This document shows positions 1 through 64,000 of a stretch of 64,000 nt of DNA, in pieces. The stretch is from Monocercomonoides exilis PA203. Lineage: Eukaryota > Protista > Preaxostyla. The notes under the pieces are model-generated. The model was not told the DNA's origin and made no database searches. It worked only from the letters and a program-made list of their open reading frames with translations. Position 1 is the first letter of the stretch, and each line of letters starts with the position of its first letter. Both the position numbers and the translations under genes were made by a program. The stretch is from positions 1,273,569 to 1,337,568 of the forward strand of contig LSRY02000024.1 in NCBI GenBank assembly GCA_001643675.2. The letters run 5' to 3'.

Positions 1-1
1 G

Positions 2-1732
2 AGACATGACACCGCTCTGTGTGATGCTATGGGATGGACGATGGCCATGGTGTGGATTTGCTTTGTGCAAACAGAGCCACCAGAATGGATGAGACATAAA
101 GAAACACTTAAAGATAAAGACAGATGGACGATGGCCATGCACTGGATAAGATATGTTAAATCAGAGCCACCACTGTGGATGAGGCACGATAAAACCGTTT
201 GCGACACAAATGGGTGGACGATGCTCATGCTGTGGAAAATATTTATTGAAGCAGAGCCCCCAAAGTGGATGACTTATGATAATGCACTTGGTGATGAAGA
301 TGGAAGAACAAAGGCGATGAACTGGATCATCGATAAGAAAGCAGAACCACCGCTGTGGATGAGACATGACATCACACTTGGCAATAAAGACGGATGGACG
401 ATGACGATGTATTGGATTGCTGTTGCGAAGACAGAACCACCAGAATGGATGAGACATGACATCACACTTGGCAATAAAGACGGATTCACAATGGCCATGT
501 TGTGGATTATATTTACCCATGCGGAACCGCCAGAGTGGATGAGACATGGCGTTTCACTTGCAAATAATAAAAAAGAAACAATGGCAATGCTGTGGATTCG
601 TGATGTTAAAACGGAACCACCTGCATGGATGAGACACGAAAGCGCATTTGCAGATGATGACGGATATACAATGCCTATGTGGTGGATTCAGTTTGTTCAA
701 ACAGAACCTCCAGAATGGATGAGACATGATATTTCGCAAAAGAATAATTGGGGGAAAACAGTGGCTATGATGTGGATAGAGAATACGAAAACAGATCCAC
801 CAGAATGGATGAGACACGATATTACGCTTCGTAACAATTTCAAATCAACGATGGCTATGTTGTGGATTCAGTTTGTTCAAACAGAACCGCCAGTCTGGAT
901 GAGGCACGAAATTACACTTACCAATAAGAATGGGTGCACAATGGCCATGCACTGGATTCGATATGTCAATTCAGAACCACCAGAGTGGATGAGACATGAG
1001 AAAACACTTGCTGATAGCAAAGGAAGAACAATGGCTATGGTTTGGATTGAATATGTCAAGACAAACCCACCAGAATGGATGAGACACTACAATGAGCTTG
1101 CAGATAAAAACGGAAAACCAATGGCCATGAAATGGATTGCATATGCGAAGACTGAACCACCAGAATGGATGAGGCATGGTTATTCGTTGAAGGATACGAA
1201 TGGGAGGACGATGGCGGATCATTGGAAAAGTAATGTCAAGAGTTCACTACCAGAATGGGTGAGACATGATATAAAACTAAGTCAAAAGGATGGCTGGACA
1301 ATGGTAGATTGTTGGGAAAATAGTGTCAAGAGTGAACCATCAGAATGGATGACACATGACAAAACGCTTGATGATAAAAATGGAAGAACAGAAGCAATGC
1401 GATGGATCGTTGAGAAAAAGGAAGAACCACCTGAAAAAATAAGGCATGACATTAAGCTTTCAGATAATAACGGGCAAACCATGGCCATGCTATGGATTTT
1501 TTGGTTGAAATCAGAACCGCCAGAATGGATGAGACACAGCATCACCCTTTCTGACAAGAATGGAAGAACAATGGCCATGCACTGGATCAAGCAAGTTAAA
1601 ACAGATCCTCCTACATGGATGAGACACGACAAAATGCTTTGCAATAAGAGTGGATGGACAATGGCTAAACTCTGGGAATTCTTTGTTCAGACCGATCTAC
1701 CAAAATGGATGGAGACTGATAAATCCGCATGA
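2..1732 (+). CDS. 30-aa tandem-repeat protein, copy A (ankyrin-like G-x-T-M-A-M-x-W-I...EPPEWMRH units); 5' end probably lies outside the window
   Basis: ORF 29..1732 holds ~19 gap-free 30-aa units, consensus G-x-T-M-A-M-x-W-I-x-x-V-K-T-E-P-P-E-W-M-R-H-D-x-x-L-x-D-x-x. The frame is open back to position 2 (RHDTALCDA-M). Similarity to ankyrin (D..G.TPL) is by eye only. Confidence 0.85.
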   Translation, partial: RHDTALCDAMGWTMAMVWICFVQTEPPEWMRHKETLKDKDRWTMAMHWIRYVKSEPPLWMRHDKTVCDTNGWTMLMLWKIFIEAEPPKWMTYDNALGDEDGRTKAMNWIIDKKAEPPLWMRHDITLGNKDGWTMTMYWIAVAKTEPPEWMRHDITLGNKDGFTMAMLWIIFTHAEPPEWMRHGVSLANNKKETMAMLWIRDVKTEPPAWMRHESAFADDDGYTMPMWWIQFVQTEPPEWMRHDISQKNNWGKTVAMMWIENTKTDPPEWMRHDITLRNNFKSTMAMLWIQFVQTEPPVWMRHEITLTNKNGCTMAMHWIRYVNSEPPEWMRHEKTLADSKGRTMAMVWIEYVKTNPPEWMRHYNELADKNGKPMAMKWIAYAKTEPPEWMRHGYSLKDTNGRTMADHWKSNVKSSLPEWVRHDIKLSQKDGWTMVDCWENSVKSEPSEWMTHDKTLDDKNGRTEAMRWIVEKKEEPPEKIRHDIKLSDNNGQTMAMLWIFWLKSEPPEWMRHSITLSDKNGRTMAMHWIKQVKTDPPTWMRHDKMLCNKSGWTMAKLWEFFVQTDLPKWMETDKSA

Positions 1733-1979
1733 GTGTTTGCTTATTTGTGTTGGATGTGTCGTTTTCGATGCTTTCAATGAATCAGCTGATTAACATGTTT
1801 CTCAATAAAGGCAATTCCACAGCCTATCGAAATGCATGATTATTCTTTCTTTTGAAGTGACTTTCTATCTTTCTGCAAACACTCGGATATTCTTCAAGCA
1901 AATATCAGTTTGATAGCCTATCTATTCTTTATCAATTATTTTTTTTTTCCTCCTCATTTTATCTCAGCAATTTAAGCGT

Positions 1980-2160
1980 TTCATTTCATTTCTTCTTCTT
2001 CTCTTTTTATTTTATGTTATGTTATGTTATGTCATATTATATTATATTATATAATTTTATTTTATTTTATTTTGCTTAGTTTAATTTTGTTTTGTTTTGT
2101 TTTGTTTGGTTTGGTTTGATTTTGTTTGGTTTTGTTTGGTTTTGTTTGGTTTTAATTTTT
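1980..2160. repeat. Degenerate pentamer microsatellite (TTTCA/TTATG/TTTTA/TTTGG/TTTTG)
   Basis: Pentamer tandem units drifting in sequence, directly visible. Confidence 0.8.
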
Positions 2161-2486
2161 TACAAAATAATTTAAATAATTTTTATTTGATTCAGTTTAC
2201 AATCATAGAAAAGCTCAATATGAATCTCTTTCTCTCTTTTTCTTTTCTTATTTTCTTTTTCAATTTGTCAATGTGGCAAATGGATACAATACCGGTACAT
2301 CAGAATTGACTTTATTTTATGATAAAAGTATTTATCATAGTGTAATATCTATTCATACAAAATATCAGAGTGAGGAAATGATTCTATGTTGAAACAAATA
2401 TTTTTCAAAGAAAATAAAAAATTGGATTGGGACATATATTTATTAAAATTTCAAAATAAATAAAACTGTCGATTATATTGGAAAAA

Positions 2487-3545
2487 TTATACTGAAGGGC
2501 TGCATTCAGTCGAACTTTCTTCGTCTCCTGATCCAAGTGGATCAAAATCATCATCATTTTCGATTTCAGGAAGAGTGTCACCTGCATCTGGGATTTCCTC
2601 TTCATCCATTTCTTCTATTATTTCATTTTCATCTTCAATCAATTCATCAAGTTCATAATGAATCAAATCTTTCATCATATCTTTAAACTGAAGCTTCAAT
2701 GAACTTTTAACCAAAAACAATGTAATCTGATCGGCGAGATTTTTAATTCTCATTCCTGACTGAGGAAAGGATGACCATAAATGCTTCCATAACCCTTCAA
2801 TTGTGTTTGTGCAAGCCTTATTCTCTTTATTGAAGAATTTCCGCTTGTGGCAGACTGTTTCATGTAAATAACCAAACGTACTCAAACATTGGAAAGCTTT
2901 CCATTTGTCAGAATATATCTTTGTTCCGAATTTAAGGTGATCCAGAATTATTGGAATCAGTGTTTCTTTGGTTCTGTCAGGAACAATCATCATAAATCTG
3001 TCGCCATCTCCTCCACCTTCCAACCTTACGACTCCTCCAATAATCCAAATCAATTTCTTCTTTTTTCCTTTATGGTATTTCCTTCTTCTCCAGACTGCTT
3101 CGTCTATCTCCACAATCTTCCCCTCTCCTCCGATTTTGGCTGGTTTCTGTTCCAAATCCGCATGCAACAGCACCTCATTACACTAGCCCAATATGATTAA
3201 GTTTTTCTATTCACGGACAATTAAATTGAAACAGTTTTGATTAGGATTTTCAACCATAGATATAGTAAAACAAGAAAAGCAACTCAAAGGGGCTTTTTCA
3301 AATTTTCGAATACTGTTCCTTCATGAATTGAACTCTTGAATTTTCTGTAACTTGTGCAAATACAATATCTGTATCATTCTTCCTTTCTGCACATTTTATT
3401 TTTTTTTTTTGCGAATTTGCCATATTGTTGAAATAACATCTTGTTGAATAGTGAAATTTTAATTCCACGATTTCTTTTCATCATGAAATGTGAGACTCAT
3501 CAATGATATTGTTCTATCTTTAAAGATCAAATTTGGTTCAGCCAT
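2487..3545 (-). mobile_element. Merlin / IS1595 (ISXO2-like) DDE transposase; catalytic half intact, N-terminal half disrupted
   Basis: KIGGEGKIVEIDE, RKYHKG, IWIIGGV, DRTKETLIPII, IYSDKWKAF, HETVCH and TNTIEGLW are characteristic of the ISXO2-like/Merlin DDE domain. Upstream on the minus strand, SSIHEGTVFE and an ATG at ~3545 are separated from it by stops and frameshifts. No convincing TIRs or TSD found. Confidence 0.85.
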
Positions 3546-4664
3546 GAAAAAGGATTAATCATTCGGTTGGAGTGGACTCAACCGACACCCAAAAATTAAC
3601 ACACATTATCATTTTCCCAACATATTAAATGATAAATATTTTATTAATTCTTATTTTATTAAGAAAAATAACTTTATTCAAATATTTAAAATCATCTTCT
3701 ATCTTGTCATTAAAATACAAAAATAATTGGATTTTCCAGGAAAACCCTGACTTTTTGACCTTTTCTTAACCCTAGCAATTAGGAATAGAAAACAAAAAGT
3801 TTTCAACACTCAAAAAAATTTTCAATTTAGAGCTTGTTCATGAAAAGAAATAACATAAACATAAATACAATGGGTGTCATCAAAATCTGTGTTGATTGAT
3901 TCCACTTTTCCCAATCATTCCCTAAAATTGTGAAAAATTCAATGAAGAAGAAATTAAGTATAAATTTTGAACATGTTTCCACATAAAGTTAACAACTGAA
4001 AATATCATAATTATTTATCATTAATAAAGATAAATAGGTTGAAAGTGTTTTAGAATGTTCCGGAATAATACCGTTTTGCCTAGGTGCACCACATAAGCAT
4101 TTTTCTCTTTGAAAAACAGACAAACACATTAAACAAAAAATTTTCGTTGTACCATATTAAAATTCAGATGCAGTATCATGAAAGAAAATCATGAGTTTTT
4201 GCATTTCTCTTCAAATATTTTTATGTCTTGCACAGATGGAATGCATGCAAGTGAAACAAAAAGTCAAATTCACTTCTGCACTTCAACAACTTGCGACATT
4301 TGGATTTGAACAAGGTTTACCTAATAATATTGTGTTTATTCTTCATAGCACATAATGTCCACAATTTTACATTCTTCTTCGTTCAATAAATTACTAAAGG
4401 AGGTTACGCTAAATTTAATATTAAAATGAGGTGAGTTGCTTTTCTTTTTGATTTTTAAAGTCGAATTTATATTTTTATTTAGCGATCCTAATCCGATATA
4501 TATTTTTATGCTTCCAACAAGAGATTTTGAAAAATTGTTTAAATATCTTTTTTCATCATCAGAAACATGTGAAAATTATTTTTCCAACATTATTGTTTGT
4601 TTTTTTTTTCACCATCGATTTTCTTTCTTAAAAAAATGATAATTTTATCAGAATTTTGAAACAG

Positions 4665-7600
4665 GATATATCGAACAAATCAAGGATAATGAAACTTGCG
4701 AGTTTACTGAAGTATCTTACAAGCGCTATGGGATTGGTGTTGCTTCTTGTACTAACATTTCTCATTCTCTAAATATTGATTTCACGTTACTTAATCCAGG
4801 CCAACAACATCTGTCAGCTGGAGGTATTTCTTTCTTTGTATCTTTTTAACGCAGTAAATTCATTTTTGTAATTATTTTTTACTCCCAACATTTTCGCAAA
4901 TAGATATTGCAATAACATATTATTCATTCGTATCGTTGGGGATTTGGATTTGCTTGGGGATTTTGATATCATCTGCTTTTATGCTCGTTCGTTCAAGTGG
5001 GCAGCGTTCTGTTTTGATGGCGCTTTTATTCTCTACGACAATTTTGAAAATTATAATTTCATGTTTGATAACAATATCTTTGCGCCTTCACTTTTACAAG
5101 ATGAGCAGGCCGCATATATTTCGATTATTTTTATTCGGATTGTCCACAGCGGTTGGAAGTGGCCTTTGCTTTTATGTGTTTATGTTGCTTTCTTTAGGAT
5201 TGGACATCATCCATCGCAGAATTGGATTCATTACAAACATACTTTTGCTTTTCACGTGCATCTGCTTGGTTGCTATACGTGTGCTTACTCAATTTTTCAA
5301 TGGCTTGTTTTTCATTCTCATGCTCGCCCTCTTTTGTTGCGCTGGTCTGCTTCTCAATTGGCGTGTTGCGCGGAACATTCACGTGCTGGAGCGTCAGCTG
5401 CTGGCAACACCTTCGCATCCAATTGTGCTTTCGATTCCAACACGAGCAAAATTGAAGTTTTTTGAGAAGCTGCGACCGTTTGTGATGGTGGTGGTTGTGC
5501 TGCGGTGTGTGCACGTGGTGCTCGTGGTGAGTGTGGAGGAGGAGTCGTCTGCTGCAGCGTTTCTGTTTGATGATCTAACTGACTTTCTGTTGGTGGCGCT
5601 GATGATTGGCCTGATACTGACATGCTCATTCAGAAAGGCAGGGGAGCTGGAGCTGAACTTCTTGGCATTCACAAATCTGCGGCAGATCAGAGAGAGAAGA
5701 GAAGAGAGGAGAATGCGCGCTCAGCTGGCAAGTGTCTTTGAAGAAAACCAGAGGAGAATGGAGTTTGAAAGAGAACTCGGCAGAAATGCAGAATTGGATG
5801 TGCTGACGCTTCTTCCTCGCAGTCACTCAGCGCCTGCTTCTTTTCATTCTGTTCCATCTCTTTCACTTCTTCACTCTTCTCAGCAGAACATCTCTTCATC
5901 ATCTTCTTCAACAGATGCTCAATCATTTCAGTCAGATTCATTCAATTCTCATCTATTTGACTCAGAACATCATTCTCGCTTTTCAAACACATCTCTTTCA
6001 CAACATCCACATTCACAGTCAATTCATCTGTCAACATCTGACGCTTCAACCAGACATCTTTCTGCTTCCCAAAGTTTAATCACATCATCACCACCATCAT
6101 CATCTGCTTTTAACACAAGAGCATCAACAAACATTGAAGCTCATTCGTATTTTACAGATGTTCAGAGTGAAGCTGCAAACCATTCAGAAGACACTCAATT
6201 TGCACAACATGAACAATCAACAGCTGAACAAAATGTCCAATCACCTCAAAGTCAAAGGAACAGGAACAGGAACAGCAACAGAACAAGAAACTATGAAGAA
6301 GAAGAGGAGTTGAATGAAGAAACATTTGAAGAAATAGAAAATGTTTTGCTCGGCTTGGGAGTGATAGACGATGACTATGAGCAACATTCAAGTGAAGAAA
6401 GATCTTCAGAAAGAGTTAGAAATAACAACGAGGCAGGAGAAGGAGAAGGAGAAGAGGAAGACGATGACGATAATGAAGAAGATTCTGTTGCATCAGCGCA
6501 TAATTGGAGAGGTGCAACACATGAAGTTAATCACACAGACACTCCACAAATTGCTGAGTGGGAGACAGAAGATGATGCTATCACAGAAGACAGCAGCGAT
6601 TTCGAAGAAGAGAACAGCGAGTTTACAAACATTCGACATTTGAACATCTTTCGGCGCTGCTCATTTCGACTGCAAAAGAACCGGCTCTTTTTGATGGAGA
6701 ATGACCCTGGATTGTCTCCTCCAGCACGACTGTTTGCTTTTGCACGCCCGTTTTTGAGTCATTCTTTGCAAACACACAGTCAGCAGCAGCCACAAGAGCA
6801 AGGGAATGTAGAGGAGGAGATGGAATATGACAGGACAAGAGATCAAAACGAGAGAATTGAACAGCATCAGCAAGAAAGTGCACATAATAGAAATGCCATT
6901 GAAATGATTGAAATGAGTGAGATTCCTTATGATGCATCTGCATCATCATCCTCATCTTCGTCCTCATCATCTTCATCCTCCTCCTCATCATCTATTGCTA
7001 TTCCAGAGCACAATTCTCCAGAATCCCTTATCAATCTACTCGGAGCATCTGAATCAGTCCATACGCTTCCTCAGGACGATTTCATTGAGATGACATTCAA
7101 CAATCTCTTAGCCAATTGGAATTCCTCTTTTCGTCCAAAGACAAGAAGAGAGAAAGAAGCACAAAAGGATTCCATCGACATTGACGAGGATGCCTATGAA
7201 GGAGAAGCCTTTACAATGCTAATTTCAGGCGGTGGGGATTTATTTCAATCATTTGAACAGTATTTGGATGTGGAGGCGCTGATGGAAGGAGACGAAGAGA
7301 GAGACGAGAGAGAACTGATGAGGGCGATGGCCGAACGGAGCAGACTGCAACAGAATGAAGGCGATGCAATGAGAGGGAACTGGAGGGATACAATGAGAGA
7401 AGGAAGAAGAGGAAGAAGAGGAAGAAGATGGAGGAGGAGAAGGAGAATGCATCACACACATCACAGTCAAGGCACATCATCTGAACAGCATTCATTGGAA
7501 TTGGCACATTTGGAGGATTTACTCGACACATCTCAACACGAACAACTTCAACAGACAGACAGACAAGAGCAGAATGAGACAGAAAGGCAACATGAATCGA

Positions 7601-8157
7601 ATGAGGATGAAGAGAATGAAGAATACTCGGAAACAGACTCAACTTCATCAAGCGATTCTGCTGATGTGACAGATGCGACACATCAAAATGCAACTTCTTC
7701 TGATGAAGAAAGCGAAGATAGTACCTTAGATGAAGACGATGATGAAGACGATGCGGACGACACGGATGATTCGGAAGAAGAAGAAGAAGAAGAAGAAGAA
7801 GACATCACAACATTTGAAGCGAATGGAGTTGAGTCATTTCTGCGCTTTTTGCTTGGCTTAGATGAAGAGGAGCCATTGGAAGGAGAGTTTGATGAGAGCA
7901 TTGCAATGCATGAAGGAGGAGATGTTGGGGATGGAGTGAATGCACAAAATGGAGATGCAAACGAAGAAGGAACAGATCAAAACGATGTTTTGAATCAAAA
8001 TGACAATTCTTTCAGAAGTCATCTTCGTTCTGTTATCCAATCTCATTCGAAAAAATCAGAGGTGATAAACATGGATGCTGTAGCAAGCGACAAACAACCC
8101 TTGCATGTTTTGGAGCAGCCTGATGGAACATATTCTGTAGGGGTTTTATTGTGGTAA
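4665..8157 (+). CDS. GOST-family (GPR107/GPR108/TMEM87-like, lung 7TM) membrane protein with a very long acidic disordered C-tail; further 5' exons unresolved
   Basis: Exon 4665-4823 splices (GT 4824..AG 4903) in frame to ORF 4936, giving ...IDFTLLNPGQQHLSAG-DIAITYYSFVSLGIWICLG. This resembles the N-x-x-G-x-LSA-x-E motif before TM1 in GOST proteins. Several hydrophobic helices follow, then ~800 aa rich in D/E/S. Confidence 0.65.
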
Positions 8158-8368
8158 TTCCTTCATTTTCTGTTTCATAAGATATTGAGTCTTTTTGCGT
8201 ATATTTTTTAAATTTATCCAAATTTTACAATATGTTAATTTGTATTTTTATGATTTTTTGTTGACTTTCATTGAAAATATTATTTGTACATTATGGCATA
8301 CATTTCACAATGTTTTTAAACGTTTTATTTAAACTTTAAATAAAAGATCAAAACCATACTACAACAAT

Positions 8369-8946
8369 ATGTTGGTTGAACACGCAAGACAAATTGTTGA
8401 GTTTACCATCAGGAGATGGAATCTCAAAGAAATGTTTGCAGTCACTCCATATAATTCTTCAGAAAATGTGCACACATTCATAGTCACATTCAGTTTACCT
8501 ACACAGGTTTCAAACAAATTTTTGAAATATTTCTTTTTTATTTTTATGAAACAAAAATTAAAATATTTTCAAACAAATCTGTTGACGATTAATTATCATT
8601 AGGAAACTCCTATTCCTGAAACGATTGTGAGGCTTTTTTTCACCGTGGAGTATGTTCCTGAAACAGAAGAAACAAAAAGATATTTTCATTTCGAACACCA
8701 GAAATTCACACACGATGTTGACGATAACTTTATGCTTCCTGAAGCATGGATTCAAAGATTTATTAAAAATAAAGCAACGGTTTGACAAAAATTAATCGAA
8801 TTTGAAAAAAATTTATTTCTTAATCCGAATATTCATTTTATTTTTGCTTCAAAATTATTGTTATGAACAGGTACAATCACAATTCACATCATTATCAACG
8901 CAACGTTCTCTTGAAGTTCAAAAGAAGACGACCATTACAAGACTAA
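8369..8946 (+). CDS. AKAP14: AKAP14 / AKAP28-domain protein (ciliary/flagellar), spliced
   Basis: Exons 8369-8506 and 8603-8779, plus probably 8871-8946, give ...RRWNLKE...VTFSLPTQ|ETPIPETIVRLFFTVE...FHFEHQKFTH...LPEAWIQDLLKIK. This matches the recalled AKAP14 pattern WSIPTRRKPIP...VYF...FES.RL.H...EKWLKDIIE.K. Introns are GT-AG and phase-consistent. Confidence 0.6.
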
Positions 8947-8975
8947 GATGTACTCTCTCAACTCAGTCAAATGGA

Positions 8976-11900
8976 ATGTCAGCAAATCCAAATCACATTC
9001 ATATTTTTGATGGAAAAATAGCAGTGTACAATCCTTCAAAAAATCAAATTAATGTTTATTCAAGAACAGCTACAAATGCAACATTAGATCATGGTGCATT
9101 GAAGCTCACTTCAACAGCAACACATCCAATTTACGGGAACATTGTCAGGTGTTGCGTATACAACAAACTTCTTTTTGTTCAGATTCCATCACCACCACCA
9201 ACAAATCCTGATCTTCCTCCGCAATATCTGCTTTTCCATGTATTTGACACAGCTTCAATGAAAAAGCACAAGCTCTTCAGAATTCCTCTCCCAGCAGCCC
9301 TCCACACACATTCACTCGTTTTAACTGCTGCCACCATTTTAGACAACACCGCATTTGTTCTTCTAACTGTATCACCTTCATTGTTTGACTCATCTTCTGC
9401 ATCTTCTTCGCAGAGTTCCGACGCCCAGCCCAACAACGGGTCTGTCATTCCACCTTATCTCATCTGCTTCCACCTGCCAGCGATGGAAGAGAGCTGCCTG
9501 GTTGAGACAGCAGAGGCTATTCAGGGCGTCGATGTGCTGATGAGCGACGTGTCTGTGATGGTCGTGCCGTTTCCGTCGCACTCGCTGTTCAAGTCACTCG
9601 AAGCACAAAAGCAGTCTCAGTCTGATGAAAGCGACGACAGAGGAGAGAAAGGCCGAGACGGAAGCAGCAGAGGAATGGGTTCTGACGACAAAAACGGAGA
9701 AATGGACGAGGAAGAGAACGAGGAAGAAGAAGATGAGTTCGCTTTTTATGGGAAAGACGGGAAGCCGAAGCTGGTTGTGACGGATGTGACAGCGTTTTCT
9801 GGGCCGTCGAGGCAAATTGAAGAGAACGACATTGTGTTGGTGTTCACATACAACGCCAGAGAAAGCATTACAGACTGCCAAAACGCGCAGCCGCCTCGCA
9901 AAAACTCTGCTTCTGCTCTGTCATCGTCGTCTAACTCGAAGCAAGTGTTGTATCCACACACTCTTCTCTTCTACTCATTTGCACTCCGCCGCCCAACATG
10001 CATTTTGCGGCTGTGCACCAATGAAAATCCAGATGTTGATCGCTTGCTGCATCCACCGCCACCGAAAGACGAGAAATTGTCGTTTGAATTTGGGAAATAT
10101 GCATCCACAACGAGTTGGTGGGATGGAGGAGAAGATGGAAAGGGAGGAGTAAGACCAGACACGATTGCAACGACAGCAGCGTCGATGAGGAACAAGCACG
10201 AACACAACATTGGAAGAGGAGGAAGCTTTGGAAACCAGCAGGACTTGGAAGGGAGTGGTAGAGAGGGATATCAGGAGGGAGGAGATGAACGCAGGGATTC
10301 GAGTCATTATGCAGGGAGTGATGAACGAGAAAGCAACAAAGAAAACAAAGACGAATACAGCGAAGAGCAGCAAGCATCAGAATTGTCTTCGATGGAACAG
10401 GAAGCAAATGAAAACAACGATAAGATTGACTTCCAGAGGCGGTTGGGAACAACCAACTCGGCAGCCATCTTCACCTACCCAGCAACACATTATGCGTATC
10501 AGAAGGCGACGTCACTGAAAGGCGAAGAAAGTAGCGCTGTTCTGTCAGCTGCGATGACTGCTGCCACAAGTGACGATGCGCTGGCTGGGATGGAAGCAGC
10601 AGAAGGCGAAGAGAGAAATAGAGAAAAGGGGAATGGAGCGAATGGCAATAAGCATCTGAACTCTTCCTCTCTGCAGGGGCTGTCTCATCCACAGTGTGTG
10701 TGTGTGGATGAGCACCACATCGTCGCATCTTATTTGAGGACACTTGTTGTGTGGCCGATGAAAGGAGGGAAGCCAGCAGAGGGCATTCCACCTTATCAGA
10801 TGACAGGGCACAGTGACAGAGGATATGTCACATCGATTGTGCTGCACACGCCATTCTGTGTGACTGGCTGCTCTTCATCGAGGGCTGCAAGGTGTTTGTG
10901 CGCATATGAAGGGAAGATGGACAGCGAGAAGGACGAGAAGGAGAAATTGTATGTTGAAAATGAAGAAAGCAATGAGGGAAATGAGAGATATTTGATATGA
11001 TTTTTCAACGAACGCTCAGAATATTTTTTTATTTGATTATTTTTCATGTTTATTTATGAAACTTTGATATTCATTTTAATTCGTATTATATTGATATTTA
11101 ATCCCCCCCCCCCCCCCCCCATCTTTTAGACTGCATGAATTGGTTGTGTGGAATCTGAACACACATCTTTCAGTGCGCAAAGTGAATCCTTTGAGAGCAT
11201 TCAGCTCAAATCCATCATTTCCTCTGGCTCTTTTGGGACTGGCATTCCCAACAAGACTCATCCCATCTGCCAATCTGCACTCTGTCAGCTTGTCTTCTTC
11301 TTCCTCTCAATCATCCTCTGATGCTTCTAACATGGCTGATTCAAATGGTTTGTGTAGAAAATAATATTTAATTTTCTTTTGATTCTATGCGATCCTTTTT
11401 TTTTTTAAATAAATTTTTATTCAATAAAATACTTTTTCAATTGAAACACTCCAAAACACTTTGACTTTTTAAATCATTCTTCTTCTCTTTCCATTTTTCA
11501 TCCAATTCAGCCAAAGAAGGTGCCATCAACACGCCCATTCCAGTTGCATCTGCCACACCAGCCAATGCCGCTACACCTGCAGCCTCACCCACTTCATCCT
11601 TTGCCTCTTCTCCAATGGGAGCATCTCCAAACACATCTTCCTCTTCATCGTCATCATCTTCTTTGTCTGCTTCCTCCTCTTCCTCTTCAGATGCACCAAC
11701 AACCCAGCCATCCAGCAAATCATCATCATCTGCTGGTTCTGGCTCTTCATCATCTTCTCTTGTTCCATCGTCTGCCTCTTCTTCTTCTTCCTCTTCTTCT
11801 TCAGGCTCTGCCCGCTCTCTTTCCACGAAGCAGCTCTCCATCATCCACACAGCCTTCATCAAAGACACCCTCAGCATTGCTGCATTGACCACTCTTTCTG

Positions 11901-13400
11901 TTCCCTCTTTCCTCCAGTCAGCACGTGCGAGGGTTGACACCTCCTCAACCACTCCGTCGACCGCTGCTGTTGCCAACGCCATCCACGACGCCTCGCTCGC
12001 TCGGATGGGCAGCGGCGGATTCGCCACGTCGCCCACGTCTCCGTTGAATGTGGTGCCTCTGCTGCATCGGCTGGCTCTGTCGATTGGGCTGATCACGAAA
12101 GGAAAGAGGAAGACAGGACATTCTTCGGCTGCATCGCCTGCTATGCCTTCTTCACCAGCATCTTCATCTTCATCTTCATCAGCATCAGCATCTTCTTCGT
12201 TGAGTGGAGGAATCAAAAAAGCAGGAGAAGAGGAAGGAAGAGACGAGAATGAAGATCCGGGGACAGCCATCCAGATACTTGTTGGGTTTGAAGATCACAC
12301 ACTTGTGATGTGGGATGTGGTGGAAGAAGTGCACACAGCAGGAGATGACAGCTCGATGGACTACGATGATGATGATGATGATGATGGAGAAGGAGGAGGC
12401 AACAGCAGCAATGAAAACAGACGCTTCTATCAATCAGCAGCCGAGCCTCCTTCGTCTGCACTGACCTCGTCGCGTGCAGTGAAGCTGCCTCCTCTTCCTC
12501 CTCTGCCTCATCCAGTCACTCGAATGACGCGTCAGTTCTTTTCTCCTCTTTCTGTGTGTGGCGGTGTGTGGGTGGGTTCATCAAAAGGAGGGGCATCAGA
12601 TGTGGAAGGCACACAGCTGTTTAAGACACTCGCAGCAGACGAGCTGAAGATATCGTGTGACACACTCCAATTCAACAGCAACGGAATGTTCTCAATCACT
12701 TTGCCTCCCATCACTTCTGCTGCTTCATCTAGTTCTGGTTTGTCACATTTCTTTCTTTCTTTTTTTTTATATTTTGATGTTTTTTTTGATTGACTTTCTT
12801 TCTTCTTCTATTTCTTCTTCTTTTTTTATTAATAAAGCCAAACAATCAACAATATCTGGTCTGAAAATCGAAGGCCAATGGCGTGAGATTGTCCCCACAG
12901 CGCAGTCGAGCACGCAGCTGGCTGTGCAAAACAGTGCTGCCCAAAGAACACTCCGACAGCTTTCACCTTCTCATCTGCAGCTGTCTCTGGTGGCAACTGT
13001 CAGAACACCCCTCTTCCCTGTCTCCCGCTCTGAATCATCACAGCGCAGAGACAGCGATCCTTCTGGTTCATCTTCATCATCCTCTTCTTCTTCTTCTTCT
13101 TCTTCCTCATCTGACATGGCTGCTCCTTCATTCACTGAAAGCGAAGATAAGAGAGAACAGGTCAAAGAACTTATTCTGCTGACTCTAATTGAAGGAGGAT
13201 TGGGATTCCCTTGGAAGGCAACAACAGAAATAAGGGTATCGAAGCAGATGGCAGAGCATTTTGCACATACTCCTTATTCATCACTTTCTGGATATAAACA
13301 TTCTTCTTCTTCATCTGAATCAATTTCAACTTCTTCTGATGATAGCGATGAGTTTTATCTTTTGAAAGAATTTGTCGGACCTATTTTTTCTGAACGATAA
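8976..13400 (+). CDS. Large hypothetical protein (~1326 aa) with degenerate WD40-like segments and Ser/acidic insertions, 4 exons
   Basis: Phase-consistent GT-AG introns 10949-11129, 11348-11510 and 12738-12837 join ORFs 8802, 11140, 11615 and 12657. WD-like pieces include MTGHSDRGYVTSIV...CVTG, LVVWNL and ILVGFEDHTLVMWDV. The start ATG at 8976 is inferred. Confidence 0.6.
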
Positions 13401-13594
13401 TTAATGCTTGCATTTTGAATTCATGGCACATTTCACGTTTTCATGGATAGAACCTTTTTTGTTGAATTTTTTAAAAATATTGATCAAGACCCATTGTTTA
13501 CTTATTGAATAATTAAAAGAAGTATAAAAGCAAGGCTGATCAGAAAGTGATCATTTTGCCCTCTCCTCGGCCAATTTTTTTGCGGCTGTGAGCC

Positions 13595-16500
13595 ATGACA
13601 GGAATATATGTGGGCCATGAAACTCTCCAGCTGCTCATAGATCTACCACGAAAATCTCTGGAGGTTTTTAAAGAAAATTTGAAACATTCTTTTTCAGCTT
13701 TAATTTTCTGTACTGATGTTGTTGCATTTTGAAATCGGTAAATTTTTATGTGAAAACATAAATGCTATTGTAATTGATGCCTAATTTTGTCAGGGGGTTG
13801 CAACTCTAGACATTTATTTTCTTGGACATATTCCATCTCGTTTTCGATTAAATGCGCGACAAATCAGTATGATCAAGAGAGTTTTATGATCATTAATGAT
13901 TTGTCATTTTCATTTTTGTATTTTTTGCGAAATACAGAAATAACAGGGATAACGGTTGATGGAATACAAGCCCAATTTAAGCATGAAGATCCGTTGATTG
14001 ATTTCATGCCCAAAGAAGACTTGATTCGAGATCTGACATCTTTTGATGCTTTTCATGCGAAGGCTTTAGAAGATGCAGATCGAGGCGAATTATTGATCTA
14101 TACTCCCCAAGCTGTACTTCAAAAAATAAACAATCCATCTGATTATCCTTGGCATTATTCCACAACACCATTTTTAACTGTTAAAATATATTACACGCTT
14201 GTTAACCCGACATCTGCGTTGTATTTTATGGGAGATGATACATCTTCCTCGACTCATAGTTCTTCTTCACAGAAAATTCCACAACACGCTTTTGTTAGTG
14301 TCGATTCTTGCGTTGTTCCTGCTCGACTGTGGATGCCATGCCTGGATAAAATGCGATCTAAATGCACATGGAGGATTGAAGTGACTGTTGCAGCGCCAAA
14401 TCTTGTTTGTTGCAGTGGTGAGTGCTTGCCCAGAGTTCCTTGCAAAACATGCCCTCAATTCTCTTTTCCGGAGCATTCAATGATGAATCAACATTCTTCA
14501 TTTCTGCCCCCTACCATCACGCCAGGTCCTGTTCTGTCGCCATCAATTTCTCCTGCCCCTTCTTCAAGTTCCTCATCTTCGTCGTCGTCTAACCTCACCT
14601 TCAACACATGGATACATGAGATCCCCTTTCCAGTGTGCCCATCTGCCATCGCAATGGCCATCGGTCCATTTGAAGCAACAGTCTCAGCTGATCTCCCCTT
14701 TCTTGTGAATCAATTGTCACTCCCAATCTCCTCTGCGTCTGCTGCGACTGCAACATCTCGTTCCACAAATGAGACGCTGATTGAGAAAGGAGCGTTGGCT
14801 GCACTAGCTGTTCAGGTCAGACGCACTCTGCATTTCTTGAGCGAATATTTCAACACAACATCACTCAATTTCGACAGCAGCCAGTCAAAAAGAATGAACC
14901 AGAATGCAAATGCAAACTCTGCCATTCAATCATCCAATAGCTCATCCTCATCTTCTTCTTCATCTTCATTTTCCATCACATCCCCTCCCACTTCATCTTC
15001 CACACCGTTCACATTCCACACTTCATCCCCAACAAAATCCTCAATCTCTTCTTCTTCTGCACTTCGCTCCACTTCACCGTTACCTACCTCTTCCTCATCT
15101 TCCTCCTCCTCTTCTTCCTTCAGGCGTTCTGTGAGTCCATCAATCAATCCAAATGACTCCTTTCGGATGCCCATGCGTTCCCACTCCATCCGCCGCTCTC
15201 TCTCCCCTTCGTCTTCACTCCCTTCCACTTCATCCCTGCCAGCCACATCATCCTCCCTCTCTTCTCCTTCTGCCACTTCAAAGACCAGCACAAACACACC
15301 CCCTTCCTTCGACCAGCAGATGGCCCATGCGCTTTCTCTCTTCACTCTCTCCTCTCTCCAGCTGAACTCGGCTGCTGCCTCTTCTCCAACAGACGAGCCA
15401 TTCAACTCGCTCATCCGGACAGGCCTCAAGATGAAGAAGCAGTCGTATTACCCCTTCTTCCTCCCAGCCACCCATGCTGCACACACAGACCACCCCACTC
15501 TCCCCAACATTCCTCCAGTCATCTCATTCAAAACAGTCATCGTCCACAACCCACCCCGTCCACTCACATCAGGCGTGGGTATCATCATCCTCCCTTCAAC
15601 AACTTCTTCTTACCCTTCCAGCTCTGCCTTCTCCTCTCTCTACACCTCCTGCTGTGCCCCTTCCACACCCAGTGCCACCACTTCCATGTCATCTGCCATC
15701 TCCCCCTTTTCAGTCACTCCCACTCACTCCTTCTCTCCTGTCCTCGTTGACCAGGCAACAGTGGCTGACAAAGATGTCCTGTGGGATTCGCGTATGCAGC
15801 AGACGTATGCTGTCATTGATGCCATCATCGGCGCTGTCCTCACTCCAAACAGCTGGGACGACATGTGGATAGCAAAAGGGATTGTTGGCTACCTCTCGCA
15901 CTTGGCAATGACATGGATGGAGCTGTGTGACCAGCTGGAGAAGGAAGAGAAGGGAAGAGAGAGAGAAAGAGAGAGAGAGTATTATGCAGGAGAGGTGAAT
16001 GACAGAGAAAGAGAAAGAGATCGTTCAGACAGACTTCGAATGAGAAGCCCATCTCCTTCTCCTTCTCCTTCAATGTCTTCGTCTTCTTCTGCATCTTCCT
16101 CATCTTCCACTGCTTTCCCTTTTCCTTCCTCTTTGTCCACTTCCTCGTCCTCTTCTTCTTTGTCTTCCTCTTCATCTGTCATGCCATCTCCTTCTCCCAC
16201 TCAATCACTTCCCTCTCATTCCTCCTCTTCCTCCTTCTCTTCCTCTTCTTCCTCAGCCTCTCTTCGCTCTCTCCTTCTCAACCATCTCCTCTGCTACAAT
16301 CCTCAGTCTGTCCTGACCACCTCCACATCTCGTTCAGCCCCTGGTTCAGAGGCCACTCCCATCCTCTCTGCCATCACACGCCCATTAGACCCCACACGCA
16401 ATCTCTCTCTGCTGGCCACTGAAAGCAGACTGCGCCTGCACCAAATGATGGACGGCACAATCGCCTTCACTCAGCAACAGAAGAGAGACAGCTACTCATC

Positions 16501-19500
16501 TGCACCTGTGCTGTTGGAGCTCTGCCCACACAAACCACACACAAAGAGAGAGCTGATGGCACACCCTTTCTTCACGACAAAGGCGACAGTGGTGATTGGG
16601 ATGCTGGCCAGGCGTATTGGAGAGAGTGCAATGCAGAAGTATCTGAAGAAGCTGCTCAAACAGGCACAAGAACTCATCCTGGCTGACAGGAATGCTCTCA
16701 TCCAGCTGTTTCTGGCAGCGCAGGGGACAGTCGACTTTCTGAAAGGGTTCAGAGGAGGAAAGGGAGGGAATGGAGGGAATGCGGGGAATAGTGACAAGAC
16801 AGATAAAGGCGAAGGAAGAGCAGCTAAATCGACTGTTCATCCTGCGCCTTCTCCAATGCCGATGCCATCTCCTTCTCCTCTTCCAGCACCTTCACCCACA
16901 CTCGGATCAAAAGGAACATTTTATTCAATGCAGCAGAACAATCCAACATCCTCATCTTCTTCTGCCTCTTCCTCCTCCTCCTCCTCTTCATCATCTGCCC
17001 AATTGGCTACATCTTCCTCTGCCCCAGTCATCACCATTGCCTCCCACACACTCACAGCAGAGTCTGTCAGCTATCTCCAAAGAGCAGATCCTGTTCTCCT
17101 GCGCTGTGCTGTTGCTGGGCTGCATCTGACGCTGCTGATGAAAGACTTCTTCTCTCACATTGACTCCCTCTTGAAGCACCATGGCTTCTCCATCGACCAC
17201 TTTGCACAGCAATATGTCTTCTCTTCATACATTCCTCACTTCCACTGCGGTATTTTCTACTCATCCAGGCGAAATCTGACAGAATTTCGTATTCTGCAGG
17301 ATGTGAAGAGGAGCAGAACGACATTCCATGGGAACTTGATTGTGGCGATGACTGAGATAGACTCGGTTTTGATGATCAATCTGAAAGTTGATAAGAATGC
17401 TGATCAATACGATCTGCCCAATCGAATGAGGATGAGAAAGGAGAGGAAAGCCAAAGGAGCAGCTGGAATGCGCGGTGTGGCTGCATCCATTTTGAATGGC
17501 ACCTCTCCTTCGTCTGCACCTTCGTCTGGCAGCACACTCTCTGGTGGAGGATCTGATGGATTGGGTGGGAGCTCTCTGAAAGACGGCATGGCTGGGCGAG
17601 AGAGCGACGAGTGGACAGAACTGTCTCACAAAAGTGCCGATGAAGAGCTGAAGAACCCAACACCCATTCTTTCATTCAGAATAGACCCGAACTTGGAGCA
17701 GCTGGCGCACTACCAGATATGGCTGATCTCAGACATGATGCTGTTCCAGATGAACCACGACCCTGATCCCGTGGGGAGGGTGATTGCGATCAGAGGACTG
17801 GCACATTTTGAGCACTCACGAACAGCAGTGGAGATTCTGAAGATGTGTCTGGACGACAACACACAGCACCCGCTCATCAGAAGAGAGGCAGCAAGAGCAC
17901 TGATGTCGCCTTGCTTCCGCACAGGAGCCATTCCACGTGGTGTGTCTTCAGACAGAGAAGGCGATGGAGGCAGTGGAGATGGCAGTGCATCATCTGGATT
18001 GAAGTCTTCGTTTGCCTCGTCTTCTCAGCTGAACTCGCATCAGCAGTCACTTGTGATGCAGTCACAGGCACAGCTCTCTCACTTCAACCAGAGAATAAGG
18101 GCACAACAGAAGAAACCACTCATATCGCATCCAGGCTTAGCTGCTCTCTTATCGTTCTTCTATTCCCATTATCTGTCACCTGATGGAACGGAAATCAAAC
18201 CCAACAATTTTTCCAACTCAGATGACTATTATGTTCAGAAGTCTGTGATTGAAGCAATTGGTGCAACTGTTGTGGCAACCACACCACTCAGGGCGATTCC
18301 AGACAACATTCTCCATCCACGAAAAGAACAGCCAATAACACCAGCACACCCAGTTCAACTATCACCCTCTGAGGCATCTGCAGTAGTCACCCTCATTCTG
18401 CAATGTCTTCACCACAACGACAACCAGCAGAATCCATTCACAGACACATTCTATCTCTCTCTTCTGCTCCACTCCCTCGGCCAGCTCCCTCTGAGAGAGG
18501 CACACCAAGTGAAGCAGGTGAGAGATGCCCTCACACGCTACATCGAATTAGAGAAGGTGCGTCAGTCACTCCACAGGACAATCACCACCACTGCACTACA
18601 GACACTGGGTAGACTGGCTGTGGCTGGTGTGACATCGGTGCATCCAATGGACATTGCTCGCTTTCTGTCGGCGTCTCAGCCGCTGGCTGTGCGATCAACA
18701 GCATTTCAGTGTCTGGTGCTGATGCTGGAGATGATGCCTGGCTTCTATCGGGCGAATCCTGTTGTGAAGAGGAGGTATTGGGACGATGATAGGAAGAGAA
18801 TCGTGAATGAAGAGGATGTGGAACTGGAAGACGAAAAAGAGGGGCAAATGGAGAAGAATCTGAATGCAACATCCAATCAATCAAATGATGCATTATTGCC
18901 ATTTGAGAAAGAGAAGGCAGATCCTTCTTTACTCAACGTGACAAACACTCCATCAGACACACTCTCATCATCATCTTCTGATTCATCTGGATTCAACGTA
19001 CTCCAAGGCATCACATCGCCTTCCAACATGACGACTTCTGATGCATCTGTCTCGCTCATTCCACATCCAGCTGCTCAGTTCATGCAAAACAGACTGTCAA
19101 AATCTCAACCTTCTTTTGCTGCCAATCAAAGCTCAATCACAGCTCCATTCACTTTGGGTGTCTCTACCCCTCAGCAGAGCATTCTCTCTCCGATGTCTAC
19201 TTTGTCTTCTCCTTCCTCTCCTTCTTCTCCGTCTGGCACTTCTTTGTCTGCTTCCTCTTCTCCTTCTTCCTCTTCCACTTCTGCTCTTGTCCATTCTCCT
19301 CTCTCAACAGTCACATCTGCCCCATCTTCATCGCAAAACAACTCTAATTCTTCGTCTAATACTGCCACTGGAACACAACAGCAGCAACAATCATCATCAA
19401 CATCTTCATCAACAACTTCGCAATATTCATCTGCCTCAATAGAGCTGATGAAGCATGAGCTGTCAATTGTGCCTCCTCTGTTTCCTCTCTTCGAACATGC

Positions 19501-22500
19501 CATCCAATTAGCCAATTCTGACCCTCTTTCTTTGCTCGGCTGCTCAATGCTGACTGCTTTGTCTGCCTTTGTTGCGAGGCTGAGACAGGCAGCAGCAGAA
19601 TACGAGTGTTTGGTGCAAGGAGAGGCACTGCAGAAGGAGAGGGAGATAATTGCAAGAAAAGAAGGAGAGAAACTAAGGCCAATCATCGGACACGCAGCAT
19701 CTTCACTTGCATTGGGTTCAGTTGCCACAACAACAGCCATGCAGGCAGAGAAGATGAAGAGAGAGTTGGAAGCAGAAAGACTGGCTAAGAAAGAAGGCAC
19801 TGAAGAAAAGGCATCTCAGTTCAAAATGCCACAGTTTGCTTCAAATGATGCTGATAAAAAGGAAACTTCTTCTGTTTCTGTTAGCTCTCCTGCTGCTTCT
19901 CCTTCTGATGCTTCACCTTTTCAGGGCATTCGCATTGCATCTCCTATCACCTCTCCTAATTCCCCTAATTCTCCCAATTCTTCTTCTAATAATAATCCTG
20001 CAGCTTCAAATGCTGCCTCTTCTGCTTCTGCAACAAATGCAACCACAAATGCCACTACCAATCTGAAAACATCTTCAACAGCTTCTGCTCCACCTGATCC
20101 TCCTTCTCTGTCTATCTCTCCTGTCACCTTCCCTTCTCCTCAGAACAGACAGCTCGCACTCAACACAAACAATGCAAATGGCCAGTTTATGTCTCGTTTT
20201 GTCCCTCCGATGCAGATGCCTCTGAATCGCTCTCTGTCCAACACAGACAGCAATGGCATGCCCACAGGCAATCCAGGCATCCTCATGATGAATGGTACTA
20301 ATGGCATCAGCAACATCACTGGAATGCTTGCGAGTCCTCTGAGAGCAATGCCACAATATTCACTCATGGGCAGTTTTGCACCCGGGATGAAGAGCCAAGG
20401 GATGGGGCAGATGCAGCTGCAGCAGCAGATGCTGTTTCAGAGACAGCAGCAGCAGCTCCAACTGCAACTGCACCAACAACAGCAGAGATTGTACCAGCAG
20501 CGTCTGCAGCAGCAACAGAGACAGCTCCAACAACAGCTCTTGCAGAAGCAGAAGAGCCAACAAGACGCAAATCGAACTGGCTCTTCTTCGTACATGTCAT
20601 CATCATCAGCATCTTCCTCTTCTTCCTCTCATTCGTCTCTTCCCATGTCGACTGATGTGATTGGAGAAGCGAGTGAGAAGCGGAGACAAGCATTCTGTGG
20701 TGTGCTTCCATTGCTTGGAGTTGCCAGCCCCACTCCTTTCTCACCCATCCCTTCATCTGCCTTCATCAAAGTGGTCACAGCTGCCATTCCTCTTCCTGCT
20801 GGTGCCAGCACCCCCTCTGCTGCGTCGTCTCCTCTCGATGGCGATGAGAAAGAAAACTTTCTGTCGCCTCCGATGATTTCACTCTCGACAACAGCTGAGC
20901 AGAGGCAGGATGATGTGCCTCCTCTGTTTTTCCCGCCACATGGCTCACTCATTCTGGACACGAGAGAGAAGCACAGATTCGGAGTGGCTGTAAGAGAGAA
21001 GATGGATGCACTCACAGAAAACGAAGGGAAAGACACCGAAACGCGCAAAGCAAGCGAAAAGGTACTTCCGAAGAAGGAGAATGATATGGATTCATCACTT
21101 TTGGTCAAAACATCAGCATTTGCACCTCTCACTACAACAGCAAAGAACAGCGATTCATTCTGGAGACAGGTTAAGTCAAGGTCATCTCTTTCACCGCAGC
21201 CACAGACACAAACACTTCCTGCCCCCTCTTTGACAACTGCACGCACACCATCAGCAGCAGCATCAGCATCATCGTCATCTTTGACTTCTCTTTCATATTC
21301 ACCGAAAAGTACAGAGAAGGGCCAGGATCCATCAGAGCAGTCAAGAGAGGTGCTGGCAGCTGAAGCAGAGAAAGGCGATGTATTGGGGCAAGTGAAGGAG
21401 GATCCAGACATCCCCAGACCTCTCTCTTTGGCTGTCATCGACTCAAAAGATGATTTGTTGGTGCAGACATCTCAGAACAGAGCACGAAGCCGCTCTCCTG
21501 CTGCGTATGATGGACCTTCTGCCATCACATCTCCAGTCCATTTGGCAAACATTGCTCCATCGCCATCTCCTGCTCCACTCCCATCTCCTTCTCCTTCTCT
21601 CACACCTTCCGTTTTCCCTTCATCTACATCTTCTTCATTGGCCAATCGTCCATACACAGCTGCTGTTGCTGTGAGGCGTCTGGTGAATCTGCTTTGGAGG
21701 TTCATTGTGAGCAGCGAGCGTGCTGCATACGATGGTTCCATTCGACAGGCTGGGATTTCTCTCTTCCGTGCGCTGTTTGGAAAGAATGTACCTCCGTGCT
21801 TCAAAGACGATCCATCAATTGTGGCAGCTGTGCTCCCGTCGCTGTATGCTCCTTCGTCATTCCCATCTTCTGCAATGTCTCCGTCGTCTTCATCGTCGCT
21901 TCATTCATTCACCAGTCGAGGTGTATCTGTTGTGTCTCTTTCCCCATCTTCTTCTTCGCTCTCTTCGTTCACTGTGCGAAGAGTGGGTTCTGTTGGAAGG
22001 AGCAGCAGTGTGGCTTCTTTGAAGAGAGAAAGAGAGTTTCTGAGAAGAGGCAGCAGCGTCGGCACTGCAAATGAAGATGCACGAGAAAAGAAGGAGGAGG
22101 CAATCATGAACGAAGAAAGCGAATTCAAGAATATAAATGATGATGTTAGAAAGGGAGCTCAACTAAAGAATGAAGGTCAAGATGATAATTTCTTAAAGTC
22201 CGATGATTCTTTGGTAAAGCAAACAAGCTCAATTGAAAAAGAAGCTGAAAATGGAAGAGAACAAAAAAATGGCAATGCAACAAACAACACTTCTGATGAA
22301 ACTGCTGAAATTAGAACTGCACAATTTGATTGTTCCAGTGATCCTACAAATAAAGATGCAAATGCTCCAGATGCTCTTTTCTCTGGAGTCCAATCGATTC
22401 CAGACGAAACACCAGAGTCATCGGTAAGTCCATCAAAAACAGATTCATCGTTATCGCCCCAAACAGAAACTAAAATTCATTTGCCAAAAATAACTGTAGT

Positions 22501-22603
22501 ATCAAAAGGTACCAAAATTGTATTCAAGAAATGCATTTCACAACGGCCCAATCCATCTGAAGGGGTTAACACTGCTGGCAGTCCACTTCGATTATCTCAA
22601 TAG
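13595..22603 (+). CDS. TAF2: Transcription initiation factor TFIID subunit 2 (M1 aminopeptidase-like fold), greatly expanded by low-complexity inserts
   Basis: Exons 13595-13663, 13794-13866 and 13938-22603 give HETLQLLIDL...LNARQIKITGITVDG. Further TAF2 motifs: ARLWMPCLD...CTWRIE, VCCSGE, IAMAIGPFE, PNSWDDMWIAKGIVGYL, KATVVIGMLARRIG, FRIDP, DPVGRVIAIRGL, PNNFSNSDDYYVQKSV, NDNQQNPFTDTFYL. Confidence 0.92.
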
Positions 22604-23508
22604 ATCATTCACACAAACCATTTCACGTTAACTTTGTTTTTATTCATTATGTTTCGATGCTTTAAAATGATGATTGCACATTTCACCTGCTTTAAATGAT
22701 TATAGAAAGAAATAAATCTTTTTCAAATATGCACCAGAAATAATTCAAAATAATAATTTTTACAGTCGAACAAATAATTCATTTTCGAACGATTTAAATA
22801 TGCTTTCAATCACAGAAAATATTCATGAAACAATTATTTCATTTCACTTTTTATTTGAATATTTGATTTGAAAAAAAAATGCTTCTTTATCAAATAAATG
22901 ATATTTCATTTATTCTTTTTCCCTCTAAAAGTCATGCGAAATGAAATAAATTCAATTTCATAATTATTATAAGAAAGAATATAAGTTTTTGGACATTAAG
23001 TCTAGAGACCAGTCAAATGTTGTTCTCTTTTTCCTTTTTTCTTGAAATGCCGATCGAAAGAATTTTAAACAAATTTTCAAATCTAATTTTTGAAAAATAG
23101 AAAATGTATAACATCAAAAAGAATTGCACACATACACATATATTGATTCTTTTTTCTTAAAAAATATAATTCTATTGTCTCACATAATTGTAAATTAGAA
23201 AAAAGAAAAAAAATGTGTTTTCAACGTCGATTCACAAAACAAAATTTTCAACGCAATTTAAATGAATTCCAACTTACAAATTTGAACACAAACAAAATTC
23301 TTAAATAATTCACATCCAATACTCCGAATAATGAATTGAATTATTCTTGAATATTCAATCTTTACAAAAAAATAAAAAAAAATTACGTCACTTCAAATTT
23401 GGTATTGAAATCATATGAATATAATAGTCTTCATAGATTTCATTGAAGTTGTCAATTACGAAAACACAATGAATAGCTTATACATTTTACGTACGTAATT
23501 CTGAAGCA

Positions 23509-26500
23509 TTACTCAATCGAATAACTGTCTGAATGCACTCCCATTGCAATTGACTGAAGTTGACGAAGATGCGCCTCTCCGGCTGAAAGAGCCATCGCTT
23601 GCAGTCGAGTGCCTTCGTTGAACAACAATTCCTGTTTGTTTGCATTTCATTCATTTACATCAAATTTTGAAAAAGAAAAGATAAGAAAAAATATATAAAA
23701 AAAAAACAATTCACATTTTCATTCTAAATTAGCAAACCTTTGGACTTCCAACTTCGGCCAAATTGCCATCCTCCATAACAAAAACAAGATCTGCATCAGC
23801 AACTGTGGACAGTCTGTGAGCAATCGTTATTACGGTGCAGTTCTTAAAGCATCTTCTTGTCACTTCTTGTATCTTTGCATCTGTTTCAAAATCAACACTT
23901 GCTGTTGCTTCATCCATCAAAATGATTTTGGAGCCATGAAGCAGCCCTCTCGCCAGGCACAACAATTGGCGCTGCCCAACAGACAAGTTGCCTCCATCTT
24001 CCACGACATTCGAATCTAACCCTTTTCCCATCTCTTGTACTGTTTCTTTCAGGCCAACTTCTTTCAGTGCATTCCACATCTCTTCTTCGTTATGTTCGCC
24101 CAGAAGATCGAGATTGTACTTCACTGTCCCTTCAAACAGAGTGGCCTCCTGTGGAACAGTGGAGATCATTGACCTCACATCGTGTATTCCCACCTTCTCT
24201 TTGATATCCAGCCCATCAATCAATATTCTCCCAGCTTCTGCTTCCACCAATCGAAGGAGCGCAAGAATGACAGTGGATTTACCAGAACCTGTCCGCCCAA
24301 CAATACCAACTTTGGAGCCACCCGGAATTGTGAACGACACATCCTTCAAAACAAGTGGCAGATGAGGACGATATCTGAGTGATACACGATCAAACACAAT
24401 TTCTCCTGAAGAAGGCCATTCTGTTGGGTGTGCAATGGAAGCGACAGAAGAGTCAACTTTCGATGGATGCTGCAAAGTTGGACAAGGAAGTGGCTTTGGC
24501 AGTTCCTTGTGCCACTCTGGTTCCTGGTCAATGTCCATCATCTCCTTCAGCTTCTCCACAGATCCCATTTCAGTTTCCAATTGAGAGATTTGTCTCGCCA
24601 GCCCCGTAGCAGTTGAGACTGTTTTCTGCGAGAATGAAATTGTCAGCGCAAAGAGTGCCAGGCTCCTTCCTAAGCCTCTCATGGCACAGCCGATCAGACC
24701 GATCAGCAGCATGAGGAGCGAATTGATGGTGCCAAGTTGGACCATCACATACCGAGAGACACTTGTTGTGTAGAAAGACGCATCCAATGACTCTTGAATG
24801 ATTTCATCGTAAGTGTCGATAAAATAACTCTGTTTGTCAAATGCACGGATCGTTTGAGATCCATTCATGCACTGCTGCAGATAATGCATCATTCTTGAGC
24901 GCGATGTGGAAGAAAACCGCCTCAGGCGGAGGTTGGCCAATGTGACTCGGATCTGAGCCATCACTCCCAATATCATCATCGGAATGAGGCACAAGACAAG
25001 CCATGGCATCGAAAAGCAGGCGCTGATGAAGGAGACGCCAACGGTGAACACAGAAACAAACAGGTTTGTGAACATCTGAGGAACGCTGATGTCGAGCGAG
25101 GTGATGTCTTTTGATGCTCTGTTGACGAGCCTTCCAGTTGGAGTGACGTCAAAATAGCTCATCGGAGCATGGAAGAGGCGGGTGTTAATTGCATTGTTGA
25201 TCTTTTTTGAGGCGCGTAGCCCAACAGCCAGCATAGAAAGCATACGAGGAATCACAAACAAAACAGTAGCTGCGCCAATGGCAACATAAAGAACGAAATA
25301 CAAAACAGGACCAGCGGAAAGTGTTGTTGTTGAAGATAGAAACTTATCGTTAAAAGACGAAAATGAAGAAGTTGTTTGCGTTTTATTGGCAGACAAATAC
25401 GAAAGCAAATAGGAACCAACTTTCTTTATGTTTCCTCCATCAGCTTTATCATCACTTGATGGCTCTTCAGTCTTTGTCCAGAATCCAAGCACGTATTGCT
25501 GTGCAGAGCGGAGAAGATTGTCGATCAAATATGTTGCAGCAACAAGGATAAGAAGAATAAGTGAAGCCTGTTTGAAATACCACATATAAACAGAAAAGGC
25601 AACTTTTCCTTCGACTGTGTCTTCAGCCGAAGTTAGCTTTGCAATTGAAGGTATTGCATCCGATGAAGAAGTTGAAGAAGAAGAAGAAGAAGATGTTGTT
25701 GTTGTTGATGACGATGACGATGACGATGATGAGGAGGAGGAAGAAGAGGAAGAGGAAGAGGAAGAGGAGGAAGAAGAAGAGTCTAAAGAACTCTGCAATC
25801 TTTGTGACTGTGATGCAGATGAAGGAGAAAAGACTGGTGAAGGTGAGAGTGGAGAGGACATAACAGAAGAGGAAGGAGAAGGGGTTTCTGGTGGATACAA
25901 GACAAGTGGCGGAGTGGTGATGTTGCTGTGCTGCTGTTGGTATTCGTGTAGAAGCTGCTGTTCAATGCGAAGACGCTGGCTGCCAAGCATGTCTTGGTCA
26001 GATGGCGAAGAATGGACGATTGGGGGAGGAGTGGAGCCAAGAGACACATTCAGAGCAGAAGAAGACGGAACCGACGAGAGAGAAGGAGGAATCTTTGGGC
26101 GTTTTGGAGTGACAGTAGACATATTTGTCGGAGAGGGTGAAGATAGAGATGAAAAAGAGAAGACATTTTGTGCATTCATTTGGTCGGAGCCATTTCGAAT
26201 AGGAGGAGATAGAGAATTATCCAATTCAGTTGAAGAAGCAGAAGAAGAGGTTGAGGCAGATTGCATGCCATCCTGATTTTGCATAACATCTGCATTTGAA
26301 TGCTGAGTGGATGGTTTGAAAAGAGAGAAAGCAGAAGAAGGAGAATTTGATCCAATGCGAAGCTCTTCAATACTTGCTGATGAATCTGTGTTCTTTTTGC
26401 CATCAAAGTCGCTTCCAGTTAAACTTGCACTTTCGACAGCTGTTGTTATTTTTTCTCCTGCCATCGCTTTCTTATCACTGCTGACATGTAAATTTGATGC

Positions 26501-29500
26501 ATCGCCCACTTCGCTCAGAATACCCACAAACTCTGCAGCACTCCCCACCTTTTCTATCACCCCGTTTTTGCTCATTGAAATGACACAGTCAAACTTCGGC
26601 AGGAACTTCGTGTGGTGTGTTGCCATCAGCACAGTCTTTCCCTTCAGATAGTCTGCAATGCACTCATCCACAATGTGCTGTCCAACATGTGCATCGACAC
26701 TCGCCAGCACATCGTCAAACAGAAATACCTCAGACGACGAGTATATCGCCCGTGCCAGCGCCACCCGCATCTTCTGCCCGCCAGACAGATTTATCCCTCT
26801 CTCTCCTATTTCTGTCTCATCGCCGCCAGGAAGAATAGCCAAGTCTGGTTCCAAACAGCTCACAGACACAACACGACGGTAGCGCTGGGCATCAAATGGC
26901 TCTCCAAAGAGAATGTTGTCTTTGACTGTTGTATTCAAAATCCATGGGATCTGAACAGAAAAACAGAATAAAAAAAGAAAACAAAAAAATAATTATTTTG
27001 TTTAAAAACGAATTTATTCCTTGCTTAATAAAGGGGAAAAAAAATATATCGAAAGAAACAAACCTGAGGAATGTAAGCGACTTTTCCTTTGACGAATCCT
27101 CTTCCCTTGACACATACCATCTCTCCCAGCAGCGCCTGCAGCACAGCTGACTTCCCACAGCCAACAGGGCCGACGAGGAGTGTGTGTGTCTGTCTTTTGA
27201 GTGAGAAAGTGAGCGAGTGAATGGAAGGCACAGGATTTTCCAATGGAACAAGCATTGTCGTGCTGTTCTGGACAAATTCCTTCGCAAGCAGCACATTCAA
27301 AAAGCGACGAAACAGCGACGTACATTTGGATGATGAGGATGAAGTAGAATTTGGAGAGGAAGAAGAAGAGGAAGAAGACGAGATCGAATGCTGTTTCTCT
27401 TCTCTTCTTCTTTCTTTTTCATTTGACTTTTCTTCATTCTCTTTATCCTCAGGTGTTTTCATTTCATTTCCTTCTTTTTCATTCTTTTTCCCTCTTCCTT
27501 TTCCGCCCCCGCTTCCTCTTTTCTTTTGCTGTTCGTATCTCGACCAGGCAAATGAGGCATTCTTCAGGCAAATCACAACATTGCTATCTTCATTCGGCAA
27601 TTCTTCGTCTTCTGCCTCTTTTTCATCTGAATTGCCCAATCCTGATAGATTGTCCATCTCAATCATTATTTTCTCCTCGCTCGCAACAATTGCTCCAACC
27701 TTCGTCAGATCTGCTTTATTAACATTGTTTTTATTCTTGCTCTCTTCTTCCACAAATTTCATTTTATCTCCTGCTATCGTATCATCATCATCATCATCAA
27801 CATCAACATCAATTTCTTCTTCTTTTTCTCTCTGTTCTTCGAATCTTCCTCTTCCCTCTCTTTTGGTTCTCCCAATTTTCTTTCTTCTTTTCTCTTCTTG
27901 TTCGTACAAAGGAGGTTCCGTCACACCTTCCTCAATATCATTTTTCAAAGGCTTCAAATCCTCTTCATCTCCTTCGTCATCTCCTCCCTTAAGCGCCTTC
28001 GATGTTCCATGTCTCGAATTCTGTTTATATTCTTTCCTTTTCTTTTTCATCATCTTTGCTTTGCTCTTTCTCTCTCTCTCTTTCTGAAGCTCTGCCCTTT
28101 TCTGTTGCATCCTTTTCTTCCTGGCCCACTCTTCGTCACTTCTCTTGCTCTCTTCCACAATCTGCTCTCTCGCCGCTTTTCCTCCGCCTCCAACCAAAGT
28201 ATCTGTGCACAAAAATGAACCGATCCGCTCCAGCACGATTTTTGTATCGAGGAACGAAGAGATAAAGCTGGGGATGCGGGAGATCAGCGGGCGGAGGCCG
28301 TCCACAAGTGTGATGGTTGGGAAGATGTCAGACGCCACCAGCGGAAGATGCCTTGCAAAACGGATGCTGACAATGACCACAATCGCAATGACACTCGCCG
28401 AGTTTCCGATGACAGATGCAACTGTCTGGCGCATTTGCTGTGAAGCAGGAGATGTTCAACAATCATTCAAGCGCATTCATATTTTGTCACAGATTGAAAG
28501 GGAGGGTTTAAAAAGTTTTACGAAAAGTTTTGCAATTTTTCCAAAAATGAAACATTCAGAAAAATTCGAGTAAGTTGAGAAAAAGAAACTAAAAACAGAG
28601 AATCATCAAACAATTTTCTTCAACAATTTTTGCTCATTGTTTCTGTGATGATTAATGCGTTCTTTCATTGGCTCTTCCCATGCATTCATCTTTATAATCT
28701 GCACAAAAAATAGTTACATTTGAGTGTTAAAAAAATGAAATGAAAAAAAAGAAAAAAGATGAATTTTTTCAAACTTTCATTCCATGAATCGCTTCTGTAA
28801 TCTTCTTTACTTTTGCATCGCCTTCTCTCATCAAAGCGCGTCTGACATTTCGTGTTCCTCGTGCAATTAGAGATGAAAGAGGCGTCAAGATTGATAGAAT
28901 GACAACACCCCACAAGGAGCTCCAATCCAAAAAATTCACGAGGAAAATGCATGAAAGCATGAATCTCAACGGAATATCAGCAAGCATTGTCACAAAATCT
29001 ATCAACATCATAATCCTATGGATATCGCTTGTTGAAATGTTTAATAACTGGCCAGTTCCAATTTGCATCTTCGCATCTTCGCTAAGTGTAATTGTGCGCT
29101 TAAAAATAAGTCCAGAAAGTCCAATTTTAAGTTTATTTTGCATCAAAGAAGTAAGTTGATAGGACCAAGTGTCAACGATATTGCATATTAATCTACTTCC
29201 AAAAATCAGAACAGAAACAACAATTCCATGAAGTATTGTTCCATGAGGATCAGATGCCCACTGAAGCAAATGTCTAAGTATGTACGTTTCAGTATAATTG
29301 AATGCTTATGAAAATATTTAGTTAAATAAATGTTCTTCAGTAAGAATGGATATAAAGAATAAACCTGTAGAAATTAATTGAAGAATCAAAGCCAAAATAA
29401 ACATTGCCCTAACATATTTAAGAGAAACTAGAAACAAAGATGGCCTAAAAATACACAGATAGTTAAGTTTTCAAAAGATTTTTCAACACTGAATATCGCA

Positions 29501-29799
29501 AACTTTTCTTTTTCTGTTTCTTTTTCCCAGATTAATTCAAGTTCGCGCACATTTGGACGACATTCATTTGCAAAGTATGTAAAGGGGAAAAAATTTTCAT
29601 CGAATGGCTTTTCGGAACAACAATTAACGAAGAAATACATTAAACAAATTAACCTTTTCATTTGCACGAGCAATTGCAGGCTTTGTAAAATAAAATGTTA
29701 ATTTTGATAAAAAGCCTGCATTCTTATATCTATTTAAACATATGAATAAATGCGATAACAATAAACACTTACAAACAAATCTGTTTTTAATTTTACCAT
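23509..29799 (-). CDS. ABCC / MRP-type full ABC transporter (short type, no TMD0), multi-exon
   Basis: Lasso motif AGFLSKLTF near the 5' end; TMD1 with GQLLNISTSD and IHGMK|IIKMNAWE; NBD1 with GPVGCGKS, EIGERGINLSGGQKMR and FLFDD; TMD2 with APMSYFDVTPTGRLVNR; NBD2 with GRTGSGKS, NLSVGQRQLLCLAR and ILMDEATASVD. The last exon ends ...YSIE* at 23509. Confidence 0.93.
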
Positions 29800-30279
29800 T
29801 TCGAAAAAATTATTTAATGGTTAACAAAAAGAACAAAATTTGTTCTTTTTGTTTTTGAGAAAAAACTGAGATTTGTATCAAACTTTTTCAGCAAACATAT
29901 CATTATAAATCAATTGAAACAATGCAAAAAATTACAGGAAAACTTTTTTAAATTGAGAAAATGTTTAAAAAATCTCGAATGGAACAAAATTCATAAGGGA
30001 AAATATTTTGTCCCAAATATTTTCCCATTTCAAATAATATTTATTTCATCAGACAGTTTGAAAATAACATGCTCAATGAATATTTGAAAAGAATTGGAAT
30101 GTTTCAAACATTTATGAATCTTTTTCTTTCACACTTTGATGCAAAAAATAATTATTTGTGAAAAAAAATTCAACGAAATTGTTGAATAATTTCCGTCCAA
30201 GAATAATGCTTATGAAATAAATAGAAAAAAATAAAAAGAAATTTTTGAGTTATAAAACTCGAAATAATACCTCAAACGA

Positions 30280-31730
30280 TTACAAAATAATCCGAAATGA
30301 GCCACGATAAACGATCAAGATGTTTTTTATCGAAAAATTCATATCATTCATTAAAGCTGATGTGATATCTTCGCATCCTTCTTCTTCCATCTTTTCAAGC
30401 ATTTTCCTTTTGGTTGCCTTTCTTTTCTCTTCCTTCATTTTGTTTTTCTCCTTTACTTTTAATCGACTTAAAATATTCAAAGAGAAAAGAAAATAATATT
30501 TCATCAAATTGTCATTTAATGTTGGTTGCTGAACCTCATCCAAAACAGCATCAATTGCCTCGCCTTTCAATAAGTCTTCAACATGTGCAACTCTTTTTAC
30601 TGCATCCTTTAGTTGATATGTGCATTTCCTGCTTATTTCTTCGTAATTGTCCCTTGCTGCTCGATGCACCTGAACAAAGCTGCTCAAAAGCTCAAGAAAT
30701 TCTTCATTCCCCAATCGGAAACTGCGAAAATAAAACACCAACATTTGGAGCCATCTCATCAAAGCAAGCTCTTCTTTAGTCTCTTTTCTCACTTTCTCCG
30801 CTTTTTTCTCTCTCTTCCAATCAACACCATTTGCCAGCTCTTCTAGTTCTCTTGCTGCTTCTCTTTCAAAATGCCGTTCATTCGCAATCGCTTCTTCCAA
30901 GCATTTGTCGTTGAAATATCTATTAATCAAAAACTTCCAAGCAGACTATTAGGCGAGTCGTGTCAGATTCCGATGTTCCTGATGATGTTGAATAATTTCT
31001 TTGATTTCATTGTCGTAAAGTTCTTTTTCTATTTCCTTTTAAAAAATGTGAAAAAATATCAATAAAGTCAAAAAGGAAAAAGAAGTGCTCACACATAAAA
31101 TTCATCATGACAACTCAATGCCAAAAATGCCATTTCCTTCTCTTTTTGAGCTTCCTCGTTTTCCTCTTTCTTCAACGCAGCTTTCAGCAGACATGGCACG
31201 CAAACAGATATCAATTGTGATGAAGCCCCAACGTTTAACAAAACATTGCTTTCGCAAAGTTCAGTAAGAAGATTTTCGTTTCTTTTCTCTTTTTTCTTCT
31301 CTTCATCGTCAATCATCTTCAAAAATCTTCTCTTCAACGAAGAAAATAAAAAACCGAAGTTTATTATGTTAAATAACATGCTGCGATATCCCATGTGCTT
31401 CAAAAGCAAGATTGCATTTCCCATCGTCAGTTTTTCTTCCTTAATCATTTGATCGATTTTCTCGAACAGTTCTTTTGTGAATGTTGAATAAAGTTCCTCT
31501 TTATTCATTTCATCAATCAATCTGTTCATTTCTTTAATTTTCTCTTTTTGTTCTGAAACGCTGCAGCTTTTCAATTCCTCAAGTAATTCTAAAGAAAAAA
31601 ATTTTATTCCAATGATAAAAGCCATTGAGCCTTCGAAAAAACGGTGAAAAATGAACAAATTTGAAAACTTTTCCTTTGGGGCCATCTCTCGATTTCTGTC
31701 TTCGGTTCTACAATCAATGAATTCTTCCAT
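30280..31730 (-). pseudogene. Lineage-expanded helical hypothetical protein family, copy 1 (inactivated)
   Basis: Paralog of 39748-41062 and 43612-45074 (MIxEEKL..xNAILLLK, LTxLCE, CVPCLLKAA.KKEENEE.QKE, EDLLKGxAIDAVL). Two adjacent stops, TAA-TAG at 30946-30951, replace Y-Q in LAYQSAW. Confidence 0.8.
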
Positions 31731-33004
31731 TCTGTTTATTTAGAGTGCATTCCATTCGCAATGAATATACCCAACAATTAAGCAAAATCAAATAAATATC
31801 AAACATCGTTCACGATCCAACAAATTGAGAAGGTTACAGTCGCTATCCCAATTGTTTTGCTTTATTAATAAAGATTTGGAAACGAGTTCTATGAAAGCAG
31901 CCTGATATGGCTGAACAAGGCAAGAAATGTTAGTTTTTTGTTTCTTGTTGATCAAACCAACAAATATTCATTAAAAACAAATGGAGAATTGTTATTCGAT
32001 TCATGATGCTCCATGAAATTGATTTCTTCCCCTTTTGGAACAGAATTAATTAAAGATATAGAAATGGAACTTGATGGGAGAAGACAACTGCAATCAAGCA
32101 AAAGGATTGAGAAGAAGATTTTCATGACTTTTTTTGAGTTATTGATTGTCTTGTCGAAAGCCAAAGAACAGCTAATGCTTGCATTCTTGAAGGTCCTCAT
32201 TGGTTATTTTATTTAACAGATTCTGATTTCATTGAAAAGGATTGAAGTGATTGCTGAAGACAAAAGAAGTGAAAAGTTCCAAAATCGAAATGGATAAAAC
32301 AAGCAAAACGTCAATTGCAATTCTTCACAAAAAAAATCAAACGAATGGCAGAAGAACAAGGTTGGATGGTTCAATTGCAACAGCATCATGGGCTATCAAA
32401 AAATGGTTTATAAAAGGCAAATCTATCAAAATTGGCTTCACTGTCCAAGCTGACTGGCTTTGTGATTGATAAGAGTTCGGTGATGCGTTTTGTTCATCCT
32501 TTTCAATTTGAATGATTGAGCATTACTGGCAGCAAAATACATTTGCTTTCTGGTGAAAAGAGATTGATAAAGGAATTTTTTGGAGGCAATTCTGTTGCCA
32601 AGGAGCAATGAAAAAAATGCATAAATTATTATTCTTTTTCTTCAGAGACCAAAAGCATTGGAGTTATGGATATGGAAGGAATTGGCCGACATTTCAGTTT
32701 CTGCTCCATTAGAATGAAGATGAATGGCAAAAACATTTGTTTTCAAAATGAAGATGCTCTTGTGGAAATGAGGCGTTCATCAGACAATTCAAAAACTCTT
32801 CCTTTTTGCTTCAGCAATATAAGTGTGATGAAAATGTGTTAAAGAATGAAAGGACCTCTTTTCGAATGTCTCAACAATCCATCGTTTTTGAATCAACATC
32901 ATTTTCAGATGAAAAGTTCACTTTATTTCTGCATTTGAGCTGCTTCGTGACGAACACCTTGCAGGCATCGAAAACAACAACATTCAAAAATTTTTCATCG
33001 CCTT

Positions 33005-33166
33005 CTCCTTTTCCTTCTTCCTCTTATTCCTCTTCTTCCTCTTCTTCTTCTTCTTCCTCTTCCTCTTCTTCTTCTTCTTCTTCTTCTTCTTCTTCTTCTT
33101 CTTCTTCTTCATCATCATCATCATCTTCTCCGTCTTCTTCATCTTCTTCCTCTTCTTCCTCTTCTT

Positions 33167-33197
<31 letters not shown>

Positions 33198-33250
33198 CTC
33201 TTCTTCTTCTTCTTCCTCTTATTCCTCTTCTTCCTCCTTATTCTTCTTCC
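33005..33250. repeat. (TCT/TCC/TCA)n trinucleotide microsatellite
   Basis: Directly visible; produces spurious poly-Ser and poly-Lys ORFs. Confidence 0.9.
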
Positions 33251-34056
33251 TCTCCCCTTCTCCAACACCAAAAACTTCATCAATACAACCTGACATACAT
33301 TCTACACTGCCTCTTTTAGCATCGGAGAAAATAGCTGTGCTTCGTACTCCTTATATAGTATCTTCTTCTTCTTCTACTTCTTCTTTATTGTTTTTTCTTC
33401 TTTTCAGTTGTCCAAAAGAAAGAAAGAATGAATTTTTGCCCTTTCGATGTCTTCTGCCACACCCTCAGACACTCCACAAATACGTTCACTCACTCACTCG
33501 CTCGCTCGCTCATTCATTCAATGATTCATTTATTCAACTCTTGCTGTGGCTGATGCAAATGAATGCATCCCTGAAGAGATTAGAAATTCAAATAAAAAAA
33601 AATTAAAAAATTTAAAAAAAAATGAATTTGTTAAAGAAATGTCTGATTTCAATTTTTCGAATGTTTCTGAGGATTTTTGTTCAAAATCAAAAGAACAGAA
33701 AATAATAGGCACAGAATAATTCATAATTTTGGTATTTTTCAAAATTGCGGTTTTCATTTTGATTCATGAATTATTTTTGGAATGAATAACAAATGATTTT
33801 ATTAAAAAAATATTTTTTTAAATAAATTTCTGTTTTAAAAAAAAAAATATCAGAAAAATAAAATGTAATACTGATAAAAAATAACACTGTAACTAAAATA
33901 CACATCAATTTTCAAAATAATAAGTTGAAAAAAAAAAGTTATCTCCAAGAAATTAATTATTTTATGATCAAATATATAATTATTATTGAAAAAGCATTTT
34001 TTAACAATTGATATTTTCACAGTTTAAATTGCAGGAAGAGCTGTAAAACTGAAGCA

Positions 34057-35703
34057 ATGAGCGATAATATGGAAAGCAAAATTGATGCACAAAAAGAGAA
34101 TAGTGATCTCTCTTTAAAGGACGAGAAAGGAAGAACAAAAGCAATGCAATGGATTATTGAGAAAAGAACAGAACCACCAAAAGAAATAAGACACGATGTT
34201 ACAATTTCGGATAATGAAGGAAATACAATGGCCATGATATGGATTCAGTTTGTTCACACAGATCCACCAGAATGGATGAGACACGATATTACGCTTCGTA
34301 ACAATTTCAAATCAACGATGGCTATGTTGTGGATTCAGTTTGTTCAAACAGAACCGCCAGTCTGGATGAGGCACGAAATTACACTTACCAATAAGAATGG
34401 GTGCACAATGGCCATGCACTGGATTCGATATGTCAATTCAGAACCACCAGAGTGGATGAGACATGAGAAAACACTTGCTGATAGCAAAGGAAGAACAATG
34501 GCTATGATATGGATCTATAATGTTAAAACAGAACCACCGGAATGGATGAGACACTACAATGAGCTTGCAGATAAAAACGGAAAACCAATGGCCATGAAAT
34601 GGATTGAGGATGTTAAAACAAAACCACCACTATGGATGATAATGGATAGCACACAAGGCACCAAGGAAGGGAGGACATTGTCGATGAAGTGGATTGAAGA
34701 GAAAAAAACGGAACCGCCAGACTGGATGAGACACAACATTGCAATTGGAGATAATGGAGGAAAAACAATGGCCATGTATTGGATAAAGGAAGTCAAAACA
34801 GAACCACCTTTGTCAATAAGGCATGAAGTAGCAAAAAAAGATAACAATGGTGAAACGATGGCGATGAAGTGGATTCAGTTTGTTAAAACAGACCCACTGG
34901 GGTGGATGAGGCACGGGATTACGCTTGGAAATAAGAAAGGAGAAACAATGTCCATGCTGTGGATTTCAAATGTGAAGACAAACCCACCAACTTGGATGAG
35001 ACATGGCAATACTCTTTGCAACAAATATGGGAAAACAATGGCCATGCTTTGGATTGAACATATTCAGACAGAGCCTCCAGAATGGATGAGACACGATATC
35101 ACGCTTGGTGACAAGGATGGAAAAACAATGGCCATATATTGGATTGAAAATGTTAAGACAGAACCTCCAGAATGGATGAGGCATGATCCTGCTCTTATTG
35201 ATAAGGAAGGACGAACAATGGCTATGCTGTGGATTTCAAGTGTGAAGACAAACCCACCAGAATGGATGAGACACGATGCTACACTTGCAAACTGTTTTGG
35301 CTTGACGATGGCGATGAAGTGGATTCAAGAAGTCAAGACAGAGCCACCTGAGTGGATGAGACATGACAACAAACTTACCGATATGCCTGGGCGAACAATG
35401 GCGATGCAATGGATTCAGTTTACTGAAACTGGACCGCCAAAATGGATGAGACATGACAATCGGGTTGCGGACAGGGATGGAAAAAGGATGGCAGATTATT
35501 GGGAAAGATATGTTGGGAATGAGATTCCAGAATGGATGAAGAACGATGAATCAATTTCCGCTAATGACATAGATAATGAATTTGATGATACAGTAGATGA
35601 TGATGAAGAAATGATAAAGGCAATAAATTTGATCAAAGAAAGTTTAAAGAAGCATCGGGGCAAAAGTGGAAAGAAAATGCACTTGTCGATTAGGATTGAA
35701 TAG
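34057..35703 (+). CDS. 30-aa tandem-repeat protein, copy B (16 units, short N-leader, acidic then basic C-tail)
   Basis: Intact intronless 548-aa ORF with the same consensus as copy A; shares identical DNA blocks with it. Confidence 0.88.
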   Translation: MSDNMESKIDAQKENSDLSLKDEKGRTKAMQWIIEKRTEPPKEIRHDVTISDNEGNTMAMIWIQFVHTDPPEWMRHDITLRNNFKSTMAMLWIQFVQTEPPVWMRHEITLTNKNGCTMAMHWIRYVNSEPPEWMRHEKTLADSKGRTMAMIWIYNVKTEPPEWMRHYNELADKNGKPMAMKWIEDVKTKPPLWMIMDSTQGTKEGRTLSMKWIEEKKTEPPDWMRHNIAIGDNGGKTMAMYWIKEVKTEPPLSIRHEVAKKDNNGETMAMKWIQFVKTDPLGWMRHGITLGNKKGETMSMLWISNVKTNPPTWMRHGNTLCNKYGKTMAMLWIEHIQTEPPEWMRHDITLGDKDGKTMAIYWIENVKTEPPEWMRHDPALIDKEGRTMAMLWISSVKTNPPEWMRHDATLANCFGLTMAMKWIQEVKTEPPEWMRHDNKLTDMPGRTMAMQWIQFTETGPPKWMRHDNRVADRDGKRMADYWERYVGNEIPEWMKNDESISANDIDNEFDDTVDDDEEMIKAINLIKESLKKHRGKSGKKMHLSIRIE

Positions 35704-36548
35704 CGAAGGGAATGATGAGGGTATATTGGCTGAAATGAGATATCTCATCATAATGAGTGAAGCAATGAATTATATCTGGAGATGAATGCGAGATGGCGAG
35801 CGTTGAAGTTGTTGCGCCAGAAATGGAAGAAATCAAATAATTCAGCAAGAAGGTTTGCTTCATTCGCACTGAAAGACATTTTTTTTTCGATTGTTTGAAT
35901 GGACGAATCAGCAGATTGGCATTCGTATCAGTAAAGTCCATTCCACAACATTTCAAAATTCATGACTCTTCTTTCTTTCTTCTTTTTTTCTTTGAAGCTG
36001 CTTTTGCTCAATTGGCAGATGCTTGGACATGCTTCAAACATATTTCATTTTGATCTCCTTTCGATTTGCTTCTGATTGCTTTTTCATTCACCAGAACAAT
36101 TGAAGCAATTCATTTCAATGTTTTTATTTTTTTTTAATTTTTCAAATTATTTTTTTTTCCAATTTTTATTTGATTCTGTAAATAATCAAAGAAAATCTCA
36201 ATTCAAATCATCTTCTTTTCTTTTTTTTATCATTTGCCAATGTGACCAAAAGTACACTTTGGCATATTGAAAATGAAATGAGCATTTCTGTGATTCGAAG
36301 TTGAGAAAATCAAAGAGAACAAGTTGAATAGATAGACGAAAATGATCTGTCTGCGATGATGAGGGAGAAGTGAGGATGAGCTTGATGTTTTCAAAGAATG
36401 CAACAATTCTAACTGCCTCTGAGGCAAATTGGCTTTTCAATGGATTTTAGTTGCGTTTGCTTTGAAAATAAGGAAATAGTTTCATTTCCAACCTCGGAAC
36501 CTCTGTTTCAGTTTAATTCCTGCCCAGATGTTGCTCAATCACCTCTGA

Positions 36549-37200
36549 TCATCTTCCTTTTCTTCGCCAATCATCTGCTCGCTTAAATTTCCTCTTTTTG
36601 AAATCTTTTTCACTTTTCTTTTTCTTCTTCTCTTCTCTCTTCTTTTTTTCTTTGCTTCTCTGCTTTTCTTCTTCTTCCTCCACCTCTTCTCGCTCCTTCA
36701 GCACCGCCAGCGCAATTGCTTCAGACAACAGAGCAACATCCTCCATCCTCAGCCCCGCAGTATCCATCCCCTTCTCCACAATCTCTCCCATATCATACAC
36801 TTCAACCCTTCGCCCCATCACTTCATCTTTCAACTTCTCCACCAAATATTTTTACTGCGGCGATCGACATATCTGCAGCAGCAACGTGTCAAGCAGATCG
36901 TAGATCGACTGGAACGCATTCATATCTACTGCCTCAAAGATCCGCCTGCTCTACGTCGTAGTGTTCACCTACGCTGTTAGCGTAGGAAGCGGAGCCACCA
37001 GCGGAACCGAGAGCATAACCAAAAGTGCGGCAATGCAGGTGCAAGCAGCATCCCCATACAGCACCGCCCGCCGCGTCACAACATATCCCCGCAGCGTCTG
37101 TTGCTCCCTTAGCAACGACTATCTGTGATTTTCATTCAATTCAGCTTCTTCAGGCGCCACAATCCGCAGCCGCCTCTCGATGTTGTCCATCGCTCCTGCC
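36549..37200 (-). pseudogene. Decayed fragment of an unidentified protein gene
   Basis: GC-rich, coding-like minus frame (...RRIFEAVDMNAFQSIYDLLDTLLLQICRSPQ*KYLVEKLKDEVMGRR...) interrupted by three in-frame stops. Confidence 0.4.
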
Positions 37201-38164
37201 GAAGTGAATGACACAGCCACTGCCGATGCATCCGAAGGATCAATCGCATGCGCTGAAGATGGTCGATCATCTCCTGTCTCCTTCTTCTCTACGCTTCTTC
37301 ACCTCCGGAATGGCGAAGTTGATCGGCGTGCTGCTCCAGTTGAAGAAGACGAGGAAGAAGAAGAAGAAGAAGAAGGAAAGGAAGAAGAGGAAGAGGAAGA
37401 GGAAGAAGATGATGATGAACAAATTATTGAAGAAGAAGAAGATGATGATGATGAAAAAAAGTTGAATGCGATGTTATTTTAAGAGTTCAATTGTGGTTGT
37501 TTTGCTGATAGAAATATGCATTTTCTTTTTGTTTATTTTTTCTTTTTATCTTTTCATCTTTTTCAATTCAATTTTCCCTCTCTTTTCATTTTTCATCATC
37601 TCCATTCATCTTTTCCCTTCTTTCTTCACCTTTCACAGAACAATCTTTTCACTCATTCTCTCTTTTCCCCAATTAAATTCTATCCCTCTTCGCTCTAATC
37701 ATCTGATGAAATACTTTTTCTTTCTCATCTTTCTTCTTCTTCTTATTATTATTCTTCCCTTCTTCTGCTTATATCCTCAAAATATCACTTCTAAAGATTT
37801 TTGAACCGAATCCGGAGAATTAGCAGCATCGGAGAAATATTTCTCTTCATTTTATTTTCCCATCTTTCGTTTTATCTTCTTCTTCTTCTTCTTCTTCTTT
37901 CCATAAATATTTTCCTTTTATTCCATGAAAATTCCCCCTTTCGGCTCATCTTTTTGGAAGTTTGCTGGAATTATTAATCCAAACATTTTCTTCATCTTTT
38001 CTCAAAGCAGATTTCAAAGAAGTCTTCTTCTTCTCTCTTGCTTTCTTTCTCTGTGCTTTCTTTCCTCATTATGAGGAACATCTTTTCTTCTTTCATTTCA
38101 TTCATCAGAAAATATCCAATTCTTCTTTCAAAAATAGCTTATTTCCTCTTTCTCTCTTCACTTT

Positions 38165-38235
38165 TCTTCTTCTTCTTCTTCTTCTTCTTCTTCTTCTTCT
38201 TCTTCTTCTTCTTCTTCTTCTTCTTCTTCTTCTTC
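38165..38235. repeat. Perfect (CTT)n microsatellite
   Basis: Directly visible. Confidence 0.95.
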
Positions 38236-39747
38236 AAATCCACTTTTCTTGTTCACAACCATTTTTCCCTTGTTTTCTTGTCCATCGCTGCATCTTTCCT
38301 CCTTTTTCTCTTCTCTTTTTGGAAGCACTCCAATTTTTGACTCCAATTCAAAGCTTCTAAAAGTCCATTTGTATTTCATTCATCCAATTCTGCATATTTC
38401 ACCAGAATTGCAAATCTTTCCATTAAATCATCAAAATTGCTGTTTCCATCAAACAATTCTTGGAAATGATGATGACTATAAAGAAGAAGATGAGTTAATC
38501 GATGATGAAGCATGCATAACAGATGGCAGAAGTCACAAATGTTATTGTTGAATGCAAGGCAAGCAAGAATAATCTCAAAAGATCTGGTTCTTTTGAAAAA
38601 GGATAAAATGGCTTCTCTCTCTTTGCGGTATTCCTGTTCGTAACCAATCTGTATTCATTCAAAGAATACCTTTAAATAAAAATGAATCAAATGAAAAAAA
38701 AAGTCAAACCATCTTTTTGGTCTTGAAATATTTTCCCATCTCCAATGGATTGGTAACTGTCTGTCAAACTGGTTTTCTTGTTCTTAGAATCCATCGTGAA
38801 GTTGGCTGTGATATCTGATGAAAACACATATTCTCCAAATTAACTCCTTTTCAAAGACTTATTCAACGACAAGTCTTTGCTGATAGCATACCAGCATGCT
38901 TAGTGCAAAATGCAAATGAGATTGTTGTTGAAGCCTGCTGAGTGTTTCGCTCAACTCGTTTCCTCCATTGTTTAATCCCAAATTCCCTTTCCTTTTCCAC
39001 AAAACCAACCTTCCCCCTCCAAAAACTATGTTAAAACAAATCCTGCTCAAATGATATGCCAAGTACACTGCACTTCCCTGAAATGACAAAGCGGTTCAAT
39101 TCAATCTTTCTAGCCTTTTAATCGCTTTTTTTGAATCTTGCTTTATTCATTTTTCATTCAAAATATGGCATTTGACGATATGCCACACATTTTGCAATTT
39201 TTCACCACGTTCAAATTTCATGCAACTTCCCACACTTATTCACTTTTCGCAAGCAATCGATGCAAACAGCCACTCTCTCCTCCATCTGCAAGAAAAGTAC
39301 TTGTTCTTCTGCAATGCTATAACTCGCATGGTTGCATCTGTAGTTGTGCGCATAAGCAGCTCAAACATGCTCTGACTGTAGCAAATCACCAATCAAAAAT
39401 CTTCACTTATAAAATTATAGGTTGGTCACCCTTATTAATTTGCACAAAAACAAGAATATTTTGTTTCATAGATTTGTTTGTTTTGAGGTAAAAACCATTG
39501 ATGGAATACGAAGACGTGTGGACTTTTATGTTGTTTGATAATTGATTTGGTTTTTTTAATTCTTTTAATTCGAATATTCAACGAATATTTCGAAAACGAA
39601 TTTACATGTTGTTTTTGATTCATTTTGTGATTTCACAGCCAACTTCAGCGAAACAAATATTTCTTGGTTTGCAAAGTGTTATAAGAAATGAATGTTTGAA
39701 CGAGCAAATGAATGCTTTTCATTCTTTGGATTTTTCAATTTTTTTAG

Positions 39748-41062
39748 AGAAATTTTCACAGATGGAACAATTCACTGAAGCAGAACAGAAACAGAAAATT
39801 GATGAAATGAATAGAATAATGGACGGGATGAGTGAAAAAGAATTTGATTCCGTTTTCACAATAGAGCTGTTCAACAAAATAAACAAAATGATTGAAGAAA
39901 AGAAAATATCAATGGAAAAAGCAATTTTGCTGCTGAAGTGCATTGAATATTGCGCAACATTGAAAGGAATTTGGGTTTCTGACTTTGAAAGATCTTTGCT
40001 GAAAGAAAGATTTGAAAAAATGATTGAAAATGAAGTCAAGAAAAAAGAAAAAATGAACGAAAATCTACTGATTGATCTTTGAGAATGTTTTGTTTTTCTT
40101 TGCGCTACTAATCTTTCAATATCGCTTTCAATTTGTTTGCCCTGCCTTCTGAAAGCTGCCTCAAAGAAAGAGGGAAATGAGGAGACTCGAAAAGAAGTGG
40201 AAATGACTTTGCTTACATTAAGCGGATCTGGATATTGTGTATGGGCACTTCTTTTTCTTTTTTATAATGTTTGCTTTTTCCCCCTCTTATCTTTTATTAG
40301 GAAGTGAGAAATGAACTGTATTTGAATGAAATCAAAGAGATTATCAAACATCATCAGAAACATCACAATCCGACACAACTTGCCTATCAATCAGCTTGGC
40401 AGTTTTTAATTGACAGGTTTTTCAAAGACGAAGACTTGGAAATAGTTATTGTGAATGAACTTCATTTTCCGAGAGAAGCTGTTAGAGAACTGGAAGAGTT
40501 GACAAGAAGAGTTGAGTGGAAGAGAAAAAAAGAAGAAAGAAGAAAAGAAACGAAAGAAGAGCTTGCGATAACAAGATGGCTCGACTTATTATGTTGTAAT
40601 TTTCTCTGTCGTCTGTTGATGAATGAAGAATATTCTGGGATTATCCAAAGCATTGCACTGTTATTCAGAGCATCAAGGGATAATTACAGCAAATTTGGCT
40701 ACAGTTGCATTGATATTTTCGAGAGAATGGCAATTTTCAGAGGAGTGAAAGTAGAAGACTTGCTAAAAGGTGGAGCAATTGATGCTGTTTTGGAGGGGAT
40801 TCACAGGCCAACGCTGAATGAAGACATGACAATTGAATGCTGCCAATTCTTTATGAATGTTTCAAAAAGATTGAAAGAAGAGGATGACGAAGAAAAGGAA
40901 GAAGTTAAAAGAAAGGAAATAAAAATGAAGTTATTTGAAAAGATGGAAGAAGAAGGATACGAAGATGTCATTGTTAGCTTTTATGAAATGTTTGATTTTC
41001 TTAACAAAAGAATTTATTATCAATTGTCATTGAATATTTCTGATTATTTTGTGAATATTTGA
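39748..41062 (+). pseudogene. Lineage-expanded helical hypothetical protein family, copy 2 (nonsense mutation)
   Basis: DL*EC (TGA at 40080-40082) where the paralog has DLCEC. Same intron position as copy 3 (...GYC|GT...AG|EV). The 5' end is unclear. Confidence 0.8.
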
Positions 41063-41579
41063 GAAAATGAGATATTTCACATTTTGTTTCTCTGAATTTC
41101 AATTTTTGTATTTTGATTATTTCCTTCATCTGCAAATGGCTGTTTACAGCCTTTTTCAATTGAAATTTTTATTGGATTGTCTGATAAATCATCAGCAACT
41201 GGTGCAAATGTCTTTGGGAATGAAATGTTATTTAATCTGAAAATCAAAAATTTTATTTATTTTTCTTTCAGTATCATATCACAATTCGACAAGCCTAAAG
41301 TAAGTTTTACAGCTTTGTTTTTTGAGATTTTGTGAAATGATAAAAATAAACATCCATTTGAACCTAATTTCAAAAGCCATTTATTTAAAGTTTTGAAATG
41401 GAACAAAAAATAAAAAAGAAAAAGAAAAAGAAGAAGCAGCAGTAGAAAATGAAAATGAAGTTACAAATAACAGTTGATGATGATTGTGATTTATCTTTTT
41501 CTTCCTTTCTGTTCTTTCTTCTTCTTCTTCTTCTTTCTCTTCTTCAAATAATAAAAAAATAAAAAATCACCAAAAGCAA

Positions 41580-41800
41580 ATTCCCCTGTTTTGGGCCGTT
41601 CCATTTTTTTAAGAGATAATTCCGCAACTTGGTTTGAAAATAGACACGTCAAATCAAAATAACATGAAACATGTCAAACTGACATAAGAAGAAGAAGAAG
41701 AAAGGTGGAAGAGAAAGAGAAGGAAAAGAAGAGCATAAAAAATTCAATTCATTGAATATGTTGGGAGATGGGAGTATTTCATTGAATTCTTCTTCTTCCA
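41580..41800 (+). repeat. Dispersed repeat, inverted partner of 45370-45640
   Basis: TTTGGGCCGTTCCATTTTTT..GAGATAATTCCGCAACT.GGTT.GAAAA..GACA.GTCAAATCAAAAT.ACATGAAACATGTCAAA.TGAC matches the reverse complement of ~45540-45640. Confidence 0.85.
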
Positions 41801-43446
41801 TTTCAAATTCTTCTTCTTTATCATCATCCATATTAAATTTACCTTCGTTCATTTCAATTTCTTCTTCTCCTTCTTCTTCCTCTTCATCTTCTTCTCCTCC
41901 TCCTCGTTCTTCACATCTGTCAGCAGACTCTGCTGAATGCATCAAGATCTCCATTCTGTTAATGGTAGTTTTCTCCTTTCAGAAGCTGTTCAGTGATAAT
42001 GGAAATCCATCCGACGTGCATCTGAGTGATTCGATGATAACGGATGGAAGGAAAAGAGGAAAATGCATTCAATAGCAGATGCTTCCAGAAGCTCAGGGAA
42101 ACATGCACGATGAATGTGAATGCCTTTACAAGCGACTGAAGATTGTTGTGGATGGAATTGATGAGAAATTGCAAGAAGAAACAGTTTTTGAGTGAAAATT
42201 TTTATTGAAGTTCGCAAAATAAATTGTAAAAATTAATAAGAAAAGAAAGAAAAAGAAAGAAAGAAAGAAAAAATGAAAATGAAAACATGAAATAATCATT
42301 GTTGAAAAAGTTCGAAATTTTTTTTAACGATTTCTTTCTTTCCTTCTTATTGAAATAAATAAAAATGCTTAAATTCCACATAAATTGGTTAACAAACCTT
42401 AATATCATCAAACACTTCAATCGCAATCTGTTCTATCCTGTCGGACTTGCTTCGGAATCGCTCGTACTGTTTCAAGGTTTGCTTCAAAATCCGCCCAGAA
42501 ATTGGTGAATCAATGATTACCATCAAAACGATACAAGGTGATGAATTTTCCAAAAAACGTAACAAGTGTCTTTATAGAAAAATACTTGCCAAGCGGTTAT
42601 ACCACTGAACGAATAATATGCTTGAGTGTACTCAATATTCCGCATGTGCTTGATTTCGTATATCGCATCAATCTTCTTTTGCCATCTCGAGTTTTGTTCA
42701 TCTTCATATAGCTTCAAAGCCTTTTGGAATAGAATCTCTTTCAATGCTCGATAAACGATGCTGTTCACTGTTGCCTTGATAAATTCTCTTATGCGTTTAG
42801 TTATCATGAGCTCAAGCAACAATAAACTGTGAATTGTTGAAAACTTGATTCCCTCCATCAATCTTCCTTCAGCCTGGATGGCCCACTCAAGAAACGAACA
42901 AATAAAAAAATCATCCTGATATCTCAAAACTTTTCTCAACGCATCAAATTTGAAACATTCCCGGAAACAAGCAAACACTCTGAAACAACAGAAAAAATCA
43001 TTTCTGACAAGGAAAGCTTCCAGATAACTCTAAATGTGAGGGAAATAAGTGAATATTTATGTTTGAATTTTAATCTGCAACAACGTTTAAATGCACAGTT
43101 TAATGTGCAAATTGTTGCTTTTTTGTCTCTTCTTCGAAAAGTTCTTTTCAAAGTCCTTTCGCTTCTTCTTCATATTGCTCAGAATGTTAAAATAGATATT
43201 TTTTTTAATACTCAATTCCAGACATGTGGGATATTTTTCAATACGTTCAATATTTCATCGAAATTCAATCCATTTCCATGAAATGAATTATTGTTGGTTC
43301 GATCAGACAGATATTAAACTCTTTCGTATTTGACAAAATACGACCAATATTGCAGCTTCATTGTGATTTCTTTTTTAACATAGATTTTTTTTCAACTAGT
43401 CAAAGGAGTTGAGTTTGGACTTTATCATTGTTTTGATAATTATCTT

Positions 43447-43562
43447 TAGTGTTTGTTTTTCTGTTTGTTTTTCTGTTTGTTTTTCTGTTTGTTTTTCTGT
43501 TTGTTTTTCTGTTTGTTTTTCTGTTTGTTTTTCTGTTTGTTTTTCTGTTTGTTTTTCTGTTT
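43447..43562. repeat. 12-bp tandem repeat (TTTGTTTTTCTG)n, ~9 copies
   Basis: Directly visible, just upstream of family copy 3. Confidence 0.95.
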
Positions 43563-43611
43563 TTCATTTGAAATTTTGAAGCAAATTTTGTCTTTGCTGA
43601 AAATAGACAGA

Positions 43612-45074
43612 ATGGAAATGCACAACAAATATAAATCCAATAATTATGTTCAGGAGCTTTCCCTCAAAGACAGAGTTTCAAGTTTGTGAGCATTTATTGT
43701 GTATTTTCAAAGATCTCATGTTTTATGATTTTTGATGATCGGGGAAGAATTGTTTGATCAGTTGGAGCATTGCATTGAAAGCGAGCAGAAACTAAAAATT
43801 GAAGAATTAAATGGAATAATTGATGAAATGAATTACAAAGAATTCCATATAACCTTCACAAAAAAGCTATTCAACAAATTGGACAAAATGATTGAAGAAA
43901 AGAAACTGGCTTTGGAGAATGCCATTCTATTGTTGAAGATCGTTGGATATTGCAAAGTTATAAAAAATTATTGGCTTTCCGGTTTTCAAGAGTCTTCATT
44001 AAACGAAAGATTTGAACAGATGATTATCGAGGAAGAGAAGAAAAAAGATGAAAAGAATGAAAAGCTTCTGACTGATCTTTGTGAATGCTGCCTTTTGCTT
44101 AACAATGGAATCTCTTTGGAATTTCATTCAATTTGTGTGCCTTTCCTTCTTAAAGTTGCCTCGAAGAAAGAGGAAAACGAGGAGACTCAAAAAGAAGTGG
44201 AAATGGCTTTATTTGCATTAAGTAGCATCGAAGGATATTGTGTTTGAGCATTTCAATTTTCTTTTGACATTTTTCAATTTTTTTCTGATTTTTTGCATAG
44301 GAAGTGAAAAGAGAACTGTATTTGAATGAAATCAGAGAGAACATTCAATATCATCAAGAGCATCAGAATTTGACTCGATTTGCATACCAAGCTGCTTGGA
44401 TGTTTTTGATAAACAGATTTCACAATGACCAAAGTTTGGAAGATGATATTGTGAATGATCTGCGTTTTGTGAGAGAAGCAGCAAAAGAAATGAAAGAGCT
44501 GACAAGAAATGTGAATTTTAAGAAGAAAGAAGAGGAAATGAGCAACGATGAAGCGAATGAAATTCTGGTGATCAGGAGATGGATCAAAACACTTGCGATT
44601 TATTTTCTCTATAATCAATTACCGAATGAAGAATGTGTTGGCCTTTTCACTAGAATTGTTCAGATATATGGAGCAGCGAAGAATAATTTCAGAGATATTT
44701 GCAAGCAATGCATTTTATGCAATAAAAGAGCATCAGGAAACTGGACTGTGAAAATTGATGACTTGTTGAAAGGAGGAGCAGTTGATACTGTTTTGGAGGA
44801 GATTCAACAATCAACGTTGAATAACGATATTACACATGATTGCTTGAGATTTTTCATGAATGTTTCATATCGATTGAAAGAAAAGAAAGGAGAGGAGGAT
44901 GATGAACTTGAAGAAGCTAAAAGAAAGATAACGAAAATGGAGATATATGAAAAATTGGAAGAAGAAGGATACGAAGATAACATAAAATGCTTACTTGAAG
45001 CTTTAGAACATTTTGAACGTTATTATTGTTGCAATTTATCGTTGAATGCTTGTGATTATTTTGTATTCGTTTAA
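43612..45074 (+). CDS. Lineage-expanded helical hypothetical protein family, copy 3 (possibly intact)
   Basis: ORFs 43732-44241 and 44301-45074 are joined by a phase-0 GT-AG intron with no internal stops. The first exon (ATG 43612) and its acceptor are uncertain. Confidence 0.65.
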
Positions 45075-45254
45075 ATCAAAAGCGCTTTTTCTATTTCTGA
45101 TTTTTCGGAAATTGTATTTGAAAAGTCAGGAAAAGAAGGAAGAAGAAGAAGAAGAAGAGAAGAAAAAAGAAGAGAAAGAAGAAAAAGAAAAAGAGGAAAG
45201 AATGAAAGAAAGGAAGAAGAAAGAGAAGGAGGAAAAGAGGAAGGAAAAGAGGAA

Positions 45255-45372
45255 GGGGAAGTGGAAGTGGAAGTGGAAGTGGAAGTGGAAGTGGAAGTGG
45301 AAGGGGAAGTGGAAGGGGAAGGGGAAGGGGAAGGGGAAGGGGAAGGGGAAGGAGAAGGAGAAGGAGAAGGAG
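45255..45372. repeat. Hexamer microsatellite series (GGAAGT)n-(GGAAGG)n-(GGAGAA)n
   Basis: Directly visible. Confidence 0.9.
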
Positions 45373-45640
45373 AAGAATACAATAAAATTCCCCCTTCATC
45401 CAAGGTATTCATTGAATTGGATCTTTTATACCGTTCTCTTCCTTCTCTTCCTCTTCCTCCTTTCTTCTTCTTTTTCATTGCATTCACATTCGATTTCTTT
45501 GTTTGAACTTCTTCTTTTTCTTCTTCTCCTTCTTCTTTTGTCAATTTGACATGTTTCATGTCATTTTGATTTGACATGTCCGTTTTCAACCGAGTTGCGG
45601 AATTATCTCCGAAAAAATGGAACGGCCCAAACGAGGGAAT
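45370..45640 (-). repeat. Dispersed repeat, inverted partner of 41580-41800
   Basis: Reverse-complement match, see 41580. Confidence 0.85.
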
Positions 45641-48160
45641 TTATTTTTTTAATGTTTTTTTATTTTTTTGAATTGTTCGAAGAAGAAGATGATGAGGAGG
45701 AGGAAGAGGAGGAAGAGGAAGAGGAAGAAGAAGAGGATGAACGAAGTGAAGAAAGAGAAGAAGAGGAGGAGGAAGAGGATGAAGAAGAAGAGGAAGAAGG
45801 AGAACGAGAAGAAGAGGAACGAGTTGGAGAAGAAGAAGAAGGGAGAAGAAGAGAAAGAAAGAGATAAAGAAGATCAAAGAGAAGAGAAAGAAGAAAAAAT
45901 TTCATAGCATTCCAAAAAAGGCATATCAAAACATTCAACTTCGCAGAAAAGAGTAAGACAAATGAATAAACCTCAGCATCATCATCGGTATAATAGAAAT
46001 AATTCTGCTTTATTTTCCTCTTCCTCCTCCTCCTCTTCCTTCTTCTTCTTCCTCTTCATCATCATCATCATCTTCTTCTTCTTTTTCTTCTTCTTCTTCT
46101 TCTTCTCCTCCTCCTCCTCCTCCTCCTTCTTCTTCTTCAACTTTTGCTCCTTCTTCAACAACTTCATTGGCTGCGTTCTAAATATCCAGGTGAATTATAC
46201 AAATGAAGAAGAGGATGATACAGAACAAGAGTTAACATATTGCGAAGATGATAAAGAAGACAAAAGCTTAACCGCTTCAGAGAGAAATGCTGAAACAGAT
46301 GAATAAGGTTTCATTTTGTTCCTAATTGCAAGAGGCAACGAATGCGATTCATTGAATGGAATGCACTGAACCTCTTTCTACTCGTTAACAAACTTCCTCT
46401 TCATATTCTTCATTTTAACTTCCTCTCAATTTCTCCTTTTGTTCCAAATCCTTTTCTGTTTTATCCTTTTCTGCATTCGCCTGTTCTTGTTTGAATTCAC
46501 TTGATACTTTATTTGATGGCAATGGATGAGGAAAAAAAAAGCTATTAGCTCTTAAGTGGATACAATAACTTTGAAATTGGTGGAATAGAATCTTAACATA
46601 CAGCTGAACAAGAGGAAATGGAAGAAGATGAAAAAATAAGAGGAAAAATAAGAAGAATTGGAAAATGATAGAAAACTCTTATCAGATGAAAGGAAAAAGA
46701 ATAAGTTGAAAGCGTGTTTGCCGAATGAAGCTGTTGAATTTGATAAGCGTTGCAATATGAATCCGTTTTATTCAGATAAGTGAAGATTCTGACAACATAA
46801 GGCTAATGCTTCGGAGACGAACAGGCGGGATATTCCGAGCAAAAAGAGAAAGAATAAATTACTGAAGCATCAGCTTCAAATACAGTCACAGCGATAGACT
46901 TATAATTCTCAGTTAATGAAACACAAATATTATATTGAAGAGCAAATTAGTTTTGTGATTCATTTCTTCTTTATTTAGTTCATTGAATCATCATCTTCTT
47001 TTTCAATTAACTCATAAAATATTTATTAAGAGTTTAATACCATCTTTCTGAACAGTATTTTTCCTGTGAAAATTCAACAACTCAGTCGAAGATTAAAGTA
47101 TCTAATGGAAGTGAAATGAAGCATGCGAAATCGATCGAAGAAGCACACACAAATGCAGCAAATGCGAAGAAGAAAGGGAAAGAAGTGAAAGAAGCAGTTT
47201 TCATTTGAAAATTGAATCAAAGTTTGCAATTCAATGAGAATTTTTCAACTTCTTTTCAATTGGGCTGCTTTGTAATTCAAAGAAAAGCAAATAACAAAAG
47301 GAAGAAATATTGAGAAACCTCATTTTCTGATTTTTAAATGTCTGCAAACCTATCCTTCATGAAATTTTACTTTGAAGAACAATTAACGAAATTTCTTCAA
47401 AATTCTCTTTCAATAAATGGAAAATGAAAGAAAATGTGAAGAAAAAATTTGAAAAGAAATTCTATTTCAAGAACAACCTTTTAGAAACGCAAAACTGAGG
47501 TTAATTTCTTATTTGAACAATAATTTGTTGATATGCTATTCTATTTATTTTATGGAATTTTGATCTGAATTCAAATTTGATGAGAAGGGATTATGGGGCA
47601 TAATATTTTTGGAATTTTTATTATTTGTGTTTTTAATTCAACAAAATGAATGGGATTAATAAATATTCATTTTAGAAAAAAAATAATTTTTTTATCGTCA
47701 TGAGAAGATATAGATATTCTTTTTAAAGTTAATTGAGTTTTTCTTTGAAATAGATTATTAATTTTAAAAAATGTTTTTATTCCTCAACCAATTTTTTAAA
47801 AACTAACTAACTCTTAAAGAAAACATCGTTAAATTATCAATTTTTGATTTTTTGTTGTTTAATCAAAGGAAATTGCGAAACAAAAATTTTCGAGTGAAAA
47901 TTGTTTGATTTATTAATTTATCAAGAAATTGGTCATATTTATGCAATTTAAAGGGAAGAATTTATGAAAATCATTGTGGTCATGAATTTACTATATGAAA
48001 AATTTTTTTTAACATTTTCACATGAAAGAAATGAAAGATAAAATGATTAAAGAATATCTATTTAACCTTCGACTCAGTATTTTCTTCTCTTCTTAAAAGA
48101 ATATTCATCGTAACATCCATTTTGTGAACATCTCTGTTCAGCCTTTTTACAGAACTCTCT

Positions 48161-48700
48161 TTACCACTCTTTCATCGTCAACACTTTCTTCTGTCCGCTG
48201 AGTTTCTTTTCTTTTACTGTCATTTTCAACGAAATTCTTGACAAAAATTGAACATCATCTTTTTCGATTTCTTTTTCATTATTGTTAGCCGCTTTAGAGC
48301 ATGCCTGAAGTTCCGTGGCAAGTGGAACAATCAGTTGAACCTTTCTGTTTTTTCTTTCTTTTTCGAAATTATGTTTAACTATTTTCTTTGCTCCTAACTT
48401 ATCTATTTCATCATCCTTTTCTTTTTCATTATCTGTTTCTTTTTCAATCCGTGTCACATCTGAATCTTCTTTTTCATCATCTATCAATGTTGGCGCAGTT
48501 GAACTATCTAACAAATATTAATAAGACATTCATTTTCTAAAATTCTTTGATAAAAAATATATAAAAAAACCTGAAAATTTTCTTTCAGTTGGAATTTCAT
48601 CTTCTTTGCTATCTTCAGGCCACTGTGTTTCTTCGTGCATCATCCGTTTTTCTTCCGCCGCAATTGCAGCCGCTTCAAAAAAAGAACAAAAAGCACTTTT
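48161..48700 (-). other. Possible small charged hypothetical gene or gene fragment
   Basis: Two K/E/D-rich minus-strand ORFs separated by an intron-like AT tract; no recognisable domain. Confidence 0.25.
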
Positions 48701-51049
48701 GCACTTTGCAAAAATAATTTTTGATAAATAAACAAAAAGAAAATTATTAAACAATTTTTTTCAAAACAGATAATTCGTGTAAATATTCTTGAATTCCATA
48801 AAAATTAGAAAGAAGAATTTAAAGACAATTTTAGTCCAACTCAAGAAGATTTTTCATTGTATTTAGACTTAATTTTTAACATTCAAATTACGGGAAAATC
48901 AAAAAATTATCAAAATTCCCTTTAACTTAATTTTTCTAATAATTTTTTGAAAACCAATTGCACATTGAAACTATTTGCAAATATGTCAGAACGATGCACT
49001 ATTATCATGCACAGAATACAGTCCAAATCGGATATAATCACATCGGTTTTTGCACAACTTTTTGTCACTATATCCGATTGTGATCCTATCCGATGCTGCT
49101 TAACACAGAAATAAATAAAAATTAATTAATAAATTAATTAATTTTGGGTCGATTTTTTCATTTTTGGAAATTCTATCCAAATACACTTTTTTAACTTGCG
49201 AAATTAATTTTTTTCACAAACGCATATTATTTAAACTTATTTGAGCACATTTTTGAAAAAGCGAAAAATTGAGATTTTTGATCAAAAAATCGATTTTTCA
49301 TTCAAAAAAGCACCCATAATAAAATAAAATGTGATTAAATATTTTCAGCCCTGTGATTATATGAGATGGAAAATGAATGAAAAAAAGAAAAAATATCTGT
49401 GCATTGAAAATTTTGACTAAAACCGATGTCGATTTTATAAGATGAGAATATATCCGGTTAAGACTGTATATATTTTTTCCAGGGTTTTCAAATAGTTATT
49501 CATTTTTCAATGAATTTTTTTTGTTTGTTCCATCAGGAAAAATCATGAAAAAATTCAATGTTTTTTCCAACATGTGTCTTGGATCTTGAAGAAAATAATA
49601 TGTGTGCAACTCCTCCACACATGTAACATATGCTCCAGAAATCTCCAATCAGTTATTCGTAGTTGTGGAGAAATAAATTTTTTATCAAAATTTCAATGAA
49701 AAGTTTTGATCAAAAAATTCCTATGAAAATTGTTATCAATGTTTTGATCGCAAATAAATTTTTTAGCGAAACGCCAGCAAAACTTCATGAAACGTTCCAA
49801 ATGCAATGCTGGGGCTGTAGAAGGGATGAAAAACCACGTGCGCGCTGTTCCAAACTTGGTGTGAATAAACTATTATCTTTTCATTGAAAATAACCTGCTT
49901 TTTTGGATCATTTCAGTCATTGCTTTTCATAAATGTTACAGATCCCAATCAAAATGCAATACATTATGCACTATCAAATAATGTATATATGCACCAATTT
50001 TGAACGTGATCGGTTTGTCCAATTTAGAAATAATGTTGAATATAATTATTTCCTTTCCCAATTTTGATATATTTTCAATATGCAATAACAATAAGAGTTA
50101 GGGTTATGGAGCGTGGTGGAATTAGCGTTTGTCATAACCCTGAAATTTTTATTTTTGATCATTTTTCGATTTTATCCATTTTTTCCCTTTACTGCTTTTA
50201 TTGATCACTATTTTTCGTTTTTTTATGTGGAAAACATCATTTCGAATACTTACAGAAAAACAATTATTTTGATCATAAACATAATACGTTTTGAATTTTT
50301 TCGAAAAAAAGTTGTTCTGATATCACAAGAATGGAATAATATCAGGTTTGAAAAGTTTCAAAAATATTTTTGACAAATAACGACAATAAAAGAATTTATA
50401 TATTTTTTTCATATTAAACAATCATATGGGTGATTTTTTTTGATATCATAAAAAATTCCGACGTTTGATCAAAAAATATATTCATTAAGGGTGGGGTTGA
50501 TTTGAAAAAATTTTTGAAAAATAATGAGAAAATATTCATTAATATATGATTATTATTTATTATTTGTTGATTTTAATTTGTTTACAATTGTTTTTGTAAC
50601 TTATTTTGAAAAAAACATAAAAAATATATTGGAAAATATCGAAAATACAATAAAAAGAACAAGATACTTGCCTAATTGTTAATACAACATGATAACAATA
50701 ATAACAATACATAATCAATCAGTTTTTATTATATAAATAAGTTTTATGAGTTATTACAAAAAAATTTTAAAATTGATTTAACAGATCATAAAACTTTTGT
50801 TGAAATTTAACAATTTTAAAAAACACACATAGAAAATGTGATAGCATAACAAGATATTCATCAAATATACAACAATTTGTAGTTGATATTAGCTTGGAAA
50901 TAAATAATATCTTAAAGAAATTATTTTGACAAGTTGATCAAAATTGTTGAAAAAAGTTACAAAGAAAATATTTAAAAAAATAAAAAGTAATACAAAAATT
51001 TCTGTTTCAGATACTTAAAAATATTTCGATGTTCAGCTGGCTTTATTTC

Positions 51050-54000
51050 TAAACTATAATACACCTCTTAGGAATCGCCTTCCTTGTTCACTGAGTCCCA
51101 CTTTTATAGTTTCTCTTTCAGCTGATCCGCTTTTCGCTCGATGCTCCTTTTTTATACAAACTTCCCAATCACCCCTTTCTTATGTGACTGCGGAGGTAGC
51201 AAAAAGGGAGTGTGTATCTGGATCATTGCACTTTCGCTTCAGCATCCTCGTCACAGCCATTTCTCCAAATCTCTGTTCCATCTGCTTCTGCTAAACTCAT
51301 ATCTCTCTAATTCTCTTTCTCTTTTCTCGCTGGTGCTGTCCTCTGGATCACCTGCCCCATGCTCCAAATAGCCTTCAATGTGGACATTGCTATTATTTCC
51401 ATCATCTTCAGTTAAGGGACTGAGAGGTTTTTTCGTTTGATGGGAGAAGATTTGACATTGATTGTTCTGACGAGGCGTTTGCATTTTGCACCTTAAGATA
51501 ATCAGAACTACACGTGCAGGCTTGTATTTTCACTTGGAACATCTGCAGCTGCACAACTGAAGGAGGCATCAACCTGGTTGTTTTCTTCATCAGCCCTGCT
51601 GACGCACCTACCATCCCACTCTCCGTCATCAAACTCCGCTTCGCCTTCAATGACGCCTTCCTCGGAAAGGATCTCTTTCTCCGATGCTCCTCCATCAACG
51701 CCCAGATCAACGAGTAACTCTTTTCCCTCAACTCCACCAGCCCTCTATCACCACCAACACCTCCATTTGCGGCTCAGACTCCTCCCATTCCAATCCCACC
51801 TCGACATTAACATCCTTCCCTTTCATCACATTTTGACACGCCCTCCTAATATTCGTCTTCCAAGACGCGCGCTATCTGCAATATCGTATTCGAGTCAGTC
51901 ACTGGATGTCTGGTTCTTGTTCACTTCACCATAGATATTCCGTTTTTGTTGAGTTTCTCAACGCTTCACCCATGCAAAAGCCGGATCGCCTTTTGTTCCT
52001 CTTTATCATCCATGCGCTATCATGTCTTTAACCTTGATAAATTATATTTTGATGTATCTCTCCAGTTTTTTTCAATCACAGATCAGAACGTCCACATCAA
52101 TTCCGCATAGCTATATGATTGCCAGGGAGCACTTAACTTTTCCAAGCCTGCTTTTTGTGAACACACATCTTCCTGATTCTTTCTCTTCCACATCATCCTC
52201 TCTGCTTTTAATGCTACCTCGTCATCGCTCTTGTCTCAATGATGTCCAGCAATCAACCTTCTTCTTCGTCTTCTGATTCCCTCTTTCAACCAAATCAGCC
52301 AGATAGCTTCTTTAGCATGTTCCTCTTTCTTTGACGAACATTTTGCTGAACCAGTTCGTCATCAACACGCTTTTTCATAAAAATATAAATCCCAGAAGAT
52401 CTTGTGGACTTTGTTGCTGATCCAGTAGAGCCTTTCCTCATTTTGTGCATACGTAGCGGTGTTTAAATAATTGAACCTCTGGAACACTTGAAGCCTGCTC
52501 AGTAAACAGAAGAGCTCCGCAGTATTCACAAGGCTCTATCAGCAACCGATCAGAAAGGAACAAATAAGAAACTATCCCTGAGACCCTAAATTCAAATGAA
52601 TGCATTTGTAAATGGGATTTTCCTCTTATCCTTTCATGAGTCACACTTCTGCCACAATCTCCTCATCTTCAGAAAGTTCGTGCCTCTAACAGCTGTTAGT
52701 TCACCAATAACAAGGCTGCAACACTCAATTATTGCTATCGAAGCGGAAACAACACACAGTCATATGCCTGAATGTTCAACCTTTTTTCACTCTGACGATG
52801 AACAGGAATTCCAACTTTTTTCTTCATATGGCTCCTCATTTACCGATATGCCCTTCACTGCGTGGATGATCAGTGCCTTTCCCATCTCTTCGTTGTTGAT
52901 CTCTTTATCAATCAGGAAAAATCCACAGACAGGGTGATTCAAATAAATATCAATTGCACCTTTCTCAGTTGCAGTATCACGTTCTGGCTCTTCTTCGTCT
53001 TCTGTTCCAGCTTCTCCCCTTTTCCATTCAACTTTTTTTTCATCTCTTCTATTTTTTTCAATCGGATTTCCATTCATCATTCATTGTGAAAACAACTCTT
53101 TTCGTCTCTTTCTCTCAATACTCATCATTAACTTATCAATCTTTTTCACATTTTTATCTGTTTCATTTCTTCAGATATGAACATCATCTTCATTTTAATT
53201 ATTATTTCTTGTGCACATGCGAAAAATAAAGAAATTCAATCAGTTCAAGTGAACGATGATGACGATGAAGGTGTGTGATATGTTTTTTCTGCACAAGAAC
53301 AAGAAGACGAAGAAGAAGCTTTCAAATTGAACAATGAAAAACAAATTCGAACTTTAACTTTGCGTTTTCTCCAAATGTTTAAGTTCTTTTGAAATACAAC
53401 TCTCTTCTTCATCTTCTTCTTTTATTGTGCTTTTGAAGAAAACAAGTTTTCTGAATTGTCATCATCTTCTTCTTCTGCAGCTGAAAATGCGCTTTTATTG
53501 TGAAACATATCTGCGAAGCTTTCAAATTGAACAGTCTGCCTGTCAAAATACGGATCATCTCGAATCGATAGCGCCTTCATTATCCAAACAACTGGAGGCG
53601 ATTCAACATTCTCCTTCATCCACACCTTCTTCTGCTTTGCTCCACTTTTAAAGTTTTATTCGCTTTCAATCTTTTTCTTCTTCCGATACGAGGCAAATGC
53701 CTTCCGCTTCTTCTCAGCCTGCTCCAGTTCCATCTTCCGTTCGTCTTCGAACCTTTCCCGGTCTTTCTCTGAGTTCTACTGCTCTTCTTCCAGCAGCTCC
53801 TCTCTCTGCTTCTCTGTTTTTTCACCTTCTCCATCTTCTCATCTTCGTCTGAATCGCTTTCTCCAATTCAGTTCATTCGATGCGGCTTGGAATAGCCGAC
53901 AATTTTGGCACAGGAAAGCGCAATGATGAAGAAGAAACTGGATACAATATTTGATTTGTGAAAGTTGGGGTATTGGTGGAAGAAGGAGATATTGATAACT

Positions 54001-55865
54001 TTGAAAAAGGATGTGAAAGTGATGGTGATGAAGAAGGAAAAGCATTATCAATGTGATTGTCATCAGATGGAATTTGTGAGGATGACGAAGAAGGAGATGA
54101 TGATGATAAAGAAGGGGAGGAAGAAAAGTTTGTTGATGTTGTTTGCTGAGGAATTGACTGAAGAGTCTGATTCGGTCCAATTGACGTTGCGTTAATAGCA
54201 TTTTGCTGATTAAAAGGCAAGCTTATAATTCTTTCTGCTTCTCTTTCTCTTTCTTCTCTCAGCTTCTTTTCTTTTATTCGCCTCAATCTTTCGTCAAATT
54301 TCATTCTCGCCTTCGTTCATTGCTCCTTTCACTTCATTCCATCTTTCACTTTCTCCGCTAACCACTTGTCATCAAAAAGCGCAATGTGACATATAGATAT
54401 CAGAATCAGTATTCTTTCTGGTGTCAGCAACGAATTTGGCGAAAGAAAAACTGTATTCTTTATCTCCTCTTTCCTCCTCTTCATCCCTTCCAGCGTCGCA
54501 AGAAGGCTGCTTCGTGGAGCCTTTGTGTATTTGCAGATACTTTGTGGAAAAATCAATGTAGAAATCTGAGGGAAGATGAAGACGATGCCTGTAATTGAGA
54601 AATTGATGAGGTTATTGCTTTGTTAGCAATTGTATTCTTTTATACGAAGAAGTAATCATTGTTTTCTTGAAATAAAACCGCATTCTCTTTGATGCCTTTT
54701 TTCATTTCAGCTGCTATTTTTTTTTTCTAATTCTTTGGATAGCGGAAAAACTTCTAGCCGATCTGTGAAGAAGAAGATGATGATGAAATTACTGAAGAAA
54801 TGTCACGAGCATGTCTTCTTTTCTTCGAAGCTGACTTTGATGCTTCAGACTTGCTGCAATTCAGCTCGCTTTTCCATCTTTCTTTTTCCTCTTTGTCTTC
54901 GATATAAACTGCTCGTTTCTTCTTATGTTTGACTTCATTGCATTCACCACTGTAACTTCTGCTTTCCGCATTTGTGAAATTGAACATTGAAACTCTTCCT
55001 CTGAAACGACTTCTCCAGACAATTGTTTTTCTTGGAAGAATTAAATTGTGAAAGATGTTCTGCTTCCAACAAATGACTCCAAATGGATCATTCTATCAAC
55101 TTTTCTCTTTGAAGTTCCAGATTTCTCTGTCAATAAATATTTCTCGTGTTCAATTCTTTTTCATCTTTCTATTCCTCCTTCATAATTTTATGAGCTTAAT
55201 AATGCTCCTCCCTCCTCTTGTCCAGCTTCTTTTCCATGTTCACTCTAATCTTCCCTCTCCTCTTCCTTTTCCTGCTCTGCGCTGCTTCAATCAATTTCAG
55301 CTTCATTTTCCTTTGTTTCTCAGTTGAAAGCGAAATGATTTTTGAATACTGGTTGAACAAAGATGTCTCCATACGCTTATGCCCATTCCTTTTCATGCTC
55401 TTCCTTAAGGTCGTCCAACAGAATTCCATGTAGTTCTTAGAGAATTGTTTCCGCTTTCTTTCACCGTCTTTCAACCCGCAGTCATTGAATTGAGACTTCT
55501 CCTTGCTTGTCTTCATGTCTTTGTTCTCATTCCAGAAAATAATACTCTTCTCGTCTTCCCTTCTTCACTCCACCCTTCTCCTATACACTCTTGCTCTATT
55601 TGCTTTCGATTCTTATAGAACTTTCTTCACAATTCCTCTCTCCTCTTCAGGTCAAGAATCATCTTGCTCATCTTCATTTCCGTCAATTTAGCTTTCATCT
55701 CTTCCAGTTTCCTGTTAAGCTTTATCCTTATCTCCCTCACCATTCTTTACTCACTGCTCTTCTTCATCTTTCTTGCTCTGTCTGCGGAACTTATCCAGTA
55801 CTTTAAATAGTTCTTTTCTTGACTTTTCAATCTTCTACACAATGTTTTTGTTCTGTGACATTTCA
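51050..55865 (-). pseudogene. Long, heavily decayed minus-strand coding relic (charged coiled-coil-like region, a C-x2-C...H-x3-C motif, possible protease-like C-terminus)
   Basis: ~4.8 kb of purine-rich, coding-like minus strand broken into many short ORFs. PCEYCGALL...HRYVC at ~52450-52540. Confidence 0.45.
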
Positions 55866-56666
55866 TATTTCCGATACACTTCCTAATGAAGTGAAATATT
55901 GATAATTTGATAATTATTTCATATCACACATTAACAGCAATGCAATAATTGATTTTTGAGTATTTTGCAAATTGATAATAAAAACATACTTTGTTAAAAA
56001 TGAACAACAGTTATCAAAGTCACATTGAATAGTCTTTCTGTTTGTATCAGCAAAAATTGTCGATGAGTCAAATAGAAAGACTGGTTTCTGAACAAATAGG
56101 TCAAAAATCTTGTATCAATGAAAAATAACAACGATTTGTAACAAACCTTTTATACAGCTTTGTCATTACAAGTCAGACGTCCTCACATATTAAATATATC
56201 GAATGACTGTAAAATAATAAGAAAAATCTTCGAAGACGGTGCATGGGAAACAATTCATTTCACACAACACTTCATCCCAAATAAAAAATATGTCAAAAAA
56301 CAAATTATTACCAACTTTTTCCACTAACAGATTTTCAAAAAAAGCATCAGACATGTTTATTATTGTTATTTATTCACACTGAGCAAAATAGATCATGGTA
56401 TTCTTAATGGCGCCATTAATAATAATTTGTATTTTTTATGATCAAAAATTTCAAAAATGAATGACAATTTTTTATTTTTGTTTCATTTAATTTGTAATTA
56501 TTATTGCTTTATAAATGCAAACATGTCATCAGAAATTGGTTTTGATTTTTTTAATGTTTGAATAAAGGTGAAAAAAAAAATTTAATAAAATGCTATCTTT
56601 TATTGGTTTTTTTTAATTAAAAATATTAATAAAAAATGAAAAAAAAATTACAAAAAAAATAAATAT

Positions 56667-57033
56667 TTATTCAATAAGTTGATAAAATGTTAATCCTGAC
56701 TTCCATCCTTCCAATGATAAATTTTTCCAATACTGATTCCATTTATCAAATGCTAGCAGTGAAACAACCTCATCGTCGCATTCAAAGAAAATGCTTTTCT
56801 CTTCAATCAAATGCTTTTTATCCTTCACAACTGCAATGAAATGTCCATCTTTGAATTTTGATGTTGAATGAATCACAGTTCCACAAAGCTGATATTTTGC
56901 TGCAATCATATTATTGTCAGAGAAGAATTTCAGGGAAGTTTTTGCTTTCAAAGGATCAAAAAAGCAGATATCAAAAGGGCCATTTCCTTTTTCAGCAACA
57001 AACAGTTGAGTTGGAGGGGGATTGACTGATGAA
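56667..57033 (-). pseudogene. C-terminal fragment of a ubiquitin-specific protease (peptidase C19/USP His box), 5'-truncated by telomeric repeats
   Basis: KYQLCGTVIH...DGHFIAVVK...FFECDDEVV...LTFYQ fits the USP pattern Y-x-L-x-G-x-V-x-H...GH[YF]...[WF]..[ND]D..V...LFY. The frame is open right up to the telomeric tract; no Cys box. Confidence 0.75.
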
Positions 57034-57072
57034 GGTTAGGTTAGGGTTAGGTTAGGGTTAGGTTAGGTTAGG
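57034..57072 (+). repeat. Interstitial telomeric tract (TTAGG/TTAGGG, 7 units), same orientation as the terminal telomere
   Basis: GG-TTAGG-TTAGGG-TTAGG-TTAGGG-TTAGG-TTAGG-TTAGG. Confidence 0.95.
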
Positions 57073-60000
57073 AAGATCGCAACATGACAACCTATGAACG
57101 GATCACCTCCCCAGCTCCACAGGCTGCACAGCGGAACTTCCAAACCATGTTGCAATGAGTACACCAACACATCTTCCATCCACCATGCCCATGTCCAACT
57201 TCCATCAGCCCCTGAAATTTGGTGACCAAAAAAGTGAAAACCATTTTTCGAAAAATGAACAAAATGTTAGGGTTTTGGCAAAAATCGTCTACGAATTTTC
57301 ACAGGAGAGATCCTAACATTTGGAATCCATAGCGCGAAAGACCAGTATGGAATGTATCCAAATATATAAAAATTTCAAAACATCCATGTATTTGTGGTTG
57401 TTGGTGATAAAATATTTTTCACTGAAAAGCCAAAAGTGAGAAAACCAGAAAAAAATTTATTCGATTTTTCAACAAAAGTAGCCATTGCCGGAGAACTTTC
57501 GATGCATATTGTTGAAGTGTATACCTATGGTCGTTGAGTAGTTGGCAAATGCTTTGCCTCATATTTTCACAAAAAAAATATTTTGAAAAATTTTGGTTTT
57601 TTTCTCAAAAATTTTTAACTTAGCAAATTTTTCAAAAAATATTCAATGAAAAAAATGGAAAATTTTGAATTGTTCCAGACCAAGCCACAGGGCCTGCCCA
57701 GCCATAGGCCCAGTGAATAGCCCGCCTCACTCGCTACTTGCCCTGTGGCCTTTGCAAGCCCTGCCCATCAGCCCTTCAGAAGATATCCTCCACTCAACTC
57801 TTTTTTCAGTCAAACTCAAATTGAGTCTGTGAGTTTTTCGAAAAAGATGGCACTTCGAGGTCGGGCAGTCAATATCACATAGAAAATTTTCATAGAAAAA
57901 TTTCATTGAAAAAATTTTTTATTTGAAAATTCTTATATATTAACAACTGTGAATGGGGAAGTTGAGCAGTCTCAATGGCGATAGCACCAATGGATAGAGC
58001 AAGTGTGGAGCGAGTTTCCCTATGGCATCGAGAACTTTCCCAGATTCCTGTGTGATTCGCTACAGGCCAGCCAATGAGGGGGGTCCAAGTCACTCAAAAA
58101 GTCAATCGAAAATACTCACTTTTTCTGCCACTGCCCTCAGCCGAGCCACAGCCCACCAGCCGAATGTGTGCCACATTGTACTTGCAGGGCATGCCCACCC
58201 CACAGCACCATTGGCATGTCTGTAAGTTATGACCGATCAAAAGATATGGGAGTGGGAACACAAGGGGTCCCCTATCAAAAATGAACCTTTTTCATACTAA
58301 GATGTCAGTATATTGAGTATAGTGAAAAGGCATATGGACCGAGGGCAAAGATGTTACTACCATTGGATACTCGAAGAGCACAGCTACTTGCCCTATGGCA
58401 TCTAGAACTTTCCAGCTCTTAAAGGTAATTCCCTATGGCCCGTGGAATATACAGGGTCCATAGCATAAATTATCATTGAGAAAGGGTTTTTCATAGGAAA
58501 GATATGAGTATTTGTCTTATAACTTCAAGGCATCACATAGGATGGATACCAGGTTGCGACCATTGTGTAGAGCGAGTGTGCAGCGAGACCCTCTATGGCA
58601 ACGAGAAGTTTCGCTGACTTACCCCTGAGGCGCTATGAGTCTGAGAACATATGGGGTCCATAGTGAATTTTTCCAATTTTTTAGTATCAAAGCAGGTTTT
58701 TCAGTCACCTCATTTTCATAGTGTATTCCTAGTATCAAAAATCAAAAAAATCGAGGAAACCTCAGTGTAGTAAAGTTGAGTCTATGAGTTTTTCGAAAAA
58801 GATGGATTTTCTGGTCTGGGCACCCGGGGTCATTAACTATATTTGAGGTTTTTTCATTGAAAGTGACTGAACAAAACCCGGTGCACAGCCCACCCAGCCG
58901 GCCCGGCCCACAGCCCTCAAACCAGGCCCTGCCCACTGCACAGCCCTGGTCCCCCGCTGCACCGTCACTTTTGTTTCTGGAGCTCTCCCTCCAACACCTG
59001 AGGAGATAGGTTCGTTGAAAGAGAGGGGGTATCTCAATGGCTGGCCCAGTCATTTTTCACTCACTTTTTCTCACACCACCACCCAGCCAGCCAGCCCAGC
59101 CACACTCACACCACCCAGCCTTGTAGCCACTGCCCACACGCCCGCTCTGCCCACATCAGCCAAGCTGTAAGTTATGACCGATAAAAAGATACAGCCCAAT
59201 GAAGATGGTTTTCCAGTCTGTCTTTCCAGTGAAAAAAGTGAGTGTCTGGCCCACCCAGCCAGAAGGATACACAGGCGCCCAGCAGCACCCTGCCCAGCGT
59301 GCAGCCACAGTCAGTGCGCACACTGTCACTTTTGTTTCTGGAGCTCTGGCTCCAACACCTGAGTTTCAACCACCGGAACATTGTACCCTCAGTCACTTTT
59401 TCTGACTGGGGAAAATACAGTGTTTGTGGGATAGAGCCAGGCCAAGCCACAGGGCCTGCCCAGCCATAGGCCCAGCACATAGCCCGCCTCACTCACTCCT
59501 TGCCCTGTGGCCTTTGCCAGCCCTGCCCATCAGCCCTTCCACAGATATCCTCCACTCAACTCCTGTTTCAGTCAAATTCAAATTGAGTCTGTGAGTTTTT
59601 CGAAAAAGATGGCACTTCGAGGCCGGGCAGTCAATATCACATAGAAAAAATTACATAGAAATAATTCAATTTTCATAGAAAAAATATATTGCTGAAATGG
59701 TTACTTGGCAACCACTGGGCCAATCTCTTAGCAATTACACCACATCCCACCCCCACTAACATTCCCCAACATATCCCTCTAACTCAGATTACTTTCCCTC
59801 CCATCACTCTCCACAGCATCACCAAGTCAATACCCCCCAGTCACTTTTCTATGTGAAAAATCAACACTGAACTCAAAACAACTAGCCGCTCGGATTTCTC
59901 AGCAACCACTGGGCCGATCGAAACGCCGTTTGGCCACATCCGGGCATGGGTTACTGTGCCGGTCATATGTGTTCCGATTCAGCCACTTGCCTCTCCTTCG

Positions 60001-60437
60001 CTCTCTGTGACTTCACCAACCAGGCACCCCCAGTCAAAGTCAAAAAATTTATTTCTTTTCTGGACAGCCTGCCAGACCCCCGCCACCAACACCCATATGC
60101 ATGCTATTACCGCACTATATGCACATATATCATATATTAATTCCAAATTTATCTGGCCATTACTTCTGGTGTTATACTCGATTTACCTCAAAAATGACCA
60201 TTTTCACTCAAAAATTCGATTGTAACTCAAAAACTACAAATAAGTGTATCCAACCAAAAATCACCAATATACAACATAACAATGCATATACATCCATGGA
60301 ATCATATTTTATATCGACTTTGAAATTTTCGAGAAAAAAATTTTTTTTCGATTTTTCAGTCAAAATGACCAACTTGTCCGCACTGCCCTGCCACAACCGC
60401 TCGGTAGAAAAAATTTAGATTCGAGTATGTTTATAAG
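57073..60437. repeat. Telomere-associated non-coding element with internal direct repeats
   Basis: Bounded by telomeric repeats on both sides. Contains ~210-bp direct repeats (57675-57887 and 59437-59647), diverged ~200-bp units and many CCCAGCC motifs. No credible ORF. Confidence 0.75.
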
Positions 60438-63400
60438 GGGTTAGGGTTAGGTTAGGGTTAGGTTAGGGTTAGGTTTAGGTTAGGTTAGGTTAGGTTAGGG
60501 TTAGGGTTAGGGTTAGGGTTAGGGTTAGGGTTAGGTTAGGGTTAGGTTAGGGTTAGGGTTAGGGTTAGGGTTAGGGTTAGGGTTAGGGTTAGGGTTAGGG
60601 TTAGGGTTAGGGTTAGGGTTAGGGTTAGGGTTAGGGTTAGGGTTAGGGTTAGGGTTAGGGTTAGGGTTAGGGTTAGGGTTAGGGTTAGGGTTAGGGTTAG
60701 GGTTAGGGTTAGGGTTAGGGTTAGGGTTAGGGTTAGGGTTAGGGTTAGGGTTAGGGTTAGGGTTAGGGTTAGGGTTAGGGTTAGGGTTAGGGTTAGGGTT
60801 AGGGTTAGGTTCAAACTAGGTTAGGGTTAGGTTAGGGTTAGGTTAGGGTTAGGTTAGGGTTAGGGTTAGGTTAGGGTTAGGGTTAGGGTTAGGGTTAGGT
60901 TAGGGTTAGGTTAGGGTTAGGGTTAGGGTTAGGGTTAGGTTAGGTTAGGTTAGGGTTAGGGTTAGGGTTAGGGTTAGGGTTAGGGTTAGGTTAGGTTCAA
61001 ACTAGGTTAGGGTTAGGTTAGGGTTAGGGTTAGGGTTAGGGTTAGGGTTAGGGTTAGGGTTAGGGTTAGGGTTAGGGTTAGGGTTAGGGTTAGGGTTAGG
61101 GTTAGGGTTAGGTTAGGGTTAGGGTTAGGGTTAGGGTTAGGGTTAGGGTTAGGGTTAGGGTTAGGGTTAGGGTTAGGGTTAGGGTTAGGGTTAGGGTTAG
61201 GGTTAGGGTTAGGGGTTAGGGTTAGGGTTAGGGTTAGGGTTAGGGTTAGGGTTAGGGTTAGGGTTAGGGTTAGGGTTAGGGTTAGGGTTAGGGTTAGGGT
61301 TAGGGTTAGGGTTAGGGTTAGGGTTAGGGTTAGGGTTAGGGTTAGGGTTAGGGTTAGGGTTAGGGTTAGGGTTAGGGTTAGGGTTAGGGTTAGGGTTAGG
61401 GTTAGGGTTAGGGTTAGGGTTAGGGTTAGGGTTAGGGTTAGGGTTAGGGTTAGGGTTAGGGTTAGGGTTAGGGTTAGGGTTAGGGTTAGGGTTAGGGTTA
61501 GGGTTAGGGTTAGGGTTAGGGTTAGGGTTAGGGTTAGGGTTAGGGTTAGGGTTAGGGTTAGGGTTAGGGTTAGGGTTAGGGTTAGGGTTAGGGTTAGGGT
61601 TAGGGTTAGGGTTAGGGTTAGGGTTAGGGTTAGGGTTAGGGTTAGGGTTAGGGTTAGGGTTAGGGTTAGGGTTAGGGTTAGGGTTAGGGTTAGGGTTAGG
61701 GTTAGGGTTAGGGTTAGGGTTAGGGTTAGGGTTAGGGTTAGGGGTTAGGGTTAGGGTTAGGGTTAGGGTTAGGGTTAGGGTTAGGTTAGGGTTAGGGTTA
61801 GGGTTAGGGTTAGGGTTAGGGTTAGGGTTAGGGTTAGGGTTAGGGTTAGGGTTAGGGTTAGGGTTAGGGTTAGGGTTAGGGTTAGGGTTAGGGTTAGGGT
61901 TAGGGTTAGGGTTAGGGTTAGGGTTAGGGTTAGGGTTAGGGTTAGGGTTAGGGTTAGGGTTAGGGTTAGGGTTAGGGTTAGGGTTAGGGTTAGGGTTAGG
62001 GTTAGGGTTAGGGTTAGGGTTAGGGTTAGGGTTAGGGTTAGGGTTAGGGTTAGGGTTAGGGTTAGGGTTAGGTTAGGGTTAGGGTTAGGTTAGGTTAGGG
62101 TTAGGGTTAGGGTTAGGTTAGGGTTAGGGTTAGGGTTAGGGTTAGGGTTAGGGTTAGGGTTAGGGTTAGGGTTAGGGTTAGGGTTAGGGTTAGGGTTAGG
62201 GTTAGGTTAGGGTTAGGGTTAGGGTTAGGTTAGGGTTAGGGTTAGGGTTAGGGTTAGGGTTAGGGTTAGGGTTAGGGTTAGGGTTAGGGTTAGGTTAGGG
62301 GTTGGGGTTAGGGTTAGGGTTAGGGTTAGGGTTAGGGTTAGGGTTAGGGTTAGGGTTAGGGTTAGGGTTAGGGTTAGGGTTAGGGTTAGGGTTAGGGTTA
62401 GGGTTAGGGTTAGGGTTAGGGTTAGGGTTAGGGTTAGGGTTAGGGTTAGGGTTAGGGTTAGGGTTAGGGTTAGGGTTAGGGTTAGGGTTAGGGTTAGGGT
62501 TAGGGTTAGGGTTAGGGTTAGGGTTAGGGTTAGGGTTAGGGTTAGGGTTAGGGTTAGGGTTAGGGTTAGGGTTAGGGTTAGGGTTAGGGTTAGGGTTAGG
62601 GTTAGGGTTAGGTTAGGGTTAGGGTTAGGGTTAGGGGTTAGGGTTAGGGTTAGGGTTAGGGTTAGGTTAGGGTTAGGGTTAGGGTTAGGGTTAGGGTTAG
62701 GGTTAGGGTTAGGGTTAGGGTTAGGGTTAGGGTTAGGGTTAGGGTTAGGTTAGGGTTAGGGTTAGGGTTAGGGTTAGGGTTAGGGTTAGGGTTAGGGTTA
62801 GGGTTAGGGTTAGGGTTAGGGTTAGGGTTAGGGTTAGGGTTAGGGTTAGGGTTAGGGTTAGGGTTAGGGGGTTAGGGTTAGGGTTAGGGTTAGGGTTAGG
62901 GTTAGGGTTAGGTTAGGGTTAGGGTTAGGGTTAGGGTTAGGGTTAGGGTTAGGGTTAGGGTTAGGGTTAGGGTTAGGGTTAGGGTTAGGGTTAGGGTTAG
63001 GGTTAGGGTTAGGGTTAGGGTTAGGGTTAGGGTTAGGGTTAGGGTTAGGGTTAGGGTTAGGTTAGGGTTAGGGTTAGGGTTAGGGTTAGGTTAGGTTAGG
63101 GTTAGGGTTAGGGTTAGGGGTTAGGGTTAGGTTAGGGTTAGGTTAGGGTTAGGGTTAGGGTTAGGGTTAGGGTTAGGGTTAGGTTAGGGTTAGGGTTAGG
63201 GTTAGGGTTAGGTTAGGGTTAGGTTAGGGTTAGGGTTGGGTTAGGGTTAGGGTTAGGGTTAGGGTTAGGGTTAGGGTTAGGGTTAGGTTAGGGTTAGGGT
63301 TAGGGTTAGGGTTAGGGTTAGGGTTAGGGTTAGGTTAGGGTTAGGGTTAGGGTTAGGGTTAGGGTTAGGGTTAGGGTTAGGGTTAGGGTTAGGGTTAGGG

Positions 63401-64000: not shown

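What the first reader, a model, noticed from the sequence alone, without database searches (positions are those of the whole stretch)
791..34606. Two 30-aa repeat genes 33 kb apart are mosaics: identical DNA blocks with one swapped variable half-module (candidate cassette-shuffling diversification system)
Seen: 791-1039 is base-for-base identical to 34258-34506 (~250 bp, nearly three repeat units). About 35 bp then differ heavily (VWIEYVKTN versus IWIYNVKTE), identity resumes at ~1074-1139 = ~34541-34606, and the rest of the two genes is only repeat-level similar. The switch points fall in or next to the two conserved DNA islands of each 90-bp unit (ACAATGGC[CT]ATG = TMAM; CCACC.GAATGGATGAGACA = PPEWMRH). 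Inference: segmental gene conversion or template switching at these islands assembles new arrays from half-repeat cassettes, analogous to lamprey VLR assembly or fungal NLR repeat shuffling, producing a variable binder repertoire in a protist.
Basis: partly seen in the sequence, partly recalled or inferred. Interest (0 to 1): 0.8.

Follow-up and report, generated by a model that had tools for sequence, protein, structure and literature searches.

The report
Gene conversion between two ankyrin-like repeat genes
Two repeat-protein genes 33 kb apart near a chromosome end of the gut protist Monocercomonoides exilis really do share stretches of identical DNA, but this looks like ordinary copying between related genes (gene conversion) in a very large gene family, not a dedicated cassette-shuffling machine.

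Summary
Window 791-1039 is identical to 34258-34506 (249 bp). Eleven mismatches follow in 1040-1072, and identity resumes over 1073-1139. The flanks are only 38-63% identical, and no third copy above 78% exists in the 82-Mb genome.

Both genes are intact members of a large family of 30-residue repeats: about 1,600 units genome-wide, no Pfam hit, and a predicted fold that matches ankyrin solenoids. The two genes belong to different subfamilies.

I read the pattern as recent ectopic gene conversion, probably one discontinuous tract from gene B into gene A.
- B's version of the "swapped" half-module is native to B's subfamily; A's version is unique to A.
- Among 29 sampled genes there are 129 exact tracts of 60 bp or more, with continuous lengths and edges at all repeat phases.
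- Edges are at most 1.5-1.7x enriched at the conserved islands.
- Gene pairs that share tracts are mostly on the same contig.
- Synonymous sites inside the islands vary freely, so there is no DNA-level signal.
- No donor-cassette library, signal peptide or membrane segment was found.

The VLR-like programmed reading is unsupported. The comparison with fungal NLR repeat shuffling holds only as ordinary recombination.

An earlier report of this scan (s1-471266) had already called another member of this family a shortened ankyrin repeat.

The parts
1..1732 (+). Gene A. It runs off the left edge of the window; the full CDS is G000:C19:1273255-1275297 plus stop, 681 aa from the first Met, with 22 units of the 30-aa repeat. 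It ends straight after the repeats and lacks the acidic/basic C-terminal tail of gene B.
   Evidence: ORF and translation. Units parsed with an HMM. No upstream similarity to other members and only weak, shifted downstream similarity.
34057..35703 (+). Gene B, 548 aa, with 16 units of the 30-aa repeat and a C-terminal tail (…MIKAINLIKESLKKHRGKSGKKMHLSIRIE). It belongs to a subfamily with copies, mostly near contig ends, on C1, C7, C11 and C16.
   Evidence: AlphaFold2 model with pLDDT 84.8. All top Foldseek hits are ankyrin solenoids, best E=3.5e-11.
791..1039 (+). Shared block 1 in gene A (end of unit 11, units 12-13, and unit 14 as far as TMAM). It is identical to 34258-34506.
   Evidence: The block is private to A and B genome-wide.
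34258..34506 (+). Shared block 1 in gene B (end of unit 1, units 2-3, first half of unit 4).
1040..1072 (+). Unconverted patch in gene A (VWIEYVKTN), with 11 differences from B. This sequence is unique in the genome.
   Evidence: A pattern search with up to 3 mismatches finds only A.
34507..34539 (+). Unconverted patch in gene B (IWIYNVKTE), native to B's subfamily.
   Evidence: An exact copy lies at C1:2642118, and a 3-mismatch copy lies at the same CDS offset (447) in the C11 paralog. There are 12 places genome-wide at 3 mismatches or fewer.
1073..1139 (+). Shared block 2 in gene A (start of unit 15, RHYNELADKNGKPMAMKWI). This is B-subfamily-type sequence, so it was probably copied from B into A.
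   Evidence: the unit is present in conserved context in five other B-subfamily genes (83-97% identity to B's unit). A matches B exactly, including three substitutions specific to B.
34540..34606 (+). Shared block 2 in gene B (start of unit 5).
33700..39500 (.). Duplicated block of at least 5.8 kb around gene B, shared at 73-89% with loci near contig ends on C1 and C11 and partly with C16 and C7. Gene A lies outside it.
   Evidence: blastn of window 29000-41000 against L031-L035; conserved 5' and 3' flanks.
60438..63999 (+). Telomere repeat (GGGTTA)n, about 600 copies. The window ends at a chromosome end, so A and B lie about 59 kb and 25 kb from the telomere repeats.
   Evidence: Tandem Repeats Finder. 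Window = C19:1273569-1337568 and the contig length is 1337568.

Best explanation
Genes A and B are two intact members of a very large, so far unannotated family of intracellular proteins in Monocercomonoides exilis. The proteins are built from a 30-residue, ankyrin-like repeat. The identical 249-bp and 67-bp stretches are the product of recent non-allelic (ectopic) gene conversion between the two genes. The genes lie in the same orientation, 33 kb apart, in the same subtelomere, and belong to different subfamilies. The simplest history is one discontinuous conversion tract of about 350 bp copied from B into A, with a 33-bp patch left unconverted (patchy mismatch repair). Two separate events are also possible. 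The same homology-driven process (gene conversion and unequal exchange between and within arrays) acts across the whole family. It yields sub-repeat mosaics, with junctions somewhat favoured where the coding sequence is most conserved. Shown here: the tracts, their privacy to A and B, the native status of B's patch and of block 2, the family-wide tracts and the distribution of their edges, the lack of DNA-level constraint in the islands, and the ankyrin-like predicted fold. Inferred: the direction for block 1, a single event versus two, patchy repair, and any role in diversifying binding surfaces.
For: - Exact tracts with background flanks.
- Private to A and B in 82 Mb.
- A and B differ in N-terminus, C-terminus and flanks.
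- Unit 5 of B is subfamily-native, and A carries B's three private substitutions.
- B's patch is native and A's patch is unique.
- Among 29 genes there are 129 exact tracts of 60 bp or more. Lengths are continuous up to 346 bp, apart from one 1,913-bp run between a near-identical inverted duplicate pair. 39 tracts with a sharp edge are intragenic, and 18 of 23 tract-sharing gene pairs are on the same contig against 23% expected (Fisher p=9e-9).
- Edge phases of the long tracts are indistinguishable from uniformly placed breakpoints. Shorter tracts show only a 1.5-1.7x excess at the islands.
- Synonymous heterozygosity of island codons is 0.34-0.71, against 0.30-0.69 for other well-conserved codons.
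- No other repeat units or cassettes occur in the window, and the genes between A and B are ordinary (TAF2-like, ABC transporter).
Against: - No reads were available, so the reality of both loci rests on the published ONT/Canu assembly, which was polished with ten rounds of Pilon (PMC8767320). Polishing could have sharpened an already similar tract to 100%.
- The direction of block 1 is unresolved, because that part of the array is at background similarity among all B-subfamily members.
- 17-19% of identical half-module pairs have background-level flanks on both sides. Edge phases of short tracts deviate from the simple null (p about 1e-3 to 1e-6). So some preference for half-module-sized exchange exists, which plain recombination explains only qualitatively.
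- Only 29 of probably more than 100 genes were sampled. The same-contig excess is confounded by local duplication on C80.
Confidence: 0.82

Rival explanations
1. A programmed diversification system: half-repeat cassettes are joined at the TMAM and PPEWMRH islands by templated copying or template switching, as in lamprey VLR assembly, to build a variable binder repertoire.
For: - Sub-repeat mosaicism is real: 25 of 153 and 26 of 135 identical half-module pairs have background flanks on both sides.
- Left edges of tracts are about 1.7x enriched at PPEWM and right edges about 1.6x at TMAM.
- The hypervariable residues (positions 7, 10, 12, 17, 20, 21) line up with the randomised positions of designed ankyrin binders when aligned on the G-x-T motif. 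That alignment is my inference from memory.
Against: - Both genes are complete ORFs.
- There are no cassette arrays in the window, and no other genomic copies of the block's half-modules beyond one 2-mismatch relative.
- Most half-modules are unique in the sample.
- Tract lengths are continuous and edges occur at all phases.
- Synonymous sites in the islands vary freely.
- Exchange is biased towards the same gene or contig.
- The proteins have no signal peptide or membrane segment.
Confidence: 0.06
2. An assembly or polishing artefact: the identical block was written into one of the genes by consensus or by Pilon polishing with mis-mapped short reads.
For: The assembly was polished with Nanopolish and ten rounds of Pilon (PMC8767320). 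Perfect identity over 249 bp with zero differences is what homogenising polishing would give.
Against: - The surrounding sequence is 37-62% divergent at the same offset, so short reads from one gene should not map to the other.
- An internal 249-bp patch cannot arise from a contig mis-join, and the loci are separated by 33 kb of unique genes.
- Similar tracts occur in many other gene pairs and within genes.
- The patch and block-2 pattern makes biological sense against the paralogs on C1 and C11.
Confidence: 0.05
3. Shared ancestry only: A and B descend from one duplicated gene, and the block is a remnant kept identical by strong purifying selection while the rest diverged.
For: Both genes belong to one family and the repeats are in register.
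Against: - All synonymous sites in the block are identical, while family synonymous heterozygosity is about 0.3-0.7 per codon.
- The block covers the most variable residues.
- A and B differ in termini and flanks, and B's true paralogs lack the block.
Confidence: 0.02

Closest known systems
Ectopic (interlocus) gene conversion and unequal exchange in tandem-repeat multigene families, for example the highly internally conserved WD40/ANK/TPR repeats of fungal NLR genes (Podospora HNWD/het genes) and Wolbachia ankyrin-repeat genes. These examples come from my own knowledge and were not checked in papers here.
   Same: Repeat units are exchanged within and between paralogs. The genes are mosaics with sharp identity tracts. 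Hypervariable positions sit on a fixed scaffold. No dedicated machinery is needed.
   Different: - No NACHT/NB-ARC or other effector domain is present (no Pfam hit).
- Repeats are much less alike (mean 63% nucleotide identity between units) than in the fungal arrays.
- The repeat is a 30-residue ankyrin-like variant.
- Exchange is often at sub-repeat scale.
Ankyrin repeat proteins (Pfam Ank clan; AnkR/AnkB, DARPins)
   Same: The predicted solenoid of helix-turn-short helix-hairpin units matches ankyrin solenoids (Foldseek E down to 3.5e-11; all top hits are ANK). It has a G-x-T motif before helix 1, and the variable positions fall where ANK proteins bind targets (inference).
   Different: The period is 30 residues, not 33. 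The second helix is reduced to about 3 residues. The motif is TMAM/WI…EPPEWMRH instead of TPLH…. No Pfam ANK hit was found and no sequence-level hit to any solved ANK protein.
Lamprey VLR assembly and segmental gene-conversion antigenic variation (trypanosome VSG mosaics, Borrelia vlsE, Neisseria pilE/pilS)
   Same: New repeat or variable-region combinations arise by short-tract templated copying between related sequences.
   Different: Those systems have one expression site plus silent, incomplete donor cassettes, encode surface or secreted proteins, and vary somatically or clonally. Here all copies seen are complete genes. There are no donor arrays and no signal peptide or TM segment. There are no data on clonal variation.
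Subtelomeric paralog families that exchange sequence between chromosome ends (for example Plasmodium var, yeast subtelomeric genes). From my own knowledge.
   Same: Gene B lies in a block of at least 5.8 kb duplicated near several contig ends. Its paralogs are mosaics of each other.
   Different: Many family members lie in internal clusters, at least 16 of the 29 sampled genes on contig C80. The A-B exchange is intrachromosomal.

Membership tests
Ankyrin repeat (Pfam Ank/Ank_2 etc.) | Significant match to the Pfam ANK profile HMMs | tested here: not met
   Pfam scan of A and B at E<=0.1 gave no ANK family. A profile of 14 members against PDB sequences gave no ANK hit.
Ankyrin repeat (Pfam Ank/Ank_2 etc.) | Repeat of about 33 residues with two antiparallel helices and a beta-hairpin or loop, stacked into a curved solenoid | tested here: inconclusive
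   The period is strictly 30 residues. The model has one helix of 8-9 residues plus a 3-residue helix per unit. The overall solenoid matches ANK solenoids, with Foldseek prob 1.00 and TM 0.31-0.55.
Ectopic gene conversion between paralogs | An identity tract far above background, with sharp edges, between otherwise diverged paralogs | tested here: met
   249 bp and 67 bp at 100% against flanks of 38-63%. Next best genomic match is 78%.
Ectopic gene conversion between paralogs | Donor and recipient can be told apart with outgroup paralogs | tested here: inconclusive
   Block 2 and B's patch are native to B's subfamily, so B to A holds for block 2. Block 1 cannot be polarised.
Ectopic gene conversion between paralogs | A general family-wide process with continuous tract lengths and a bias towards nearby copies | tested here: met
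   129 tracts of 60 bp or more, continuous up to 346 bp plus one 1,913-bp run between a near-identical duplicate pair. 18 of 23 tract-sharing pairs are on the same contig against 23% expected (confounded by local duplication).
VLR-like programmed cassette assembly | An incomplete germline gene flanked by arrays of partial donor cassettes | tested here: not met
   A and B are complete ORFs. No repeat units lie outside the two genes in 64 kb. The block's half-modules have no other genomic copies at 3 mismatches or fewer, apart from one 2-mismatch relative.
VLR-like programmed cassette assembly | Junctions confined to short conserved sequences that serve as DNA-level switch signals | tested here: not met
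   Edges occur at all phases. Long tracts fit the uniform null and short tracts show only 1.5-1.7x enrichment. Synonymous sites in the islands are unconstrained.
VLR-like programmed cassette assembly | Somatic or clonal variation of the assembled gene; a dedicated deaminase or recombinase | not testable with these tools
   No read-level data were available, and linked enzymes were not searched for.
Surface antigenic-variation families (VSG, var, vlsE) | A secreted or membrane-anchored product | tested here: not met
   No 19-residue window has a Kyte-Doolittle mean above 1.5, and the N-termini are hydrophilic in all 29 (30 ORFs) sampled proteins. This is a heuristic, not a dedicated predictor.
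Fungal NLR-type highly internally conserved repeats | NLR architecture (NACHT/NB-ARC plus a repeat array) and unit-to-unit identity above 85% | tested here: not met
   No Pfam domain. Mean unit-to-unit nucleotide identity is 63%.

The most novel reading that the evidence does not exclude
The roughly 1,600-unit family may be a rapidly recombining intracellular repertoire of ankyrin-like binders. Short-tract, sub-repeat gene conversion, favoured at the PPEWMRH and TMAM coding islands, would continually make new combinations of the hypervariable loop and helix residues. It might do so at rates high enough to give clone-to-clone variation. That would be a protist counterpart of fungal NLR repeat shuffling, on a new 30-residue scaffold.
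Probability: 0.12. Interest if true: 0.65.

Novelty: new member of a known kind. Interest (0 to 1): 0.35.

Why it matters
The case shows that a striking "mosaic" between distant repeat genes needs no special machinery. Ordinary ectopic gene conversion explains it, and the apparent placement of switch points at conserved islands is largely what random breakpoints would look like.

The by-product is more useful. M. exilis carries a very large family (about 1,600 units, probably more than 100 genes) of a 30-residue ankyrin-like repeat with no Pfam match. Neither of the two M. exilis genome papers I searched contains the word "ankyrin". The family shows hypervariable positions on a fixed scaffold and pervasive sub-repeat mosaicism.

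It could serve as a natural test bed for how recombination and selection shape repeat-protein binding surfaces. It may also account for part of the 35% "unclassified repeats" reported for this genome; that last point is a suggestion, not something I tested.

Tried and rejected
I did not try to obtain them another way, so the family analysis rests on 29 genes (693-720 units).
2. The look-up of encoding contigs for gene B found no record. Records of this genome are probably withheld, so the block could not be confirmed from an independent assembly.
3. Polarity of block 1: I compared B with its paralogs on C11 and C1 over CDS positions 181-450. All pairs are at background similarity there, so B is not a lone outlier and the test is uninformative. 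A's closest paralog (C10:41006-42221, 79%) could not be fetched.
5. Sequence-level ANK membership (Pfam, PDB profile search) came back blank.
6. The weak Pfam hits Gam and YycE-like_C are below their cut-offs and I dismissed them.
7. The word-index protein search found only two metagenomic relatives. I did not run the large representative search because no claim here rests on the absence of relatives.


Full report
**Source and setting**

The window is G000:C19:1273569-1337568 of an 82.3-Mb, 101-contig assembly. Earlier notes of this scan name the organism as the oxymonad Monocercomonoides exilis. The size and contig number match the published ONT assembly (PMC8767320). The window ends in about 3.5 kb of (GGGTTA)n, so it is a chromosome end.

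Gene A runs off the left edge. Its full CDS is 681 aa with 22 repeat units. Gene B (34057-35703) is 548 aa with 16 units. Both are on the + strand, 33.5 kb apart. Between them lie ordinary genes: an IS1595-type transposase fragment, a TAF2-like giant ORF and an ABC transporter. No further repeat units occur anywhere else in the 64 kb.

**Observation**

It is confirmed exactly.
- Window 791-1039 equals 34258-34506 (249 bp, no differences).
- Positions 1040-1072 carry 11 mismatches.
- Positions 1073-1139 are identical again.
- At the same offset the neighbouring 90-bp blocks are 38-63% identical.
- With position-specific mismatch rates from 693 units, such runs have chance probabilities near 10^-56 and 10^-15.
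- A genome-wide search with 760-1180 finds only A and B; the next hit is 78%.
- Pattern searches for the block's variable segments find only A and B, plus one 2-mismatch relative in a C80 gene and its inverted duplicate.

**What the genes are**

Neither protein hits Pfam, and a family profile does not hit any solved ankyrin protein by sequence. An AlphaFold2 model of B, built on an alignment of 14 paralogs, is confident (pLDDT 84.8). Each 30-residue unit is an 8-9-residue helix, a turn, a 3-residue helix and a hairpin-like loop. Every leading Foldseek match in the PDB is an ankyrin solenoid: ankyrin-1, AnkB, DARPins, NOMPC (E down to 3.5e-11).

So this is an ankyrin-like solenoid with a shortened repeat. 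That agrees with an earlier report of this scan on another member (s1-471266). It fails the sequence-level membership tests.

The core DNA motif occurs 1,596 times in the genome against 0 for the control, so the family has on the order of 1,600 units. A protein search lists 264 matches on many contigs, with a heavy cluster on C80. None of the 29 sampled proteins has a hydrophobic N-terminus or a membrane-like segment, so they are probably soluble intracellular proteins.

Amino-acid entropy is above 3.2 bits at positions 7, 10, 12, 17, 20 and 21 and low at the scaffold positions. Aligned on the G-x-T motif, these positions correspond to the target-binding positions of ankyrin repeats. That correspondence is my inference.

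Only two relatives turned up in the word-index search of 5.8 billion proteins. Both come from metagenomes, and one has a weak, sub-threshold C-terminal RING-finger match.

**A and B are not simple duplicates**

B shares its N-terminus, C-terminal tail, at least 500 bp of 5' flank and at least 700 bp of 3' flank with many members. A shares none of these. B sits in a block of at least 5.8 kb (window about 33.7-39.5 kb) that recurs near contig ends on C1 and C11 and partly on C16 and C7. B's C-terminal units are 92-100% identical to those paralogs, while its units 2-4a match only A.

**History of the exchange**

- Unit 5 of B (RHYNELADKNGKPMAMKWIEDVKTKPPLWM) is present, followed by the same odd unit (IMDSTQGT…), in five other B-subfamily genes. 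A carries its first 58 bp, including three substitutions private to B. So this stretch went from B to A.
- B's version of the 33-bp patch (IWIYNVKTE) is exact in the C1 paralog. It lies, with 3 mismatches, at the same CDS offset (447) in the collinear C11 paralog. It is therefore native to B.
- A's version of the patch occurs nowhere else in the genome.
- Block 1 cannot be polarised. That part of the array is at background similarity among all B-type genes, and A's nearest paralog (C10:41006-42221, 79%) could not be fetched.

A single discontinuous B-to-A conversion tract of about 350 bp, with the patch left unrepaired, explains everything with one event. Two events, or a bidirectional exchange in one intermediate, remain possible. 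This step is inference.

**Family-wide test of the cassette idea**

I parsed 29 genes into 720 units (693 when one of a near-identical inverted duplicate pair is dropped); spacing is almost always exactly 30 aa. Mean unit-to-unit nucleotide identity is 63%.

- **Tracts.** There are 129 exact in-register tracts of 60 bp or more. Lengths are continuous up to 346 bp, plus one 1,913-bp run between the near-identical inverted duplicate pair. Thirty-nine tracts with a sharp edge are intragenic. Of 23 gene pairs that share such tracts, 18 are on one contig against 23% expected (p=9e-9). That excess is confounded by local duplication.
- **Edges of long tracts.** I compared the repeat phase of the first mismatch outside each tract with a simulation in which breakpoints are uniform and one walks to the first mismatch. 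Tracts of 60 bp or more fit the null (35 right edges, p=0.51; 45 left edges, p=0.19). The null itself peaks just after the islands. This means that "switch points next to islands" is what random breakpoints look like.
- **Edges of shorter tracts.** With shorter tracts selected by information content (101-405 edges), the fit is rejected (p about 1e-2 to 1e-6). The effect is modest. Left edges are about 1.7x enriched at PPEWM, right edges about 1.6x at TMAM and 1.5x in the following variable segment, and there is a deficit inside the RHDxxLxDxxG half. Every phase is used.
- **Half-module sharing.** Of 693 half-modules of each type, 582 and 567 are distinct. Among pairs identical in one half-module, most have a flank above 90% identical on at least one side. 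However, 25 of 153 and 26 of 135 have background flanks on both sides. Exchange of less than one unit therefore does occur.
- **Synonymous sites.** Synonymous heterozygosity of island codons (T13 0.34, A15 0.71, P26 0.55, P27 0.46, R1 0.47, H2 0.48) equals that of other conserved codons. The islands are DNA-conserved only because they encode Trp, Met and fixed residues.

**Verdict**

The preference for junctions in conserved stretches is weak, and it is what homology-dependent recombination predicts.

Nothing supports a programmed, VLR-like system. There are no incomplete expression-site genes, no donor-cassette library, no DNA-level signal, no quantised tract sizes and no secreted product. 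The fungal-NLR comparison holds only in the sense of ordinary recombination acting on repeats, and the defining NLR features are absent.

An assembly artefact is unlikely. Sequence this diverged would not cross-map, and the pattern agrees with the paralogs. It could not be excluded without reads, because the assembly had ten rounds of Pilon polishing.

I rate the finding as a new member of a known kind. The undescribed 30-residue ankyrin-like family and its pervasive mosaicism are the part worth following up.

Noticed in passing
window 60438-63999: About 600 copies of GGGTTA (TTAGGG-type telomere). The window ends at the end of contig C19, so the whole region is subtelomeric.
   Followed up: partly
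window 33700-39500; L032, L034, L035, L033: A block of at least 5.8 kb around and downstream of gene B recurs at 73-89% identity near contig ends on C1 and C11, and partly on C16 and C7. Gene B's 5' flank (500 bp) and 3' flank (700 bp) are also conserved with many C80 members, so the family spreads as whole gene-plus-flank units.
   Followed up: partly
window 2487-3173 (-): A 228-aa ORF with an ISXO2/IS1595-like DDE transposase domain (E=1.4e-13) lies just downstream of gene A. It is probably a transposon fragment.
   Followed up: no
window 13787-22603 (+); 23729-26938 (-) and 27025-28434 (-): A 2,938-aa ORF has TAF2-like Ig and TPR domains. An ABC transporter appears split into two adjacent ORFs on the minus strand, by an intron or a frameshift.
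   Followed up: no
G000:C80:91412-93990 (+) and C80:100350-102931 (-); L011, L012: Two 859-aa family genes form a near-identical inverted pair about 8 kb apart, with a 1,913-bp exact run. This is a recent inverted duplication.
   Followed up: no
G000:C80:446418-450789 (-): Hits to the query block recur every 989-990 bp (11 units) at least four times. This suggests a higher-order tandem amplification of an 11-unit segment inside one gene or gene cluster. The sequence could not be fetched.
   Followed up: no
G000:C53:8583-10324 and C94:8733-10448: Two short-coordinate contig ends carry the same family gene with a 30-bp offset, and the C94 copy has in-frame stops. They may be alternative assemblies or haplotypes of one locus, which makes them a possible place to look for array variants.
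   Followed up: no
P0001 (JGI metagenome), P0002 (L046/L047, ENA ERZ27247346 and JGI 3300028603): These are the only relatives found outside this genome. P0001 joins about 10 units of the same repeat to a Cys-rich C-terminus with weak RING-finger matches (E=2e-4, below the Pfam cut-off). That hints that the repeats can act as substrate-binding arms of E3 ligases. P0002 sits among densely packed, same-strand ORFs without Pfam hits.
   Followed up: partly
C1 paralogs versus A/B (translations): Similar half-modules occur in a different order in different genes. WIRYVK…EPPEWM precedes HEITLANKNGWTMAM in the C1 genes, whereas HEITLTNKNGCTMAM precedes HWIRYVNSEPPEWM in A and B. This is another sign of sub-repeat rearrangement.
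   Followed up: no
window 33002-33253, 38164-38235, 45679-46156: Long CTT/GAA and TTC trinucleotide runs lie in the intergenic DNA around gene B.
   Followed up: no
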